Source: Bilabrum cf. latius
Taxonomy: Eukaryota
Direction: 5' to 3'
Assembly: GCA_965178125.1 (NCBI GenBank)
Contig: OZ237750.1
Location: 62,001-126,000 of the forward strand
Length of the DNA stretch: 64,000 nucleotides
Part shown: piece by piece, positions 1 to 64,000 of the stretch
Layout of the letters: every line of letters begins with the position of its first letter
How positions within the stretch are numbered: position 1 is the stretch's first letter
Translations under genes and position numbers: made by a program
Notes under the pieces: model-generated
The model's database searches: none
Seen by the model: the letters and a program-made list of their open reading frames with translations, nothing else
Told to the model about the DNA's origin: nothing

Positions 1-2036
1 CATCTCCTGATTCTGCGCCACCCCTGAGCTCATCTCGCAGCCCGACCAGCTCCGGCGCCGTCAGCAGCAGCAGGGAGAGCATGTCCACCATGAGGTTTAC
101 GAACCTTCGCTCAAACTTCGACGGAGAAGAACTTCGGCGCCCGTCTCTGGTCGTTGCATCGGTAACATCAGTTGACGTAGCCTAGGCGCTGGCTGTGACG
201 AGCGTTGCACCCGGGCTATCCTCGCTTGCACCCGCGTCGCGACCGTCTGCGCCGCGTAGTAGCCTGGCTAGCGTGACATACGTGGCTCTCGAATCGAGCA
301 AGTCGCACAGGTGCCTCAAAATCTTGGCTCCTCGCGTCTCTCGCAGCCTTTCCCTGGTCCTTAACTGCTCGAGCACGCTGCGAAGAAGCCTGCCACGGAA
401 GGCGGCCGGGTCCACCTGGCACATGGCCCCGAGCACTTCGAGGTGCGAGCCCAGCTCCCCCTCAGAAATGCTCTCGTTGGACACATTGGTCAGCAGAGGC
501 AAAGAAACGGAGTCAACCGCAGACATGACGTGCCCTGGGTACAGCTCCAGCAGCAGCAGCAACCAGGCCAGCGACCACGCCCGGCAAAGCTTGCTGTCCG
601 AAGACACGTACTTGGTGACCATCTCAACCAGCATGCGGATATCGGTGGACTGAAGACGGCCCCCACCTGAAGGATCCGCGTCTTCGTTCTCGTCGCTATC
701 CGCTGCTTGGTCTACGTTCCCGGCAGATGCAGCTGCCGTGGCAGCACCTGCGGACGCAGCGGCCGCACCGCTTGCAGCCGCCCCTTTCGCGGTACCTTTG
801 CCCGAGCTACTCCCGCCTTCTATACCACCCGGCTGACCGGCACTACTCTCGCCCAAGGCACCGCCGGTACTCACCGTCATGCTAGCCCCACTAGCTCCAG
901 CAGCAACCCCGCCGGTGGGCCGGCCGTCGCCTTCAGACATGAGTCGTGCGAGCCCCATGAGCACCCTGTTCACCCCCTGGGCCTCCTCCTGCACAGCTGC
1001 GTCCTCATCCGAGGCAGCCAGCAGCACGGCCTTCACAGTGGAGGGAAGCATGCGAGCCGCGCCCCTGCCGCACCTCTCTGTCACCAGCCTGGTCCACCGC
1101 AGTGCAACCCTCCGCGGATATGTCGGTCCGGACTCTACCTGCTGCACCAGCTTGGCCACCACTGCAGGGGCGTTGATGCCTCGGAGCAGCTCGTCGGGTG
1201 CGAGTGTCTCCACGATCGCGTAGAACCGCTCAAGCGCCTGCGCAGCAGCATCGCTGACCTCTGGCGCGCGGGTGCTTGTTGCGAGCAGTTCCAGGAGCCG
1301 ATCCACAAATTCAGATAAGAAAACCACCATGTCGATCCCGGGCACGTTATCCAGTGCCTGCAGCCACCACACCATGAGCAGGGACAGGTCCTTGGACGTG
1401 CTCTGGCACACCTACAGCAGCACGGGGAGAAACCCAGCCACGTCGAAATCCTCCCCGGCCTGGTACACCACCTCCCGCAGCAGCTCGTTCAGTCGCTGGG
1501 CCGCCCCCACGACGCGCAAGTCATCGTCCTGGTGCAATCTAGCCACCGCTACGAAGAGGATCCGTACGAGGACTGGGTCCGTGGCCATGGCGCTCCTCGA
1601 GGTCTTGCACAGCTCGAATAGAGCCTCCACCCCCTACAGCCTGAGCTCGGGCTCCCGCGCGCCTACCACCTCCATGGTCGCCCGGAGCATCTCTGCCACA
1701 TGCGGCTCCAGCTATGCCTGGGTGAGGACCCTGGCGAGCTCCTTGATGACTGCCATGGCTCCCTGCAATGAGGTGAGCAGCACGGGATAGACTCACGCTT
1801 TGTGGACCAGCAGATAGTGCAGTTAATACGATTTTGACGCAGTACAAGCTCACCATTATTGCTAGTAGGTCCTATTGTCCCATCTATAGATCCGTAAATA
1901 CTCGAATGACATCTGCAGCGCCTTGCTTGTTCTCGATAAGCAAGCCTCTAACGATGTGTCCGATTGCCGTTGCGCCTCTTGATCGCTCCGTGGCATCTCT
2001 GCCCCGTAAACGACGCAATTCCTGCACAATATTCAT
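1..2036 (-). CDS. VAC14: VAC14 HEAT-repeat scaffold of the PIKfyve/Fab1 complex; runs off the window start; needs TAG read-through
   Basis: ATG 2036; probable intron 1853-1763 (GTGAG...CAG; an alternative donor at ~1796 is possible). In-frame TAGs at 1884, 1872, 1712, 1634, 1412, 182. Motifs ELRL*GVEALFELCK, FDVAGFLPVLL*VCQ...WLQALDNVPGIDM and FVNLMVDMLSLLLLTAPELVGLRDEL resemble VAC14 (RYYACEALYN, FDLVSFIPLLRERI...VPDINL, ILLTSTELFQLR). Confidence 0.88.
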
Positions 2037-2393
2037 CGAAATGTGTTGCCAAATAAAATACTGACGGAGTTCATGCCATGAAGACATTCGCAGCAGTCTC
2101 AGTGCAGCTTACTGTTTCAGGAATCAACGACTATCCTCCCCGTGCGCTACTGGAGCCAGCTGACTGCTAACCAGATGATGCCATTGATGGAATTGATAGT
2201 ACTGATGCCAAATGACAGCGCCAACCGACTCAAATACACTTTTTGTTGCAGTTGCAGATCGCGTCCTAGAACCATCACGCTACAATTGTCAAATCGGATT
2301 TTGCGGTGTTTGAACTGGGCGGTGGAAGGCAACAAACCGCCCATCTTCGTGCTTACTTATCCAAATACCATGAATATCGGAATAAGCAACATT

Positions 2394-3474
2394 ATGGAAG
2401 ACCCCATGGTTAGTATGGCATCCTATATGCTCGATTTTTGCGCATTTTAACCGAATGTGAACAGCCCATGCGCAACAATAAATAGTCAAATAGCCCTACC
2501 GCAGGCCATCTTTACTTTGGCGGTGATTTTGCTGCCTCCTGTCAAACATTGGTTTGACTGCTTTGGGTATGGCATCAGGGAGCTTGCATTCAAGAGCGAG
2601 ACTTGCCAGGCGACGTTTGTGCAAGATATCAGCAACTACTTCACGGACCGCTATTTCTTGGCGGCTCTCGGGATTTACTTGGTAGTGCTCTTCTACGTCC
2701 AGCCGTCGAAGAAGGTCAAGTCGTTTGGTTGGTACGGGCTCGTGAAAGGCCATTGGTACCTGCTGAACGCCTGCTTTATCCATTTTCTCATGGATGGCTG
2801 CGTCGGTGTCCTCTCCCAGTTCAAAGACCAGGAGTCGTGGGGGCACTCCTGGGACCTCATGTACCACCAGTACCGTTTGCTTGACATCCGCTTCCAGCGC
2901 CTGGACTGGAACGGAGAGCCGAACACGCGTTACCCCATCAACTGGGTGGTGCCGGCCATCATGGGCACGATGGAGATGCTCATCCACGCCCCCCTGTGCA
3001 TCGCCACCTACTACGGGTACAAGCACCGCTCCGCCTGGCGCGCCCCCGTGGAGATCCTGGCCTCAATGATCCAGCTCGTGGGCGCCATCATCTTCATGTA
3101 CGGAGAGAACATCCGGGGGGTGCACAACCTGTTCCCCAACTCGATGGACAGCGAGGGCAGCGAGCACGAGGGCATCGACGGCAACTCTGACATGATGCGC
3201 GGCTACAATGACGCCTCGGACACGGGCAAATTGGCCAACATGGGCGTTTACTACTACTTTGGCTTCTGGTTCGCCAACTGGATCTGGATCGTCGTGCCTG
3301 CGTACTTTATCTACGAGTGCACCATGGAGATCGCGGATGCAGTGGACGCGCGCGCCAACACTCTACAGGTGTTTCAGAAGGCCATGGATAACCCCGAGGA
3401 GTTCAGCTTGGCACTGCAGGATCTCTTGGGCGTCGATGGCGGCGACAGCGTGGTCGACTCGGACGGGGAGGAGC

Positions 3475-3518
<44 letters not shown>

Positions 3519-3797
3519 CATGAGGGCGAGGCGGCAGAGGCCGAGGCTGAGCAGGCCTTTGACGCCGCTGAGGAGGCCGCCGAGCAGGAGGATGAGAGCG
3601 ACTCGGAGGAAGAGGAAGAGCAGCAGCAGGAGCAGCCCGAGGCAGAGGAGGAGGAAGAAGAACAGGAGGAAGAAGAGGAGGAAGACAAGCCCCGCAGAGG
3701 GCGCCGCAAGACGACCACTCCCAAGCGCCGCGCCCCGTCAAGGGGCCGCCAGACTAAGTCGAAGCCGAGTTCTCGCAAGTGGGGGACTGACATGTGA
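2394..3797 (+). CDS. EBP/EXPERA-family membrane protein (sterol isomerase-like) with a long acidic tail and basic C-terminus
   Basis: Probable exon 2394-2408 (MEDPM), intron 2409-2504 (GTTAGT...CGCAG), exon 2505-3797 ending TGA. Motifs HWYLLNACFIHFLMDG, YRLLDIRF, YYYFGFWFANWIWIVVP are EBP-like. No in-frame TAG. Confidence 0.75.
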
Positions 3798-4024
3798 GCA
3801 GCTGCAGTATCTCCTGATCTAGATCTAGTGGGGTCGATTGGTTCCGGTATGAGCGCCTCACCGGCTGCCGGCCCAAGGTCCGGTCACCTTTGGAAGCGTT
3901 TCGGGCCTAGAGCGTTCAAATGTGGAAAACAAGAATTGAATGCTTGCCATGTCATCCGATGGGTTTACGACCGCTAATTGCGAGCTTCAACTCTGGTCAC
4001 TGCCATACTGGCCTACTTCACACC

Positions 4025-7000
4025 TCAAATCCTGCCTCGCCTACTCTTGGTGCTCCCAGTGCTCCTCCCGGACGACCCTCTCGTCAGCTGGCCCGTCCTC
4101 AAGCCACTCCCCGGTCTCGAGGACAGCAGCTGCGCACCCCCTGCGATGGCGGCGCGGTTGGCGCGTCGACCCAGGCCCAGTCCCACCGCCCGGGAGCCAG
4201 CTGCCGCATGCCCGCCCGGCCTCCCTGCACCGCCCCCAGACCGGGTCGGCACGGGGCCTGCCTGCGTGCCTGGGCCCCCATCACCACGCGGACTGCTGCT
4301 GCCTCTACCCCCCCTGTGAGGAGCTCCATCACCGGACTGCCTTGCGCCGCCAGGACTGCCCCCATCATCTGGCGCCTCCTCCTCCTCGCCCGAGCCCTCC
4401 TCGTTGTCCTTGCCCTCGCCAGCACCATCGCCATCCACGCCCACTAGCAAGGGCCGAGCACCGCCCCGTCCAGCCACCATGGGTGATACTGCCGGCGATG
4501 GTCCATTGGAGCCGCGCAGCTGCATACCGGCAGGCAAGGCTACTGGACGGGGCCGCTGGCTACCTGCTGCTGGCGATGAGCCCGGGGATACGATAGGCGT
4601 GGCCTACCCATCACCGGCGAGACCTGAGCTGGGGCCAATCCCATTTGCATCTGTGCTCGCGCGTGCAGAGGGTGGCGCGCCGTCGCTCACGCGATGCTCC
4701 TGCAGTGCATTGCTAGGTATGGGCTTGCCACCAGAGCGCAGCCGCATTCGGAGCGACGCACTGCTCGCCCGGTCCTGCAGCAGTTGCAGCTGCTCCTGCC
4801 TGAGAATGCCCGGCCTAGCCAGCCCTTTGGCTGCCACAAGCCCAAGGGCTAGGGCATGGCTCCCGCGGCCAGCCCGATGACCCCCCTGCCAGTCCGCTCG
4901 CTTGACGGATGCTGCTGCTGCTGCTACTGTTTGTCCCTTGCCGAGCTTTACGTCGCCCTGCACGCACTTGAGGGCCCCTTGCACCGCTGTCACTAGACCC
5001 ATCACGCCTGCGTCCCAGGACTCTCCGCCCAGCAGTGCCTTGGCCGGCAGGAGTCGGGCCGCATGAATCACCTCGTCTCTGCGGTAGTTCCACCCTGGCG
5101 CCACGTGCGACCCCGGCGTTCTGATGCTCACCCGCTCGATCGTCTGGATGGCGTGGAGGACGGCGCCGGACACTGTGGTCGCTCGAGCGTGGCGGTCCTG
5201 GGCCATTGCAGCAATCGCCTCGATCACGGCACTCGCCGCTGCCGAGGCTCGGAGGTTCCCCACGGTCTCGCTGCCTCCTTGCGCCCGCACCTGCGGCATC
5301 ATGGCTAGCAGCGCCCCTTCGAGCGCCTCGTGGATGCCGTGCTCCACCTCGGGCTGGTGCTGAGCCAGGCGGCTGGCGGCAGCGATCGGCCCCGTCGCGT
5401 GCTCGGTTAATCCGATCCTGCCAGGACCCAAACCTCCCTGCCTGGCCAGCTGTATCAGCTCTCGGAGGAGCGCCTAGGCCGATGCTTGAGACGAATACGG
5501 GGTGTGGTAGGCTGCAAGTCTGCCAGCGACCGGTGGGGGCTTCCGCACGATTGAATCGGACCGCTGTACCCCACCGGGTGATTGCAAGATCACCTGGGCG
5601 TTCATCAGTGCGGCTCGAAGCTCCTTGCCTATCACATCTGGCAAGGCCTCTTCCTGCAAAGCTGCCCGGGGGGTACTGGCCGCTGGTGCTAGCGGCAGGG
5701 CGGCGAGCGCCGCAGCCACCTGCTTGAGAGCTGTTGCTGAGGAAATCGACAGGTCGGTAGTGGGCCCTTGATCACCTTCAGCGTCGGATTGCTCCTCCAA
5801 CAGGCTGAGCAACTCGTCCGAATCGAGATCTAGGTCTACAGCCGGCAGCCTAACCTTGCCTGCCTCCCTCCATGGCAGCTCCCCACTCCTAGTGGCTGAT
5901 GCCGCCCGTTCCTCAAGGCCTCCCTCCTGTGGTGGAATAGAAGCGCCCTTCCCAACGGATGGATCAAGGTGGATAGGCAGGTGCTGGCAGCTGGCGCTGC
6001 TGCTGGCCCCATCTCCTACGATTTCTCCCGCTTGCTCGTGGCCTAGGGTCCTGTACAGGATCACAAATTCGGGCAGGAGCTGCTCCGGGTGGAAAAAGGC
6101 GAACTCGCCCCTGCCCTGGCTGTAAGCCACTGGAGCCTGCCGCACCGCCTCTTCTCTCCCGTGCCGCCGCACTTCCTGCTGGCACGCTTGCGACACGCGC
6201 TTCAGCTCCTCTGCTGTAAAGTCGGGCAGCTGCTCCCCACCAAGTGCACCGCTAGGATCGCCCCCGTCGTCAGCAGGTTTGCCTTCCAATCGAGCCTTCC
6301 ATTCCTAACCAGGCCCAGCATGCACCACCCCGGGTATTATGGAGCGGCATAGCACTGCGACTCGTATGGCGTCGCCAGGGGGTGAGATGGAGAGGTTCTG
6401 CTGCAACTAGTGGTGCTGATCGTCCACTGTGCTTGGTCTACCACTGCTGTCGGCTGCATGATGTGCCGCGGGGTGCACGGCCGACAGCAGCGGTGGCATC
6501 GGACCGAATCTTCCTGCTCCTGCTCCTGCTCCTGTTCCTGCCTCGCGAGCTGCGAAAGCGTGCGTCTATGCGTCCCTCCGAGCCTCCCGCTCCAGCACGT
6601 GGGCCCGCTGGCCCAGTGCCTTCAGCGCCGCCTCTCGCCGGCTCGTCGCCCGATTGCCCGCCTTGGTTCCCGCCGGTGCATTCGTGCGCATCCCTGGATG
6701 GGCCCAATCTAGGGCTCCAGCTGGGGGCCAAAAGCTTGAGCTGGGAGCACCTTGCAGTGCATTGCGGGTGGTGCCGTCGCTTGTCTCGGCGCCATCTGCT
6801 GCATCGCTTCGCAGCGCCATGCCTCGCTCGCTCTCGGGAGTCGAGTACCGGCTGGCGCGGATCCAGGGAACACCATACTAATTGCATTGCAGCGCACGTG
6901 CAGCGGCCGCTCCTGCGTTCACGGCAGCCTCCGCCCACCCCGAGAGGTGACCAGCAGAGGCGCCAAGCCACGCACCAGCCGATGTCGCTGCATCTGTCTT

Positions 7001-7664
7001 GCCGAGTCCCTCGCCTGTCTCGAAATGAATCGCCCCGAGCCTCGCAGCCGCCTCCTGCATGCTTCCGCTCGTTGCTCCTGTCTCTGCGCCCTAGCCAACC
7101 GAGTGGAGGCTCTTCGCATCCCTTGCGAGGGAAGAGGCGGTCGATGGAGAGGATGAGCCTGAGGGCGAGGATGTCCGTCCTCCGAATCCTGCAGTCTGTC
7201 TCGCCTCGTGAGTCACTCGAGCCTTGAACACGCTGTTTGCTACTCCTAAAAGCGCATCGCCGGCGTCATCCCCACTGTCCATCTTGCCTGCATCCTGAGA
7301 TTCGCCGGCTTTTTCCACTGAAAGCGGGCAGCAAGGCCCAAAGCCACGGACCATAAGGGCCGGCAGCACGCTCGGGTGTGGGTGCACAAATACACCCCTG
7401 ACTGATCCTGGCGGGAGGCCCTGGGACCTCTGTTGGAACGCCGCAAGCAGGCCTGGGTTGTGCAGGCGCAACACGCCAGACACCGCGAAGCGACCAAATT
7501 GAGTTCTCGCTGGACCAGAAGCATTGAAGAACCCTGGGCGCACGTTGCTCATTGCTGCAGTTTCACACCTATGAAACTGCCCCAGGCTTCGTGGGAGCCA
7601 CTGCAGTCTAAGGCTGCCGCAGGACTCTGCGGCGAGATGCTAAGACATCGTTTCTAAAGCATGC
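4025..7664 (-). CDS. ~1,200-aa uncharacterised protein with a PARP/ADP-ribosyltransferase-fold-like domain split by low-complexity inserts; 5' exon unresolved
   Basis: ORF pieces 7091-7552, 6878-7060, 6566-6820, 5474-6289, 4604-5431, 4025-4537 share one frame, joined at TAGs, and end in TGA 4025-4027. Segments VLRLHNPGLLAAFQQR, IRVAVLCRSIIPG and GEFAFFHPEQLLPEFVILYR resemble PARP-fold strands (LRRC9-type). CAG acceptor just upstream of 7664. Confidence 0.6.
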
Positions 7665-8370
7665 CTGCACAAAGCAGTCTCTGCCGATCTAGAGGCCAGT
7701 CTCTGATCCAAACATAATCGAAATGCTAGCTATTGTACTAGCGAAGCTGACTAGAATGCGAATCGAGCCTAGGATCGTTGGCAAGTAGCCTACTGATGGA
7801 GTTGCACGTCTGCACGTGCAGACGGACTCAGAGTCTTCAGCCTCGACAACGACTCATGTAGTCCATTAAAGCTTAAATTCAAAAGAGCAGGACGGCGCTA
7901 CTCTTGACTGGCGCTGTAATTCTCCAAAGAATGGGAGTCTGGGATGCTGGGGTGCCGTTCAAACTAGCCTCCTCGACTTGGGACGATAATTCTGCCGCCG
8001 GTACCCTGCACGACTTGCTACATGCCTTCAGATCTTATTGCGGAAACCTACATGAATTAGACATTCTGAAAAACTATACTGCGCAAATTCAAATATCAAG
8101 AAAAACCGGAATCACCGGCTTCATCGCGACGGCTGCTGCACCGGCGGTCCGTGCAGCAACTGCAGGCTGACAAATCAGTCCGCATCGCCAGATGGAACTC
8201 CAAGTCACCTGCCCATCCACCTGGTGCGATTAATCCTTCAGCTCTCAGGAACACCAGCACAGGCAGATGGTCCCAGGTCGGACTGGTAATGGCCCCAAGC
8301 AGCTGTGCATTCGATGCCGCCCCGCAAGGCTATTCGCGCTGATTTGACGCCGTCCATTGCATGTGCTATC

Positions 8371-11300
8371 TCACGATATCTACCTCACCGCCCGCTACAT
8401 TGCATCCACCACAAAATCTCCTGCCCGTGCCGCGAGGATCTGCACATTGGTATCAAGCAGCCACCTGCGGATGCGTTCAGCTGCCCCTGGGTTCTTCTTA
8501 GCGTGGGACAGCAAATCTGCAATACGCCCCATCACAGCCGAAATTGGAGTGATCTATCCATCTCCCGCGCCTGCTGTTGGCTTTATCGTGAACGATCTCA
8601 GCGCCACAACGAGCGCAACTACGTGCATCTCGGCAGGACTGCTGTCGGGAAACTCCAGCAGGGTGGCCGTGCCGTGCGTCTCAGCGGCCAGGTGGATCAG
8701 GTTCAACCGAGCTAGAGCAGCCACCAGACTGGCCTTGGTGTATTCTGCTATAGGGTCGTTGGACTCTTCCTCAAACATCCAGACGCTTCCAAGCCGGACA
8801 GCAGCGCGTAGTCCGATGCGAGAGGTGCGCGAGTCGTTGTGTCCTGCCATGCGTGCCAGCTGCACCAGGACCTCGCGCTCTGATGGATCTCCAAGATCTT
8901 CAAGTCGCTATCGCTCCTTCAAAAGAAAAGGTAATGCCTTGGTCGCGCTTGCAACGTCATCAATTGCACCATGAGCTGCAGCTGGTGCGGCCACGCCGGC
9001 TTTTGGAGCATCGCTGGTACTGGCTCCATCAATCGCTAGACCTGCGGCTCCTATTACCTTCGCGCTCGAGGCTCGAACGATGGATGTCTGCACAACCCTA
9101 TTGGGCTCCTGAAAGGGGGTTGTCAGGTTCGGCGGTGGTCGCGAACCAATAACGACACCACGGGATGCGTAGACCCGTGCAGATGCACATGCACCCGCTA
9201 CATTACCTACAACGATAGCACTGCGCTAGCTGACAGCTCTGATGAAAGCTTCGAGTGCTCCACCGGCCGGACTGGATCGTGATGGCAAACCGCAGGTCCA
9301 TTGCAGGTCATCAGGTATATTATCGAAAGAAGCGAGCTTGTCGGCTTCCACGACCTTTCCAAGGCGCCGAAGAGGCAGGCCATTCTCCTTCAATACCGCC
9401 TTCGCGCGCCCACGCAAGACCTTGAACGTTTCATGCGACCGATCGTCGCTCTTGTTCCCGGCAGTATCAGGTTGCGGCTGCTCTTTATCAGTCAAGACAT
9501 CCGCATTCAGATCCTTCAGCCCAGCAGCGCATTTAAAGAGAGCGTCCCGATCCGACATTGATTCGAGCACTTCCTTGATGACCATCTTATCCTACTCTGC
9601 TGAGGCCTCCTGACGTTTTTGTCCGGCAGACATCAGGCAGTCGGGATCGAGCCTGGGCACGCTGCCTTGCTTCTACTTGTCTCGACGTCTCGCCACATCA
9701 GCAGCATCCGGCGGTATCATGCACGACAGCAATGGCATGTCGCCATAATACCATGCAGGGCAAGACACTATGAGAACGTGGCTGAAGCCAGATTCAGGTG
9801 ACTGTGCAAGCCCGAACGCGATTGAGCCGGCTCCGCGTTCAGCAACGAGTGGCACTACAGATCCACCATGCACGCGGAGCTTTGACTCCGACCAGGCCTG
9901 TAACGCGTCCGATACCATAGTTTGGCTACGTAATTGCTTCACAGAGCCAAGTGGCCACTCTAACGGAGCATCAAGCTCGCCGGAGACGACAGAGTGTGAA
10001 CTTTGCGCGTCTACTGCAAAGACTCTAGGCATCATATTGCCAGTTTTGCTCATCTGTTCGATCCAGAAAAAGTCTGAAATCAGCGAGCGGTGCAGATCTA
10101 GCAAGATCTTGCCATGCCGTCTGACCACATGTAGTTCGACATCGGAGGGAAGCTCATGAGAAACAGGTTCCTGTGTCTTCTTTACTGGCTTTCGCACTGA
10201 CACAGGTGACACGTAGACACTGCCGATAGCCTCGAGCTCATCCGCAGTCTCTTCAATTTGCTAATTAGCCAGCCAAGTGGCTTCCTAGCGAACTAGGCCA
10301 TCCCTTTCCATTCCAAACACGAAGTCAAACTCCCGAAGCGAATGCTCTACCACGTGGAGGCAGTGCTTTTTCACGTCTCGAGTCTTGAGCCAAAATGACT
10401 GACCGATGGACTCTATCACAGCTCTAACCGACGATTTTGTTTTGAGGCTGTGAAGTGTGTTTCCTCTATTCATAGATCCCATCACGATAGTCTTCTGCCC
10501 CACTGCTAACATGGGCACCCCGAGCACACGGATAGTCTCCTGGCCGTCGCGCCCAGGCACATCGACCAATGCAAAAGGGGGAATACGTGCACCGACAACA
10601 GCTTGGTACCCCCAAGCCATTGCACTCGCTTCCTATTTCAGAGCCTTGGCTGCCATCACGCTGCTGCCATACCTGGAAGTAGTGCAACCACTAACCTTCA
10701 GGAATAGGCCTCGCTCCGTATCAATTAGTTTGGTAGATCCGCTGCTGCTAGAGCCTTCAGCTGGACCCCCCTGCTTTATACGGATGGAAGAATCGGCAAA
10801 GCTACGTCTGCCGTACAGCACGTCCGCAATCTCTTCCGCTGATCGCTGGACGCTCGCCTCAAAGTCTAGTTCCGTAGATGCGATGCTGGCAGATGCGGTA
10901 CAGGCAGATGTGGCACTAGGGGTTGCGCTAGTAGCACTAGCAGCTGCACCACTGGCGCCTTCATTGATATTATTACCAGCACCGCTGGGTTGTTCAAGCC
11001 AGCGATGCCCCTAGCTGATGGCGGCCGCGGTCTCGTCTGCCTCGGCCGTGGGAGGCCACTTGATTTGGCCGCGTGGTACAGTATCAGGCATTGCAGTAGC
11101 GACGCTCTACAGCTAAAGAGCTCGCCCTGGAGTGTCGAGACTCCATGTCGACGACTATGCACGGCTTCTAACTAAAGTGGCTGCTGTATCACCGGCTCCT
11201 GCCCGCTGGTCGTCGACTCCAGCCCTCGTGCCCCGCAAGACCGATAGCACGTCATCAATGGAAGTCGCACCGAGGGGTCCACCAGAAGGTCTATCATCTG

Positions 11301-14300
11301 CTCCAATGTACGATTCAACACGTTTCCGTGACTTCTTGGGACTGATGACGACATCCACAGCGGTACAGACCGACGCACCAGGAGGCACCTCCGCCTGCAG
11401 CACATCTGCAAGGGGCACTGCTTCGGTCGACTGATCGTCTCTTTCGACCAGCACACGCCCGTCGGAGCTGAGTCGAAGCTAAATTCGTTCGATCTGCTGG
11501 ATCTCGCCAAGGTCCGAATGTGGCTTGATTGACACAGCGAGGCAACCCGGGGTACCAGAGAAACGAATCACAAACGCCGGCCCATCTGTATTTTGAAGCA
11601 TTTCGCTTGCCGCTTCATGGGTCGCAAATGGGACGAAAGCTCCTTCAGGGAGATCGAAGATGCCGTCAATTCGCATGACTCGCTGCAGAGTCTTCTCAAG
11701 CCCCCGTATTTTAAGATGGCATCGGTCGTGCTCAAGCGTATGTGCTCGCGCTTCTTTCTTTGGCGGCGACCTCACCCCAGTGGATGCTGCCACTGCAAAT
11801 GCGTCAGCGTCTATTCCATTCCCGATGAATTCCCGCAACTGATCCGCGGCTCTCTCATGCTAGGCTGTGCCTGAATTCCGGATCTTCCAGTGCCGCAAGT
11901 GGCGGCCTCCCACAATATCAGCGCAAGCATCCAGGGTGGCATTCAGGACAAAGCTGTCAAGTAGGTGCTTGTCAAGTGGCACATAAGGTGCACCCATTGA
12001 TTGGATGGGGTGGCGAGGCGGGCGTTCGACCGCCACCTTACCGACAGATTTCATCTCGTTGTCATCTGCCAGCTGCTGCTGCACCATGGCCTTGCGCCAC
12101 ACGTGTCCGAAGAGGGTGCGGCACTGTTGAATGTGCCTCCAAATCGCCAAGAGACCGTACTGAACAGCATCCAGCCCCCCAATGTAGTATGTTTGCACAG
12201 GCTACTCCCTTAGAGGGACTGCACAGGTAGGAACGCGAGCGATTGTCCACTTGTCGACCTCAGCGGCACGCGAATCCAGCAGACCACGGCCATCTGAGCG
12301 TGAACCCCAGATGTCTGCACTCCGAACCTCACAGACTGCAGCAGCAAAGTCGAGATCGGCCAATTGGAGCATGAACGCATCCTTCTGCTTCTCATCTAGA
12401 GTCTCAAGTCGCCTGCAAATCGCAGCAGGGAGCCTGCTGGAGTCAGTCGGCGCGTCAGGCTCCGATGCACCTGCGGCGGCCAAAACAGCCGCATCATCCC
12501 CTCCAAGCAATCGAGGGTGTATGAAGCGAAAATCGTCGTCCGTTGAAATATCTGCAAATTCTACACCTGAAGTCCCGTGCCGAGTAGCTGTGGCCGCAGC
12601 CAGGGTGCTGCTCTCTTTGCCCCCATGGCCGGGTTTTGGATCCCCGCCAGCTGCAGCAGCTTCAGGAATCGGGCTTGCTTTGCCGAGTTGGTCGCTAGCT
12701 GCGACTGCTACACCAGTCGTAGTCGCTGCTTGCCTAAATCGATCCAACAAGCGTCTCGGCATGAGCCCACAGACAACGTGCCGCACATGGTCTGGTTTCA
12801 GCAAGCAGACCGGAGGTCTCTCTGCGGCGAGTAGTGTCCCGGTTCCTGCCGTGTAAAGAACGCAGGTGCCTTCAGGCCTTGGACGAGACTCTCCACTCTA
12901 AATCAGGCCCATAAGCAGCTTAATGCCCGGGTGGTCGATGGGGTCTTCAAGATCGAGACCGTTGGTCTGGGCAAGCTGAAGGTCGAGCCCGAGCGTGACC
13001 ATCGTCTTTTCAGTGCTCAAACTCGAATGATCGGTGCGTTCTACTCGGTGTCTTGCACGATACAATAGAGGACGGTATCCTCTCAATCGATCAGGCTATG
13101 AGCTCGCCCTTGTGCTCCCTTCCGGTGACCTCCACGTGTCTCTGGCACGCCTTACATCTGCAGTAGACAGGTGAGCGTCGAGCCCATCGATAAGAACAAG
13201 TACATTCTTCCAGCGTTCGAGCTCCTATGCAACCGTATCTAAACTGTCGCAGTTCAAAATACGGGAGTATCTCACGAGCCATTCCCGCTCGTGCACCGTG
13301 TGCACCTCGTGAGTGCCTTGTAGTCGCACGATGTGCCTGAGAATGCCGGCACACACGCATGCCTTCAGTCTACGAATCAGGGCCCGCTCCATCTTACTCC
13401 AAAGGGTTGCATGCGCGCGGGCTCGTTGCACTCTCCCGTGGACTACCTACATGGGAGACCGGATGTGCTGCGCTCCGCCTGCTTGTGTTGCCAACCGCCA
13501 CCCCTCTAGCTCCCAGGCCTCCATAGCATCACCAATGGGCAGCTCTTCAATGGATGTCGCAGCAAGGATGTCACCGACAGGCACAAAAAAGACGCCCCCC
13601 GTGAATCTATCGCGCCAGCGAGCATGCCTACCAACGGCCATCACAACAGAAGTCTTGCCGGACCTTGGCCATCCTAGCAGGCCGATGCACTGAGCGGATC
13701 GCTTGCTAACATCTTCGGGGTCCAGCACGTCCATGATTTGTGTGAGACCGACGCGGTTGTGCGCCAGAAGCGACTGCTCGACCTCAGTGGTAGCGCTCGC
13801 TGGATCGCTTGGACTACCGCTGGTGTGCTGCAATGGGGAGGGCACGAACCACGGCATCCGATCGAGATTTGCGGAGGAAACGCTGGCGTGCCCTGACGAT
13901 TCGCTGCTCCCTGCTCCTGACGAAGGGCCGGGGCCTGAGAGATCCTGGATGAACGCAACTGCTGGGTCTCGCCGAGCGACCGGCTCGCAAAAGACCATAT
14001 CGCCAACAGGATCGCCAGTCTCTGGATCGAACGCCTCCGTGGGTGGTCGAGCTGTGCGGGTCATGGAGGATAAGCCCCTCATCGGATACGAGCTCGCGAC
14101 TGCGATGCTTGACTCAGCCACCCGCCGTGATAGACTGCCGCCTGCGCCTCCTGATGGCCGTCTCTTGTCTGATTGCACCGTTGCTTCCGTTTGTCGGAGC
14201 TCTGCATCACCTATACCGTACTATTCGATCCGCGAGGGGTCTGACCCTGCACTCGCGGCTGCCACTGCCGGCCCACCTGAATTCGACCGCATTACCACTA

Positions 14301-17300
14301 TTGGGCCATCAAGCGGGGCAGTCTTCTCAAAATGTAGCACATCATTTGGTGGCGTCTTTTCCGGAAACAACAGTCCCACTGATAACGGCTCCGGATCCAG
14401 TCCGTTCTTAAGTGCGGTCTTCTCGTCATGTCCCTTGGAAAATTGATGTATACTGCCACTGCCCTTGAGGTGGACCCCCACTGCCAGAGCAGGCCGCTGT
14501 GCAAGACCCGATAAATGCTGCATGAAAATTTGCTTGAACCGTGGGCTGCTTCCGTTGGCCAAGCACTTGAGGTTTGCGGTCAGCTGCTCAAGCTTTGTCG
14601 CGCAATCGGACCGCAGGTGTTCGATCGACTCGAATGGGGCCACTGGCTAGCCCCTAAAAACGCGCCTGGCCTACTCAAGCAGGGCAAGCGACTCTGGCAG
14701 ACTTGGTTCACGCAACCTAGGGCTGCTGCTTCCTAGTGTGTCGAAGTTGATCTGCACCCCGTCCATGCCCTCCAGCAGTCTCCTTGGTAGCAGTCCGCAC
14801 ATCACGTGGCGGTACGGACTACCAAGCTCCCCAGGCAGCTTGTTACTGCCCAGTACAGTCCCTGTCCTAGCGGTGAATAGAACAGACGTGCCCCCGGGCA
14901 GTCGGTGAGCCATGAGATCGCCGATGAGCTGCACTATGGGATGCTGCGTGGAGTCCTGCAGAACCTGCTGGGTAGCTCCAGAGCCGTCTCCCTGCAGCTT
15001 CGAAGGATCCAAGAGAACTGTTGCCCCATCAACGATCACTAGCGCGCGCCTCTGCATCTCCATGGTGTTGCCAAGGGCCTTGAAGGAGCTAGCTGCCTCG
15101 ACAGCTGTCAGCCGCTCCGCCCACGCTATTGCATGATCGTGCGATCCACGCACACCTTCTTTCCCCAGGGCAGTCATGCGCTACACGTGACGGCGAATAC
15201 CGGAACCGATGCATTCCTTTGCCCTCTTTAGGAGCTAGTGTTCCATGAAGGACCATATCGTGCCGTGCTGGTGCCCCCGAGTCGAGTCGCCTGCAGCACT
15301 GCTACTGAAGGAGCCTTGCGCTGCGCCAGAGCTAAAGTGACCTTGCGCCAAGTCACCCACCGGCAAGTAGTAGACCCCTCCGCTGTATAGGCAGGAGCGT
15401 ACCGCTTGATTGTACATGGCTACGGCACCAAGCGTCTTCCCGGATCCTTGCGGACCAACCAGACCGACGAGCTGACTGGACCCAGAGATCGGCGCCAGCA
15501 GCAGCGCCGCCTTTTCAAGCCCATCGGAATTGACCAAGCATGCACTCCCAACCTCGTCGCCTGGGATTTTACCCCACAATACTGAAGGGAAGCTCTGCGG
15601 CGCCGAGAGGATTGGCCTGGTCTACTCTTCGGGTTCTATAGCTGCAGGTGCGCTGCCAGGCAACTGCAGACTTGGTAGCAGCCGCTTGCCTAACGCATTT
15701 GGCATGGAATACTCACGTAAACTGCTGCCTTCTTCGCTAACTAGCCTGTCAATGGAATCTAGAACCTCCTGTGGCTCTAAATCACGCCTGCTATCACGCA
15801 AGTGTGAGGCACCTAGCCCAAGAATTAGTCTGGCAGATTCCGGGTCTCTACACAGGGAAACTGCATGCCCTAGAGAAAGCCTGTCAGCCTTGGAAATGTC
15901 GAAACGTAGCAATTGGCTGGCTTCTACAGTTTGAAGCAGTTTTTGCTGCTCAGTCTCTGGAAGAGCGTGCAGAACTTGGCGTGGAAGCAGTCCGCACATC
16001 ACGTGGCGGTACGGACTACCAAGCTCCCCAGGCAGCTTGTTACTGCCCAGCACAGTCCCTGTCCTAGCGGTAAATAGAACAGACGTGCCCCCGGGCAGTC
16101 GGTGAGCCATGAGATCGCCGATGAGCTGCACTATGGGATGCTGCGTGGGATCAACAAGCGAGCTAACGTGCTACGCTGCCGCGGCTTCGTGTGGATCTTG
16201 AGCAAGGGGATCAAGCCTAGCATCAGCGCCATCCACCAAGACAAGAACGTTTTTCCATCCTTCAAGTTCTTCTCCCACCTCTCTAAAGGAGTCGCTGCTC
16301 GTAATGCGGTCGACGCGAGACGCCCAGGTTGCCTACAGACGGTGCGCCTCCGCAGGAGACAGGTGAGGGGACCCGCTAGATCGCAGCACAGCCAGGAAGT
16401 TCCTGACTCCAAGACTTACAACGGATTTCAGTCGCTGAAGAAGGTGATGCTCCATGCTTGACCAGAAGCCATTTACATCACTGGATCTGGTGCTATCGCC
16501 AGCCATAGGTGTCTCGGCATCTGCTGCACCGGCGCCAGAGCTGGCACCTGCCCCGCTGTGTGGGTGCGGGGAGGAGTCGGGTACCCCAACTGCAGCAGCT
16601 GCCATGCCAACGCCTTCATGCTCCATTTCTGCGCCGTAGCTATCAGGCGCGGGGAAGTCCTCAAGTCTCACAGCCGCTGCAATGTCACCAATCGGCAGGA
16701 AGAAGACGCCGCCGGGATGGGTCTCTAAGTTGACAGCATGCCGAGCCATCTTCAGGGCTCCGATGGTTTTGCCGGCAGATACAGGGCCAATCAGACCAGT
16801 CAATTCCGCAGTCCTTCCGACTGTACTGGCACTCAACAGCGTCTACACGGTTCCGAGGCCCCCTTTGTTCAGCAGCAGGATATTGTCGGTCGTCGACCCC
16901 TTGATTTCCCCCTCTTTAGGAATGAAGGCTGGCGCGAAGCTGTCTGGGCCAAGCATTGCGGCAGGGGCATCTATTCCTGCAGCAGCAGCAGCAGCAGCAC
17001 GGGCGCAAGCCTGCAGTCTCGCTTGCGCTTCAAACAGCCCTATGGCGTGGAGAGATGCTGGCCGAATGCTCACGTCGCCTTCCGTCCGCTAGGCAATCAA
17101 GTTCATGACGCCCTCGTGCTTGTAGGTGTACAACTGCCAAGAGGGCATGATAAGGGCCGGTTGTTTGTCTTCCTCATTCTCGCCTTCCTCTACCTTCCCT
17201 TCCCCCAGCTGGCTCGAGAGCACTTCCTCTTGAGCCGCTGTCAACGCTGCATTGACTCTACCAAACGATCTCGGCAGCTTGGAAGCAAGGGCATGAACAA

Positions 17301-17963
17301 AAGCACTGACAGTCTCTTCTGCAACACCGCCCGTGTCGATTGCGATTACAAAGGGTACTCCGGCAGCGCACGCGCGCAGACCGATGCTCGCTGCTCCATG
17401 CTCCTGGTGCACGATAAGAATAGAGGCGGGCATGCGTTGCTGCTCCATCCCATGCCCCGCTCTTCCATTCAGACCACGTCCGATTGCTCTCGCTAGCTGC
17501 TCACCCGTGACTGTATCATACCCCGCTGGGTTTGGCTGCGCCGAGTGCAGGTGGATGCACGGCTCCTGGCCTTCGTCAGCCAGAACAGGAGCAGACAGCA
17601 CGACCACATCTGACTTGCCACCGCAGATTGCTCCGGCAATCGATGGTAGCGTTGCAGTTTCGATCCGCTTGCAGGGAAGGCACCCGGCAACCAGTGCTGA
17701 TTTCCATGTGTGATCTTGGCCCGTTGATTCCGTGCCCCAGTACGACACATTCATTTCAAAGCTACCCTCAGCAGCTTGTCCAGTCCAATGTGCACCATAA
17801 AGGTCCGCTTCGGCTTGCTATGTATCCAGACTTATCATAGCTTCTTGTTCCGATTGCAACCCGTAATTATCAGGTGGCAAGAGTACTGGTGCCCCCATTG
17901 GCAAACCGAAGTCGTCTACGAGCTAGAACACGGACTTTGCGCCAGCCGGAGTCATCCCAGGTA
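8371..17963 (-). CDS. 3' part of giant multidomain protein: degenerate CHAT-like domain, three P-loop NTPase (STAND/NB-ARC-like) modules, SH2-like domain, possible degenerate kinase-like segment
   Basis: About 20 listed ORFs from 17089-17754 to 8554-8865 lie in one frame, and the gaps I translated contain only TAG. First TGA at 8371-8373. Walker A: GPVSAGKT, GPQGSGKT, GWPRSGKT, each followed by GGV(F/Y)(F/Y)xP(I/V)GD. Walker B-like VLVL(V/I)DG and LVIVDG. SH2-like AASEMLQNTDGPAFVIRFSGTPGCLAVS (~11540-11620). Confidence 0.8.
14789..14951. repeat. 163-bp near-identical direct repeat, copy 1 (copy 2 at 15986-16148)
   Basis: Both copies encode TQHPIVQLIGDLMAHRLPGGTSVLFTARTGTVLGSNKLPGELGSPYRHVMCGLL; two substitutions seen by eye. 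Confidence 0.9.
15986..16148. repeat. 163-bp near-identical direct repeat, copy 2
   Basis: Matches 14789-14951. Confidence 0.9.
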
Positions 17964-18135
17964 TTAGCAGGTCTGGGGTTACAATCAGTAAGACCGGAAC
18001 TGTAGAAACTGGGATTGATTTGCGTGAAGGCCGACTCATCTTCCCGAGGGTACGCCGAAGATACTGATCTCGGCAGTGCTCAAGAAGACACGTACTACAA
18101 TGTAGTGTAGTTCTGAGTCAGCTTGCAAAAGTTTT
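17964..18135 (+). repeat. Split direct repeat A1
   Basis: TTAGCAGGTCTGGGG...GCAAAAGTTTT, identical by eye to 24085-24256. Confidence 0.95.
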
Positions 18136-18446
18136 AAAAGTTTTCGAGAGGCCTATCGGCTGGCTCCAAGGGCAATCGGGATGTGTTCGTCTCAGGTTGA
18201 TCCCTATAAGGAAAAAGTAAACATAACCCATGTCAAACGCACGCTGGTATATGCACTTATTGCATAGTTGCTGCCAAAGGTCTGCTGCGAGTGCATTTCA
18301 CCCGGCGCTGCTTCATAACGCACACGGCACGTCAAGGCACAACACTGCGCAACTCGACTTATGCTTGTATTGCATCCCATAAACCATAGCAAGGCCGCTA
18401 GTGAATCGTAAATCAAGATTATCATTAACATTGTGTCGCAAACGGG

Positions 18447-21400
18447 GCCTGCCACTGGCCACCTTGCTGCTGTGGGCAGCTTGGCGAGCCTGGGTGGGTT
18501 GCTGCGCGTCGTCCACTTGACGTCCGCTTGCCTTTGTCTGTGATGGCGCCTTGATGCGCCTGCCACTGGCCACCTTGCTGCTGTGGGCAGCTTGGCGAGC
18601 CTGGGTGGGTTGCTGCGCGTTGTCCATTTGACGTCCGCTTGCTTTTGTCTGTGATGGCGCCTTGATGCGCCTGCCGCTGGCCGCCTTGCTGCTGTGGGCA
18701 GCTTGGCGAGCCTGGGTGGGTTGCTGCGCGTCGTCCATTTGACGTCCGCTTGCTTTTGTCTGTGATGGCGCCTGACTGCGCCTGCCACTGGCCGCCTTTG
18801 CTGCTGTGGGCAGCTTGGCGAGCCTGGGTGGGTTGCTGCGCGTCGTCCACTTGACGTCCGCTTGCCTTTGTCTGTGATGGCGCCTTGATGCGCCTGCCAC
18901 TGGCCACCTTGCTGCTGTGCGCAGCTTGGCGAGCCTGGGTGGGTTGCTGCGCGTCGTCCATTTGACGTCCGCTTGCCTTTGTCTGTGATGGCGCCTTGAT
19001 GCGCCTGCCACTGGCCACCTTTGCTGCTGTGGGCAGCTTGGCGAGCCTGGGTGGGTTGCTGCGCGTCGTCCATTTGACGTCCGCTTGCCTTTGTCTGTGA
19101 TGGCGCCTTGATGCGCCTGCCACTGGCCGCCTTTGCTGCTGTGGGCAGCTTGGCGAGCCTGGGTGGGTTGCTGCGCGTTGTCCATTTGACGTCCGCTTGC
19201 CTTTGTCTGTGATGGCGCCTTGATGCGCCTGCCGCTGGCCGCCTTGCTGCTGTGGGCAGCTTGGCGAGCCTGGGTGGGTTGCTGCGTGTCGTCCATTTGA
19301 CGTCCGCTTGCCTTTGTCTTTGATGGCGCCTTGATGCGCCTGCCACTGGCCGCCTTTGCTGCTGTGGGCAGCTTGGCGAGCCTGGGTGGGTTGCTGCGCG
19401 TCGTCCATTTGACGTCCGCTTGCCTTAGTTTGGGATGGCGCCTGACTGCGCCTGCCACTGGACGCCTTTGCTGCTGTGGGCAGCTTGGCGAGCCTGGGTG
19501 GGTTGCTGCGCGTCGTCCATTTGACGTCCGCTTGCTTTTGTCTGTGATGGCGCCTTGATGCGCCTGCCACTGGCCGCCTTTGCTGCTGTGGGCAGCTTGG
19601 CGAGCCTGGGTGGGTTGCTGCGCGTCGTCCATTTGGCGTCCGCTTGCCTTTGTCTATGATGGCGCCTTGATGCGCCTGCCACTGGCCGCCTTTGCTGCTG
19701 TGGGCAGCTTGGCGAGCCTGGGTGGGTTGCTGCGCGTCGTCCATTTGACGTCCGCTTGCCTTTGTCTGTGATGGCGCCTTGAAGCGTCTGCCATTGGCCA
19801 CCTTGCTGCTGTGCGCAGCTTGGCGAGCCTGGGTGGGTTGCTGCGCGTCGTCCATATGACGTCCGCTTGCCTTTGTCTGTGATGGCGCCTTGATGCGCCT
19901 GCCACTGGCCACCTTTGCTGCTGTGGGCAGCTTGGCGAGCCTGGGTGGGTTGCTGCGCATCGTCCATTTGACGTCCGCTTGCCTTTGTCTGTGATGGCGC
20001 CTGAATGCGCCTGCCACTGGACGCCTTTGCTGCTGTGCGCAGCTTGGCGAGCCTGGGTGGGTTGCTGCGCGTCGTCCATTTGACGTCCGCTTGCCTTTGT
20101 CTGTGATGGCGCCTGACTGCGCCTGCCACTGGCCGCCTTTGCTGCTGTGGGCAGCTTGGCGAGCCTGGGTGGGTTGCTGCGCGTTGTCCATTTGACGTCC
20201 GCTTGCCTTTGTCTGTGATGGCTCCTTGAAGCGTCTGCCATTGGCCACCTTGCTGCTGTGCGCAGCTTGGCGAGCCTGGGTGGGTTGCTGCGCGTCGTCC
20301 ATATGACGTCCGCTTGCCTTTGTCTGTGATGGCGCCTGACTGCGCCTGCCACTGGCCACCTTGCTGCTGTGGGCAGCTTGGCGAGCCTGGGTGGGTTGCT
20401 GCGCGTCGTCCATTTGACGTCCGCTTGCCTTTGTCTGTGATGGCGCCTTGATGCGCCTGCCACTGGCCACCTTTGCTGCTGTGCGCAGCTTGGCGAGCCT
20501 GGGTGGGTTGCTGCGCGTCGTCCATTTGACGTCCGCTTGCCTTTGTCTGTGATGGCGCCTGACTGCGCCTGCCACTGGCCGCCTTTGCTGCTGTGCGCAG
20601 CTTGGCGAGCCTGGGTGGGTTGCTGCGCGTCGTCCATTTGACGTCCGCTTGCCTTTGTCTGTGATGGCGCCTTGATGCGCCTGCCACTGGACGCCTTCGC
20701 TGCTGTGGGCAGCTTGGCGAGCCTGGGTGGGTTGCTGCGCGTCGTCCATTTGACGTCCGCTTGCCTTTGTCTGTGATGGCGCCTTGATGCGCCTGCCACT
20801 GGCCGCCTTTGCTGCTGTGCGCAGCTTGGCGAGCCTGGGTGGGTTGCTGCGCGTCGTCCATTTGACGTCCGCTTGCTTTTGTCTGTGATGACGCCTTGAT
20901 GTGCCTGCCACTGGCCGCCTTTGCTGCTGTGGGCAGCTTGGCGAGCCTGGGTGGGTTGCTGCGCGTCGTCCATTTGACGTCCGCTTGCTTTGTCTGTGAT
21001 GGCGCCTTGATGCGCCTGCCACTGGACGCCTTTGCTGCTGTGCGCAGCTTGGCGAGCCTGGGTGGGTTGCTGCGCGTCGTCCATTTGACGTCCGCTAGCC
21101 TTTGTCTGTGATGGCGCCTTGATGCGCCTGCCACTGGACGCCTTCGCTGCTGTGGGCAGCTTGGCGAGCCTGGGTGGGTTGCTGCGCGTCGTCCATTTGA
21201 CGTCCGCTTGCTTTTGTCTGTGATGGCGCCTTGATGCGCCTGCCACTGGCCGCCTTTGCTGCTGTGGGCAGCTTGGCGAGCCTGGGTGGGTTGCTGCGCG
21301 TCGTCCATTTGACGTCCGCTAGCCTTTGTCTGTGATGGCGCCTTGATGCGCCTGCCACTGGCCGCCTTTGCTGCTGTGGGCAGCTTGGCGAGCCTGGGTG

Positions 21401-21533
21401 GGTTGCTGCGCGTCGTCCATTTGACGTCCGCTTGCCTTTGTCTGTGATGGCGCCTTGATGCGCCTGCCACTGGCCGCCTTTGCTGCTGTGGGCAGCTTGG
21501 CGAGCCTGGGTGGGTTGCTGCGAGTCGTCCATT
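18447..21533. repeat. Minisatellite, 111/112-bp unit, about 27-28 copies
   Basis: Unit GCCTGCCACTGGCCGCCTTTGCTGCTGTGGGCAGCTTGGCGAGCCTGGGTGGGTTGCTGCGCGTCGTCCATTTGACGTCCGCTTGCCTTTGTCTGTGATGGCGCCTTGATGC, head-to-tail with few variants. Confidence 0.97.
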
Positions 21534-21573
21534 GGATAACTTAAGGTTGTGTTACGATGCTCAACCGCGACAT

Positions 21574-22022
21574 CACTAGCCGCCAAGGAGGAGATGACCA
21601 CCCCCAAGGCAGCCTGTGTGAGCAATTGCACCATATGCACCATGAAACAGCTCGACCAGAAGGTCTTGTCATAGCGACAGCACTAGCTGCCAAGGAGGAG
21701 ATGACCACCCCCAAGGCAGCCTGTATGAGCAATTGCACCATATGCACCATGAAACAGCTCGACCAGGATGTCTTGTCATAGCGACAGCACTAGCTGCCAA
21801 GGAGGCGATGACCACCCCCAAGGCAGCCTGTGTGAGCAATTGCACCATGTGCACCATTGGACAGCTCGACCAGGATGTCTTGTCATAGCGACAGCACTAG
21901 CTGCCAAGGAGGAGATGACCATCCCCAATGCAGCCTGTGTGAGCAATTGCACCATATGCACCATGAAACAGCTCGACCAGAAGGTCTTGTCATAGCGATA
22001 GCACTGGCGGCCAAGGAGGAGA
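21574..22022. repeat. Minisatellite, 107-bp unit, first block (~4 copies)
   Basis: Unit CACTAGCTGCCAAGGAGGAGATGACCACCCCCAAGGCAGCCTGTGTGAGCAATTGCACCATATGCACCATGAAACAGCTCGACCAGAAGGTCTTGTCATAGCGACAG. Confidence 0.95.
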
Positions 22023-22838
22023 ACATCTACTAGCGGCGCGACGACAGCACCCCCAGCGCGAGGCGCAGAAGGGCCAGGTCACAGGGCAGCCGCGGTAGTA
22101 GGAAGCAGCACGAACATCAGCACCGACGTAGCAGCAGCAAGGCGGCAGAGTGCCTCCGACGTTCGCACTAGAAGGAGAGGTCCGACTAGGTCACGGCGAA
22201 GGGGGACTCATACTGCCTGTCAAATCCACGGGACCATCCCTTGATGCTAGAGTTAGCCTTGGGGGGACCCGGGAGGAGGCTTCGAGGAATTAGTCGTCCG
22301 CTGTAAAGCAGGCCACCCAGGAGCGAACTCTCGTAGCCCGTCAGGGAGCCAGAGCAGAGCACACCGAGAGGGCTATTGTGGAGCAACGTAGCGGCATGAA
22401 CTCGCAGAGCAGCGCACTGAGGAGCATGCAAGTGCACAGTGGGGACAAACTGTATTGGATGCATCCAGCTACATTCTCAATCTGCACCACGCAGTGTTGT
22501 CCGGTGGCGGAGGTGTTGCACGTCTTACGCAAGTATGGCGCGCCTTTCCACTGGTACCTCGAGCCTGACGCAGCGATCAAGGCTCCACGAGACGGTGGGG
22601 ACGCCGACTGGCACGAAGGTACCTCAACGCAATCAGCCCTGTTTACTGAGATTCGCAAGCAGGTTGAGGCAGGATTCATTCGAGTTACATCGAAACCAGC
22701 AACATCAGATATGCCGAGAGCCTTGCTGGTCCGGAAGTACGCTTGGAAGCTCAGCCCCGGCGTGGGCATGCAGCGACGCATAGTACCAAGTGAATAGGCC
22801 AGGATCGTCGTGGATTTCTCGGGACTACGACCACATGC
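22021..22838 (+). pseudogene. Truncated reverse-transcriptase N-terminal fragment embedded in the 107-bp array
   Basis: Open frame (TAG as sense) reading ...VLHVLRKYGAPF...SALFTEIRKQVEAGFIRVTSKP...LLVRK...PSE*ARIVVDFSGL. This matches the 'EI..l...G.I' and 'R.vvD.s.L' motifs that open retroelement RTs. The frame is cut off by the repeat before any YxDD. Confidence 0.65.
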
Positions 22839-23700
22839 AAAGGAGGAGATGACCACCCCCAAGGCAGCCTGTGTGAGCAATTGCACCATGTGCACCATGA
22901 AACAGCTCGACCAGAAGGTCTTGTCATAGCGACAGCACTAGCCGCCAAGGAGGAGATGACCACCCCCAAGGCAGCCTGTGTGAGCAATTGCACCATGTGC
23001 ACCATTGGACAGCTCGACCAGGATGTCTTGTCATAGCGACAGCACTAGCTGCCAAGGAGGAGATGACCATCCCCAATGCAGCCTGTGTGAGCAATTGCAC
23101 CATGTACACCATTGAACAGCTCGACCAGAAGGTCTTGTCATAGCGACAGCACTAGCTGCCAAGGAGGAGATGACAACCCCCAAGGCAGCCTGTGTGAGCA
23201 ATTGCACCATGTACACCATTGAACAGCTCGACCAGGAGGTCTTGTCATAGCGACAGCACTAGCTGCCAAGGAGGAGATGACCACCCCCAAGGCAGCCTGT
23301 GTGAGCAATTGCACCATGTACACCATTGAACAGCTCGACCAGGAGGTCTTGTCATAGTAACAGCACTAGCTGCCAAGGAGGAGATGCCCATCCCCAAGGC
23401 AGCCTGTGTGAGCAATTGCACCATTTGCAGGGACGCAGCTCGACAACAGAGTTTTGTAAGTTCCGGATGAACAGCACTAGCAACGACAGGACAAAATGAG
23501 CAGCACCATATGCACCATTTGTAAGCTAGACTGGGAGGTCCTGTCGAATGGATAGCACTAACAACGACGAAAGCGATGATCACTCCCGCAGCAACCTGTG
23601 TACTTGAATGCATCTTAGGCACCAGTATTAAGCTCGGCGAGGATTTCGTATATAATTGACATCTCTGGTTGCGATCAACGACTAGGCTCATCGGTGGTAC
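22839..23700. repeat. Minisatellite, 107-bp unit, second block (~5.5 clean copies, then 2-3 degenerate)
   Basis: Same unit resumes at AAGGAGGAGATGACC and decays after ~23430; right boundary approximate. Confidence 0.9.
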
Positions 23701-23931
23701 GGTGAATGCTGCAGATCAGCCACCATAACCTGACAGTTCAACACAACAGTCGATGCAAGTGGCTCCACGGTGGTCACCACCGACAGATGACTACCACTAG
23801 TGGCAAGCAAAGCGGACAGCAGCCATCGTGGCGACTATATCCAAGGAGCGGATTAATGTGACCCACAGGTCAGTATGCGTAGGGCGGCAAGCCGCAGTGG
23901 CCACAGGTGGCCAAATCTGCGGGTCAGTACG

Positions 23932-24256
23932 GCGCAGGCTGCACCAGCAGCCGGGTCCCCTTGTGGCGCCACGGGTGGTCAACCGCCCGAGGAGCCGGGG
24001 CCCAGCACGCCCTCGCATTTTCTAGCAACCCTAACCGGAGGTTCTAGAACTGATTCGATGTAACGTACAAATCAATGTCAGTTTTTAGCAGGTCTGGGGT
24101 TACAATCAGTAAGACCGGAACTGTAGAAACTGGGATTGATTTGCGTGAAGGCCGACTCATCTTCCCGAGGGTACGCCGAAGATACTGATCTCGGCAGTGC
24201 TCAAGAAGACACGTACTACAATGTAGTGTAGTTCTGAGTCAGCTTGCAAAAGTTTT
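23932..24256 (+). repeat. Abutting split direct repeats B1 (23932-24084) and A2 (24085-24256)
   Basis: Junction ...ATGTCAGTTT|TTAGCAGG... is the element's right end joined exactly to its left end. Confidence 0.95.
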
Positions 24257-24811
24257 CCCGCCCACCCGCAAAGTGTAGAGGAAGTGCAGAGAGGAGTGTC
24301 ATGACTCAAGTCCCTGAATGATGGGGCAAAGAGCCCACGCGTACCACAGCAATTTGGAGCGCGAGGACAGCCCAGGGCCTGCGATTTGGCGCAACGATAG
24401 CGCATATCTTGCAGGGCAGGGATCATGACTCAACACCCAGAGGTACAGGGGTCGCCACCGGACACCGAAGGGCGGCACCCAGGATCGCGCGTGAGTTTGT
24501 CGGCATCCTCAGCCAACAAATCACACCGCGGGACAGTCAGCAGAAGACGGGGTCGTCATCTCAACGAGAGGGCGGCACCCAGGCATGGATAGTTTTCTTC
24601 CGGAACATTTTCGGTCTTTATAGTCCAGGCCATGCAGACACTCTGAGGGATTTGGATGTAGGGGTCGTCACCTCACTGAGAGGGCGGCACCGAGCTCGGG
24701 TGACTTTTCCCAGCCACTGGCTGGGTGTTTAGATCTTCGAGCGCATCTGCTTACATTGTATGATTGAATGATACCTCCGGTGGGTAGGCACTTTGCTTAC
24801 CCGCGTCAGGC

Positions 24812-24964
24812 GCGCAGGCTGCACCAGCAGCCGGGTCCCCTTGTGGCGCCACGGGTGGTCAACCGCCCGAGGAGCCGGGGCCCAGCACGCCCTCGCATTT
24901 TCTAGCAACCCTAACCGGAGGTTCTAGAACTGATTCGATGTAACGTACAAATCAATGTCAGTTT
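24812..24964 (+). repeat. Split direct repeat B2
   Basis: GCGCAGGCTGCACC...AATGTCAGTTT, identical by eye to 23932-24084. Confidence 0.95.
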
Positions 24965-27470
24965 CATGCGGAACCCAAAGCTCCCAGGTCTTATCCTTCG
25001 CCAGCTGCGTCTTGCGGCATTCGACCAGAGGCTCCTGGGCTTCTAGCTGACGAAAGGTTATCTAGCTTGGCCATGGCAGTCCAATCTCGTTGGCATTCGT
25101 GATACTCACACGATACCCACTTTGTCCCGACCGATCACCGTTTTCAATTCGAATGCGCACGCCCCACAGATATCGCAGTGCTTCACATCCGACGCGAACA
25201 GCCCCATGGCAATGCATGCCCTCCTGGAGGCCCTGCACGAACTGGCTCACGGGGTCCTCGTGAGCAATCTCGGATTTAAATGGCTCAATGCCGTCCTGCT
25301 CCATGGAGCCGTACACCTTGCCGACAGGGTTGAAATCAGTGGACCCTTCTGCGTCAGGGGTGGACGCTATGGTCTCGAGGCGAGTTCTAAATCTGACGCA
25401 GTCATGAGGCACAAATGATTCTGCCCCAGTGAACAGCTGGGCCACTCCAGCGAACCTCTTAGGTTGCTCGTCTCCTTTCGGACCCCTGCGACAGGAAGTA
25501 CCAGCGGAGGCGGCACCACCTTTGGCCGCACCATGCGAGGATTTGCCTCCTGACCCGGCACCCCCTTCGGCCGCACCATGCGAGGATTTGCCTCCTGACC
25601 CGGCACCATGGGCAGATGTGGTGCAGTCTTGTTTAGAATCGGCAGCAGCTATGCTGCCCCATCGACGAAATTCATAAAGTATTTGTGATGCCAGCTTATC
25701 TTCTTGCGACTGACTTGCTGGCGTCTCTTTACATTCCTACTCGATTGAGTAGATGGTCCCTCTGGTATCGGAATGACCGCTCTCGTCTGCACCACTGGTG
25801 ACCTACCAGTCCGGAGTATCACCTTGGCCCGACCCGGCCTGACCTTTAGCTGCAGTGGATTTAATAGCCGTCTCCCAATCAGTCGGGGTGCTGCCTTCTT
25901 CGCCACCAGAGGGCTCTACTGCGTTGTCCCCCTGATCAGGACTGTCGAAGATAAGCAGGATGCCCCCGTCACTTCTAGCAATCTCGTGTACCGTGGTCGC
26001 AAGCGTCGCGAGATCATGACACTGGAGCACACGTCGCAGGTTAGAGACACAGCGCCGCAGCTGCTCAATAATGGCCGGGGCCTTACCCGAATCCTGTTTG
26101 CGTAGATGGTCCAGGCGGTGCAGGTGGCGCAAGATGCCGGCGCAGATGCAGGACCGGGTGCGAAGCACTGCCTTTGCCGATCTCGATGGCACGCTGGTTT
26201 GCAATTCTTCGGGGGGACCACCTCTTCGAAATATCATGGCCTCCAGGTCGTCTCTAGCGCTAAATCCCCACCTCCTAGCTTCCAAAGCCTCGATCGCCGG
26301 CATGTCGCTTCGGCCATCCACTTCAGCCGCCAAATCATCGCATATATCTTGTAACGACACAAAATAAATGCCCCCGCCGAAGTGCTCTCGCTCTCTGAAG
26401 TAACGCGCTACTTCAAGCGCAGCTGTGGTCTTGCCTGACTTCTGATCACCAGACAGCCCCACGCAACCACCCATCATTAGTTGTTGGATGATGGCGTGCA
26501 TGCCAGTAGCAGTGCTCTATCGGATCTTTTTGAGGGTATCAAAGCCGTGCACCGTCAAATAGAGCGGTGCTGGGGCCAGCCAGGGCTTCCTGTCGGCGCA
26601 GTCCACGATGAGGAGGTTGCGAGCAGCTCGACATGACTCTTCATGCTGGCGTGTCATCTCAGGCAGCGCCAGATGTTGGCTCTCCATAGCTGTAACAGTC
26701 GCTACATACTGCTTGTGTATCTCCTCGCTTTTTCTTTCCGTGATCCCCGTGCTCAGACCCTCAGGCGGCGGGAACAAGTGGATACCCTCGGAGTGCCGCT
26801 TTCCACCGGACCCTCGAAATTGACGCTTTGCGACGTCAAATGCGTGCGACACCTCTGTGCCAAGCGCTAAGCAGTAGTAAAACTCTTCTGCATACTTCGT
26901 GCATAAATCGTCAAACGCTTGTATACTGAAGCCCAGCGTCACTGCCGCTCGCCCTGTGCGCTCGAGACTCTACTTCATCGCCGTCTACAACTCCTTCGCC
27001 AGCCCATACGAGTTACAAGCAGCGAGAAAAATCAAGTCAGGGCACGCTCTACCGCCACGTTCAATGGTCTTGTAGAAATCCTCTACGGTTATCTCTTGAA
27101 CGTTGCCATCTTGATCCTCGAGTAAAATACAAGCTTTGTCACCATGCGCGGCAACATGGAGCACAATGCATGCGCATCTAAGATCTGCAGGTTCCTCTTG
27201 GACGGCTTTGTCTCCGCCTGACTAGAGGAATCGTGGACAACTCTCGAAAACGTGTTGAATATCTTTGGAGGACGGCAAGTTACCGATGGTAGAAGCAACA
27301 ACAATCGGCTTTCCAGATCTCTCTAAGACAGAATATAAACGGTTTATTTCAAAACGAGATCGCATAATGTTCAGCGTTTTCGCTTCACCTACACAAGCAT
27401 TGGCTCCTCCTAAACCATCTTTTCCGGAGCCATAGTAAGGGTCAGCTGTAACATACCACAAACCCTGCAT
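24965..27470 (-). CDS. 5' part of the giant multidomain protein: CHAT (caspase-fold) protease domain plus first P-loop NTPase; start codon tentative
   Basis: One frame through TAGs. CHAT motifs VLHVAAHG (His) and LIFLAACNS (Cys), then AEEFYYCLALGTEVSHAFDVAK. Walker A GDQKSGKT followed by FGGGIYFVSL; Walker B-like LLIFD. Confidence 0.8.
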
Positions 27471-28202
27471 ACTTGCCTGTATTGCTTGGCAATTCTATGG
27501 GCTCTGCGCAAACAAGGGTCTAAAATTCGGCAAGTATGCTGGACATAGGATTTTTGGATACGACTGTCCAATGCAACACTTTGCTTGTTCGACCTCACAC
27601 TATTCGTAGCACGACCGATAAAGACCAGATCTATGTATTGACCAATTGCTGTATGCTATGATTTGTGCAATACCGTTCAAAACGGTGGTAAAGTATGAAG
27701 ATCGGGGTCTTCGACGGGCGGTCTGGCCCAGTGCTGCAACAGATCGTTACTAATAAATTTAACATGATTTTCTGATTTTTGTTGGCACCTGCTCGCAACA
27801 GGGGAGGAGTGTGGTTTCTTTACCCTACAAATTATTCTGGTATTCTGGTATTCTGGAGTAGTACCACGGTCAGGTTGATGGGGTGTTCGGCCCTGGTTCA
27901 CTGCCTACCACTGCAGCACTGCAACCGCGTGGCTCCGACGGGCGATTGATCCTTCGTGTTCGTGCGGGTATTTACCCTCGTTCCTGTTCCCCTACTCCAG
28001 AACTGACAGACAAGGTGGCTGTGGAGATGACTCGCCGAGAGTCATCGCTGCAGTCACGTGGTCTTCAGGCAGAGTGGGTCTCCGGTGACTGGGCCAGTCG
28101 AACTTCAGAGGAGAAGGGCAAGATAAGGAAGGCATGGGCGCACCATGGCCTACGTCTTGAATCTCACCCACAACCTCTGGAGAAGGACAGGCGTGGAGTC
28201 GC

Positions 28203-28284
28203 TGACGCGCATACCCTCTTTGTATGTCCTGGTAATTACCCAATCTCAGCCCATCTCCCGAACACAAAGAGGGTATGCGCGTCA
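28203..28284. repeat. Perfect 21-bp inverted repeat with 40-nt loop
   Basis: TGACGCGCATACCCTCTTTGT (28203-28223) and ACAAAGAGGGTATGCGCGTCA (28264-28284). Confidence 0.9.
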
Positions 28285-29073
28285 TCGCAAAGCAATCCGT
28301 TGGCTTGGTCGCACCTTCCCGGTTGCGACCGCCAGCGGAACCCAATGCGACGTTCCCGCGCTCCCACTCTGACATCAACACCGAACCCGTACGGCGTTAG
28401 GATTAGCTTTCACAAAATATCAGATCCCCCCAAAAAGGATCTATGGCTCGCCATTCGGTCGCCGCCTAGCACCAGCACATTCGCGGGGAAAGGCATGTGT
28501 ACCACACTAGCACTACGTACTCAAAGATCCTCGGCTTTGTCTCGAAGGGTTCAAAGAGGGCTGCAGCAAAAGCCAAACGGGCTCTAGTAAGGGCGGTCCA
28601 GGAGGACTCTGCCAGCCTGGCTGTATGGGCAGCCGAAATTAACAACCTCGCCATGGCGGTCGCCAACATCAAGGCACGGTTGGAATAGATCCATGGATGG
28701 GGCAGAAGGATGAGGTGCCTGTGGTGAGTGGCTGAGCGTCCGTGAACGTTGACACAAAATCCGGAGAAAATGGGTCCTTGTCGCAACGAACGCGCGAAGA
28801 CGTATTAGCCGGGCCATGTGGTCGTTATGTAGCCGGCAGTTTGACTCGCATCAACGGATCATGATGTGCCATGGATGCCAGGCAACCGCACGAAGCAATG
28901 TCTGCGCTAACGGCAGGCTGCGCGGCCGCCACAACTGCTAGCAACAGTGAGTAGATCTAGGAAAGCGACCTAGGATAACACTGTGACAAAAAGTCGCACA
29001 GCCCTGACCCTCTCCACGTAAGCTAAACTAGATCTAGATCTCAACATCAGCTGTTCGATCGACTCGATGTCCC

Positions 29074-32000
29074 TTACTGCACCTCCCCACCGCCAGCCGC
29101 ATCAGACCGTGCCCCATCGGCCGCAGGTCCTGCAGAGCCAGACCGCCCGGCGGCACCTTCCCCTTCCTCCGTGTCTGTACCCTCGCTCTCCCGCTCGACG
29201 ATGGGCCCCAGCCCCGTGTTCAGCGAAGGTTCCCTAATCGGTTCCTCCGCGGTGCTCCCGCTGTCCCCGCTGCCATTGTGCACTGCACCTGACTGCAAGA
29301 AGGGAGACGAGCCGCCCGAGGCCCCGGTATTCCGCTCCGCTACCGCGCTCGTCCTCAGCTTGGAGGGGCTACCCCTTGTTCCCTGGGCGTGCCCCACTTG
29401 CTCGGACCTCGCGTTCCTCATGGCAGTGGCCCGCTTGGCCTCGGCCATCTGCTGCTTGACGTCCTCCTCGAACTGGTCAAGGCCAGTGGGCAGGTTGGTA
29501 GGGTCTACCTTCCATCGGTGGTAGCTGTACATGAGCACCTCGGTGCCCTTCCACAGCGCCGCTGCTGCCCTGTCCAGAGGCAGCCGCATCCCGTCCACGC
29601 TGCCACCGGGAGGGAGGGCAGCAAGCGCATCCGCGGGCTCTGGCTCCCCCTCCTGCCCCTCCCTGGCCTCACCCTCCCAATGGCTGCCCTTGGACGCGCC
29701 CCCATCCGCCTTCTTCCTGGCCTCCTCCGCCGCGGACAGGCCCAGGAGGGTCATCCTCCTCTCCACCTGGTCCCAGGCGCATGCGTCCGACCACCAAGTG
29801 GCCAGGGGTGAAGCGGGGCTGCTATTCTGCCCCTTACCCTGGCTCTGCGGCTCGCCCATCGTCGCGTGATCGCTGCTGCCAGCACCAGCGGCAGGACCAG
29901 TGGTACTAGAGCCGCCCTCAACTGGCCTTGTGCCTCTAGTGTGGTTATCCTTGTCGAGTGCGATGCTGCGATGCAATGGAAGAGGGGCCGCACCCGTCGA
30001 TGTCTCGAATCCGTACATGCCCTTCATCGTGCTGCCTTCTCCAGGGGCGCACACGACGGCCAGCGGTCCCAGCTGGGACGCGACCACCTGCGCGGCGGCC
30101 TGCTTGCCCAGCGACCGAATGCTGTCCCGGCCGAGGCCGGGCTGGAGACCCACGGCATCGCACGCCTGGGCGTCCAGCTTACCATTCGTCACACCTGCGC
30201 CCGTGCACCGCATCACTCCGTCTTGGTCCAGAGCGAACGCATGTGCGCCCAGCAGGCCGTGGGCCAGCACACCGTGCTTGTACTTCCGGAGGGCACGGTC
30301 CACGGGCGAGTCCGCGATGTCGTCATCCTCATCATCGTCATCAAGCTCATCCTGGCCCTCCGAGCTCGACTCCGCGTCTGCAGTGTCTGGTGCAATTCCG
30401 GCGGCGTCGGCTGTAGCAGTATCATCGGAGGGCGCCGCAAGCGATGATCCGGCGGCAGCCGCGGATGCAGCGAAGCTCAGCGAGAGCTGCAGCCCTTTGC
30501 CCGCATCGCTGCCGCTGCCACCACCCTTCGCGACGGAATCACCATCCCCTTCTCCTCCGGCCTCCTCCAACGGGTCGACATCATCGCCACCATCGCCAGC
30601 AACCGAGCTCGCTTTCTGCGCGTTGACAGCCTCAAGCTGACACACAACGAACTTCTTCATGCCCTCGGGTGTCTCCCCCTGCTTGAGCGGGAGCAGTTCC
30701 TCCGGCATGAGGGCCTGCCTGGAGCTCTGCAGAGTGAGGTAGTCTTCCTGCGCGCCAGACCACGTGTGTCCCTTTTCCACGGCATTCATGCTCGCTTCCC
30801 TGTGCTCCTCGGCGGCAGAGCGGCGGGTCATGCTGCGGCTGCGGCTGCGGCTTCTCGAGTTCTTGTAGGCGGCAGCGCCCTTCCTGCCCTCCGTGGCATC
30901 GGCTCTCTTCTGGCCCGAACCAGTCGCGAGACTGAGACTACCTTCCTTCTTCTTGTCCTGCTATTTGAGAGCCGAGACATCCATGGCTTCCACGCTGCCT
31001 CCAAGCGAGGGGTGCTCCCCGAACCCTGCGAAGCCAGGGCCATACAGCGCCGCTCGCAGGGCAAGGATGGCGTCCTCGGCAGCGAGACGGAGGTGCGGCT
31101 CGGGGTTGAGGAGGTGCCTCAGGATGGCCTGCAGTGCCGAGGGGCAGGCGTGCTCGGGTAGCTCCGGCAGGCGTTCCAGCAGGTCATTGTACTCGTGAAC
31201 GGGCGGGAACTGGAAGGGACCCTTGGTCTTTCCCGTCGCGATGGCCTGCGCAGCAGCTAGCTCCCACACGATCTTGGCCGCAGACCACGCATCGGAGGCC
31301 AGGTACACCTGAGCCAGCGTGTGGGGTCGGAAGCCCTCCTGCTCCTGCAGCTTGGTGAGGTATCCTCCCTGCTGCAACCGGAGCAGCTCGGGGGCAGTGG
31401 CCTCCCTCAGGCCGCCGCCCGTGAGCTCCGCCTGTCTGAAGGGGACAGCGTCGCTGAGCAGGTGCTGCGAGTCGTAGACAGAGGGCTTCCTGCTGGGCGT
31501 CCTCGACTCGTCCAGCCCCAGCCCCTCGAGGCCATCCCCGACGTCCTCTCGGCCAGAGTTGCCCGAGGGCTTGGCGACGAACACCTCATGCACGGTGTCC
31601 CCGTGGCTCCCTCCAGTCATCAGATCCATGTGGGTCGATGTGCGGCTACCCATGGACAGACCTCCAATGGTCCTGCCGGCGACGCTCCCGAGCCTCGATG
31701 AGTCCCGCATGAGCTTCCGCCTGAGAAACATGGACTGCACCGCAGCATCCTCCGACTCGTACGCGCCCATCAGGTGCATCTCCTCGCTGCGGGCAGAGCT
31801 CGTCACTGTGACTCCCCGACCCCAGCCGCAGACGAGCAGCCGGCCCTCGGCGCACACGTGCACGTTGGCACCGCGGAGGTCACGGTGCACCACGCCGGCA
31901 CGGGTCCTGGCATCATCTACGGCCTGCAACAGCTGCAGAAGCCACAGCGAAAGGAGGCGCCCGGATAGCATCGGCGGCTGGCGAAGGAATTGCTTTGTGG

Positions 32001-35000
32001 CCGCGTCGTCAATCTCCTGCTCGTGCGAAGGCGTGAGCGTGACCCTGGGCGGGTCCACCTTGACGCGCAGCTTGCTACGCGACTTGTGCCTGCGTCGGTC
32101 CGCCGGCATGTTGGCAGCGGTGCCGCCGCTGATGCTCCTGCCGCCAGCTGAGGCAACTGCAGCTCCCTTTGGGCTCACCACTGGCTGGACTTGGTCTTGC
32201 GATACTGTCGCGCTTCCACCCTTCGAGCTAGCGTCAGTGGTATCAGCTTGTCCAGCCGAGCTGGCGTTGGATCCTGCCGTTGCGGCCGGCACAGCACTAC
32301 CTGCCGCCTGTGCATCGGCAGAAGCAGAGTCGCCTGCTTGTGACCGAGAGGCACCTGCAGCGGATGCCTCGTTCGCTACTGTCCCAGGGACACCGTCAGT
32401 CGCATCCTTGCTGCTGGAAGTGTCCGCGCCTTTGCCGGCATCACTCGCAAGTACTGTACCCGCGTCTGCCGCGCTGTTGCTTTCATCTTCTTCGTCTTCC
32501 GAGTCGGACTCGACCACTTTCTTCCTCTTGGTCCTGCGTGCGCCAACACACCAGCCAAAGCAACCCGCCTGCAGCTCGATCTCATCCTCTTCCGATTCGC
32601 TCTCTGAAGCATCGGACTCGATGCTATGGTCATCGAAATTGCCAGCTTCAGCTGCAGCTGCGGCGTCGGTATCGGCAGCATGGCCTGCATGTTCGTCCGG
32701 TGCACCCACAGCTGCTGCTGCATTCCCTGTTCCCGCTCCCTTGGGAGTCGCGGGGTGCCCATGCCCATAGTCCTGGTCGTGGCCACTGGCGTGCGCTTTC
32801 TACCCGAGCTTGCGAGCCACAACAGCCGCCGAGAAGGCGTTACCCGGCAGCTTCTTCCTGCCGCGCGTTGACGAGCGCTTGCCGCCTCCCTCAGCGAAAA
32901 ACTTCGCGTCTGATTCCTGCTGCAGCTTTCTCCTCAGCTGCTCGCGGGCCTCGCCTCTCATGTGCTCGTAGGCAGCGATCACCAGGTCACGCACGGCGAC
33001 TTGCACATCGTGCATGGTAGTGCGGGTCAGAGACGGCGGTAGCACCTGCCACTGAGTGGCCGGGCTGACCGCGCCGGCCTGCAGGAGGGCCGGGTCCACG
33101 GCCGGCAGCAGGAGCGTGGAGGCCCCGGTGAACGTGGACACGTGCGCTCCTGCATGGGGCGAGTGGCGCATGAGCCGAGACAGGGCGTACTCTCGCGCGC
33201 GCCTCTGCCGGTAGCTGTCGTAGTCGTAGTGCTGCAGCCTGACCTGCGGCATGCCGCCCTGTGGCGAGACGGAGGACCGCAGCACGGAATGGGTTCCGGT
33301 GTGCAGCGGCGCGTTGGAGCGCAGCACCATGATGCCGTGCTTGGGGTGGAACAGGACGAGATCCACACCGTCGTCGTCCGTGACAGCGACGCTGCCGTGC
33401 GACTTGCGCTCGCCGTACGGGAGCACGGTGCTGCGCGCCTGCCAAGCTTGAGAAGGCCTCGCCGTGACGAGCTGCTGCCCGTCGGGACCGGCCACGAGCT
33501 GCACCTAATACCCGCCCTGGGTGTCGGACGGGTCCACCCCTGTCTGCAGCAGAGGGTAAGGAGCTGCTTCCACGCCCCGCCTTTCTGTCTCCGCGGCTGG
33601 AGGCACCCCGTCCATGCCTCCGATCACGATGCGCAGGTGGGTCTCCGGGCGGGGGCCTTGCTGCGCTGCTGCTGGAGCGGCTTGAGAGCCGGTATCGCTG
33701 GTACACTCGGCTGCAACGGTCTACAGCGAGACTCTCCTCGACTTGGCGGGTGCGATAGCATCGATCACGACCCACTCGTCATCTTTCTTCGAGACGCGCA
33801 TCTATGACGGCAGACCGCTGACGTACTGCTGCCTCACCCCAACGATTGACCCTGCGATGCCCGTGGCGCTTGCACCGGCCATGCGCCGGCTGCTGTGTAG
33901 CATGGGTCCTACACGCGGAGCACCCTGAGTGGCACTGGAACGATGATCTCCAGCGGTAGCGGCAGCTTCCTCCAGACGAACTGAGACGAACCACATGCTG
34001 GACTTTTCGGTTCCGTTCTTGCCCACGCGTCGCGTGCAGCCCATGAACGTGGGGTGCTCCCTGGGCTTTGCCTGAGTCATCACATGTTCCCCAATGCGGT
34101 CGCTGTCAATCTTGAGCTGCATCTCAGCGTCTGCGATCGCCTTGGGCTCCCTGAGGGGTGGCCACGCCTCGGTCGGGATGTACCTCCACGTCTTGCCCCA
34201 GCTAACCACGCTGTTGACGGCCTCCCGGTCGATGCGAAGCATGGCGCTCACGGCGTCCTGCAGAGGCCCCCTCACCTGCTGCATGAGCTCGAGCTGCTTG
34301 CGCATGCTGTCAGCGAACACGGAGCGCTCGATGGCGCGCGACTGGGCCAGCACGGCCTCGCTCCACGCAACGAGGCGCACCAGGGGCATCTTGCCCGGCC
34401 CCGCGGATCCCTTGCCGCCATGTGCCACCATGGCGGTGCTTGTGACCTCCGTGCCAGAAGGCTCCTGCCTGCCGGGAGAGGGCACCTAGCCCCACACCCC
34501 GCTCCTCTCAGAGTCGCGAGACATCGCCGTGCCCTCGCTGTCCTCCTTGGCCGGCTCCTCTTGCGGCAGCCCCATGATGCGCCGGATGAGAGACACCATG
34601 GCGGGCTTGCGGGTGCTTGCCCAGTTGTGCAGCGCCGCGGCAGTCTCCCGCTCGTGGAAGCGCCTCCTCTCGTCAATGCTGAGGCCCTGGTACAGCTCCA
34701 GCCCCCTGAGGCTGCCATCCTCGCGCAAGTGGCGCAGCGGGGGCACCAGCATGAGGGCCTCCTGCTTGCGACCGGCACGGCCGCCCTTGAACTGTTCCCC
34801 GAGAATCTCGCTCCGAGTTGCCACGAGAGAGCCGGCAGCAAGCGCCTCCACCACGTCCTCGCGGAAATCGCCCACCTCGCTGCTGGGCTCGTCGCACGCA
34901 CCAGCAGCCGTGCCGGCACTAGAGCTCGCCGCTCCGCCTGTGGCCTAGCCTGTTTCGCCTGCCGGGGAGTCTAGCACGCCCTGCTCGAGCTGCAGCATCA

Positions 35001-36999
35001 GCTCCCTCGACAGCTGAAACTTGCCGCCCTCCTCCGCCTGCTTGCGCACCCGCTCGCGGACGTGCCTGGCACTCCGAAGCCAGCTCAGGTCCTGCCCTCG
35101 CTCCCCGCCTCCTTGCTCCAGCACGAAGCGCAGCGCCTGGCCCATTCCCCAGGCCGCCTGCGCGTACAGCGCCGCTTCCGGCGCGATCCTGCTGGCGCTG
35201 CCTGCGGCCGTGCCCAGCAGCTTTCTCAGCCGCCTGGTCTGTCCCTCGGCCACGTCCGCGCGTCTCTCAGCCTGTCGTGCTGCCGCCTGTGCCCGCTTCA
35301 GCCTTTCCTCCAGAGTTTCTGCCGAGTCCTGCTTCTTCTCCACGACCTCCACCCTGTCCCTGTGGTACTTGAGGACCGAGGTGACCAGCGAGGTGAACCC
35401 AGCCACGTGGTTGCTGAGGCCCACGCCCAGGTCCTCCCGCCTGTCCTCCATGTACTTATTGAAGTCGGTCAGGCTGGCCTTCACGGTGCCCTTGAGGGTA
35501 CCGAACTCGCTCGCGGTCTTGTGCACGGCGGTCTTGAGCCGCAGCAGCTTCCTCAGCAGCACGTTGCTCTGCTGGTTCACAGCGTCGGCCTCCCCGAGCC
35601 GCTTCTGCTGCTCTTTCTGGTTCAGCTGCGGCACAGCCACTTCCACGTCTCGCAGGATCGCTGCGCATCCGTCGTCTCGAAAGAACACAGTGGGGTGGTA
35701 CTGCGCCCCGCTCGGCATACCCCCGTGCAGCATCAGCCAGCGGCCACTCTCCGCGAGGGAAATGGTGCGGGCGTACAGCGTGCCGGTGGCCCTGGCTCCT
35801 GGCTTCCCGATCATCGCCGGTGGAGGCTGCACCACAAGCATGAACTGGTACTGCAGGGCACTGCCGGCCAATTTGGGCCTGAGCTGGGCCCGGAACACGG
35901 CCCACTCCTGCTCCCTTGCTGATACAGCCCGACCTCCCATCGCAGGCGGGTCTTCCGAGTGGTGGCCATCTGTGCCCGCAACCGTCGTGCGCTTCCCGTC
36001 CACGTACACGTCGCCCGTCTGCACGTCAATCGCGACGGAACCCGGCGAGCTGAAGGCGGACCCGGTCCGGAGGGGGGCGCAGGACACCCCGATCAGAGCA
36101 TCGGGCCGCCAGCCAGCCTTTGGGTTGGACTGATCTGCACTCGTCACATCGATAGCCCATCGCATGCGCCCTTGCAGGAGACCCTGTTCGGCTGTCACGG
36201 CCAGGTGCGCCGATCCCAGCCCGCTCATCTCCTTCCTGCTGTCCCAGTCGCGCCGCACTGCCACTGAGGCTGGCTGGCCTGCGGCACCGCCCGCACGGAC
36301 TTTCTCACCCTCCAGGAAACGCACGGACTTCTTGGACCCGGTGGCAGCACCGCTGGGGACGTCTCGCGGGCTTTCTTTTACTCGCTAGATATTGACGACC
36401 TTGCTCAGCTTGGGAGCGTAGTACCCCTTGAATGACTAGGGGTTGGCGGGGACAGGCTGGCTGTTCCAGTTGACGAGAGGGTCTGCTTTATTCTCCACGA
36501 TCCTCTTCATTTGTTGGCTGAGTCCTGACACGTTTTCGATGAAGGCGGGCACGTCGAAATCGTCTGGTGTGACTTCGCTAGAGCCGGCATCCGAGCCGTT
36601 GTCGGAGCCACTCCCGGTTGCACCGCCATCAGGGGACTGCGGGTTGCTCGGCTCCAACTCCGCCGCATGTCCGTCTCCAATAGCTCTAATATGAGCTTCC
36701 ATGGGCTACGATGGGTCCTCCTAGGGATTCTGTCCAGGTCTGCCGGTCGTAGCAGTTGCAACAAGTACAGTCGGTGGCTGCACATCGGAACCAGCATCAT
36801 TTGCCCCTCGATCCTCAACGCTAGGTGCATCAGTGAATTTGCCTGTCTCTCTTCTTCCCATGACACCTTCTTCAATTTCTCCGGTGTTTCCTGCGGCCTT
36901 GTCTTGGTCTGACTTTCCATCCGAATCAGGTTCATCGTCGTACGGACTACCGAGAGAAGCCTCCTTTCGAAGCTACTCCAGACTGTGTGAGTAAACCAT
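29074..36999 (-). CDS. ~2,640-aa protein: SPRY-like domain, coiled coil and divergent protein kinase domain (PINK1-like C-lobe)
   Basis: ATG 36999; seven ORF pieces in one frame joined by TAG; ends TAA 29074-29076. Kinase motifs LLQLLQAVD, GVVHRDLRGAN, GWG in place of DFG, TAPE, SDAWS, LPELPE, LRAALYGPG. SPRY-like RWAIDV...LIGVS...YHPTVFF. Confidence 0.72.
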
Positions 37000-37937
37000 T
37001 TAAACGAAATATTATGTGTCGCTTACAACAATATAGCCTTTACATGGGGCTGAACAGGTGACTGGATAAGACAGAAGCTTGCGGCACGCTGACTTGCGTC
37101 ACATGTCTGTAACTGCGATTTAAAGACCGACTCACGACATGTAGCAGCATTGGCACATGGAATAAAAGAACTAGCACCACTATCCGCAAGTTGGGCCACC
37201 CGTTCGTGCTATCAAACAAAGAGCCAGACGTTAACGAAACAACACGTTACCTCAGCCGGGGCCAGTGCATGGTTACCCTTTGACCTTCGCTCAATGGGGG
37301 GACTACGGGTCTTTTGATCACCTTGTTCTCTAAGGTCATCTTTGATGGCCCTACCTTGGGGGTGTGACAACCATTCGTGGTTGCACACTGCTTTATTCTC
37401 CACGATCCTCTTCATTTGTGCCCGACAAGTTATTCTGGTATTTTATTCTGGTATTATTTTGGGTCAACATTTTTGATGATCGTCGACTCCCCGTTTGCAA
37501 GACTGACGATATTCTTTCCCAATGTAGCGGCGCAGACAATGATCAGCCGAGGACTCGACTTATCACTCCGCGGACCCATTCCACTGGCAGAGGCGCTAGT
37601 GGCGCTGCCCGCGGCCCGGCTTGCCAAGCAGTGCTCACTCCCGCTGGCAGAGGCATCCCCGGCCTGCGCTTTGGCCGTATCGGGTCCCTGCTCGGCTTGG
37701 TTAGCCTCTACGTCCTCACCCTCTCCGCTGCCCCCCTTGACTTCTACCGTGCCCGAACTCATCTTCACATCCTCCAATATGAGCTGACGGAACTGGAGGA
37801 GGGTCTTGCGGGTCTGGTCCACTCTGGGAGCGCGCGGATAAAAAGCAACAATCCCATCATTACTCGGCCCATTCGCTCACGAACACATTTAAACGCGCAA
37901 TTGTAACTAAAAAATAATGCTGACATGCACCAAATTT

Positions 37938-40773
37938 TCATTTCCAACCGCCAGCGCTGTCGTCACTGTCAGAATCGACGTCCACGACCGAAGCGGGTAT
38001 GGCGATCATCGCGCTCTTCATAGCGGGGTTCTATTCTGGATTCATAAACACCCCAGTATTCCTCCTCTGCAGCTTCTTTCGTCGGAATCCGCCCGACGAG
38101 TCGCTATCACTGCTGCTATCGCTGCCGTCTCCTGCCCTGCTTGCTGCCTCTTTCTGCAACCGGGCTCGGGTGCTCGCTGGCACGCGAGGGGTGGTCAGCG
38201 TCAGCAGAGAGCCCGTCCCCAGCTTGGCCAGCTTCGGCCGGGACACCATTGACTCTCCCCCGTCCGAATCGGAATCAGAATCCGAGTCCCCTCCTTTTCC
38301 GGGGCCGCCCCTCGGCCCCTGCCCCTTCCCCTTCGACTCCTTCGCGTTGCTGAGAGGGCTGGCCCTGGCCGGTGGAGGCGGCGCGGACTTGCCCGCGCCA
38401 TTGCCTCCGTTCTCCTCGTCGTTACCACCGCCCTCGCTGTCGCTGTCTTTGTCTGCACCCCCTCCTTTGGTCTGGCCCGCGGCCTCCCCTTGCTTGCTGT
38501 CGTCTTCATCTTCATTCTCGTCCTCCTCAAGGATCGCCAGCCGAGCCAGTGCAGCCTGTCTCTTTGCCTCTCTCGAGTCTGCCTTCTTGCCCTTGCTCTT
38601 CGACTTGGAGGCATCATCGTCATCGCCTTCGCCTAGTGCGCCCTTCTTGCCCTTGCCTTTCTTGCCACCCGACTTTGTCTTGGCCGGCTTCGCAGCTGCC
38701 GCTTTCCTAGCCGATGGAGGCGCCTTGCGCACGACAGAGCCCTGCTCATCCTCGTCATCATCCTCGTCGTCGTCGCTCGCATCTTTCTTGAGGACCAGAG
38801 ACACGGAGGACTTCGTGCGGCCCTTCTTGAACTGGCTGAACCTGGCAGCCAGCTGGTCGGCGAAGGAGAGCTGGGCCGTGTGCCCCTTGCCCTTCTTCTT
38901 GTCCTTCTTCTTCTTCTTGTCCTTCTTCTCGCCGTCCTTGTTCTTGCTCTTGCTCACCTGGCGCAGCTTCTTGCCAGCCTAAATCTCCGCCAACAGACCC
39001 ATCGTGCCCCCAGACGCAGGGGCCTCTGCCTCAGCCTCTGCCTCGGCCTGGTTCTCCTCGTTTCCGGCCAGCTGGTCCCCTGCATCCCCGTAGGCCCCGC
39101 CGCCCTTCCCCATGTCCTCGCCAGGCCCGCCGACTCCCTGAGTGCCCCACCCAGCACCCGCATCCTGCGCGTTCGCAACACCCATGCCCGGCATCTCACC
39201 TGCCTGCGCCACGCCCATACCTACAGGCAGCTCGTACCCTGGGTCGGCCCCGGGCTGAGCCCCTGGATATGGGGCCCCTCCAGGGGGCGCCCCGTTGGGG
39301 GGAGGCACCCCAGGGGGGGGCACCCCTGGGGGAGGCACGGCGAGAGCGGGAGCGGGCGCGCCCCAGCTCTAGGTCTGGTGCCCCGGAGGGGGCTGTGACG
39401 AGGGCGGTGGTGGGGGATTGGTTCCGTTAGCTTGCGGTGCCGCGGCTGCGGGAGTGCCTGCCGGCGGCTGCTGTTGTAGTTGTGGTTGTGGGGCGGCCGC
39501 TGGTCTTGCAGGCTGCACGTCCTCAATGGAGAGCACTCCATTCCCCCGCATCATCTCGTTGAGCGCCGTGGGCAGGAGACTCGTGAGGTCCACCTGCGTG
39601 TCGGCAGCGTACCCAACTCCTCCATCAGACGAGGATCCTGCCACTCCGCCGCCACCACCGCCCACCGCGGCCGCTGTCTCCTGGCCCGACCACGTCATAT
39701 CCGCCGTGTTGGGCAGGTTGAGGTTCTGGGGCAGCTCCAGCGCCTCTGCCTCCTTTGCCTGTGGCCTGAAGGAGTAGTCCAGGTCGGAGACGTCCCTTCC
39801 TGCCCGCTGGTCGATGGTCGCGGGTCGGGCGCCGAGGACCCCCCCTTGCTTGGCGGCGCGGCGCCCCTGACCCTCGTCGTCCTGGTCCCCGTCGAGGTTC
39901 GAGCCCCTGCCCGCCTTGCTGGGGTAGTGCTTGTACGGGTTCTGCTTCGAGTTGAAGAGCAGGACCGACGCGCCGCTGCGGAGGGCGGAACGGGCCGGGA
40001 ATAGGCCCAGGCCGCTGGGAGCATCCTCGCCAGGGGGGTCTGTGCGGTCATCCACCAGCCTCGTGCGGCGGAAGAGGTCCCTTAGCTGTCTGCGTGCCTT
40101 TGGGTTGAACGACTCCTCGTCCTCGCCCAGCATCATGGGCTCCTCGCCGTCGTCCTCGCGGAGGGTCGCGGGGTCTGCCCCGGGGGCAGCGTGCGTGATG
40201 GGAGGCATGTCCATGGGCTCGTCCGAGTATACCTGGCCTTCCTAAAGAGATCGAAACGGTGCCGGCTTAGTAAGGCTCGGGGGGTATCGGCTGGATGCAA
40301 ACAGCGCGGTGGAGAGGTTGGGCCGCGCCGCGATGCGCTACACCTTGCGCTCTGCCGCTGCGATCCGACCCTGCAGGGAGCTGAGCCGCTGGCGCTCCTC
40401 GGACACCTGCGATCATGGCATGAGCAGGGACACAAAGTGCGTGCATACGGCTCAATGGGTTCGACCCCTGATCTGGATCGCAACCAGGCCTCGCTAGCCG
40501 AAACACAACTTACACGATTGCGGATTCTGGTAAAGATTTGCGTGCTTGTTCGCTCCAAGTGTCTCAGAGAGTCGTACAATAGCCTACTAATATCTTCATC
40601 GGCCACGTCATGCAGTGCAACTGCGAGCAGATACAGGTTTAGGTACGGCAACTGGGTATGCCAATGCGTGGGCAAGTCAGATGGGGTGCCACCTAAGATT
40701 AATATCGACAACCCGACGGACAGAATGAAATCTTACCAGGCTGAGATACTACCTACGAGCACCGAATAGACAT
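37938..40773 (-). CDS. WASH1: WASH complex subunit 1 (WAHD domain, Pro-rich region, WH2, acidic-Trp C-terminus)
   Basis: Probable exons 40773-40737, 40620-40514, 40406-37938. WAHD-like DSLRHLERTSTQIFTRIRNRV, ASSRYP, SVLLFNSKQNPYKHY, YSFRP, LPQNLNLPNTADMTW. WH2 LLAEI*AGKKLRQV. End DSDSDDSAGGWK-TGA is reached only through the TAG at 38031. Confidence 0.88.
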
Positions 40774-41044
40774 GGTGCCCCCTTCTTCAGCAGAAAGGAG
40801 TGCATTCCAGGAAATTTCGATGCTTGTGCTTAAGTGCACGTTATCTTCCAACGTATATCAGAGTGAAAATCCAAGCAATCCACTCACAAACCGAGCCTCT
40901 GCTTCACCGTACAGCAAGTCCAAGCCTAGTCACTCCTAAGGGGTGAATGACCCGAGTATTTACTACCGGCTGCCAGCATCACAACTTGTAACTGACGGCC
41001 CCCGCAAGGTATATCCTCCTACTTTAAGCAACGAGGGCCTCAGC

Positions 41045-43018
41045 ATGTCAAACGCAATCTTTCTGGATGCGGATGTAGCAGTAGAGGCACCGGGCTGTAC
41101 AACTACGGCCAAACATATCATTTCAACTCAGCGGTACGATTCTACCGTCGTTGATGTCGCGGAACTGAGCGGATCAGACGAAGCTCCCCGCCTGATCGCT
41201 CGCCCGGAAACCAAGTCTGTCACCTTCCTAACGGAGCGCAAGGTGCCGAAGCTCGGCGTGATGCTCGTCGGTTGGGGTGGTAACAATGGTACCACTGTGA
41301 CAGCGGGCGTCCTGGCCAACAAGCACGGCATGTCGTGGCGCACACGTCGCGGCGAGCAAAAGGCGGACTGGACCGGGTCGGTCGTAATGGCGTCCACCGT
41401 GCGGGTCGGGGCCACGGCCGGCGGCCGCGATGTCTACGCCCCCTTGCGCTCCCTCCTCCCCATCGCGGACCCGGCAGCCCTGGAAATCGGCGGCTGGGAC
41501 ATCTCGGGCATGCCACTGGCAGACGCCATGGAGCGCGCCGCAGTGCTGCCCGTGGATCTCCAGAGGCAGCTCCGCCCCATGATGGAGAAGATGGGCACCC
41601 CGCTCCCGGGTGCCTTCGACCCCGCATTTGTGGCTCCGAATCAGGGGGCCCGGGCGAACCACGTGCTGGAAGGCAGCAAGCAGGCCCAGCTGGAGGCCAT
41701 CAGGGAACACATCCGGGCCTTCAAGGAGGAGCGCGGGGTGGACAGGATCGTCGTGCTATGGACCGCCAACACGGAGCGGTTCTCCGTGCTCGAGGGTCCC
41801 GCCAGGGAACAAGGCAAGGCCCTCCTGGAGGCCATCGCGGCGGGGGGCGAGGCAGCCTCCGAGGTGGCCCCTTCCGTTCTGTACGCAGTCGCAGCCGCAC
41901 TGGAGGGCTGCCTCTTCGTGAACGGGAGCCCCCAGAACACCCTGCTTCCTTCCGTGGTGGACCTGGCCACGTCTCAGGGAACACACGTGGGCGGAGACGA
42001 CTTCAAGAGCGGGCAGACCAAGATCAAGAGCGTGCTGGTGGACTTCCTGGTGCAGGCCGGCATGAAGCCCTGCAGCATCGCCAGCTACAACCACCTGGGG
42101 AACAACGACGGCTACAACCTGTCGCACCCCCCTCAGTTCCGTTCCAAGGAGGTGAGCAAGTCCAGCGTGGTGGACGACGTGGTTGCCTCCAACGGCCTGC
42201 TGTACGACCACGCGAGGGGAGAGGTCCCCGACCACTGCGTGGTGATCAAGTACGTCCCCCACGTGGGTGACAGCAAGCGGGCCATGGACGAGTACTGCTC
42301 CAGGATCTTCCTGGGCGGGGAGCACACGCTGGCCATCCACAACACGTGCGAGGACAGCCTCCTCGCCGCTCCGCTGATCATCGATCTCGTGCTGCTGGCA
42401 GAGGTGCTCGCCCGGGTGAGCGTGTCGGGCCTCGATGGAGGAGAGGCAGGTGCGGAAGACGAGGTGGCAGCGACGGCCACGGCAGGAAAGGCACCGCCGG
42501 CTGTCGGCGGTGCCACGGGGGGGGCCGCAGCAAGCAGTGGCGAGGAAGAGGCCAAGGAGGGGGAGGAAGCCGGTTCCGGAACGGAAGTTGGCGCCGCGCA
42601 TTCTCCCCAGCGCTTCCACGCCGTGCTATCCCTCCTCTCGTACCTCCTGAAGGCGCCCGCCGTCCCCGAGGGCGCCCCCGTGGTGAACGCCCTCGCCGCC
42701 CAGAGGGGCGCGCTGTGCAACGTGCTAAGGGCCGCGGCTGGGCTCCCAGCGGAGACCCACATGCGGCTGGAGCACCTGTTCCGGTCTTCCAGGGAGTCAA
42801 CGGGGTCCACTGTGGCTGCGGCTGCGGCTGCAAAGAAGAAGACGAAGACCGCCGGCCTGCCGGTCTCTCGCCTCGACGAGATGGCGGCCCGCATGGATGC
42901 CGCCCGGGCGCGGTCTGTGGCTGCCGGAAAAGAGGGGGCGGCGGAGGGAGTCGCGGCGGGTCGGGGGCTGGTGGGTGCCCGTTCCTCTGCAGGGGGTGTC
43001 AAGGCGCTCTCCGCTTGA
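41045..43018 (+). CDS. INO1: myo-inositol-1-phosphate synthase
   Basis: GWGGNNG, LWTANTERF, NGSPQNT, GDDFKSGQTK, SYNHLGNNDG, HNTCEDSLLAAP; ends TGA; no in-frame TAG. Confidence 0.97.
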   Translation: MSNAIFLDADVAVEAPGCTTTAKHIISTQRYDSTVVDVAELSGSDEAPRLIARPETKSVTFLTERKVPKLGVMLVGWGGNNGTTVTAGVLANKHGMSWRTRRGEQKADWTGSVVMASTVRVGATAGGRDVYAPLRSLLPIADPAALEIGGWDISGMPLADAMERAAVLPVDLQRQLRPMMEKMGTPLPGAFDPAFVAPNQGARANHVLEGSKQAQLEAIREHIRAFKEERGVDRIVVLWTANTERFSVLEGPAREQGKALLEAIAAGGEAASEVAPSVLYAVAAALEGCLFVNGSPQNTLLPSVVDLATSQGTHVGGDDFKSGQTKIKSVLVDFLVQAGMKPCSIASYNHLGNNDGYNLSHPPQFRSKEVSKSSVVDDVVASNGLLYDHARGEVPDHCVVIKYVPHVGDSKRAMDEYCSRIFLGGEHTLAIHNTCEDSLLAAPLIIDLVLLAEVLARVSVSGLDGGEAGAEDEVAATATAGKAPPAVGGATGGAAASSGEEEAKEGEEAGSGTEVGAAHSPQRFHAVLSLLSYLLKAPAVPEGAPVVNALAAQRGALCNVLRAAAGLPAETHMRLEHLFRSSRESTGSTVAAAAAAKKKTKTAGLPVSRLDEMAARMDAARARSVAAGKEGAAEGVAAGRGLVGARSSAGGVKALSA

Positions 43019-43630
43019 GGGACGCCCCTTGTTGGGGGTTGGGTGCTGGGGTTGGGGTTGGGGTTGGGCGTTGCGCCCGGATGTGTCGCTGATCCGATCC
43101 ACCTCTGGCAGAGGTGCTCGCGCTGCCATTGTGCGGCGTGGTCTCCTTTTATTGGTGGATTGCGTGGTCAGCTCTTTGCTTGCAGGAGCAAGTGAGCAAG
43201 TGCTGCTGCTGGCCCTTGACATTCTCCTTTGATGGTGCTTCCACAGGGGAGAGGTGAGAGGTGCAGCAGCGGTGGCGGCGGCACGTGGCTTGGTACACGT
43301 GATGCACCTGTTATTGAGGCAGGTCTTCGTGTGAATCGCTTCGCTGCGTGTTGGTGCTGTTGGTGCCTGTGCGCTGGTCGACGTAGATCGCCAGTTTCGG
43401 CACTGCCAGCACTCTTTTTCGCAGCCGATCCGTGTTGGTATCTTGAATTATAGGTGCAAACAGGGATAAACTTGAATACCAAGTATGGCAGAGGCTTAGA
43501 TTTCATGTAAACACAAACCTGCAGTCACTGTGACCGCATGCGACTCCACAGGTCAAAGCTGGGTGAGACCTTGAAAGAATCATTGGGAAAATGAACTAAA
43601 ACACGAACAGTAAGCTCTAAAAGACACAAC

Positions 43631-46600
43631 TCATCCCTCCATGGCCTCCTCGTCCTCCATCATGGCGTCACCACCACCAGCCACCGCTCCGCGCTTGCGC
43701 GCGCTGCTCGCGGCTGCCCCTGACGCCGCGCGGCCCCCTGCAGCCGCCTTGCCGGCACCCTGGGCAGCGGCGTCTTCCTCTTGCATGATGGTGTGCACGA
43801 AGCCCAGGGCCTGTGCCTGCGTCTAGGACACCACGCGGCTGCTTTTGTGCTCAAAGGCGATGCCAAACCACCTGTCGGCGACACGCACCAGCTCGGGACG
43901 GAACGTAGTGGTGATGAACTGCGCGGCCCTCCGCTTGCTGTGCGCTTGCCTCTGGACCAAAGCCGCCACTGCTCTCCGATGGGTGGGGTCGAGGGCCTGG
44001 TCGATCTCGTCGAACAGGTAAAAAGGGGCGGGGTCGCACCTCTGGATCGCGAAGATGAGGGCGAGGGCCACGAGAGTGGCCTGGCCCCCGGAGAGAGTCT
44101 GCATCGGGTGCGGCGTGTCGCGCTCGTTGAACGATACCTTGATCTGCACGCCTTTGAACCTGGGCACCAGTGCCAGTACCCGCTCCAGCTCCTCGCTCGT
44201 CTCCTCCTCTTCCGCTTCTTCCTCTCCATCCCCCTCCTCGTCCTCGTCATCCTCTTCCAGCTCGTCCTCGTCCTCGTCATCCATGCCCCGCCGCCTCCTC
44301 CTCCCACCCGACCGCCTGCTCGCCGCCTCTTGCTCCCCAACGGCCCGCGCCGCCTCCTCGTCATCGAAGTCCAGTCCAGCGAGCCCCTCCGACGTGAGGT
44401 CGAACTCGCCCCCGTCCTCGTCCTCCTCCGCCTCTCCCTCCGACTCAGACTCGCCTTCCTTCCGCTCCACGGCACCAGATCCGGCCTCCTCCTCCTTGCC
44501 CCCCCCCTCTTCAACGTCGTCCTCATCGTCCTCTCCCTCCTCCGCAGCAGCCGCCGATGCCCTCGCGCTCGGTCTCTTGCGCTTGCCCACGCGCATGTAC
44601 AGACGCCCCTGACCCCTAGGCACCAGCTCGGAGAACACGGTGGCGAAGTGCTGCGCCACGCCGCGGAAGGTCCTGAGAAGCGCCTTGTCCTTGCGCCTGT
44701 CCAGTAGCGAGATCATCTGCTCCAGCTTGCCCGCCGCGCTGGACATGCCCCCGCGCCTGTGCTGCAGCTCGTCGCGCCTCTTGGCGAAGGCCTGGTGCTG
44801 GTCGATGGCCTTCCTGTTGACGTGGGCGTATTTCTTTAGGTCCGCGTTGACCCTCTTGAGGTCCTTCATCAGCGCCTTCCTGTGCTTGCCCTGCAGCGCC
44901 TCGAGCTCCTCCCTCCCCACCGTGCCGAGGTCCCTGATCTTGTTGGCGCACTCCTCCCTCTTCCTCTCCAGCATCCTGCGCTTGTCGGTGACCTGGTCCC
45001 GCTCCTCCTGCAGCCGCTCCAGCTCCTTCCGGTCCGTGGTCTGCACCTCCAGGAGCGTGCCCACGTCGGACTGTTCCTTGGTCAGCTGCCCCCTCGCCTC
45101 CTTCAGCCGAGACTCCACCTCTTGCAGGCGGGATGTGGCCGCGTCCTCGGCAGCCTTGGCCTCCTCAAGCGCGGCCTGGGACTCGCGCACCAGCCCGTCC
45201 AGCCCGCCCTCCGCGCCGTCGCCACCGTCCTCCCCACCCAGACCGCCGTGCTGCACCCCCAGCCTGGCACGCAGCGACTCGGCCCTGCGGTCGAGGTTCT
45301 CCCTGAGCCTCGCCTCCAGGCTCTTGACCTCCGCCTCCAGGTCGCCCACCCTCACGCCGGCCCTGCCCTCCTCCTCACGGAGCGCCGCAAGGCGGTCCTC
45401 CAGCCCTGCCAGCTCCTCCTTGGCCTCGTCGCTGCCTCCCTTCTGCAGCTTGGTGCCGATTTCCTCCTCGTACGAGGACACCTGCGCCTCCAGGCCGGCC
45501 ACCTCGGTGCGCAGCTCGGCGGCGCGCGCTGCCTGTGCCCTGGCCTTGGCACCCGCCTCCTCCACAGCAGCGGCCGCGTCCTGGCGGCCCTTCCGAGCCG
45601 TGGCGGCCTCGTCCCTGGCCCGAGCCCGCCTGGCCTCCAGTTCCTGGTGCTGCTGCCGCACCTGCAGCGCGGCCTGCCCCAGCCGGTCTGCCTCGTCGGC
45701 TGCCCTCCTCTGCGCGGTCCTGGCCTGCAGGAGCTGCTCCCTCACCTTGATCAGCGCGGCGTGGGAGGACAATCGGCTGGTCTCCGGGTCGAGGAACCCG
45801 CCGCTCATGGTGCCGCCCTTCTCCACCCGGTCCCCGTGCAGCGTAACGCCCTCCCACCCGCCGGGCAGCTTGCTCACCTTCACGCAGGTGGCAGCGTCCC
45901 TGCAGAGCATCACCTTGCCGAAGACCTGGGCCACGGCGGGCTCCACGTCGTCCTCGTAGTTCAGCCTCTCGATCAGCGGAACTGCGTCGTTGCTGCGCGG
46001 CGCCGCGTCCACGCCCTCGTAGGCTGGGAGCCTCTTCAGCGGCACGAAGGTAACGCGGCCCCTCCTCGTCTTCTGCAGGTGCCGGATGCACCGCGCCGCC
46101 ACGGCTTCGTCCTCCACGATCACGTTGAACAGCCTGAGCCCGGCCACGCTCTCCGCTGCCACGTGGAACCTGTGTCCTGTGGGCACGGCCAGCTCCAGCA
46201 GGGTCCCCTTGATGCCCTCCCACCCTTCCTCCTCCTGCAGCCGCCTCACCTCGAGGAGGCCAGACCGCAGCTGGGCTGGCAGCCCCCGCAGCGTCTTCTC
46301 GTCCGCGTCCGTCCTGGCCTTGGCGAGCTCGTCCACGGTCGCCTGCGCGTCTTTCTCCTCCTTCAGGTGCTCCAGGCGGGACCGCAGCAGCTCGGAACGC
46401 TTGTTCCCCAACTCGTCCAGGTCCTTGGAGGCCTTGGCGTAGGCGGCCGCGGCCTTGTCCGCCTGCTTCTCGAGCTTGGGCACGGCCGCTTCCGCGTCGC
46501 TGGACCGCTTGCCAGCCGCGGCCGCCTCCCCGTCGCACGCCTTGATCTGCGCCTGCCTCGCCTCGATCTCCGCCCGCAGCTCCCTCACTTGTTCCCTGAG

Positions 46601-48270
46601 CCAGGCATCTCTCTTGGAGGCGCTCTTGAACTGCCCCGACCTCCCGAGCCTGGCGTACAGGGCGTCCACCTCTGCCTGCGCCTCCTGCACCTCCGTTCTG
46701 GCCTTGTCCCTGGCCTGGCTCGCCTCCTCCAGCTTGGGTCGCAGCTCGACCCTCAGCCGCTCCCTCTCCGCGGATGCCTCCGCCTCCACCTCCTCCAGCT
46801 GTGCCTGGATCGTCTCCTCCCCGCTCGCCTCTTCCGCCGCCCTCGCCTTGGACTCCTCTGCCTTGGCTGCGGCAGCCACCCTTGCCCTGGTCAAAGAGGG
46901 GAGCTGCGCCGCGAGCTGCTCCCTTTCGGCTCCGAGTGCCTCCGCCTGCTGCTGGAGCTGCGCCACCGCCCCCTCCGCCTTTTGCAGCGCCGTCCTGGTC
47001 TCGGCCAGCTTGCGGTATGCCTCGTCGATCTCCTCCCTGCCGCTCACATAGGCGTCCTCGAGCGTCTGGAGCTTCTCCTCCGCGCCCGCAAGCTCCCTGT
47101 GGAAGAGAGCGTACTCGATGGCGTGCCTGGCCCTGTCCAGCTTCTCGAAGTCCTGCAGCTCCTGCTGCTCGCCCCTGAGCTCTTCCAGCCGGTCCTGCAT
47201 GTAGGCGAGGGACCGGTCCACTTCCCGCAGCCGGTCGTTGGTGTCTCGCAGGAGCCCGGTGGATTCCTTCCTCTTCGTTTCATACACACCGGTGCCTGCG
47301 ATCTCCTCGAGGAGCTTGAGCCTCTGGGTGTCGCCCGATTTGGCGAGCTGCGCCACGCGGCCCTGCTTGACGATGTAGTAGGGGTTGGAGGCGGAGAACC
47401 CGGCGGATTCGAGGAGGGACATGACTTCCTTGCGGGGAGTCGTCTTTCGGTTGATGAAGAACGTATCCTTCTTGATGCCGATCGACCGGCGGATCGCCAC
47501 CTCGTCGTCCTCGTGCTGCACAGATGCGGGAAAAAGGTGAACAGAAAGATGTACGTCCGCGTGCAGTCTTAAAAAGGTCGATTTTATATACGTTTCCAGG
47601 GTCTACTGTGCAAAATTACGATGGATGCGAGCTACGCTGCCCGGTATCGAGTTCGAAAATGCGCCTGGTGCAACTCACCTGCAACCTCCCGTCGCTGTTG
47701 TCAAAGACGATCTCGACGTACGCCTGAGCCGCTGATCGACCTGCACCTTCATGCAAAAGCCGACGACGATCCTCCTGGCGCAAATTGGTGAATCGGTCAC
47801 TCAGCACGAACTCCACGGCTGCGAGAATACGGACAGGGTTTGAATTCGCTCTACATGGGGATACGAAGAGCATTCGTGGAACACGCTGCTACCAAATAAT
47901 AGTCGACTGAGATTATAATCAAATCGTCTAGCATGCCAGGTCGATTATGCGAAGAACGGCCGGAATAGTGCAGCGAGCAACTGCTTGGGGCCGCCCAGAA
48001 CGGGACGCTTGAAATACAGCCTCACCGTCGAAATAGTTGGACTTTCCCGACCCGTTTCTTCCAACTGCACGAACTAATAGTAGAAACATCAAGTGTTTGG
48101 CGCTACAGAAGCGAAGCAAATGAACGTGCTTCGAGCAGCAGCGCTCCTGTAAGCTGCATAGAAGGCTTCGTCTCACTGACTACGTTGTGCCCTTCTGAAA
48201 AGGGCGTATCCGTGCTCTTCTGCTCATGGTATGACTTAAATCCTTCAATATGGATAAACTTAATATGCAT
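43631..48270 (-). CDS. SMC3: Cohesin subunit SMC3
   Basis: Exons 48270-48177, 48064-48026, 47818-47679, 47515-43631. MHIKFIHIEGFKSY, GRNGSGKSN, GFSASNPYYIVKQG, hinge GRVTFVPL, LSGGQ...CDPAPFYLFDEIDQALD, QFITTTFRPEL. One TAG at 43823 precedes the terminal helix TQAQALGFV; TGA at 43631. Confidence 0.96.
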
Positions 48271-48446
48271 TCTGGCCTTCCAGTAGAGGCCAGACTGGGC
48301 TGATCGACTTCGTCTCGATCGACGACAAAATCAGATTCTTATATTTATGGCACCTTACTTTACGAGAAAAGCAGCGTCCTCGGTTTGCCCAGAATTTACC
48401 TCATTATGGCCGTCAAAAGGAGATAAAATTCAAGAGACTAATCAAT
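48271..48446. promoter_or_regulatory. Short divergent intergenic region (likely bidirectional promoter) between SMC3 and ADAT2
   Basis: 176 bp, relatively AT-rich, between head-to-head ATGs. Similar layouts at 2037-2393, 40774-41044 and 55982-56515. Promoter function is inferred from position only. Confidence 0.55.
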
Positions 48447-49370
48447 ATGGAGTCTTTCAAACCGTCAGATGAAGACTACATGCGTGTGGCCTTCGAAGAA
48501 GTGAGACTCTTGATTGTGATTGCACAGTTCCCAGCGTGGCGGCCGCAGTATTGCGATATCGAAGCGCGACCGCACCGTATCATCCGAATGTACGCAGGCT
48601 CGTGTTGCCTTGAAGCGCCGAGAAGTTCCAGTAGGGTGTGCTTTCGTGGATAAGCGATCGGGGCAAGTCATCTTGAGAGCCTCGAACCGTACAAATGCAA
48701 CCTACAACGTGAGGTATACCGATCGTCCGCGCAATGCTTCAGCCTATATTCTTTGTGCCTCAATCTGTGTGGGAATCGCCTCTTGCTACTCTCCGTGAGC
48801 GCAGCCGACGGCACACGCCGAGGTGGTGGGAATCGATCGAATCCTGGCGCACGCCCCCACAAGGAAGGAGGGACTGGAACTGCTGCGAAATTGCGAGCTG
48901 TACGTGACTGTAGAACCGTGCATCATGTGCGCCGGTGCTTTGGCACGGGTTGGCATATCTAGGGTTGTGTTCGGGTGCTCCAACTCGATATTCGGGGGTT
49001 GTGGCAGTGTGGTCGCAGTGCACGAGGGCAGCGTGTTCCGCCCGGGGCCGAGGCACACGCCCTTTGACGCCCTCGGTGGCGTCTTGGAGGACGATGCGGT
49101 AGATCTGCTGCGTTAGTTTTACTCTAGGGGAAATGTGCGCGCCCCTAGGCCGCAGCGGCCAGTGGTGGCATCGCCCACTATTAGTGCCCCGGGATCGGGA
49201 TCGGCACCTGGCGACCCCGTGGCTGTGGACCGCTAGTCTCGCGGGGCAGGGGCTTTGGCGGGTAGCAAGGCTGGAACAAAGGCGGCTGGTCATAGCAGCG
49301 GTGCGGGCAGTGAAGGGATGCAGGGGGGTGCAGCAGCCGGCGCATCCGCATGCACATGCTCTTCGACAAT

Positions 49371-49427
<57 letters not shown>

Positions 49428-49587
49428 CAGCAGCAGTAGCAGCAGCAGTCGAGGTAGCCATATGGCTGCGGCCAGCTCAAAGTTAGGACAGGTAGATCCT
49501 GTGGCAGGGGCAGGGAATGGAGTCAAGGCCTCTGTTCCGATGGGAGGGGGGCATGGGTTGGACAGAGGTGCCGGGCCGGTGGGGTGA
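48447..49587 (+). CDS. ADAT2: tRNA-specific adenosine-34 deaminase catalytic subunit
   Basis: Exons 48447-48500, 48598-48708, 48805-49587. EVPVGC, HAE, LYVTVEPCIMC, FGGCGSV, AVDLLR*FYSRGNVRAP (TAG 49114; second TAG 49234); poly-Ser tail; TGA. Confidence 0.92.
49371..49448. repeat. (AGC/AGT)n microsatellite encoding poly-Ser in the ADAT2 tail
   Basis: About 26 AGY triplets in frame. Confidence 0.9.
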
Positions 49588-49732
49588 CGTGCATCGTATC
49601 AGTCCACAGGCAATTCCACTTCTTTCATTTGAAGCCAGTGTTGGCGAGCAATCCATCGAATGCAAGCACTAAAACAAACAGCCACGCATATTCGCACACT
49701 CGCAGCATTCGCCCTGATGGCTGCTCGTCCCC

Positions 49733-52700
49733 TCACGAGCGATCGCCTCTCGTTGATGAGCCCAAGTCGCGCAGGAGGTGGTTCTCCACGAACCCAGCGA
49801 ACCTCCTAGCATACGGCTCCGGGTCAACCGCCGAGATGTCGTTGCTGCGTCCCACCCTGACCACCATCTTCACCGTGCGCTCCACCTGCTTCGAGCTGTC
49901 GTATCGCTGCAGGGGATCGATCAGTCCCACCTGGGCCAGAGCGCTCCAGCGGGGCTCGGTCCCGGGAGTCTGCGGTGCACCACAGCCCGCGCTGCCGGCC
50001 GCCTCATTTGTCCTCAAGATGGGGGGCACCCCGCTTGTCACTCCATCCGCGGGAAGGCAGCAGGGAACAAGGGACAGACCGGAGAACAGTGACATGCGGG
50101 GTGGCACCGCAGCGGCCACAGGGCACGTGTACAGGTTGGAGCGAGCGTGGGCGATGACAGACTCGCTGCTGAGGCTCTGACTACTACCGCCGCCGTGAAA
50201 GCCCCCGGGCCCCACAGCCGCAGCACCTGCCCCTCTCCCTCTCCTCCCTACGATCCCACCTCCCCCGCGCGGCCCCCTGCCGCCGGCACTACCGCTCCCA
50301 GGCGAGGCCGACAGAGACCCCGAGGCCTCCCTCCTCACCGCGAGCCTAGCGATCCGCTTCTGCTCCTTCACGGGGAGCAGCCGAGGAGCCGCCGGGTCGA
50401 GCACCCACGCTGAGGGGTCCACCACGGCTCCGGAACCGGCCACGGCGCCGCGCATCGCTAGCTGGCCTCGCTGGAACGCCCTCCACACCTGCGCGGCATC
50501 GCGGCCCAGAGACAGCAGGCTGTGCACGTCGACTGGCGGGAGGGTGCAGTCTCCCTGGGACTGCCGCTCCTGCTCCTGCTCCTGCTCCTGCTGTTGCTCT
50601 TGCCCTTCTTCCTGCGCCTGCTGATCACCCTATGCCTCGCGCCGATGTTCCCTGGCGGCCCGCTCCCTCGCCCTGCGGCTCCCATGGAATGGCAGCGTCC
50701 TGCCCACCTGCAGCAGCAGCGAATAGTCCATCAGCTGGTGGTCCCTCAGCATGGCTGCGTCGGCCTGCAGCTGCCGCGCCAGCCGACCCGCGTACCCGTC
50801 GGGAGTCGCCAGGCCCTCAGGAAATGCGGAACGGAAAGCCGAGTCCCGCAGCAGCCCCAGCCCAGCCACCCTCTTCGTCTCCGTGCCCCTGCACCGCTCC
50901 CCTGTCGCAGCCACGATGGCCCGCGCCGCGCCCCTGTCCGCCGCTCGCAGCGATCCCCCCCTCCCCGCGGTGGACCCCTTCAGGTCGAAGCGGCAGCTGG
51001 GTCGCGGGAGCGCGGGGGCGGGATGCACGTTGGCCATGAGCACCGCGTGCACGCTGGCGCTACCCGGGATCTGCACCGTGAAGGCCGCCAGGAACCTCAC
51101 GATCAGCGAGTCGGGGTGCTCCCCAAGATGCCTCACATAGGAGGGCATCAATCGGAGCAGTTCCTGCAGCTCCGAGTCCTCGATGGTCTTGAGGAGCAGC
51201 ATACCGTCCCTGGAGCGGCAGAAGAAGCTCGCCGATGCCGCTTCGCTGAAGTGCGCCTGCAGCTGCCCAGTGGCCACAAGGTCCGGATCAAGCTCCTGCG
51301 CGAGATCCAGGCCACGGAGCCCGCACGCTGCCCTGAGACGCGCGAACGCGCTGTCCTCGTGCGACACCACCTGCAGGGTGCGGCTCCCCGACGACTGCCT
51401 GCCGCCGCCCGACCCCCCGAAGCCGCTGCCATCCAGCGCGAAGCTGCTCGTCCGGCCTCGCATGCTGCCTCCGGCGGCAGCACCCCGGTCTGCCGATGCA
51501 CCGGGCCCGCGGTGCCCCCTCTGCTCCCACGGCGCAGGGCCCATCATGCTGAGGCCCTCATCGCCACCCCCTTCGCTGCCCCGCGGGCCCACGCCGCCCG
51601 CAACCGTAACACTCGCGCTCAGCAGGCCGGCAGTCGCGGTCGAAATCCCGTCCCCTAGTCCCGCGTGGTCGGCACCTGCCCCAGCCCCGGGACTCGCAAA
51701 CGCGGTGGTCGTGACCCCGCACCTCGCGGTGAGGGGGAAGCTTGTTCCCTGGGACGCCTCCCTCCAGGCCCGCTGCACCGCGTGCCCGGCGATGGCTTCC
51801 AGCCTCTCCCGCACCGCCCGCCTGCAGTAGCCCCCTCGCTGGGGGACAGACCGCTCCACAGAGGAGCGCTGCCTTCTGGCGTCCGCGATTTGCCCGTCCG
51901 GGCCATACGCAGTCAGCGAGTCGTCGGGCACGGCGTCCTCAGGGCCTGCCTTCGGCCGAGGGGGGAACGGTGGCGGAGAAGAGGCGAGCTGCGGGAGGAG
52001 TCGCCTGGGGGAGGAAGGAAGAGGGATGCCTTGCTGTGCTTGCTGCCCTCGGCTGCTGCTGCTGCTCGAGCTGCTGCTGCTGGAAGCGCTCTTGCTACTC
52101 TGTGCGCTTGGGCCTCGCTCGAGCACTGCTGGAGACGATGCCCCCGTGGACACAGGGGTCTGCCCCCCCTCCTCCTCCCCGCCCTTGTCACCCCCCTCAT
52201 GGGGTCGTAAAGCCCCGGCGCCGCCCTAGATCGGCCCCTGCCCACCATCCGCGCCCGCAGCAGAGGCATCTGCCCCGCCTACCGATCCCGCGACTTGCCC
52301 GCTCGATTCCCTCTAAGGCTCGCAGGACAGCGAGCTCGTGGCGTCCCTCAGCATCGCGGGCAGCGCCGAGGCAGGTAGACCCGCCCTTGCAGCCGCGGCG
52401 GCGATTTCTAGCCGCCTCGCTTCAGCGTGCGGGCCCACGCCCCACTCGTGCTCGCTCTCTAGCACCAGATTGGACACGGCCGCCATGATGATGAGTCCCA
52501 TCTCTCTTCGCAAAGAGGCCCCCAGGTCCCACCCGTAGCCCTTGTTCTCCACGGCGCCGCTCATGGCATCCCCGATGGCAGCTGCCTTGACCTCTTCGTC
52601 TTCACGCCGCTGCTGCGCAGCTTCCTGCTCCTCGGGATCGGCCGCTACGGCAGCGCGGCGACTCGCGCGTCTCTGGTGCTTGCGAGCAAGCGACTCCAGC

Positions 52701-55700
52701 ACGCGGTCCATGGGCGCGCCTGTTGCCCCCTGGACTGCGCTCGGCTGCACCGAGCTGACGCCGGGATCGGCAGTGGTCTCTGACCCCTTCAATGCAGCAG
52801 GCATGTCCGCCGCTGCCGGGGGGCCCGCCCCTGGCAGCGACACGCCCGACGATGCAGCTAGCCGCCGAGCCTTGTATACCTCCATCGGCGTAGGAAACAA
52901 GCTGACTCCACGCTTGTGCCTCGGCCGATCCGCTTTCACACGGACTGGCGCGCCGGTATCCGCAGCGGCCCCTGCTGCGCCTGCAGCCTCCCACTAGCCT
53001 GCAGCAGCGACATCATCGCCCGCGCCCATCCGGGCACCTTTGCTTCCCGGCAGCTGCGGCAGTGGCCGGGCCTGGCCGCCGGGGTCCTGCGTGCGACCGT
53101 CCATGCGCGTTCTGGAGCCGCGCGAGGCATCCGACACAGACCCGGCCGATCTTGCCCTCCGCCGGATTGCCCCTTGGCGCATCCCGCTGCTGCTGGCACT
53201 GCTGGTGCTGGTGGAGCTGATGAACCCAGAGCCATCCTCATCCCACTCGCTGTCAGCCCCCGACTCGAGCGCCAGGGCCCTCCGCAGCCGCCTGCCGCTT
53301 CCCCCGTCCAGATGCTGCGCGCTTGGGGCCCTCTTCCGCAGGGCCTGCCTCACTCGCGACCGCTGCTTCTTGCCAGCGCCGCCCTCCCAAAACGCCTCCG
53401 TTTTCGGAGCCCCGCTTGTTCCCTGGGCACCCCTTCCGCTATCGCTGTCACGTCCCGACTGCTGCCCCAGGCCGCTGTCGTCTCCGCCCCCGTGCATCAT
53501 CCAGGCCTGCATCTCCGCCTTGGAGGACTCCGTGAGGGCGAGGGGCAGGGGCATGGCGTGGCTGGCCGTGCGAGACCTCCGGCGTTGGGCTTGGGCGGAT
53601 CTGATGCCGCCCCTGGGAGAGTTCCTCGAGGAGTTTCTAGAGGTGCGCCGCACCCCTGCTACTGCGGGGAGGTCCATCTGGGATGATGAGGCCACGCTGG
53701 ACCCGCAATCCGTGTCGGTGCGGGAATCGAACCTGCGACCCCTCATCGCCGCCTGCCCACCGAGTCCCGGTCGGCCCGGCACACCCTCGTTGTACACTGG
53801 CAGCTGCAGCAGACCGGATGACGAGTCAGTGTCCGTGTCTTCTTCCGACACGGATGAGTAGTCGACCTTGCGGCCGTTGTGCGTGCCGTCGTACTTGCCT
53901 CGCTGCTGCTGCGTCTGCTGGCCACGTTTCCCCGCAATGCTTCTTTCCTCACGTGTTCCCTGGCCGGAGACTCCCACCAGGGCACTGCCGAGCTGCTGCA
54001 GAGGCAGCCACCTGGACACTGCGCCCACCATCCTCTTGGCCCTGCGCACTCGGCCCCTCGCCCTGGATGCCACCAGCTGCTTGCGGCTCGCGTGCGACGG
54101 GAGCCTGAACCCAGCCCCGCTGACTCCTCGAGACGCTGATGCCGCTGTACCCATCCGGGTCCTCTGCCGGAGCAGCCGCCCTGCGCTGGACTCGGAGCCA
54201 TTTACGGTTGCGACCGCCGCCATGCGGGCCTGGCCCCCGTCCCCGTCCTCATCCTCGTCCCAGGACCCGCACGCGCCCCCGCAGCAGCACAGCTGCTCTG
54301 TGTCTTCCGACTCCATCATCAGCGGGGCTTCCGCACCGCCAATCCCGGCCCAGTACGCGAAATCTCCAGCAAAACGAAGCATACCAAGCGAAGCGGGCGG
54401 CTCGAACTCGTCACCATCGTCACTGCCAACTCCTCCCCCACCTAACTTTCCGGCACTACGATTTGTAAGCTGGGACTCACCGGTCCCGTGGCCCAGCAGC
54501 GGTGCCTGCAGTGCATTGCCGCTCCCAGCGCCCCCGCTCCGGCTGCAGCAGCCGCCGGTGGTTCCGCAGGCACAGCACAGCGCGGCACACCCAGCCTGCC
54601 AGCACCAGGCATCGCACGCCGCCCGGCACCGCTTTCCCGAGGTGGGGTCCTCTGAATCGCTCTGGAGCACCTCCACGGCGTCGAACCAGTCATCTGGAAT
54701 CGATAATGTCTCCAGGGGGGCTTCCTCGTAGGCAGCACCGCCCAGCAAACCGGAGAAGGGTGAGCTGGCTGGGCACTGCGACGTGCCATGGTAGCCAGCA
54801 CCGCCAGCCACGCCGACCAGGTCCCCACTGCCATCTTCGGCGTAAAGCGCCCCGGCACGCCTCCAGCCAGATCCATTGCGCGGCGCCGACCCTTCGGTTC
54901 CGCCGTGGTCGTCCGCCAGATCCGATCCGTAGCCCCTCCGCAGGCCTTCTCGCCGAACCTTCTCCACGGTTCGCTAGCTGGCCCGTACCCTCTTCTGTTC
55001 CTTGCCCCACTTCGCCAGCCTCTGCCTGAGCCCCCAGTCGCTGCCGATCCACAGCACGCGCACGTAGAAGCAGCTGCAGCACCGCAGCAGCGCCCCCCGC
55101 AGGATGGCCTCCAGGATCCGCATGGCCCCTGGCTCCAGGAGCCGCACGATCGACAGCACCACCGTCTGTGTCGACAGGCAGACCGCGTCAATGACCGTGA
55201 AGGCCAGGTATTTATCCGTTGGGTCCACCCTGGCATGCACCGTGGGGATGGCCCACATGATGACGAATGCCAGCACGTACACCGAGTGCCTCCTGACCAG
55301 CCTCTCCCTCAGCCTCCACGAGTACGTGGTGCCCACTGTTCTCTGGTACACGGCGTAGCCCAGCGAGAGCACAGCCAAGAGGAGCGTCAAGTAGAGGGGG
55401 ATCTCGAAAAGCAGCTGGTGCTCTGGGTCGCCCAGCACCCAGCAGTCATGGTCCCTCGACTGCTTGGGCGCCTGCCTCAGCACGAGTATGGCCGTCGTGA
55501 CGGTGGCTGTTCCCCACGCAGCCATGTGGTAGTATCGGTGGTATCCTCTCGTGTTGCGCAGGGGGGAGTGGAGGATGGCCACAAGCTCCGCGATCCAGCA
55601 CGCGTTCCAGATCACCGACGAGACGGCGAAGAATTGGCCCCATAGCGACGCGGACCAGCACTTGTCCGGGATGATGTGGAAGCTGTCCCGCTCGTCCGTC

Positions 55701-55981
55701 GCCCCTGCAAACCATGCTGCAGCCGCCAAGAAGTACCGAAACGTAAACATCGCTTCACACACCGTGATGAACAGTATCACCTGTGACGTGTGCGAGCTCC
55801 ACACCCTGGAAGCGTGCTGGCCTCCGCAGAATACAACTAGTACGGCTGCTGCACCCACTAATGACATCAATCCACCAATGAAGTACACTGGCGCTAGCGT
55901 GCCGTAGAAATCCTCTCCATCGTCCGTCCCACCACCTGTTGCATTTCCCAGAACTGCGCGCAGCCCAATTGCTGCTGCCAT
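49733..55981 (-). CDS. GPCR-PIPK fusion: N-terminal 7TM receptor and C-terminal phosphatidylinositol-phosphate kinase (~2,080 aa)
   Basis: Five ORF pieces in one frame joined at TAGs 54974, 52994, 52313, 52226, 50630; TGA 49733. 7TM: GQFFAVSSVIWNACW, YYHMAAWG, DCWV. PIPK: SFFCRSRDGMLLLKT, FDLKGS, MDYSLL, GLIDPLQRY, ISAVDPEPYARRF. Confidence 0.9.
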
Positions 55982-56515
55982 GACGACACCACACTCAACT
56001 CAGCACAGGAAAGATATAAAAACTGAGAACTTCTCTATTACAATATTCTCATCTAGACGGATTATCAAACTTGCTGACAGATTGAATCTCCGTCACGAGG
56101 TATATCGGATCGATCCGTGCAAAACAGCACGTGACAAAGTGGCAGGAAAAAGCACGGTCCAGTTGTTGTCAGGATCTGGGAGAGAGACAGAGGGTTAAGA
56201 CCTTATTATTGCTCGTATCATGTAAGTAATATTGACTGTCTAGATAGGATGACGCCACATCTTGCCAGTATAAGTCTGTTTGAGCTGAACTGGACGTCAC
56301 GTTTCGCTGCTAACCAACGTTCCAGCTAATCGCTGTCGACGATGCATGATCCAGGCAGTGTTTGGACCCAGATTTCATGAAGATACATGTTGCATTTTTC
56401 TGGTAGGGGATATAGCGTACTGTTTCGTTGGTTTTTGCTGCTTTGTGTCACTCAATGCGCAGTGCGTGGGATCATTCAAGCTCCCGACAGCTGCATGCCG
56501 CACGAGGTACGTTGA

Positions 56516-59500
56516 ATGTCTGGACTTGGAGATATTCTAGCAGGATCCGAAGCTCCGCCTGGAGACGGATCCGCACCTGATGGCGGATATAGAGGCTCTC
56601 AGATGGGCCCGGTAGGCTCACCAAAAGATGGCGTTCCTGAATCGAACGGCGGCATCGCTGCTCCCGGCATCGTTGGCATGGGCGGCATCAGCAGCGAAGG
56701 AGCTGGCATGGGGGGAACACCCGTGAGGCTTGGTCGGGGTCCGGACCTAGGCCTTGGCATCGGCGGTGCGCCCGGCTTCCCAGACCTAGGGCCAGTCGCG
56801 GGTGGCGCCGCGGCGCAGTCGAACGGAACCGGCGCCGCCCCCCCTGCCCGCGACGCCAGCGCAGCCGCCGTGGGCGGCCCTCCCGGCCTGCGGACCCCTT
56901 CCCCCGGCAAAGCCGGCCGCATGGGCAGCCGCCTGGGCCTGACCCCCGGGTCGGGCTCAAGGTCCACGGCCCGCATCTCCGCAAGGCTGTCCCAGCCGGT
57001 GGAAGGCGTCGAGCTGAGCCCGTTTTTGTTCCTCCGAGACTCCACGGGGCTCCTCATCAACGCCCAGGACGAGCGGGTCACATTCCGCTGGTAGCGGTCT
57101 ACCACCCACAGGGCCTGCGCATTCAGCGGGTGCAGGTACCTGAGCTCGGCACCCGCGGAACAGGCGGCGAAATGGCCCGCCGCAGTGCAATGCGCCACCA
57201 TGGCCAAGGCGGGGGCCTCCCCGGAGAGGTCTTTGTACTGCAGCCCTGAGTGCTACCAGCAGGCGTGGTCTGGCCACAGGCAGTACCTGGAGCTAGCAAA
57301 GTCCCCTGACGGCACGATGGACTTTTCGCGGGCAAAGTACACGCCACTTTCGCTGCCCGGGGGCGAGGAGGCCAAGCGGGAGGCGCCCGGGGACAGCGCG
57401 GCCGCGGCCAGCGGCGCCAGCACGAGCGCAAGCTCCGGCGCAGGCGGCGGCAGCGGGAGCGCGTCCAGCGCCAAATCGGAAGATGAAGATGAGAGCGAGC
57501 TGACTGCGAGCGAGGCGGCATTCGCGGCTGCAGAGGCCCTGTACAGCGGGCCGGCACCACCCCTGCAGCCGGGCCTGATGCACCCGCCGCCCTCGGCGGC
57601 AGCTGGTGGTCGGGAGACGGGAGGCAAGGCCAAGGAGGCGGCTGCCGCTGCTGCCGCTGCCCACTCTTCGAAGTCGAAGGCCGAATGGATCGACCTAGGG
57701 GAGGCGAGGACGTACGTGCCGAAGGCCGAAGACGTGTGGCACAGGATTAGGCTGCTGGTGGAAGCGGACATTGGCGGGACCGATGGCTTGCTCACCGAGA
57801 CCGCAATCACTCACCCCGTGCTGCCCAGACCCCCGCTGGCCGCTCACCGAACGTTCGTTCCGCTCACCAGGGACCCCAGGACGGGGACGGCTCCCCGCGC
57901 AGACGTGCCCCCCGCGCAGGTGGTGGCCAAAGAGGGCGACAGGCGGCACCCACACACGGTGCGTGTGGTCAGCTACAACACGCTGGCGGAGATCTATGCC
58001 AACCAGGGCGTGTACCCCTACTGCCCCAACTGGGCCTTGTCCTGGCAGTTCAGGAGAGACCTCATCATCCGAGAGCTCCTGCGGCTGGACGCTGACCTCG
58101 TGTGCCTGCAGGAGGTGCAAGCGGACCACTTCCTGAGCATGCTCAACCCGGCCATGAAGGCGGCGGGGTACGACTCGCAGTACAAGCAGAAGACGAGGGA
58201 GTCCATGGGGCTAGAGGGAAAGGTGGACGGGTGCGCGTTCTTCTACAAGGCAGGCAGGTTCAAGCTGCTGGAAAAATACGTCGTGGAGTTCAACGCAGCG
58301 GCCAAGACCGCCTCCGAGGCAGAGGCGAATGAGCTGAGGCGGCAGCAGGCAACGCCGGCCCAGCGGGCCCAGCACATGAAGCGCCTGGACAAGCAGCTTC
58401 ACCGGCTGCTGCGGGACAACGTGGCGCAGGTGGTTGTGCTGCAGATGACAAAGGACGCCCAGGGCAACTCCATCACGGAGCCGTCGGGCGAGCAGCCTCT
58501 GATCTGCGTGGCGAATACCCACCTCTTCTGGGACCCGGAATTCGCAGACGTCAAGCTCTGGCAGACGCAGATGCTGGTGCGTGAGCTGGAGAAGCTGACA
58601 GCCAAGAGGGGGCTGCCGCTGATCCTGTGCGGCGACTTCAACTCCGAGCCCACCTCGGCGGTGCACAAGCTGCTGGCGGGGAACGCCAAGGCGGGCCACA
58701 GGTGCCAGCTGCAGCATGAGGACCTGCCCGCCGACCCACAGGGTATCCTGCCCCGCCAGATGGCGCGGCTCAGCCACGGGCTGCTGCTGCAGTCCGCCTA
58801 CGGGTCGGTGCTGGGAGACGAGCCGCGGTTCACCAACTACACGGAGCAGTACGTCGGCTGCCTGGACTACATCTGGATCAGCGCCGACCGAGCCACGCCC
58901 GTGGCAGTGCTGTCTGTGCCCCACGAGAGTCAGCTGACCGCGACCAGCAGGTCTCCGCTGCCCAACCCGCAGCACCCGTCAGACCACGTCAGTCTCTGCG
59001 CAGACATCGTCATCGGCATGCCGTCCCACGGTCTGGCTCGCAGTGCTCTCCCGGCAGGCGCCATGGGGCCGGGGGCCGCTGGTGGCATCGGCGGACTCAG
59101 CAGGGGTGTTGTGGCGAGCGGCCCAGCGCCAGGGCGGGTCATGCCCGGCGGGCTCGGCACGTTCCGTGGCAACGGGATGCAGCAGCAGCAGCACTCGTCA
59201 CATCAGGGCCAGCAGGGCGGCGTGGGCGTGGGCGTCGGGATGGGCGTGGGAGGCGGCCGGCCCACTCCTGGAGCGGCGGGTCACGGCCAGCTGGGTGGTG
59301 CCGCCGCGTCTGCCGGGTCACGAGCGGCCGCGTCTGGCTTCGGGCCACCCGTGGGACGCATGGGTGTGATGAGTGCGAGCCGAGGCATGCCGGTGGGCGG
59401 GACCGCGGGCGGGCCGGGGATGATGCTGGGAGGCATGCCGGGCGGTGGGCGGGGCGTGGGTGCAGGCGGGCCGGGGATGGGGCGGTTCGGTGGACCCGGC

Positions 59501-59596
59501 ATGGCAGGCAACGGTGCTGGCGGTGTGCCCCGGCAAGGCCAGATGCTCGGTTCATCCCCGTTCGGCGGTGGCGGGGCCAGCGGCGGCGGGTACTGA
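56516..59596 (+). CDS. CCR4: CCR4 deadenylase (EEP family, plant/oomycete-type N-terminus without LRR)
   Basis: PVEGVELSPFLFLRD, FRW*RS (TAG 57092), YCSPECYQQAW; catalytic SYNTLA, LCLQEVQ-type motif, NTHL, CGDFNSEP, LDYIW, PSDH; TGA. Confidence 0.92.
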
Positions 59597-59822
59597 GCAC
59601 CCGGCTCTCTGTTGGAGAGTGTGGAGCGCGTGGATCCAGTTTGGCACCCGTTGCTGTAGCCAAGGGCTGTCGCGTGATCTGGTGGAGCGAGGCACGGGCC
59701 ACACTTGAGCCGCTGGAAGCGGGTCCCCCTCGCTCTCTTCGCGTCTGGATAGACTAGTACAGGGAACAGCTATTTTCGATTCGATTTCTTGATTGACCAA
59801 CCCAATTCTCTAGCTGTGATTC

Positions 59823-60125
59823 CTATTCTTTAGATTCAGGATGGCCTTGCCTCCTGCAACAGCCTTGCGCGTTCGTCGTGACCTCCGAGCTTTCCACCTT
59901 GCCGCGTGCCACCCGCCCCCCCACCAGCTTGCCCAGCCTCAGCATCCGGATGGCCAGGCTCACGGGCCTACCCTCGCTCGCCAAGACAGCCAGTACAATG
60001 CCGAGCCTCCACCTACCCGTAACACCATCCCAGGGCAGGTGCCTTTCGACGCAACGCAGTGCAATGGCCACAAGGGCCTTAACCTTACGTAGCGGCTGCC
60101 ACACAGCGGTGCGAGTACAAAGCAA
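59823..60125 (-). pseudogene. Degenerate duplicate of the 3' end of the ankyrin gene
   Basis: ASEGRPVSLAIRMLRLGKLVGGRVARG vs ASEGRPMELARRLRLGKLAGALVARG at ~62250-62335; flanking DNA also similar. Confidence 0.6.
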
Positions 60126-60299
60126 AGCGGCCTGTCGGTCTGCAGACCTCGCTCTTCAACTCGCGATCAGATCTGCTCTCGATGCCAACCTATCTTACAG
60201 ATCTGATCGTCTGGCAGTTCAAAGTGCGTGTGCATGCGATTTAATACTTGTGCACTATAGATCTGGCAAACAAACAACAAATGATCCGCACCCGAACCT

Positions 60300-61430
60300 T
60301 CACTGACGTCCGGAGGATCTAGACGCATCTGCTGCGGGTATCTTCTCAGGCGCCAATCCATAGGATGGGCTCAAGAAGTGCCTCGACAGCTTCTGGAGCA
60401 ACTCAAGCTGTTCGTCTGACTTGTCCAGCCTCTCATCCAGCTTGATGCGTATCTCATGGAACTGCTCATCTGTTGCCTTCTGCATCTCCTTGAGCTTCTC
60501 ATCTGTTGCCATCTGCATCTCCTTGAGCTTCCCATTCATTGCCCTCTCCAACCTCTCGAGCTTCTCATCTGTCTTGGACTCCATCTTGTCGAACCTGGAG
60601 TCCATCGCCTTCTGCATCTCCTTGAGCTTCTCATCTGTTGCCATCTGCATCTCCTTGAGCTTCCCATTCATTGCCCTCTCCAACCTCTCGAGCTTCTCAT
60701 CTGTCTTGGACTCCATCTTGTCGAATCTGGAGTCCATCGCCTTCTGCATCTCCTTGAACTTCTCATCTGTTGCCATCTGCATCTCCTTGAGCTTCCCATT
60801 CATTGCCCTCTCCAACCTCTCGAGCTTCTCATCCATCTTGGACTCCAACCTCTCGAGCTTCTCATCCATCTTGGACTCCATCTTGTCGAATCTGGAATCC
60901 ATCTTGTCGAGTCTGGAGTCCATCGCCTTCTGCATCTCCTTAAGCTTCCCATCCGTTGCCTTCTCCAATTTATCGAACTTCTTACCTATGTTCGAGTCCA
61001 ACTTCTCGACTGCGGAGTCCACAGTTTTCCGTATCTCCTTGTGTACACGGATCCGCTCTGTGCTCATATCCTTTTGCATACTACTAAGCCCCGACTTCAG
61101 CTAGTTATTGCCCTTTTCTATGCGCTTGATTTCGTCTTTACTCACGACAGACCGGAAGATTTTCCCCAGAGCTGATATAGGAGCACTTGTAGCTATGAAG
61201 CTTATGATTGGTGTCTCGCTTGATTTATCAAACCTTTGCAGATCACTACTAGAGGTGTCGCCGGACTCAAGAATTTCAGGATCGACAGAGGGGCCTTGTC
61301 CTGTCTCAGAGTTGATGTCGAGCTTGCGTTGTCTTGCAAGCGTCGAAGCTTTGGAGCTCAACCTCGCCATCCTCGTTGACTGCAACCACAACATGTTAGT
61401 TTGCTAGAATGCACTTCTGCACCGCGACAT
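60300..61430 (-). CDS. Coiled-coil protein with internal 40-aa tandem repeats; function unknown
   Basis: ATG 61430 (or 61394); TAG at 61101 joins two ORFs in frame; TGA 60300. 120-bp repeat EMQKAMDSRFDKMESKTDEKLERLERAMNGKLKEMQMATDEKLK, about 3-4 copies at ~60465-60960. Confidence 0.7.
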
Positions 61431-62153
61431 GGCTCGTAATTCTCTGTAAATTCGCGATAAATGTGAGTGAGCATTGCTGATGAGTGAAATACAGAAATAC
61501 AGAAATACATTGTTGGGTTAAGTTACCGAGTGAGCATTGCACTGAGCAACATGGTTTAATAACGTGTTAAAAAGTCCAGCGCAACAAAACCAGAAGTGAC
61601 TTATGTTCTATCACTTCCTACACGATGTTTGTCATAGTAGATAGAGACCTACGCTACATGCATGGTGAAGCTAATCGCTCGTATCACCTAGAGCGCAATA
61701 AACACGTACTCCTCTCACACTAACGGCCGTATTACAAGGTAACCAGCACCTTTCGGCGCCAGATAGTTTCATGTCGGCCCCGAAATACGATTCCGTGATA
61801 TTGTACTGCTTTAATCAATATTATTAAATGCCGTAAGCACTCCCGAAAGTCTATGGTGTATTGACTGCCATGCTTTGACCAGGCAGCGTGCATCGGATTC
61901 TACAGACTACTGAACGATTGCCCAGTCGCAGCAGTGGCTGGTACTGAACACGGCTCCCGGTGGGAGTTTATGGAGCGGATGGATACAGTTAGCCTCCTTG
62001 CCTCAGCCAGAGCTGGCGAATGATCGATGGAGCGGGTCATCGGACACTTGAGCCGCTGGGAGCGGGTCACGACCCGTGGTCTCTTCCACTAGTGGCAGCA
62101 GGCTGAGAGGTGCTGGCATTCAGGCCACGAACGAAGCGTCTGCCCCAAACTAG

Positions 62154-63835
62154 TCAACCCATGGCCTCCTCAAGCAGCTTCACGCACTCTTCGTGACCTC
62201 CAAGCCGAGCCGCCTCCAAAGCCGTCACGTCCCCGCCCGCACCACCCACCATGCCCCGAGCCACCAGCGCCCCCGCCAGCTTGCCCAGCCTCAGCCTCCT
62301 GGCCAGCTCCATGGGCCTGCCCTCGCTGGCCGCCGCCCACGCCAGGCCCCTGTCCTGCAGGGCCCGGCCCGCGTGCCTCCACCGCACGACGGCCCTGTGC
62401 CTGGGCGAAGTAGCCAGCGCCATGCCCCGCCTCCAGTCCGACGCCAGCCTAGTGCCGGGATAGTACCTTTGCAGCATGCCGTGGACGATGGCCGCGGCTT
62501 GTGGTCCACTCGTCACACCATCCAGGTCGCGCATGAGCGAGGGCGGCACTCGACTCCCAGAGATCTCTCCAAACCTGAAATCTTCTCCCTCTTTCGGCTT
62601 GGAGGCTTCCTCCCAGGCCTTTGCATCCGTTGTGAGCTCTCGCAATGCCTCCTATGCATCTGCCTCTGGCAAGTACGTCCGGAAGCTCCTGAGAGCTTTC
62701 TCTTGCTATCCGGCGCTGCCCTGCCCACTCTGGGAGGTACTGCAGAAGCCTTGCGATTTTTGGTGGTACCAGTACACAGCTTGGCTCAAATAGGAGATCA
62801 GGGCCTTGGGCGCGTGCGACCCGGCCTGAAGCAGCATGGCCATTGACACTACCTCGGTGGGGTGGTCGCATCGGGTGTCCGCGGGTGTGCGACCGGTGCT
62901 GTTGCGCAGGGATAGGTCGGCCCCGGCATTCAATAGAACTTGCTATACTTTAATGGCTGGGTGCGAATACCAATGCACAAGGCTGGCCTGCCGAGTCTGT
63001 ATGAAGTGCAGCAGGGTCCAGCCTGTGGTAGTTGCTGCGTTCGGGTCTGCCCCTGCTGCAAGCAGCAACTGTGCAATGGGAGCCATTGAATCGTGCGTGC
63101 AGAAGTGCAGGGGGACGGATGTTCCCTGCGATAAGAGTATGTATCGCAGAAGAGACGCATTCAAGATGTCGGTAGCACGCCACTGGCAGAGCCGGTTCAT
63201 GTCATAGACCCAAGTTGCGCACCAAATGTTTTTGCAAATGCAGCACTGCTTACCCAAGCTACGAACGCATGATTTGCTCCAGCGTCCAGAAGCCTCTTAA
63301 CAATGCGTTTACTCATGCTTGCGTAGTCTGGAGCGCCCAGGGTGTTGAAGAGCTCCTGAGACATCGGTCTTGAGAATGGGATCGCGCATGCAAGGCAGTT
63401 GCTGATGGAGGCGTTGGCTCCATGTGACAGTAAAAGTTCCACCATTGGAACATCTGAGTTATAACACGCTATATCAAGCGCTGTCGTGGTTGAAGGACCA
63501 CAATTCCGGCGGCCGGAGCCGGGTGACGTGATGAAGTTCGGATCGGCGCCGGAAGCAAGCAAAACGTTGGCAATCACGTGCTTCTGGTGAGCAACCACAG
63601 CTTGTAGAACCGTGAGCTTGACGTCATTTAAGAACTACGGGAGTCCCGACCACCTCTTAGTCGCCTACAGGGAGCATCCGAGAGCTGCGTACTCGTTGAT
63701 GATCTCCTTGACCTCATCGCTCCTATCGGCCACTGAAGCCTTGATGGAGTCAAGCAGGGCTATTGCCTTTTGCCGATCCTTTATATCCAAATCATCCAAA
63801 CGTCTTGACGCTGGTTTGTTAGAGCGATCGCTCAT
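62154..63835 (-). CDS. Ankyrin-repeat protein
   Basis: Probable exons 63835-63254 and 63125-62154 (intron GTAAGC...CGCAG); start tentative. Repeats LLASGADPN, TALDIAC...LLLSHGAN, LLLAAGADPN...GWTLLH, LLNAGAD...GRTP, TALEAARLGGHEECVKLL. TAGs at 63665, 63635, 62943, 62706, 62652; TGA. Confidence 0.8.
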
Positions 63836-64000
63836 GTCGCTGCTGCTGAGTGCCGCAACGACAGTGGATGATTTGGATTTAAAGATTAAAACCACCTCCG
63901 GACCGGAGGCTCCGGTCCACGAAGAAGATGAAAAATACCACTGGTGGCACTCAGGCTGCCAGTGCCACAACGGCACCCTGCAAGCAGGCTCAGTGGTGCT

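What the first reader, a model, noticed from the sequence alone, without database searches (positions are those of the whole stretch)
1..63835. Nuclear genetic code variant: UAG is a sense codon while UGA and UAA remain stops
Seen: in 11 genes, including normally essential ones (SMC3, ADAT2, CCR4, VAC14, WASH1), neighbouring ORF pieces share a frame and are separated only by TAG, never TAA/TGA in the gaps I translated. Each TAG occupies one residue within a conserved motif: ADAT2 LLR*FY 49114, CCR4 FRW*RS 57092, WH2 LLAEI*AGKKL 38979, VAC14 FLPVLL*V 1412. WASH1's terminal acidic-Trp motif lies beyond a TAG. Gene ends are 11 TGA and 1 TAA. The ~4,030-codon gene has roughly 40 TAG and no TAA that I found. 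Known: UAA and UAG nearly always share a meaning in nuclear codes; decoupling is reported in few lineages (Iotanema, a rhizarian, some ciliates). Inference: this GC-rich genome may be an independent case.
Basis: partly seen in the sequence, partly recalled or inferred. Interest (0 to 1): 0.97.

Follow-up and report, generated by a model that had tools for sequence, protein, structure and literature searches.

The report
Eukaryote reading TAG as glutamine
This GC-rich, intron-poor eukaryote translates the stop codon TAG as glutamine while still ending genes at TGA and TAA, a rare split of the two 'TA' stops known from only a handful of protists.

Summary
In 15 open frames (16,366 codons) there are 87 in-frame TAG, 0 TAA and 0 TGA; the two off-frames hold 41-61 TAA and 274-303 TGA. 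Only TAG-as-sense opens frames of 3249, 2642 and 2089 codons.

Spliced transcript contigs from two other studies carry all 14 TAGs of 37900-57899 unchanged. That excludes splicing, editing at consensus level and base-call error there.

I add the amino acid: glutamine. Close relatives show Gln at 7 of 9 window TAG sites. A relative's contig has its own in-frame TAGs where the window has CAG. All 5 ends of relatives' predicted proteins fall on a window TAG or CAG.

If TAA were synonymous with TAG, about 42 in-frame TAA would be expected; none is seen. Two of 14 frames end in TAA and 12 in TGA.

The code matches the UAG-to-Gln-only type of Iotanema and some ciliates. The lineage is unplaced: the nearest named homolog is Cafeteria at 57%. 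No tRNA, eRF1 or peptide evidence could be obtained. Verdict: a real, new member of a known rare kind.

The parts
2..1792 (-). VAC14 (partial, runs off the window start); 4 in-frame TAG, including 1412-1414
   Evidence: Pfam Vac14_Fab1_bd and Vac14_Fig4_bd; codon counts
4025..7600 (-). Unnamed low-complexity protein frame (G3); 7 in-frame TAG; ends in TGA
   Evidence: no Pfam family. The 5' part of the frame (7601-8056) looks non-coding and was left out
8371..18117 (-). Giant protein with three NACHT-like P-loop modules; 3248 codons, 33 in-frame TAG, no TAA or TGA; ends in TGA
   Evidence: A homolog's predicted protein (P0187) ends exactly at the TAG at 12202-12204
24729..27746 (-). Second NACHT-like frame; 10 in-frame TAG; ends in TAA
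29074..36999 (-). 2641-codon frame (G9) with a kinase-like segment; 12 in-frame TAG; ends in TAA, with a TGA 8 codons further on
   Evidence: Relatives P0181 and P0182 show Q at TAG 33802, 33721 and 33505, and S at 34486
37938..40620 (-). WASH gene: main exon 37938-40404, intron 40405-40511, upstream exon to about 40620. Five in-frame TAG (38031, 38979, 39369, 40242, 40338); ends in TGA after the acidic-Trp motif
   Evidence: Pfam WAHD. Spliced contigs in X5, X6 and X7 with 0 differences. Alignments A1 and with L001
40940..43018 (+). Inositol-1-phosphate synthase; no TAG; ends in TGA. Control gene and taxon marker
43631..47515 (-). SMC3-type cohesin subunit, large 3' exon; one in-frame TAG at 43823-43825; ends in TGA
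   Evidence: Pfam SMC_N and SMC_hinge; X5 contig 43594-47515
48448..49587 (+). ADAT2/Tad2 deaminase. Exons 48448-48500, 48598-48708 and 48805-49587, with two GT..AG introns. TAG at 49114 and 49234; ends in TGA
   Evidence: Joints in X5 and X7; PDB hits to ADAT2/Tad2; sequence read
49733..55999 (-). 7TM receptor fused to a PIP5K kinase (GPCR-PIPK); 5 in-frame TAG; ends in TGA
   Evidence: Pfam 7tm_2 and PIP5K; X5 contigs cover all 5 TAG
56516..59596 (+). CCR4-type exo/endonuclease; TAG at 57092-57094; ends in TGA
   Evidence: Pfam Exo_endo_phos; RNA contigs in X5, X6 and X7
60300..64000 (-). Three further frames with 2, 3 and 2 in-frame TAG: a coiled-coil repeat protein (60300-61517) and two ankyrin-repeat proteins (62154-63296, 63197-64000). 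All three end in TGA

Best explanation
The window comes from the nuclear genome of a GC-rich (61%), intron-poor eukaryote. Its ribosomes read UAG as glutamine, and UGA (the main stop) and UAA (a minor stop) still terminate.

Shown here:
- TAG sits in frame in most genes, at about 0.5% of codons and about 11% of Gln-type codons.
- TAG survives unchanged in spliced mRNA.
- TAG exchanges with CAG and CAA between this genome and its close relatives, and at least two of those relatives use TAG in frame themselves.

Inferred, not shown:
- A dedicated tRNA-Gln with anticodon CUA decodes UAG. It would be one anticodon change away from tRNA-Gln(CUG). Because C34 does not wobble to A, it would leave UAA untouched.
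- eRF1 has lost or weakened UAG recognition while keeping UAA and UGA.
For: 1. Frames. In-frame counts are 87 TAG, 0 TAA and 0 TGA in 16,366 codons of 15 frames. The off-frames hold 118-128 TAG, 41-61 TAA and 274-303 TGA. Only TAG-as-sense opens frames of 3249, 2642 and 2089 codons.

2. RNA. Contigs of X5, X6 and X7 (two studies other than the DNA source) skip 40405-40511 (CT..AC, which is GT..AG on the minus strand). Contigs of X5 and X7 skip 48501-48597 and 48709-48804 (both GT..AG). The DNA run X4 is continuous across 38900-49334. These contigs show 0 other letters. Their listed pieces cover 14 of 14 (X5), 8 of 14 (X7) and 6 of 14 (X6) in-frame TAGs of 37900-57899.

3. Amino acid, window TAG against relatives. 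Relatives at 78-96% identity span 9 window TAG sites: Q at 7, S at 1, A at 1. Two of the Q codons in L001 are CAA, two steps from TAG.

4. Amino acid, relatives' TAG against the window. L001 DNA has 6 in-frame TAG of its own, 4 in WASH and 2 in INO1. The window has CAG at 3, CCC in a gapped stretch at 1 and Glu at 1; the sixth is unalignable.

5. Protein ends. All 5 distinct C-ends of relatives' predicted proteins fall just before a window TAG (2) or CAG (3). Gln is 4.2% of codons.

6. Conserved C-end. The WASH end DSDSDDSAGGW lies beyond TAG 38031 and is kept in L001, which has GCC there and the same TGA end.

7. TAA. If TAA were synonymous with TAG at each gene's CAA/CAG ratio, 41.7 in-frame TAA would be expected and 0 are seen. 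Two of 14 frames end in TAA.

8. Mechanistic logic of a CUA anticodon leaving UAA alone: PMC11687900, passages read.
Against: - A more distant homolog of the NACHT protein (P0187, 64% identity) has M, L and M at 3 window TAG sites.
- At single sites close relatives show S, A, P or E instead of Q.
- Distant homologs are uninformative or point elsewhere. The ADAT2 site is Y, T, T, Q or D in 5 PDB chains. WASH site 57 is F in 21 and Y in 12 of 57 distant hits, and site 25 is D in 11 and Q in 9.
- No tRNA gene lies in the window, and no whole genome is held. tRNA-CUA and eRF1 are therefore untested.
- The tool labels X5 'RNA? (probably DNA)' and X6 and X7 'RNA?' as guesses. I call them RNA on the strength of the splice joints alone.
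- Contigs cannot show rare edited variants or transcript ends.
- That TAA terminates is supported only by absence in frame and 2 frame ends. One of those (G9) has a TGA 8 codons later.
- A dual stop/sense use of TAG near gene ends is not excluded.
Confidence: 0.82

Rival explanations
1. Both UAG and UAA mean glutamine (the common UAR-to-Gln code, NCBI table 6 type), and TAA is merely rare because the genome is GC-rich.
For: In nearly all known nuclear variants the two codons share a meaning (PMC5304391 abstract and passages; PMC11687900 passages). TGA is by far the main terminator here, at 12 of 14 frame ends. A single-stop code would look like that.
Against: A-ending codons are not rare. CAA/CAG is 142/542 overall and 44/64 in the giant gene, which holds 33 TAG. 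That predicts 41.7 in-frame TAA, and 0 are seen in 16,366 codons, although TAA occurs 41-61 times in each off-frame. Two frames end in TAA.
Confidence: 0.05
2. UAG is ambiguous. It is read as Gln inside genes but also terminates some genes, depending on its position near the 3' end, as in Condylostoma or Blastocrithidia-type codes.
For: Some frames have TAG a few codons before the TGA. The giant gene, for example, ends ...DAM-TAG-RAVR-TAG-IS-TGA. The true end cannot be told from DNA. Contigs cannot show transcript ends.
Against: Dedicated stops (TGA, TAA) follow every frame, so no ambiguity is needed. In WASH a TAG 31 codons from the end is followed by a C-terminal motif that is conserved in the relative, so a late TAG is read through there.
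Confidence: 0.08
3. UAG is a sense codon for another amino acid (Leu, Glu, Tyr or Ser, as in the rhizarian exLh, the PL0344 ciliate or Scotinosphaera).
For: The 64%-identical NACHT homolog shows M, L and M at three TAG sites. One TAG of the relative aligns with Glu in the window's INO1. WASH site 57 is aromatic in distant homologs.
Against: Among close relatives, 12 of 16 alignable TAG-to-sense comparisons are Gln: 7 window TAG to Q, 3 L001 TAG to CAG, and 2 further protein ends on CAG. Among the same 16, none is Leu, none is Tyr, one is Glu and one is Ser. Two of the Gln codons are CAA, so a single-step mutational bias does not explain the pattern.
Confidence: 0.04
4. The TAGs are not translated at all: sequencing or assembly errors, pseudogenes, or TAGs removed by splicing or editing.
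For: None found.
Against: Four runs from three studies give the same letters across 20 kb, with one difference in one low-depth contig that is not at a TAG. Spliced contigs keep the TAGs. A relative from an unrelated metagenome record has TAGs at other Gln positions of the same genes. C-to-T error would also create in-frame TGA and TAA, and none are seen.
Confidence: 0.01

Closest known systems
UAG-to-Gln-only nuclear codes: the fornicate Iotanema spirale (PMC5304391) and the ciliates Protocruzia tuzeti, Hartmannula sinica and Trochilia petrani (PMC11687900). Formally the assignment of NCBI table 15; the table number is my own recollection plus the tool's table list.
   Same: UAG is read as glutamine, and UAA and UGA are kept as stops. 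The evidence is of the same kind as in those papers: in-frame UAG at Gln positions of homologs.
   Different: - The genome is 61% GC and intron-poor, on contigs of more than 200 kb. It does not look like ciliate nanochromosomes, and the phyllopharyngeans are 27-54% GC.
- TGA is the main stop here (12 of 14). [quoted passage not shown]
- The nearest named homolog is the stramenopile Cafeteria, only weakly.
- The tRNA and eRF1 were not examined here.
UAG-only reassignments to other residues: rhizarian exLh and TARA phyllopharyngean MAGs (Leu), Scotinosphaera (Ser), ciliate PL0344 (UAG=Glu, UAA=Lys)
   Same: UAG is decoupled from UAA. The proposed route is a tRNA with a CUA anticodon that cannot read UAA (PMC11687900 passages).
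   Different: The amino acid differs. Close relatives here show Gln at 12 of 16 alignable comparisons, with Leu 0, Ser 1 and Glu 1.
UAR-to-Gln codes (many ciliates, ulvophycean green algae, Hexamita, oxymonads, Amoeboaphelidium protococcarum)
   Same: A stop codon is read as glutamine, and TGA is left as the principal terminator.
   Different: TAA is absent from reading frames here (0 against about 42 expected), and two frames end in TAA. I considered Amoeboaphelidium itself and rejected it: its genomes are about 40% GC (PMC10608142, Table 1), and no Amoeboaphelidium protein appeared among the 120 listed INO1 hits.

Membership tests
Nuclear code with UAG=Gln and UAA/UGA=stop (Iotanema/Protocruzia type) | Many in-frame UAG in expressed, conserved protein genes | tested here: met
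   87 in-frame TAG in 13 of 15 frames, including VAC14, WASH, SMC3, ADAT2, CCR4 and GPCR-PIPK. All 14 TAG of the laid stretch are present in spliced contigs.
Nuclear code with UAG=Gln and UAA/UGA=stop (Iotanema/Protocruzia type) | UAG aligns with glutamine in homologs | tested here: met
   Gln in 12 of 16 alignable comparisons with close relatives, and 12 of 19 if the 64% NACHT homolog (M, L, M) is counted. Distant homologs are uninformative. This covers a few genes, not a genome-wide column analysis.
Nuclear code with UAG=Gln and UAA/UGA=stop (Iotanema/Protocruzia type) | UAA is not a sense codon and is used to terminate | tested here: inconclusive
   Not sense: 0 in-frame TAA against 41.7 expected. 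Terminator: only 2 of 14 frame ends are TAA, one of them with a TGA 8 codons later. No transcript-end or peptide evidence.
Nuclear code with UAG=Gln and UAA/UGA=stop (Iotanema/Protocruzia type) | UGA is a stop | tested here: met
   0 in-frame TGA against 274-303 in each off-frame. 12 of 14 frames end in TGA, and the WASH ortholog in L001 ends at TGA after the same motif.
Nuclear code with UAG=Gln and UAA/UGA=stop (Iotanema/Protocruzia type) | Cognate tRNA-Gln with anticodon CUA | not testable with these tools
   No tRNA in the window, no whole genome held, no Rfam hit.
Nuclear code with UAG=Gln and UAA/UGA=stop (Iotanema/Protocruzia type) | eRF1 changed in its stop-codon recognition motifs | not testable with these tools
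   eRF1 is not encoded in the window, and no route to the rest of the genome was available.
Nuclear code with UAG=Gln and UAA/UGA=stop (Iotanema/Protocruzia type) | Peptide evidence for Gln at UAG | not testable with these tools
   No proteomic data can be reached from here.

The most novel reading that the evidence does not exclude
This is an independent origin of the UAG-to-Gln-only code in a eukaryotic lineage not yet described as using it, outside ciliates and fornicates and possibly a deep-branching stramenopile. The change is old enough to be shared by relatives whose WASH proteins are only 66-78% identical. It arose in a GC-rich genome, where UAG would have been a common stop and not a vanishing one. 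That would argue against simple codon capture under AT pressure. It would also leave UGA, the leakiest stop, carrying nearly all termination.
Probability: 0.5. Interest if true: 0.8.

Novelty: new member of a known kind. Interest (0 to 1): 0.72.

Why it matters
Nuclear codes in which UAG and UAA differ in meaning are known from very few lineages, and they test ideas on how stop codons are recaptured. Two things make this case useful.

First, public DNA and apparently RNA runs exist for the organism, and relatives are available for comparison. The tRNA, the eRF1 and the timing of the change can therefore be worked out.

Second, its GC-rich, TGA-terminating background is the opposite of the AT-rich, UAA-terminating ciliates in which most such changes were found.

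There is also a practical point. Any standard-code annotation of this genome and its relatives truncates most proteins, as the fragmentary database entries of the relatives show.

Tried and rejected
- Whole genome: none is held, so no genome-wide Codetta-type count, tRNA-CUA search or eRF1 inspection was possible.
- Homolog search with the giant NACHT protein for short fragments: 1 hit of 8000 scored candidates. The same search for G9 residues 1-1450: 1 hit of 7999. Both yields were poor, though the hits and their cluster mates proved useful.
- All-against-all BLASTP of the window's own proteins, to read paralogs at TAG sites: only low-complexity matches, uninformative.
- PDB search with VAC14: 0 hits. 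ADAT2 site: variable in 5 chains.
- Placement. An INO1 tree of 33 rows, hand-picked from the 120 hits listed plus the window, puts the window and two relatives on a long branch (1.21). That branch joins Cafeteria roenbergensis only at 72/64 support. This is no placement.
- Cluster names of 10 WASH/INO1 hits: no close named relative.
- Aphelid hypothesis (Amoeboaphelidium): rejected on GC content, about 40%.
- Genome-contig scan with INO1: only a bacterial MAG at 62% identity, which is not this lineage.
- Run search: no RNA holder listed. The runs are typed as guesses only.
I did not pursue it further.
- Earlier-findings look-ups: nothing on this genome and unrelated INO1 notes.
- Literature searches for a stramenopile or other GC-rich lineage with UAG=Gln found none. 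Subscription journals are not covered, and supplements were not seen.
Full report
**What is in the window**

The 64-kb window is 61% G+C. It carries compact eukaryotic genes with few, short GT..AG introns. Pfam and PDB matches identify:
- VAC14 (2-1792, minus strand)
- an EXPERA-domain protein (2451-3797)
- a 3248-codon protein with NACHT-like modules (8371-18117, minus)
- a second NACHT-like frame (24729-27746, minus)
- a 2641-codon frame, G9 (29074-36999, minus)
- WASH (37938-40620, minus)
- inositol-1-phosphate synthase, INO1 (40940-43018, plus)
- an SMC3-type protein (43631-47515, minus)
- ADAT2 (48448-49587, plus)
- a 7TM-PIP5K fusion (49733-55999, minus)
- a CCR4-type nuclease (56516-59596, plus)
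- a coiled-coil protein and two ankyrin proteins (60300-64000, minus)

There is no tRNA gene and no Rfam match. No whole genome is held for the window.

**Check of the observation**

Under the standard code the longest frame is 1260 codons. With TAG read as sense the longest frames are 3249, 2642, 2089, 1348 and 1344 codons. Reading TAA or TGA as sense gives no such gain.

In 15 frames (16,366 codons, terminal stops removed) the coding frame holds 87 TAG, 0 TAA and 0 TGA. The two off-frames of the same stretches hold 118-128 TAG, 41-61 TAA and 274-303 TGA. TAA and TGA are therefore excluded from the reading frame as stops should be, and TAG is not.

The frames were delimited by TAA and TGA, so the zeros are partly by construction. 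The real test is that frames of thousands of codons exist at all.

Thirteen of 15 frames carry TAG. Of 14 complete 3' ends, 12 are TGA and 2 are TAA.

The '4,030-codon gene' is not confirmed as such. The uninterrupted frame is 3248 codons with 33 TAG. Upstream of it lies a 112-bp tandem array.

**Are the TAGs in the mRNA?**

Seven runs hold half or more of the sampled words of the searched stretch (window 37900-47700). Four belong to one study and are probably the source DNA. Three come from two other studies.

I laid X4, X5, X6 and X7 on 37900-57899. X4 has one contig running from 38900 to 49334. X5, X6 and X7 have gene-sized contigs of unequal depth.

Contigs of X5, X6 and X7 skip 40405-40511, which is GT..AG on the WASH strand. 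Contigs of X5 and X7 skip 48501-48597 and 48709-48804, both GT..AG in ADAT2. X4 shows none of these joints.

The tool types these runs only as guesses: 'RNA?', and for X5 'probably DNA'. I treat them as holding spliced RNA because of these joints.

The listed pieces have 0 differing letters. They cover 14 of 14 (X5), 8 of 14 (X7) and 6 of 14 (X6) in-frame TAGs of the stretch. Splicing-out, consensus-level editing and base-call error are thus excluded there. Contigs cannot show rare variants or transcript ends.

**Which amino acid?**

Distant homologs do not decide. The ADAT2 site is Y, T, T, Q or D in five PDB chains. WASH site 25 is D in 11, Q in 9 and E in 5 of 57 distant hits. Site 57 is F in 21 and Y in 12 of the same 57.

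Close relatives do decide. An exhaustive search with WASH and word searches with two large proteins, plus their cluster mates, gave fragmentary proteins from unnamed relatives:
- P0122: 95% identical
- P0123: 78%
- P0181: 96%
- P0182: 92%
- P0187: 64%

These are fragments precisely because a standard-code gene caller stopped at TAG.

They span 9 window TAG sites in WASH and G9. Q stands at 7, S at 1 and A at 1.

A metagenome contig of the 78% relative (L001) shows the DNA. Its WASH ortholog is one open frame ending in TGA after the same acidic-Trp motif. It has 4 in-frame TAG of its own.

The window has CAG at three of those four sites and CCC, in a gapped stretch, at the fourth. Conversely L001 has CAA, CAA and CAG at three window TAG sites, and GCC at the site before the C-terminal motif.

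The INO1 ortholog in L001 has 2 in-frame TAG. One aligns with Glu in the window. The other lies in an unalignable insert.

All 5 distinct C-ends of the relatives' predicted proteins fall immediately before a window TAG (2) or a CAG (3). Gln makes up 4.2% of codons.

Counted together, 12 of 16 alignable TAG-to-sense comparisons with close relatives are Gln. None is Leu and none is Tyr.

Against this, the 64% NACHT homolog has M, L and M at three sites. I read that as ordinary divergence at that distance, but it is the main discordant result.

TAG makes up about 11% of Gln-type codons. It is densest in the genes richest in CAA.

**Is TAA decoupled?**

A-ending codons are common. CAA/CAG is 142/542 overall and 44/64 in the giant gene. 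Applying each gene's CAA/CAG ratio to its TAG count predicts 41.7 in-frame TAA. None is seen.

Two frames end in TAA. One of them has a TGA 8 codons downstream, so that end is not diagnostic.

TAA is clearly not used as TAG is. That it terminates is likely, but it rests on thin direct evidence.

**Mechanism**

The shown steps are the codon usage, the mRNA content and the Gln correspondence.

The mechanism is inferred from established knowledge, as summarised in PMC11687900 (passages read). A suppressor tRNA with anticodon CUA reads UAG but not UAA, whereas a UUA anticodon would read both. This explains how UAG can change alone.

I therefore propose a tRNA-Gln(CUA) plus an eRF1 that no longer recognises UAG. 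Neither could be examined here.

**Comparison with what is known**

I read passages of PMC11687900 and PMC5304391. They list UAG-only reassignments as follows:
- to Gln in Iotanema spirale, Protocruzia tuzeti, Hartmannula sinica and Trochilia petrani
- to Leu in a rhizarian and in TARA ciliate MAGs
- to Ser in Scotinosphaera
- to Glu in ciliate PL0344, where UAA is Lys

The present code has the same assignments as the first group. It differs in background: 61% GC, contigs longer than 200 kb, and TGA as the main stop. In the phyllopharyngeans UAA is the main stop and UGA the least used.

**Who is it?**

This is unresolved. The INO1 protein has unnamed relatives at 93% and 75% identity. The best named hit is Cafeteria roenbergensis at 57%.

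In a 33-row tree the window clade sits on a long branch, joined to Cafeteria only at 72/64 support.

Amoeboaphelidium, for which TAG and TAA are reported as Gln (PMC6299283 passage), was considered and rejected. Its genomes are about 40% GC (PMC10608142 Table 1), and none of its deposited proteins appeared among the 120 listed INO1 hits.

Five literature searches found no report of this code in a stramenopile or another GC-rich non-ciliate lineage. The library lacks most subscription journals, and I saw no supplements.

**Verdict**

It is a new member of a known, rare kind of code. It is probably an independent origin, but the lineage is unplaced and the tRNA, eRF1 and peptides remain unexamined.

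Noticed in passing
window 18447-21533; 21567-22022; 22836-23424: A 112-bp tandem array of 27.6 copies at 95% matches, open in three frames and so easily mistaken for coding. It is followed by two 107-bp arrays of 4.3 and 5.5 copies that share a unit.
   Followed up: partly
window 3815-3828, 5826-5839, 29028-29041: The palindromic motif AGATCTAGATCTAG lies 15-30 bases downstream of the stops of two genes (the EXPERA-domain gene and G9) and once more inside another frame. There are 6 matches at up to 2 mismatches against 0.16 expected. It may be a 3'-end signal.
   Followed up: partly
window 49733-55999 (-): A 2088-codon fusion of a secretin-type 7TM receptor with a PIP5K kinase domain (GPCR-PIPK architecture), with long low-complexity linkers.
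   Followed up: no
window 8371-18117 (-) and 24729-27746 (-): A giant protein with three NACHT-like P-loop modules, including near-identical internal duplicates at residues 654-716 and 1053-1116, and a paralogous gene nearby. Both sit in a lower-GC stretch (54-58%). They have the highest TAG density (about 1% of codons) and the highest CAA/CAG ratios.
   Followed up: partly
L001 3-2087 (-) and 2754-5000 (+); window 37938-43018: The divergent WASH-INO1 gene pair is syntenic between the window and a metagenome contig of a relative with 66-78% identical WASH.
   Followed up: partly
L002 10001-11441: A Bacteroidota MAG chromosome (titled Putridiphycobacter sp.) encodes an inositol-1-phosphate synthase whose best segment is 62% identical to the window's eukaryotic enzyme.
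   Followed up: no
The lineage seen here uses such a code. No link was tested.
   Followed up: no

Follow-up and report, generated by a model that had tools for sequence, protein, structure and literature searches.

Several described systems share parts of the architecture that we report here. In the fungal HET-Q2-like proteins, which are NLR-like, a CHAT protease is combined with a NOD and with repeats, and their genes are clustered with gasdermin genes (bioRxiv 10.1101/2021.06.03.446900). In bacteria, CHAT domains have SAVED, TPR, or wHTH partners, as in the SAVED-CHAT protein of type III CRISPR systems (8tl0) and in plasmid proteins of Leisingera, Nostoc, and Agrobacterium. In Dictyostelium, CldA consists of an SH2 domain, a Clu domain, and TPRs (PMC2906285). 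Finally, plant tandem NB-ARC NLRs such as wheat WTN1 are described as having two NB-ARC modules and LRRs.

Here we describe a locus in the GC-rich genome of the eukaryote Bilabrum cf. latius (GenBank GCA_965178125.1, contig OZ237750.1), within a stretch of 64,000 nt (positions 62,001 to 126,000 of the forward strand; hereafter, the window). We lean, with some reserve, toward the reading that the locus is, or recently was, a single gene in a code where TAG is sense, that it encodes a CHAT domain, four NTPase modules, and an SH2-CLU tail that may work by an NTP-switch mechanism, and that it is now split by an inserted element. From the N-terminus, the product consists of CHAT and four P-loop NTPase modules, followed by an SH2-like domain, a CLU domain that is split, and finally a conserved region at the C-terminus (Table 1). 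No protein with the same architecture was found elsewhere, save in one close relative where it is seen as fragments only, and word-based sequence searches for homologues of the full architecture returned nothing.

Table 1. Coordinates of features at the locus (positions within the window)
Feature	Position	Strand	Basis
Leader exon 1, non-coding	27599..27682	-	X1 and X2 contigs stop at 27682/27684, with 27599 joined directly to 27503
Leader intron, 95 nt, GT..AG, GTGAGG...TTGCGCAG	27504..27598	-	Absent from X1 and X2 contigs
5' part of frame, codons 1-835 and first base of codon 836	24965..27470	-	Frame analysis
CHAT (caspase-like) protease core, joined residues 102-220	26811..27167	-	hhalign, tblastn, PDB match
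NTPase module 1, Walker A GDQKSGKT, Walker B ILLIFD	25797..26594	-	BLASTP to module 4, E 2.6e-17
Inserted multi-copy element, 7,001 nt	17964..24964		Identical ends, raised depth
Element unit 2	24085-24964		Head to tail with unit 1
Element unit 1	17964-24084		Head to tail with unit 2
107-nt satellite arrays within element	21567-22022 and 22836-23424		Repeat analysis
112-nt satellite array within element, 27.6 copies	18447..21533		Repeat analysis
3' part of frame, rest of codon 836 to codon 4032 and TGA	8371..17963	-	Frame analysis
NTPase module 2	15958..16947	-	Self-BLAST, alignment; Pfam NACHT E 0.032
NTPase module 3, best NACHT-like match	14683..15600	-	Pfam NACHT, 25.6 bits alone
167-nt tract, 98.2% identical to 15982-16148 (module 3 vs module 2)	14785..14951	-	Intragenic conversion
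NTPase module 4	12652..13863	-	Self-BLAST, alignment
SH2-like domain, residues 2161-2253 of 3' frame (P0001)	11359..11637	-	Pfam, PDB profile, Foldseek, VIA
CLU (clustered mitochondria) domain, interrupted by insert	10018..10755	-	Pfam CLU E 0.0041 and homologues
Conserved post-CLU region, blocks VSCPxWYxG, PDC, SPAGxAL	9013..10017	-	Common to metagenomic homologues

With TAG read as sense, the minus strand has an open frame of 1,005 codons (27746..24729, with 10 TAG) and another of 3,248 codons (18117..8371, with 33 TAG and no TAA or TGA). Excision of 17964-24964 (7,001 nt) fuses the two in phase (...WELWVPH-V-PGMTPAG...). The joined frame runs from an ATG at 27470 to a TGA stop at 8371-8373, for a total of 12,099 nt (4,032 codons plus TGA), and contains 40 TAG, with neither TAA nor an internal TGA. 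When the joined frame was shuffled 200 times by mononucleotide, the count of in-frame TAA and TGA averaged 102 and never fell below 79, versus 0 observed. A sequence-only reading of this DNA had proposed a single frame hidden by in-frame TAG codons and a removable element, and had predicted that annotation in the standard code would break the gene into fragments. All of these points hold: the frame is stop-free and phase-matched once the element is excised, TAG also lies within neighboring genes, and the close relative's database proteins are pieces of the expected kind (9 fragments of 85-238 aa, with 62-81% identity to this gene).

The genes for SMC, Vac14, WASH, and PIP5K in the same window contain in-frame TAG codons too. 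At 7 TAG sites of the CHAT-NTPase gene, the close relative shows Q at three, K at three, and E at one, and 6 of the relative's 9 fragments end just short of TAG sites in this gene. TAG is a sense codon in this genome, most likely for glutamine. The CHAT-NTPase gene also has a lower GC content, and more frequent TAG, than the housekeeping neighbors in the window.

The element consists of two units in head-to-tail orientation. These share a 172-nt end (17964-18135 and 24085-24256) and a 153-nt end (23932-24084 and 24812-24964), each 100% identical. In all four runs, the element's depth is about 9-16 times that of the gene, and its loose ends lead to other flanks. Contig records from X1, X4, and X5 (all three of the runs with listed records there) cross the 24965/24964 junction unbranched. 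A search of 17964-24964 for inverted repeats found none, nor was a target duplication found at the element's boundaries. Because excising 6,998 nt instead (which leaves TTT behind) also keeps the frame, the exact ends can be placed only to within 3 nt. This multi-copy insertion exists in the present-day genome and splits the frame in every run examined. It looks recent, because the duplicated ends are identical and no stop has yet arisen in either half of the gene.

From the upstream part of the gene, the frame enters the element for 78 codons and then reaches a TAA, so production of the full-length protein has probably ceased. Rather, the 4,032-aa protein would be the ancestral product, and the present products are more likely to be a truncated CHAT-NTPase1 protein and, possibly, a separate downstream product. 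An alternative is that a full-length or nearly full-length protein is still made because the element is spliced out from within its own ends, with a short in-frame insert remaining. GT..AG introns exist in the host genome, and the leader intron is skipped in the X1 and X2 contigs and retained in those of X4 and X5 (leader exon 1 has no ATG, and there is an in-frame stop upstream). The gene's frame stays open into both ends of the element (78 codons on the 5' side and 51 codons on the 3' side). Pairing 14 candidate donors with 14 candidate acceptors gives 43 GT/AG joins that are stop-free and in phase, such as GTAAGC at 24754 with CTACAG/17999 or CCCCAG/17972, or GTATCA at 24774 with TTGTAG/18094; in contrast, the pair nearest the ends (GTACGT at 24948 with CCCCAG/17972) leaves 25 nt and shifts the frame. 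Run X1 does contain 0.86 of the sampled words from the downstream frame. However, open ends of this kind would arise by chance about 5% of the time (a rough estimate from base composition rather than a computed test), none of the four runs reported a joint within 23560-24964, and the X1 record enters the element for 29 nt at gene depth, unbranched past the candidate donor GTACGT at 24948. Overall, we think that exonised ends are unlikely.

Within our preferred reading, what suggests that the two halves belong to one gene is just the phase match and the paralogy of module 1, upstream of the element, to modules 2-4, downstream of it. No transcript or relative's sequence that bridges the insertion site was found. 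There might instead have been two genes all along, with a CHAT-NTPase protein encoded upstream and a protein with three NTPase modules, SH2, and CLU encoded downstream. The phase match would then be due to chance (1 in 3) or to a repeat-mediated assembly join: 7 kb of satellite is difficult to assemble, and the read comparison covered the upper junction only. Also, there is an ATG (17955) 9 nt below the element. We nevertheless consider two genes to be very unlikely. The host flanks have no stop or start signal, coding-like sequence reaches both junctions, and upstream the frame arrives at the element without meeting a stop. Furthermore, the relative's P0042, which is 81% identical, extends to within 33 codons of the junction, where it halts at a shared TAG, and the modules on either side are paralogous.

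The CHAT domain begins the protein. Its AHG and ACNS motifs (joined residues 105-110 and 149-154) contain the candidate catalytic residues His109 (27144-27146) and Cys152 (27015-27017). We aligned it with a reference set of 6 plasmid CHAT domains, all of which score above the Pfam CHAT cut-off (best E 3.7e-35). hhalign gave a probability of 97.7% (E 1.9e-12, 107 columns), with HVAAHG on the invariant H176/G179/H180 and LAACNS on the invariant C221. The match to 8tl0 in the PDB (E 0.0016) has the identical His/Cys register, and 7 of 12 tblastn records are annotated as CHAT (best E 2e-4). The direct score against Pfam CHAT (PF12770, a family of the caspase-like clan CD peptidases) was 13.7 bits, under the cut-off of 24. 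Together, these alignments confirm the CHAT assignment of the sequence-only reading: the N-terminal domain belongs with the caspase-like cysteine proteases and keeps both residues of the His-Cys dyad, and its caspase/hemoglobinase fold and its activity are predicted. A second, degenerate CHAT-like region that was also claimed finds no support (BLASTP E=2, hhalign probability 0.8%). This gene shares with bacterial CHAT proteins the HxxxHG and AC(x)S motifs and a C-terminal D..A..FY..L..G helix, but identity is just 21-28%, the host is a eukaryote, and the partners are NTPase modules.

All four NTPase modules have a GxxxxGKT P-loop (at joined residues 341, 1228, 1672, and 2266) and an hhhhD Walker B, and they resemble each other by BLASTP with E values of 1e-8 to 6e-61. 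At the level of sequence, this confirms that they are tandem paralogues with intact Walker A and B motifs. Other paralogues of the modules were not found in the window. Their affiliation with STAND/NACHT, which had also been proposed, is tentative: the four P-loop modules stand, while the STAND part is weakened. In its favor are one Pfam match (NACHT, PF05729, at 31.9 bits versus a cut-off of 26.7, E=1.5e-7, on the whole 3' frame) and the motif pattern, as the four modules carry NACHT-like Walker B and sensor motifs. Scored singly against NACHT, the modules gave 25.6 bits, 14.5 bits, and, for two, no match. hhalign of the module alignment with 6 cyanobacterial NACHT domains gave 16%, with only the P-loop aligned, and NLRs appeared in a PDB profile search only at E 0.05-0.9. 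Module 1 has weak matches to AAA_16 and nSTAND3. For the module-3 model (pLDDT 49.5), Foldseek's rows are AAA+ proteins (HslU, ORC/Cdc6, Hda) with non-significant E values (best E 0.22). A wide VIA search with the same model found the Walker-type ATPase 2qen (Z 5.4) at rank 49, and the other rows match a helical hairpin. The model places a putative helical insert of about 100 residues between strand 2 and Walker B.

No repeat sensor (LRR, WD40, TPR, or ankyrin) was found at E<=1 on whole frames or E<=10 on pieces. Such sensors are typical of many STAND proteins and are not obligatory. The likeness to HET-Q2-like proteins is of a eukaryotic N-terminal CHAT fused to a P-loop NOD-type NTPase, with presumed proximity-induced proteolysis. 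They have one NTPase module and a repeat sensor, whereas there are four modules in tandem here, with weak NACHT membership, and an SH2-CLU tail without WD40, TPR, or ankyrin. Also, their gasdermin neighbors have no recognised counterpart here; the neighboring ORF (4025-8056) matches no Pfam family. The WTN1 type is similar in having more than one nucleotide-binding module in a receptor-like chain, but this gene would have four NACHT-like modules, each with the modeled insert, and no LRR.

For the SH2-like domain, the matches are weak and concordant, each is below significance, and the model has low confidence, so we consider this identity, another claim of the sequence-only reading, to be moderately supported. 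Pfam SH2 (PF00017) scored 15.9 bits (E 0.014) against a cut-off of 21. A profile of 3 sequences gave five PDB matches, all of them SH2 (E 0.85-1); single-sequence phmmer of the region gave none. The motif FVIRFS (joined residue 2966, with its Arg at 2969) aligns with FLIRIS of Grb2 and FMVRDS of ITK and is kept in the relative's P0005, a truncated fragment that itself does not match the SH2 profile. With a model of mean pLDDT 36, 36 of 45 Foldseek rows are SH2 (best E 0.011). VIA, whose rows were drawn from Foldseek's own list, gave SH2 in 50 of 50 (Z 5.3-6.8), with rmsd of about 3-4 A over 76-89 residues in all except 2el8 (11.1 A over 102 residues).

The segment that follows had been read as weakly kinase-like. 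There is no Pkinase (PF00069) row at E<=10, and the sole family match is CLU (PF13236), at 17.4 bits under a cut-off of 24. The homologues P0026 and P0027 exceed that cut-off (at 27.6 and 48 bits), and in a search of about 1.84 billion proteins their matches to the query have E 9.9e-7 and 1.8e-6, respectively; of 20 homologues scanned, 4 have CLU at E<=0.01 and 16 have no family. By way of these homologues, the segment is a CLU domain. The last 849 residues contain no TPR family and had no PDB phmmer matches. As the segment is a split CLU, the tail resembles Dictyostelium CldA: in one non-metazoan chain, an SH2 domain (here, an SH2-like one) lies N-terminal to Clu and the FLVR arginine is kept. 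CldA lacks protease and NTPase modules and has C-terminal TPRs; in the protein described here, an insert splits the CLU domain.

We propose an NLR/STAND-type role for the protein, which would act as an NTP-driven switch or scaffold. The SH2-CLU tail would read a signal, such as a phosphotyrosine ligand; this would alter the nucleotide state of the NTPase modules and their self-association, which would bring CHAT domains together so that a target is cleaved. A role in defense or death is something that we infer. A different view is that the protein is a CldA-like phosphotyrosine/CLU signaling scaffold and not an immune or death device, with AAA+-like NTPase units (as in the non-significant Foldseek rows) that would serve in remodeling or assembly, and a CHAT domain that would process a partner during ordinary signaling. 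CldA, with the same order of SH2 and Clu, works with LrrB in gene regulation, according to PMC2906285. Also, the missing repeat sensor would fit a scaffold, PADLOC matches to the gene were all insignificant, and the gene is single-copy in the window rather than part of an expanded cluster. Against this, NACHT is the sole family whose curated cut-off was exceeded for the modules, and fungal CHAT-NOD fusions of the HET-Q2-like kind are associated with gasdermin cleavage (bioRxiv 10.1101/2021.06.03.446900). The gene's lower GC and higher TAG content would weakly fit a fast-evolving gene. We consider such a scaffold to be somewhat unlikely. A more specific idea, that this is a four-NOD, caspase-like STAND machine with a phosphotyrosine-reading SH2-CLU input and is still expressed by splicing out the element via its own ends, seems to us quite unlikely.

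The value of these observations is tempered by the split in every run examined and by a function that we infer. They illustrate that a reassigned stop codon and a transposon insertion can make standard annotation miss a gene of 12 kb. Should the architecture prove functional, a protist would join the bacteria and fungi that have CHAT-plus-NOD proteins, with two unusual features: each chain has four nucleotide-binding modules in tandem, and an SH2-CLU tail replaces the repeat sensor. Through this tail, the protein is linked to a poorly understood kind of SH2 signaling beyond animals, that of CldA and LrrB. If it does act as a machine of the kind just described, then, in a unicellular eukaryote whose TAG codon is reassigned, tyrosine-phosphorylation signaling would feed directly into a CHAT protease.

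Under the standard code, the stretch 8371-27470 is fragmented into many ORFs, each 100-250 codons long, as had been predicted from the sequence alone. With TAG read as a sense codon, the minus strand instead carries two long frames, one on either side of a repeat element (see the table). Removing 7,001 nt (17964-24964) joins these frames in phase (...KTWELWVPH-V-PGMTPAGAK...) and gives 12,099 nt, or 4,032 codons plus a TGA, which is exactly the figure that the sequence-only reading gave for a hidden single frame. The joined frame contains 40 TAG and no other stop (in 200 shuffles there were 102 on average and never fewer than 79). Removing 6,998 nt also keeps the phase, so the ends of the element are uncertain by one codon.

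It is likely that the upstream and downstream frames were a single ancestral gene. The phase matches across the element (which would happen one time in three by chance), coding-like sequence reaches both element junctions, no stop of its own closes the upstream frame, and the NTPase module that lies above the element (module 1) is paralogous to the three that lie below it (modules 2-4). We found no transcript or relative that bridges the element site.

The use of TAG as sense is not peculiar to this gene. The window is eukaryotic nuclear DNA (~60% GC) with housekeeping genes for SMC, myo-inositol-1-phosphate synthase, Vac14, WASH, a 7TM-PIP5K fusion, and a CCR4-type nuclease. In-frame TAG occurs in several of these conserved neighbors (two in SMC, four in Vac14, and five each in WASH and the 7TM-PIP5K gene), which argues that the recoding is genome-wide. 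The long frames of the window mostly terminate with TGA, and in-frame TAA is never present in them. At seven TAG sites of the gene, a close relative has Q (three sites), K (three sites), or E (one site), and reading TAG as Gln fits these residues. Also, six of the nine database fragments from the relative (85-238 amino acids) terminate just before a TAG codon of the gene, which shows that the relative uses the same code. The relative's fragments come from contigs of 7.7 kb and less. In the WH2-like motif of WASH (LLAEIqAGKKL), TAG occupies what we take to be a Gln position of animal WASH. The window contains no tRNA gene. The GC content of the gene is 0.52-0.58 (8000-18000 and 24000-28000), with GC3 of ~0.55, versus 0.61-0.71 for the housekeeping neighbors, and TAG makes up 1.0% of its codons versus 0-0.45% of theirs.

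Features of the window and their coordinates
Feature	Coordinates	Strand	Description
Upstream long frame	27746..24729	minus	TAG as sense: 1,005 codons, 10 TAG
Downstream long frame	18117..8371	minus	TAG as sense: 3,248 codons, 33 TAG, no TAA/TGA
Element unit 1	17964-24084		Head to tail with unit 2; 112-nt satellite (27.6 copies) and two 107-nt arrays
Element unit 2	24085-24964		Head to tail with unit 1; 555 nt of other sequence between the ends
Near-identical tract	14785-14951 (module 3), 15982-16148 (module 2)		167 nt, 98.2% identity
Linker after module 1	25493-25582		45-nt tandem duplication, 78% identical, encodes GAGSGGKSSHGAA(E/K)G; low complexity; contig depth doubled
Leader stretch	27504-27598		95 nt, GT..AG in the gene's orientation
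Repeat just upstream of the gene	27765-27900		
Genes with in-frame TAG (examples)	43631-47674, 37938-40412, 1-1792, 49733-55999		
Open frame directly downstream of the gene	4025-8056	minus	1,343 codons, 16 TAG, no Pfam family
7TM-PIP5K fusion	49733-55999	minus	Secretin-type 7TM receptor and PIP5K in one 2,088-codon frame; GPCR-PIPK type
Coiled-coil protein	60300-61517	minus	Highly repetitive (KMESK.DEKLERLE repeats); GC 0.49; apolipoprotein-like Pfam rows under the cut-off

The two units of the element share ends that are 100% identical (172 nt on the low-coordinate side and 153 nt on the high-coordinate side), while the stretches between the ends are wholly different (555 nt in unit 2 versus 5,796 nt in unit 1). 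In public contigs that cover 23560-27900, the depth of the element part is 9-16 times that of the gene part in all four sequencing runs that we compared (X1, X2, X4, and X5), and loose contig ends at 24256 and 24965 lead to other flanks. The element therefore belongs to a mobile or repeat family that is present in many copies, and in which the ends are conserved and the interior varies. We rejected a simple tandem duplication as the source of the repeated ends because the interiors are wholly unlike and because the ends are multi-copy genome-wide. We also rejected a Helitron, as the element lacks TC...CTRR ends and sits in a GGTA/CATG host site. No target-site duplication was found at this host site, and no inverted repeats (TIR) were found in the element. 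Nor does the element contain a genuine ORF: the long "ORFs" within it are satellite artefacts. Rfam had no matches across the whole window, element included, and a metagenome scan with the element's end gave no matches. The high-coordinate end has a strong single-stranded DNA fold (z of −3.3). The family is also abundant in X1 and X2, the two runs that may be RNA (discussed below).

Could the element be removed precisely, from DNA or from RNA? The listed records of X1, X4, and X5 cross 24965/24964 unbranched and continue for 25-29 nt of element sequence, which implies that the dominant DNA or RNA in these runs contains the insertion; on this basis, we rejected precise excision as the dominant form. 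No empty-site form was seen in the contigs over the upper junction, where contigs can lose rare variants.

At the N terminus, the CHAT protease with an intact dyad that had been proposed from the sequence is confirmed. The direct matches are weak. Pfam's CHAT model scores below its cut-off on the N-terminal 328 residues (13.7 bits). The same residues match PDB entry 8tl0 (E = 0.0016) across both motifs; 8tl0 is the SAVED-CHAT protease of a type III CRISPR system. A tblastn search of plasmids with the N-terminal region gave a best E of 2e-4, and 7 of the 12 records are annotated as CHAT. As a reference, we aligned six plasmid CHAT domains, all of which are above Pfam's CHAT cut-off. When the gene's CHAT domain and the relative's fragment were compared to this alignment with hhalign, the probability was 97.7% (E = 1.9e-12), with HVAAHG on the invariant His/Gly/His columns and LAACNS on the invariant Cys column. 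A second, "degenerate CHAT" region had also been suggested, and this was not borne out: it gave E = 2 against a real CHAT domain by BLASTP, 0.8% against the CHAT alignment by hhalign, and no matches in a PDB sequence search.

The four modules that had been described as STAND-like NTPases, of ~300-400 residues each, are certainly P-loop NTPases (GxxxxGKT and hhhhD are present in all four), and only tentatively NACHT-like. Modules 2-4 contain an hhhTA[RG]TG strand that resembles the "TSR" motif of NACHT. The complete 3′ frame scores 31.9 bits with Pfam's NACHT model (cut-off 26.7); taken one at a time, two modules score 25.6 and 14.5 bits and the other two have no match. Searched against the PDB, a module profile matches entries at the level of the P-loop only, with NLRs at E = 0.05-0.9, and a comparison of the modules with six cyanobacterial NACHT domains by hhalign yields 16%. 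In an AlphaFold model of module 3 with pLDDT of 49.5, the best Foldseek E was 0.22, among AAA+ proteins, and a wide VIA search with this model found the Walker-type ATPase 2qen (Z = 5.4) first at rank 49. A tblastn search of plasmids with module 3 gave two rows, both irrelevant. Outside of the near-identical tract that modules 2 and 3 share, they are 47% identical, so the tract points to intragenic gene conversion.

The SH2-like domain of the sequence-only reading is probably real as a fold, in that every line of evidence is weak yet all of them are concordant. Pfam's SH2 model is below its cut-off (15.9 bits, E = 0.014). A three-sequence profile of the region hits SH2 domains in all five rows from the PDB (Grb2, ITK), at E of ~0.9, with FVIRFS aligned on FLIRIS/FMVRDS; a PDB sequence search with the SH2 piece alone gave nothing useful. 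AlphaFold's model of the region has a mean pLDDT of 36 and SH2-type order of secondary structure at residues 172-265. With this low-confidence model (pLDDT 36), Foldseek returns SH2 domains in 36 of its 45 rows (best E = 0.011, TM of ~0.5 on the target), and VIA, which re-examines Foldseek's own list, does so in all 50 (Z = 5.3-6.8).

The segment that had been called kinase-like has no kinase match. Instead, it is a CLU domain (E = 0.0041) that is split by an insert. When the C-terminal 1,149 residues were searched exhaustively against 1.84 billion representatives, 33 proteins matched: six fragments from the close relative (67-78% identity) and otherwise metagenomic proteins (29-64% identity). 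In a family scan of 20 of the tail homologues, two proteins (P0026 and P0027) were above the CLU cut-off, two had weak CLU matches, and 16 had no family. A conserved region after CLU carries VSCPxWYxG and SPAGxAL blocks. PDB sequence searches with the last 849 residues, with the region before SH2, and with the stretch immediately upstream of the element gave nothing useful.

CHAT-NLR-like, SH2 plus Clu, and tandem NB-ARC proteins have each been described separately; our literature search did not find the combination, which is no proof of its absence. Beyond the relative's fragments, we did not find the same domain combination in the representative library. Word-based searches with the N-terminal 560 residues and with the NTPase region (380-1830), which are limited in length and sensitivity, found no near-length homologues.

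As it stands, the locus probably yields no full-length protein. The upstream frame terminates at a TAA (24729-24731) after 78 element-derived codons. On paper, the open ends of the element offer in-phase splice pairings; no splice joints in the element were observed in the run contigs (23560-27900), and X1 runs unbranched past GTACGT at 24948, the candidate donor nearest to the upstream junction. The leader has no ATG before 27470 and has an in-frame stop upstream. Its 95-nt GT..AG stretch is absent from the contigs of X1 and X2 and kept in those of X4 and X5. Either splicing of an intron or a presence/absence polymorphism would account for this. Contigs of X1 and X2 stop in the leader at 27682 and 27684, respectively, without a loose end. 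In X4 and X5, the depth of the repeat just upstream of the gene is 42-49 times that of the gene; in X1 and X2, it is ~0.1-0.2 times. The missing stretch, these termini, and the low depth of the repeat suggest that X1 and X2 are RNA; automatic run typing calls X1 "probably DNA," and the run records do not state RNA. If X1 and X2 are RNA, then the 5′ half is transcribed, the leader is spliced, and transcription reads through into the element at undiminished depth.

The analysis shows the domain order of the gene, an intact protease dyad, intact Walker motifs, and conservation in the relative (62-81% identity). One serious possibility for its function is signalling outside immunity, as with CldA from Dictyostelium, whose layout (PMC2906285) is SH2 and then Clu. 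The tail of our gene has the same order; in contrast, CldA has TPRs, and none were found in the gene. None of the rows from PADLOC or NCBIfam was significant. By analogy with fungal CHAT-NOD proteins and from the general logic of NLR/STAND proteins, we propose a CHAT-effector function instead: the SH2-CLU tail may be the input or docking end, the NTPase modules would form a nucleotide-driven assembly switch, and the CHAT domain would be the output, switched on by induced proximity.

Follow-up and report, generated by a model that had tools for sequence, protein, structure and literature searches.

TOC1 is an element of about 5.7 kb with internal 76-bp tandem repeats and no fixed target duplication, in which a short unique stretch separates the repeats at the right end. 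In Chlamydomonas reinhardtii it is a non-autonomous version of the tyrosine recombinase (YR) retroelement TOC3, so that an active non-autonomous split-repeat element has an autonomous YR partner, as is the case here (PMC5613634). TOC is a member of the PAT group, whose elements carry a methyltransferase (MT) (PMC4157794), whereas the helper of our element has none; tandem arrays account for about 60% of the length of our element, unlike TOC1. The Ngaro elements of Cafeteria burkhardae share with the present family the layout A1-[ORFs]-B1A2B2, an ORF1, RT/RNase H (RH) and a YR with HxxR and Tyr, a length of 6-8 kb, 5'-deleted variants, solo-type remnants and a GC-rich protist host (PMC8547959). 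Their ORF1-deleted variants still code, and the excerpted text of that source describes no gene-less, satellite-filled form and mentions neither an A2-B2 spacer nor readthrough. Named Cafeteria Ngaro proteins were found neither among 20 RT matches that we looked up, for which Closterium was the sole organism name, nor in further protein searches. The gene order of VIPER is gag-YR-RT, differing from the ORF1-RT/RH-YR order of our family. Trypanosome VIPER/SIRE is nevertheless similar in its split direct repeats, lack of MT and possession of a non-autonomous derivative, although SIRE is only ~430 bp and comprises the A2-B2 region alone, unlike our passenger (PMC6681497). In DIRS1-like elements the YR likewise integrates an end-joined intermediate without target duplication, and RT has been tested in trans, but, unlike those of our family, the repeats of DIRS1 are inverted and come with an ICR; DIRS1 also has an MT domain, and its junction recombines with the target where the two match over 3 bp, while no match to the target is evident here (PMC3266345, PMC7192593).

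The element at positions 17964-24964 of the window (the whole stretch of 64,000 nucleotides that was analysed) is, with a probability of about 0.9, a young non-autonomous derivative of an Ngaro-type tyrosine-recombinase retrotransposon, mobilised by enzymes acting in trans. The Ngaro layout of its full-length relatives and the family-wide spacer identify it as a TOC1-like passenger of an Ngaro-type family. The proposal of a non-autonomous split-direct-repeat YR retrotransposon was made in an earlier note on the window, and is supported by copies that share its termini and by short-read junctions.

Architecture and genomic copies

The element, all features of which are given on the plus strand, starts with TTAGCAG in the left split direct repeat A1 (17964-18135), followed by a unique leader, u1 (18136-18446), which shows 96-100% identity in eight copies and is confined to the non-autonomous form, being missing from the full-length copies. 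A tandem array of 27.6 copies of a 111/112-bp unit (18447-21533) precedes a 107-bp tandem array in two blocks of 4.3 units (21567-22022) and 5.5 units (22836-23429), between which lies an 813-bp remnant of the parent pol ORF (22023-22835) that covers the pre-RT region and reaches as far as the first RT motifs. A second unique stretch, u3 (23430-23931), ends in 79 bp of the parent sequence between YR and B1. To its right are B1 (23932-24084), A2 (24085-24256), a spacer (24257-24811) and B2 (24812-24964), which terminates in GTCAGTTT. This right end is common to all 14 copies listed and the left end TTAGCAG to 12 of them, the remaining two being 5'-truncated. The repeat identities reported in the earlier note hold exactly (A1 and A2, 172/172; B1 and B2, 153/153), as does its observation that the B1-A2 junction is the right end joined to the left: it reads GTCAGTTT followed directly by TTAGCAG, with exactly five T. 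This join reproduces the junction of a circle closed end to end, and it occurs in contigs from two runs, X6 and X7.

As the note had stated, the element contains no intact RT or recombinase; the pol remnant, which is 95.8% identical to L039:4323-5135 in a full-length copy, lacks YMDD, and its differences fall 7/13/14 by codon position and therefore reveal no coding constraint. The 112-bp array, the two 107-bp arrays and the remnant were not mentioned in that first reading. The A2-B2 spacer measures 555 bp, as claimed, but the suggestion that it marks a derivative does not stand. The full-length copies have a 552-bp spacer (84% identity), and the five sister elements checked, from four families, all possess one too (16, 30, 80, 107 and 1,283 bp), so the spacer is a family trait and not a product of decay.

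The genome has nine near-identical non-autonomous copies at eight different sites, the two C22 copies having common flanks. None has genes; each instead carries the 112-bp and 107-bp arrays and the 813-bp pol remnant, and in sister copies the 112-bp array comprises 15-44 units. The earlier note had offered an absence of other copies with the same termini as grounds for abandoning its reading; such copies exist. The window copy and the C37 copy differ at 8 of 7,001 bases, every one of them in the array, a youth that raises the possibility of catching the passenger in movement. The 107-bp repeat is confined to this family, while units related to the 112-bp repeat (67-76%) form arrays on C22 and C43 and are also present in another split-repeat family. 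Searches of JGI metagenomes and IMG/VR gave no confirmed loci for relatives of the element, and protein searches outside the genome returned a few fragments at 74-83% identity, the others being at or below 39%.

Full-length relatives and probable mobilisation in trans

Autonomous copies, for which the earlier note had recommended a search, are represented by three full-length elements (L039-L041) of 7.6 kb and 99.95% mutual identity. These encode ORF1, RT/RNase H and YR, in this order on one strand, with the internal repeats downstream of YR. ORF1 (857 aa) lies in the gag position and has a basic, RG-rich tail; it matched no Pfam family, and its designation as gag stays positional. The RT/RH protein (919 aa) contains YMDD and the YR (398 aa) contains R, HxxR and Y; their matches to Pfam RVT_1 (E 2.3e-6) and Phage_integrase (E 2.7e-4) are both below the curated cut-off, and the YR query matched nothing in the PDB. 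All three frames are open in two of the three copies, the third having a 1-bp frameshift in RT. Passenger and helper are identical over the outermost 21 bp of A and the outermost 64 bp of B, but A as a whole diverges by 10% and the spacer by 16%, and the full-length copies are therefore cousins of the passenger and not its direct parent; among 29 matches no RT-bearing copy was closer than these three. The enzymes that move the window passenger are probably supplied by its intact relatives elsewhere in this genome. The pair constitutes a second clear system of the TOC1/TOC3 type, in another YR group, and delimits the cis sequences required by an Ngaro-type element.

In the derivation that we favour, the passenger has retained its cis-acting ends (A1 ... 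B1-A2-spacer-B2), gag and YR have gone together with the greater part of pol, and unstable tandem repeats have come to fill the element. On the established split-repeat model, RNA running from A1 to B2 would be reverse-transcribed by an RT from elsewhere, the internal B1-A2 join would act as template for both ends and for the end-to-end junction, and YR would recombine this junction into a new site. The proteins of DIRS-1 have been examined for action in trans, and the cDNA detected for that element was mainly linear (PMC7192593).

Three other accounts of the structure and its movement were considered. Classification as PAT/TOC-like (DIRS group) is unlikely, despite the resemblance of the passenger to TOC1 and the occurrence of split repeats in both groups (PMC4157794). 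The helper lacks a methyltransferase after RH, judged by the absence of a Pfam match, a negative regex search for the MT motif and the missing MT region of P0128 in an alignment. Its RT also falls outside the relevant clade: in a quick tree of 93 RTs, with long branches and without named reference elements, a clade of five (support 96) lies outside a 58-row clade (support 90) that includes all 31 MT-motif-positive matches. DIRS1-type inverted terminal repeats with an internal complementary region were not found; the ends carry direct repeats only, and inverted pairs in the window element are at most 25 nt long and 72-85% complementary. It is more doubtful still that the passenger moves as DNA, by Crypton-like YR excision and re-integration and with no reverse transcription. 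Such movement would suit the absence of a target duplication and of RT from the passenger, but the entire B1-A2-spacer-B2 block, which has a known role in reverse transcription, is retained, A1 and A2 as well as B1 and B2 are homogenised inside each subfamily despite 10% divergence between subfamilies, and the partner element encodes RT/RH. Least probable, and by now largely disproved, is an assembly artefact in which repeats were collapsed or duplicated around the 3-kb satellite. The variable array length, the common flanks of the C22 pair and the fact that no read record spans the whole element could be taken in its favour, but the identical structure occurs at eight unrelated sites. Misassembly had been raised in the earlier note, and short-read contigs from three studies speak against it, carrying the u3-B1 join in all four runs, the B1-A2 join in two of the four, and the flanks of the C37, C18 and C38 copies as loose ends; spacer depth is ~5-13x host depth, although depth does not equal copy number.

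The stop between ORF1 and pol

In four of the seven families with readable frames, namely the window family and three divergent sisters, a single UAA or UGA interrupts what is otherwise one frame through ORF1 and pol. The stop context is UGA-CUAG in one family, and a stem-loop lies downstream of the stop in three, being weakest in the window family. Hairpins after the stop are strong in two families, F4 and F5 (z -6.9, -5.2 and -5.8), and in four of five elements the segment at the stop takes first place among 31. For the window family the structure is moderate and its z value varies with segment size (-0.04 at 120 nt, -3.18 at 142 nt and -0.09 at 300 nt). The single in-frame stop with its context and structure is a putative signature of programmed Gag-Pol readthrough, and the full-length relatives appear, from their sequence, to read through this stop to make RT. 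On this reading, ribosomes would pass the lone in-frame UAA that ends the helper ORF1, and the helper RT would be made as part of an ORF1-Pol fusion.

It is possible, though less probable than readthrough, that helper pol is instead expressed from a spliced or subgenomic RNA, from a non-AUG start or by re-initiation. The UAA of the window family is followed by A, a poor readthrough context, AG occurs within 3 nt of the stop and a GUG codon within six codons, the C9 family has no downstream structure (z +0.75 and -0.32), and in two families the ORF1 and pol frames overlap instead of being separated by an in-frame stop. What looked like an in-frame stop in one member of the C1 family, its C3 copy, was discarded as a 1-bp deletion in an A run, 10 of 11 readable copies having the overlap. 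On the other hand, pol has no in-frame AUG before codon 112, although its conservation with the C32 family (33%, E 8e-15) already covers codons 13-106, and the UGA-CUAG family, the strong hairpins and the ranking of the stop segment all favour readthrough.

Tj1/Tosmo LTR retrotransposons, MuLV and alphavirus likewise have a single in-frame gag/pol stop, UGA-CU(AG), with a purine-rich 8-nt spacer and then RNA structure within ~150 nt; these are integrase-type LTR elements or viruses and have been tested experimentally (PMC10085805, PMC8310308). The present case differs in comprising YR elements known from sequence alone, with UAA in one family and a host in which UAG would specify Gln. No report of readthrough in tyrosine-recombinase elements was found in the literature searched, and the text of PMC3783388 and PMC3266345, as excerpted, contains no 'stop codon' passage. 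The broader reading, which we favour only slightly over its negation, is that Ngaro-type RT is made as a Gag-Pol fusion by UGA/UAA readthrough with the help of a 3' stem-loop, that this happens in two deep clades of the RT tree and in a UAG=Gln host, and that the YR joins targets without shared bases and mobilises satellite-filled passengers that outnumber their helpers. To our knowledge pol expression in YR retrotransposons has hardly been studied. The UGA-CUAG stop with its hairpins is directly testable by reporter and would show how a recoding signal behaves where release factor has stopped terminating at UAG.

Insertion sites and the interrupted host gene

The element interrupts a minus-strand host gene. 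The 5' part of the gene (24965-27746) contains the first P-loop, a weak CHAT-protease-like domain (E 0.0018) and a 95-nt GT-AG intron (27504-27598) that is skipped in runs X6 and X7; the 3' part (8371-17963; 3,196 codons) has repeated P-loop (NACHT-like) domains (Pfam NACHT, E 1.8e-7). Excision of 17964-24964 rejoins a frame of ~4,100 codons, confirming that the host ORF is restored, and the window copy has a target duplication of 0 bp, in agreement with the insertion without duplication that had been proposed. After exact removal the frame runs without a stop through 927 codons on the upstream side and 2,000 or more on the downstream side; when one or two further bases are removed, at most 151 codons are open on either side, a test that would miss net gains or losses in multiples of 3 bp. 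Among 13 copies the target duplication is 0 bp in eight, 1-2 bp in four and 7 bp in one, which is 5'-truncated. At five of nine loci, though only weakly at one of them, the longest open frame was the one left by exact excision; the other four had no long frame at any offset. A sister-family element inside an A repeat, for which the empty site is known, has neither gained nor lost a base. The five junction T divide 2+3 over the two ends and the host frames are restored without a shift, and the crossover therefore seems to need no matching target bases. Such zero-homology insertion constrains recombinase cutting, in contrast to the 3-bp match of DIRS1, and the locus illustrates insertion of Ngaro-type elements into coding exons.

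Contigs of four runs, which show presence and not absence, contained no empty allele of the window locus; those at the right junction have 25-29 letters on the element side, under the 31-letter bridging threshold. Two proxies for the empty site were rejected: the L040 site, an 88-bp array with an exact join of only 6 bp on each side and an adjacent 44-bp deletion, and a paralog of the host gene, which is single copy.

The host is a eukaryote predicted to decode TAG as Gln, on the basis of kinase alignments and a tRNA-CUA gene that was found by Rfam search after being missed by two pattern searches. The 3' part of the host gene contains 33 in-frame TAG and no TAA or TGA, and the ~4,100-codon frame is open only because TAG is read as Gln. 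Under the standard code frames appeared broken, and they opened once TAG was taken as sense; assignment of TAG to Leu and of TAA as a sense codon were both rejected. The need to read TAG as sense in this frame went unnoticed in the earlier note. In an INO1 tree the host forms a long branch in a polytomy with Cafeteria sequences.

The passenger and its full-length relatives

The coordinates of the element at 17964-24964 match its first description exactly: A1 (17964-18135) is identical to A2 (24085-24256) and B1 (23932-24084) to B2 (24812-24964), and a 555-bp spacer separates A2 from B2. The internal B1-A2 join consists of the right end of the element followed by its left end. The stretch from A1 to B1 contains a unique leader, a 111/112-bp unit in 27.6 copies and two blocks of a 107-bp unit, with an 813-bp island between these blocks that is a piece of pol, 95.8% identical to the helper and without coding constraint. 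Relatives of the 112-bp unit (67-76%) build 83/114-bp satellite arrays (L115:3987-8173, L114:5079-6005 and L116:8247-8451 of the assembly) and also occur within another multi-copy split-repeat element carrying 39-bp arrays; the passenger's filler arrays may be derived from them.

Genome searches with a B-A query gave 41 matches, which were then resolved into nine long non-autonomous copies (on contigs C16, the window copy, C37, C30, C20 and C18, with two each on C13 and C22), three full-length copies of 7.6 kb (two on C38, one on C30), a piece of 2.5 kb from the 5' part of a full-length element on C5, two deletion derivatives (on C14 and C38) and older fragments on C34. The C22 pair has common flanks and was therefore counted as one event. 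The C38 derivative (L042:4597-4802) is a 206-bp mini-element in which the whole of A is joined to the final 34 bp of B; its outer ends are intact. The copies are young: outside the arrays, seven long copies show 0-7 differences per 2,659 bases from the window copy, the C22 form being more divergent, and array length ranges from 15 to 44 units across passenger copies.

The search for autonomous copies, suggested in the earlier note, yielded the three full-length copies, which are 99.95% identical among themselves and have termini in common with the passenger. Their gene order is ORF1 (857 aa), RT/RNase H (919 aa, with YMDD), then a tyrosine recombinase (YR; 398 aa, with R, HxxR and Y), ahead of B1-A2-spacer-B2; all frames are open in two of the three, and the other has a 1-bp insertion in RT. 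Passenger and helper are identical over their outermost 21 and 64 bp, whereas identity falls to 90% across A and to 84% across the spacer; among 29 genomic matches, no RT-bearing copy closer to the passenger was found. As no methyltransferase was found in the helper, its predicted coding content gives it the Ngaro layout according to the scheme in the accessible part of PMC4157794. In a quick RT tree, constructed with no named references, the family falls outside the clade containing all 31 methyltransferase-positive hits. The A2-B2 spacer, once read as a sign of derivation, is a family trait; all five sister elements checked have a spacer too.

TOC1 of Chlamydomonas likewise contains internal tandem repeats and a right-end spacer. 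TOC1, described in the accessible part of PMC5613634 as the non-autonomous partner of TOC3, is the closest precedent. The feature is real and had been read correctly as a non-autonomous element: it is a passenger resembling TOC1 that belongs to a Ngaro-type family. On the established split-repeat model, the passenger would be transcribed from A1 to B2 and its RNA reverse-transcribed in trans by helper proteins; the B1-A2 join would regenerate both ends, and the YR would then integrate the product. Interest beyond the element itself lies in a readthrough signature across families, homology-free sites and a reassigned host code.

The interrupted gene and insertion footprints

The insertion is an exact fit. 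As had been proposed, its precise removal restores the host frame, joining 927 upstream and 3,196 downstream codons on the minus strand with TAG read as sense, and shifting the excision by one or two bases destroys the join. The gene (8371-27746, minus strand, ~4,100 codons) is single-copy in the genome and encodes four to five repeated P-loop (NACHT) domains and a weak CHAT-like match at the N-terminus; stretches recognised by eye are SH2-like and CLU-like. It also contains a 167-bp internal duplication (14785-14951 and 15982-16148, 98% identical) and, in its 5' part, a 95-nt GT-AG intron that is skipped in two runs. Read in the direction of the gene, the element does not begin and end with GT-AG, so the insertion probably disrupts the gene. 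Further along the window are ordinary host genes (37938-47674; WASH1-like, inositol-3-phosphate synthase and SMC3-like) and a lower-GC region of 33/66/132-bp coding-like tandem repeats (60451-61041).

Contigs from four runs, belonging to three studies, contain element junctions and the flanks of other copies (run X1 is maybe the assembly's own source sample). This argues against misassembly of the A/B structure, which the earlier note raised as a possible refutation. No read record in these runs formally bridges the window junction, and the empty-site reads sought were not seen, their contigs containing no empty allele of this locus.

Target duplication was scored in 13 copies, one member of the C22 pair being left out: none was present in eight, 1-2 bp in four and 7 bp in a single 5'-truncated copy. 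This copy (L036, 1535-1541 and 8413-8419; G000:C13 ~993140-1000018) lacks the first 24 bp of A1. Its flanking duplication sets it apart from all the intact copies and may point to an additional way of integrating, for example with linear cDNA being captured where a break is staggered. Exact removal gave the longest frame at five of nine loci, weakly for the helper copy L041, the other four being uninformative. The five T residues of the B1-A2 junction are divided 2+3 between the element ends, and flanks are non-T on both sides in 9 of the 13 listed copies with the left end intact or a fragment of one. Moreover, a complete 6.9-kb element of the sister family F4 (L043:977-7860) is nested in reverse orientation in an A1 repeat with zero bases gained or lost. 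Together, these sequence features suggest that integration requires no target homology, in contrast to DIRS1, for which a 3-bp match between junction and target is described in the accessible part of PMC3266345.

The junction between ORF1 and pol

Helper ORF1 terminates in TAA and is directly adjoined in the same frame by pol, whose first in-frame AUG does not come until codon 112; codons 13-106 are nevertheless conserved (33%, E 8e-15) with the otherwise unalignable C32 family. Our comparison of families covered 18 of 23 YR hits and five earlier-found elements. Four of the seven families with readable frames possess a long ORF1, a single in-frame stop and pol, the stop contexts being TAA-AAG (helper family), TGA-CAT (C9), TGA-AGG (F4) and TGA-CTAG (F5); ORF1 and pol overlap in two families and form one 1,511-aa ORF in the remaining one. 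The sister families with a lone in-frame UGA separating ORF1 from pol are represented at L126:2530-2649, L130:7413-7532, L127:3754-3873 and L107:4323, and in-frame TGA-C is also found in the decayed elements C32 and C36. Families with an in-frame stop occupy two deep clades of the RT tree, each of which also includes an overlapping family.

Strong folding is predicted for the 120 nt past the stop in both F4 and F5 (z -6.9, -5.2 and -5.8), with a strong hairpin in F4 and two hairpins after UGA-CUAG in F5. Of 31 folding windows, the one adjoining the stop came first in four of the five elements; in C9 it came 28th. Of 36 predicted pairs, 9 differ between the two F5 subfamilies; pairing is preserved in every case, once through a double change, in a comparison of two distinct sequences with a structure predicted from those sequences. 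In the helper family the stop is followed by an 8-nt purine spacer and a predicted long-range stem, with z values of -0.04 (120 nt), -0.09 (300 nt) and -3.18 (142 nt, a window picked after the 300-nt fold was known). UGA-CUAG (F5), the 8-nt purine spacer (helper family) and 3' structure (F4 and F5) are known readthrough signals according to the accessible parts of PMC10085805 and PMC8310308. Our literature search, which did not reach the main reviews of the group, found no report of readthrough in YR elements. It is possible that pol is made through splicing or a non-AUG start instead of readthrough, most plausibly in the helper family, where the stop is UAA-A.

The C9 family also carries a 96-bp tandem array in frame within the pol ORF (L107:4931-5753). 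A further YR family (L095-L106), with ~12 near-identical full-length copies, has a 1,283-bp A2-B2 spacer and a 272-nt overlap of ORF1 and pol.

The host genetic code

TAG alone breaks long frames in both the window and the element. In-frame TAG occurs in ~57 of 148 genomic kinase matches, TAA in two and TGA in three (by-eye counts). When the best 30 kinases are aligned, 17 well-filled TAG columns are enriched 4.7-fold for Q and 2.2-fold for E and resemble CAG/CAA columns, not those of Leu, Tyr or Trp; by correlation of whole profiles, Q (0.68) and E (0.69) are not told apart. The host gene (4,123 codons) contains 64 CAA, 42 TAG and no TAA codons, and TAA terminates most YR ORFs. From these observations we infer a nuclear code in which TAG encodes Gln and TAA and TGA are stops. 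Of two TAG positions, one corresponds to Q and the other to P in an RT of 83% identity from a different source. C23 carries a tRNA gene whose anticodon is CUA (L143:1501-1573; G000:C23:907607-907679) and whose acceptor stem is nearer to host tRNA-Tyr than to tRNA-Gln. According to the accessible part of PMC11687900, Iotanema uses this code, as do three ciliates; our literature search found no stramenopile that uses it. The host is an intron-poor, GC-rich protist, and contig C111 of the assembly (G000:C111), with clustered tRNA genes, is probably its mitochondrial genome.

Follow-up and report, generated by a model that had tools for sequence, protein, structure and literature searches.

In the nuclear genome of Bilabrum cf. 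latius, a bicosoecid-type stramenopile, UAG very probably acts as a third glutamine codon, with UAA and UGA retained as stops. This UAG-only Gln code is genome-wide: UAG occurs in frame within conserved coding sequence and in mRNA, and it stands at Gln columns much as CAA and CAG do.

In-frame UAG codons and the residue they encode

Within the window, a 64-kb stretch of one contig, 12 long frames contain 85 TAG codons in total. A 3248-codon frame on the minus strand (8371..18117) carries 33 of these and ends in TGA; a 2641-codon frame on the same strand (29074..36999) carries 12, ends in TAA and is transcribed and spliced, with an intron at about 36983-37135. When fragments of the 33-TAG gene were sought, 0 of 8000 candidates gave a score. 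Across the genome, a hand count of 148 Pkinase matches gave 85 TAG, 2 TAA and 3 TGA inside them, and 28 dynein AAA_6 matches held 20 TAG and neither TAA nor TGA. We also considered a code in which both UAR codons mean Gln (table 6) and rejected it, as UAA is not a sense codon; it stays a stop and is nearly absent inside genes.

To determine which residue UAG encodes, we aligned the organism's 10 dynein heavy chains with 120 outside ones, which placed 101 columns opposite TAG. Residue profiles of these columns correlated strongly with those opposite CAG and CAA (r 0.986 and 0.985), with Q25 E10 K9 R8 L6 Y1 opposite TAG and Q28 E10 K9 R6 L5 Y1 opposite CAG. Log-odds favored Gln (+51.8), followed by Lys (+22.8), with Leu at -75 and Tyr at -88. 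When the columns are restricted to those with 70% conservation or more, Gln is the leading residue in 21/35 opposite TAG, 292/502 opposite CAG and 32/49 opposite CAA; Leu leads 2/35 TAG columns and Tyr 0/35, compared with 343/492 TAC columns led by Tyr. Dynein sites with invariant Gln include TAG codons, and in six kinases TAG occupies the conserved helix-E Gln, a column that is Gln in 30/45 other rows; as an exception, Leu leads the column of one kinase TAG. The initial annotation, made from the letters of the window, had favored Gln while keeping Leu possible. The tally opposite TAG bears out the former (+52) and excludes the latter.

Hydrophobic sites opposite TAG are real exceptions, but ordinary Gln codons meet them at a similar rate: Leu exceeds 50% in 4/101 TAG columns and in 34/1552 CAR columns. 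Tyr makes up on average 0.7% of residues opposite TAG and 1.1% opposite CAR, and it exceeds 30% in none of the 101 TAG columns and in 15/1552 CAR columns. A neighbor-context test in 35 frames, in which TAG correlated negatively with CAA and CAG, counted against Gln. Repeated in 74 frames, Gln neighbors stood at 1.16-fold for TAG, 1.49 for CAA, 1.83 for CAG, 1.23 for TAT and 1.35 for TTG, values confounded by base composition, given that the TAG share of Gln codons drops with GC3 (rho -0.56, 37 frames).

At gene ends, the organism's own dyneins terminate at TGA (8/10) or TAA (2/10) and never at TAG, 0-4 residues from the homologous end. Over the last 30 codons of 74 long frames, TAG was about as dense (8/2220) as in the gene body (170/58,226), coding score was still positive right up to TAA or TGA, and in 2/74 frames a TAG came 4 codons or fewer before the terminal TGA. 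The test spans these 74 frames, and TAG-ending genes amounting to a few percent would fit within a sample of that size.

WASH1 and other genes of the window

The window contains a WASH1-like frame of 824 codons on the minus strand (37938..40412), with WAHD and WH2 domains, five in-frame TAG codons and a TGA end; an intron lies at about 40405-40511 and the upstream exon extends to at least 40620. For comparison we used WASH orthologues from close relatives, P0242 (78% identical) and P0241 (95% identical), which between them have Gln at all three TAG sites that they cover. Two are in P0242, at codon 25 (ERKV*RI, 40338..40340, minus strand) and codon 57 (FRSL*EG, 40242..40244, minus); the third is in P0241, at codon 348 (HQT*SWG, 39369..39371, minus). 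The P0241 protein, a standard-code prediction, terminates exactly at the fourth TAG, codon 478 (38979..38981, minus), which we read as Gln within the WH2 motif LLAEI*AGKKL. This TAG is unedited, with no other letter at the site, in the spliced contigs X5, X6 and X7 from two studies, which we treated as transcripts solely because they skip CT..AC introns; their source runs are not recorded as RNA, and runs with a small share were left out. The fifth, codon 794 near the C terminus (38031..38033, minus), lies within X5 and X7.

At the WH2 site, which the initial annotation had described as normally polar, 18 outside WASH motif matches indeed have Arg in 13, Lys in 4 and Ala in 1. The Pfam WH2 score was 17.7 bits with Arg, 16.9 with Gln, 13.9 with Leu and 13.2 with X, and the match was lost with Tyr. 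Two further WASH alignments had been proposed there. Codon 25 had been placed opposite Glu; distant WASH proteins have D14, Q11 and E6 here, and P0242 has Gln. The site in FRSL* had been called hydrophobic, which holds for distant proteins (F19, Y15, L6), a Phe/Tyr column, but not for P0242.

Elsewhere in the window, individual TAG sites include exceptions. Opposite the TAG of SMC3 (43823..43825, minus), the solved SMC3 chains with the best scores have Ile, and the TAG of an ankyrin gene (62943..62945, minus) gives its highest Pfam score with Leu, both in agreement with the hydrophobic sites noted earlier. VAC14 contains the previously cited TAG at 1412..1414 (minus) and, absent from that annotation, one at 1634..1636 (minus) where the Pfam column prefers Tyr (29.5 versus 25.5 bits for Gln). 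No solved-structure match was found for VAC14, and matches to a CCR4-like gene stop short of the TAG in its N-terminal part (57092..57094, plus); the alignments obtained likewise did not extend to VAC14 1412. Two internal paralogue pairs had also been put forward; by eye in the 8371-18117 translation, VA*ELERW and VGEELEGW are in register, whereas RL*AT and RLQGT are not.

In a dynein tree (one gene, quick tree) the organism is sister to Cafeteria plus P0001 with SH-aLRT 99; its best named match is 60%, and in-frame stops are absent from the closest relatives sampled. An 18S sequence was also extracted from the assembly. The species behind P0242 probably shares the code, and Cafeteria does not. 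Among 80 metagenome dynein loci there was no clear TAG-only relative; one, L189, has 3 TAG over 834 codons that align at 45% identity. The mitochondrial contig is open under table 4 and carries a tRNA with a UCA anticodon, as reported for bicosoecid mitochondria (PMC6723347).

A tRNA-CUA, eRF1 and competing readings

Outside the window, the assembly encodes a single-copy nuclear tRNA-CUA (L002, G000:C23:907607-907679, minus strand; 69.8 bits) with C at position 38 and a T-rich run downstream. A pattern search for tRNA-UUA gave no tRNA-like match, a pattern-level result with part of the candidates scored, and the tRNA-CUA pattern had no match in metagenome contigs. We compared tRNA-CUA with the organism's tRNA-Tyr (L009, G000:C1:272024-272096), tRNA-Gln(UUG) (L010) and tRNA-Gln(CUG) (L038 and L039), all likewise outside the window. 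Contrary to the idea that the suppressor is closest to its own tRNA-Gln, tRNA-Tyr is closest, though the D arm and G73 are Gln/Glu-like. With tRNA-Tyr, 10/12 stem pairs are identical, the top value among 503 cross-isotype pairs (the next is 8) and equal to that of Lys isoacceptor pairs. Whole-length identity is 50/73 with Tyr versus 43/74 with Gln(UUG), arm-wise totals are 46 for Tyr versus 38 and 36 for Gln, and the acceptor matches tRNA-Tyr at 12/14 positions versus 6 and 2 of 14 for the tRNA-Gln genes. The variable loop has 5 nt in tRNA-CUA and tRNA-Tyr and 4 nt in both tRNA-Gln. Conversely, the D arm shares 16/19 positions with tRNA-Glu(CUC), 15 with tRNA-Gln(UUG) and 11 with Tyr, the T arm agrees at 13/17 positions with Gln(UUG) but at 12 with Tyr, and Gln(UUG) likewise has discriminator G73. 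From the eukaryotic Tyr identity set, tRNA-CUA has U35 and C1:G72, a Tyr determinant in eukaryotes, but C34 and G73 replace G34 and A73, the latter critical for tyrosylation (PMC9976931). The initial annotation had held that a tRNA-CUA derived from tRNA-Tyr or tRNA-Leu would speak against Gln. The tRNA is Tyr-like, yet the proteins say Gln, so resemblance to tRNA-Tyr does not decide the residue.

We lean towards an origin of tRNA-CUA from a duplicate tRNA-Tyr(GUA) by G34C, with escape from TyrRS by A73G and a Gln/Glu-type D arm. Derivation from a tRNA-Gln or tRNA-Glu gene, with Tyr-like stems arising by convergence or later acceptor conversion, is possible if somewhat doubtful; it concerns origin only and leaves UAG as Gln. 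In its favor, the D arm, T arm and G73 are nearer Gln/Glu, the anticodon stem differs little from the general Rfam consensus, and the tRNA set is incomplete, with no nuclear tRNA-His or tRNA-Leu gene recovered; against it, stem pairs, whole-length identity, arm totals and the 5-nt variable loop all favor Tyr.

The sole eRF1 gene found (L155, G000:C35, outside the window) itself contains in-frame TAG. One, at position 44, is opposite Gln in 113/117 homologues; the other, at position 69, is an exception, being Leu in 111/117 and Gln in 5/117. Q69 also occurs in the solved structure 8ip8 and is therefore not diagnostic. The GTS motif is intact and T32 is kept, with changes beside it (A27T, G29A, N30D, I35V), in TASNIKS (S60V) and in YxCxxxF (K130H). 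Each of the six resulting residues (T27, A29, D30, V35, V60, H130) is found in 0 of 112-117 homologues, but because the organism is divergent overall they need not concern stop reading. A mechanism in keeping with these sequences would have one tRNA whose CUA anticodon pairs with UAG and not UAA, and to which the cytosolic GlnRS (L158, G000:C33, outside the window) attaches Gln. eRF1 would have lost most UAG recognition through the changes beside the GTS loop, in TASNIKS and in YxCxxxF. Less certain is the step in which a tRNA-Tyr(GUA) duplicate would have become tRNA-CUA by G34C and left TyrRS by A73G.

Could UAG instead be Tyr, as the tRNA body suggests? The tRNA-CUA stems and VAC14 1634 point that way, but a dynein log-odds of -88, the lack of Tyr-led columns among the 35 conserved TAG columns and the lost WH2 match make this extremely unlikely. 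Leu, as in the rhizarian exLh and the TARA ciliate lineage, is no more credible: the ankyrin site, eRF1 position 69 and two of the 35 dynein columns are set against the dynein log-odds, Gln at the relatives' WASH sites and a tRNA with G73 and a short variable loop, unlike the long-arm Leu suppressors (PMC11687900). An ambiguous code, mainly Gln but with measurable charging of tRNA-CUA by TyrRS as well, would explain the retention of C1:G72, U35 and a Tyr-like acceptor as well as TAG at the aromatic columns of VAC14 1634 and WASH codon 57. We regard it as improbable, given G73 in place of A73, Tyr shares opposite TAG no higher than opposite CAR and the use of TAG at invariant Gln sites.

The remaining alternatives concern where and whether UAG is read. 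A context-dependent code, in which UAG is read as Gln within genes yet terminates translation close to mRNA 3' ends, would suit the 2/74 frames with a TAG just before TGA and the presence of one eRF1 gene only, but TAG is neither enriched nor depleted in the last 30 codons, no dynein ends at it and coding score persists to TAA or TGA; such a code seems very unlikely. Pseudogene decay, misassembly, introns or editing have a negligible chance of accounting for the TAGs: nothing was found in favor of them, with 85 TAG against 5 other stops inside kinase matches, TAG in the only eRF1 gene and spliced contigs of two studies identical at the sites.

Returning to UAG as Gln, we tentatively propose that this is, as far as the literature searched shows, the first stramenopile variant nuclear code and that its stop may have been captured by a tRNA-Tyr duplicate (G34C) in which A73G and remodelling of the D arm then exchanged TyrRS for GlnRS. 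On this view the codon would have moved from stop to Tyr or mixed Tyr/Gln and then to Gln, and trace tyrosylation might remain. A relic of a Tyr phase was sought as Gln at Tyr-led dynein columns; the orthologue had 0/87, with no excess over relatives. If the Tyr origin is true, the evolutionary steps could be ordered, the code being probably shared with the P0242 species and absent in Cafeteria.

Comparison with known codes and suppressors

Only a handful of lineages are known whose nuclear code treats UAG differently from UAA, and we found no stramenopile nuclear case of a UAG-only Gln code in the literature searched. In the fornicate Iotanema spirale, UAG is Gln and UAA and UGA are stops (PMC5304391, PMC9161772). 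The two organisms are alike in codon meanings, in the uncoupling of UAG from UAA and in a change on one branch among standard-code relatives; as one is a fornicate and the other a stramenopile, the origins are independent. The Iotanema tRNA-CUA is only predicted, as a derivative of tRNA-Gln(CUG), whereas that of Bilabrum cf. latius is found and Tyr-like, and eRF1 has T32G in Iotanema but an intact T32 here (PMC5304391). The Bilabrum tRNA is at odds with the predicted origin and could be the trace of an identity switch in nature. The phyllopharyngean ciliates Hartmannula sinica and Trochilia petrani also read UAG as Gln, with the suppressor tRNA undetected (PMC11687900).

Other codes share part of this pattern. 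Rhizarian exLh and TARA phyllopharyngean MAGs likewise changed UAG only, with a CUA anticodon in two MAGs, but their residue is Leu and their suppressors are tRNA-Leu-like (PMC5304391, PMC11687900). At eRF1 position 69, exLh has Ala where Bilabrum cf. latius has a TAG-encoded Gln. In the ciliate PL0344, UAA is Lys and UAG is Glu, so that the two codons differ in meaning as here, where UAA is a stop; all ten of its CUA suppressors are nearest tRNAs of the encoded residue, whereas here the nearest is of a different isotype (PMC10553269). Code 15 of crAss-like phages also gives TAG alone as Gln, in bacterial phages with an unrelated release system (PMC9523058).

In the UAG-only Gln cases in the literature examined, the decoding tRNA was not found; the Bilabrum cf. 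latius assembly provides tRNA-CUA, eRF1 and GlnRS beside standard-code relatives. This makes two questions testable: how eRF1 can lose UAG and still recognize UAA and UGA, and from which sources suppressor tRNAs arise. As a caution, code assignments made from tRNA isotype can go astray; in addition, standard-code gene prediction truncates proteins of this lineage (P0241, P0242).

In Escherichia coli, the tRNA-Tyr su3 is reportedly an amber suppressor that was turned Gln-inserting. Laboratory amber suppressors based on tRNA-Lys, -Asn, -Trp and -fMet have been made Gln-inserting by G73 or an altered first pair (PMC9976931). As in laboratory suppressors, a non-Gln body with CUA and G73 would here be accepted by GlnRS; those are engineered and bacterial, whereas the Bilabrum tRNA would be a natural, fixed and eukaryotic counterpart.

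In-frame TAG in genes and transcripts

To read the window (G000:C16:62001-126000 of a 48.6-Mb, 111-contig eukaryotic assembly) through TAG is to obtain long frames for VAC14, WASH, inositol-phosphate synthase, SMC3, CCR4, ankyrin genes and a fusion of a 7TM receptor with a PIP5K domain (49733-55999, minus strand). Twelve window frames contain 85 in-frame TAG codons, and the 11 frame ends inside the window are TGA (9) or TAA (2). The codon at 38979-38981 (minus strand) lies in the WH2 motif of WASH. Two CT..AC introns, at about 40405-40511 and 36983-37135, are missing from contigs of sequencing runs X5, X6 and X7, which come from two studies. The records do not label these runs as RNA; we treated them as such because the joints are spliced. 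All three cover the WH2 codon with zero other letters at the site. The spliced contigs keep TAG unchanged, and the codon is therefore part of a spliced, unedited transcript. Run X1 has an additional C at 44498, where spliced X5 and X7 contigs match the window.

Two TAG-rich frames, at 8371-18117 and 24729-27746 (both minus strand), encode large proteins that contain repeated P-loop (NACHT-like) modules; a shorter homologue of the former was sought and none was found. The window also holds a Zn-dependent deaminase with two TAG codons, probably a tRNA adenosine deaminase subunit (48799-49587, plus strand), and an AT-richer frame whose product has a periodic coiled-coil repeat of Lys/Glu/Met (60300-61517, minus strand). 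A tandem repeat at 18313-21775, with strand skew and several open frames, is probably non-coding.

In-frame TAG is real and genome-wide. Stops inside 148 kinase matches were, by hand count, TAG in 85 cases, TAA in 2 and TGA in 3; 28 dynein AAA_6 matches held 20 TAG and no TAA or TGA. Among 74 long frames chosen by codon score, 64 end at TGA and 10 at TAA, and TAG makes up 8 of 2220 codons in their last 30 positions versus 170 of 58,226 in their bodies. All ten dyneins terminate at TGA (8) or TAA (2), 0-4 residues from the homologous end. A few genes may still terminate at TAG.

On another contig, a 34,977-codon frame without TAA or TGA (G000:C1:1036105-1141035, minus strand, L263-L274) has 36 TAG, none from codon 10,662 to 34,776; it has cysteine-rich modules at the N terminus and an extended repeat of Ser/Gly/Val/Ala. 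The product would be a surface protein of titin size, with a repeat length that may be an assembly effect. The mitochondrial contig (G000:C111, L047-L050; 38.4 kb, 24% GC) is open under table 4, with long frames ending at TAA and only 10 tRNAs (ARAGORN); most mitochondrial tRNAs must be imported. Despite this import, TAG is apparently not sense there.

Glutamine as the residue at UAG

Alignments make it very probable that UAG encodes glutamine in the nuclear genome, with UAA and UGA as stops. We aligned 10 own dynein heavy chains (46,828 codons, 136 TAG) to 120 outside chains, mostly orthologues of one paralogue, a source of noise equal for TAG and control codons. In the 35 TAG columns at least 70% conserved, a tally proposed in the initial annotation, the leading residue was Q in 21, E in 4, R in 3, N, K and L in 2 each and A in 1. 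Control columns of the same conservation gave Q for 292 of 502 CAG and 32 of 49 CAA, Y for 343 of 492 TAC and L for 832 of 1055 CTG. For the 101 of 136 TAG covered by 40 or more aligned sequences (35 fell below this depth and were left out), the mean TAG profile correlated at r 0.986 with CAG and 0.985 with CAA; the next codon reached 0.43. Log-odds over these columns were 51.8 for Q, 22.8 for K, 18.4 for E, -75 for L and -88 for Y.

Own kinases (51 frames from 50 loci) supplied 61 TAG rows, including two duplicates. At a helix-E column where 30 of 45 other rows have Q, TAG occurs six times; no TAG row falls where Tyr leads, and a single one falls where Leu clearly does. Among outside WASH proteins, P0241 (95% identical) has Gln opposite TAG 348, begins at the first Met beyond two N-terminal TAGs and ends at LLAEI, that is, at the WH2 codon. 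P0242 (78% identical) has Gln opposite TAG 25 and TAG 57. All 5 members of its cluster, from contigs of differing length, end at YSFRP. At this point Gln stands in the window, and the protein ends suggest that the species behind P0242 has the same code. The preference for Gln in the initial annotation is thus borne out by the dynein columns, kinase helix E and these close relatives, and Leu, which it had kept as an alternative, is dropped on the dynein log-odds.

Individual sites depart from this pattern. As initially noted, TAG occupies usually hydrophobic sites in an ankyrin helix (62943), where Leu is indeed favoured, and in SMC3 (43823), where it faces Ile. VAC14 TAG 1634 favours Tyr (29.5 versus 25.5 bits for Gln), and eRF1 position 69, TAG here, is mostly Leu in homologues. 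Such columns are about equally common for ordinary Gln codons: in the dyneins, Leu exceeds 50% in 4 of 101 TAG and 34 of 1552 CAR columns, and Tyr exceeds 30% in 0 of 101 and 15 of 1552. A neighbour-context test ran against Gln at first and was flat when repeated; its result tracks base composition.

Release factor and decoding tRNA

One eRF1 gene is present, plus a separate Pelota-like gene. The eRF1 gene carries two TAG of its own, one of which (L155:1418-1420, in the eRF1 locus) stands for conserved Gln44 and closes exon 2, with the GT donor immediately after it; eRF1 synthesis itself requires UAG decoding twice. Motifs GTS and NIKS, residues E55 and S70, and the fixed letters Y, C and F in YxCxxxF are all preserved. 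A27T, G29A, N30D, I35V, S60V and K130H, for which the residue numbering was verified, each occur in 0 of 112-117 aligned homologues, a set including Bicosoecida sp. CB-2014, and may have abolished UAG reading. The supplement to PMC5304391 has an eRF1 alignment that may affect which of these changes count as unique.

A single-copy nuclear tRNA-CUA gene with a full cloverleaf (69.8 bits) lies at G000:C23:907607-907679 (minus strand). A pattern search for UUA gave 25 matches versus 20 in the control, none tRNA-like by eye. The initial annotation had suggested determining the isotype of any tRNA-CUA; among the recovered nuclear tRNAs, a set without His and Leu (63 of 780 first-look candidates scored), the body is closest to tRNA-Tyr(GUA). 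Identity to tRNA-Tyr is 12 of 14 in the acceptor (next 8) and 8 of 10 in the anticodon stem (next 6), with the caveat that the latter is near the Rfam consensus. Summed over the arms, identity is 46 to Tyr, 38 to Gln(CUG) and 36 to Gln(UUG). With tRNA-Tyr, 10 of 12 stem pairs are shared, the highest value in a comparison of 33 tRNAs that gave 503 cross-isotype pairs.

On balance we lean towards a tRNA-Tyr duplicate that would have acquired its CUA anticodon through a single change and come to be charged by GlnRS. C1:G72 is retained, and the differences from tRNA-Tyr include G73 for A73 and G2:C71 for U2:A71. According to the available text of PMC9976931, determinants for Tyr in eukaryotes are A73, C1-G72, G34 and U35, and those for Gln in bacteria include G73, G2-C71, G10, U35 and A37; no such set is given there for Gln in eukaryotes. 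In the rival reading, the body would derive from a tRNA-Gln or tRNA-Glu and its acceptor would have been converted. The D arm matches Glu(CUC) at 16 of 19 positions, Gln(UUG) at 15 and Tyr at 11; G2:C71, a caveat on the Tyr origin, is absent from both own tRNA-Gln. A trace of a past Tyr phase, in the form of a Gln excess at Tyr columns, was sought and not found (0 of 87). The genome has a gene that we take to be GlnRS from its Pfam match and motifs.

The two tRNA-Gln types have only 4 of 12 stem pairs in common. Both recovered nuclear tRNA-Ile genes (L008, L041) have anticodon GAU, which is unusual in eukaryotes. Nuclear tRNA-His was not found genome-wide by model or pattern search.

Lineage and known UAG codes

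The best named dynein match is Cafeteria roenbergensis (60%). In a quick 48-row tree (28 rows hand-picked from 108 lower-ranked matches, 7 from metagenome loci), the own dynein is sister to Cafeteria plus the outside protein P0001 (SH-aLRT 99) within a 12-row clade. Two metagenome members of this clade have 0 in-frame stops in 3485 and 3510 aligned codons and the Cafeteria dynein has a full-length entry (4208 aa), which suggests, for this one gene, that the code changed after the split from Cafeteria.

Other metagenome dynein loci possibly represent further variant codes: L189 has TAG as its sole in-frame stop (3 in 834 codons), L203 has TAA frequently opposite Lys, and L226 and L227 have TAA/TAG opposite Ala and hydrophobic residues. 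Within the assembly, G000:C95:6099-7900 (L052) carries a second, differing 18S of 1802 nt (1700 nt in the C12 array), which we take to be dinoflagellate-like, so this contig is probably foreign.

Among the literature matches listed, from a search mostly outside subscription journals and excluding supplements, there was no bicosoecid or stramenopile nuclear reassignment; PMC6723347, in its available text, deals with the mitochondrial code only. Other variant-code literature includes, from the text available, PMC10553269 (ciliate PL0344) and PMC9523058 (crAss-like phages). UAG-only Gln codes have been reported, in the accessible parts of these sources, in Iotanema spirale (PMC5304391, PMC9161772) and in the ciliates Hartmannula sinica and Trochilia petrani (PMC11687900). 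As those texts describe it, the decoding tRNA was only predicted in Iotanema spirale (PMC5304391) and was not detected in the two ciliates (PMC11687900), whereas here a tRNA-CUA gene was found.
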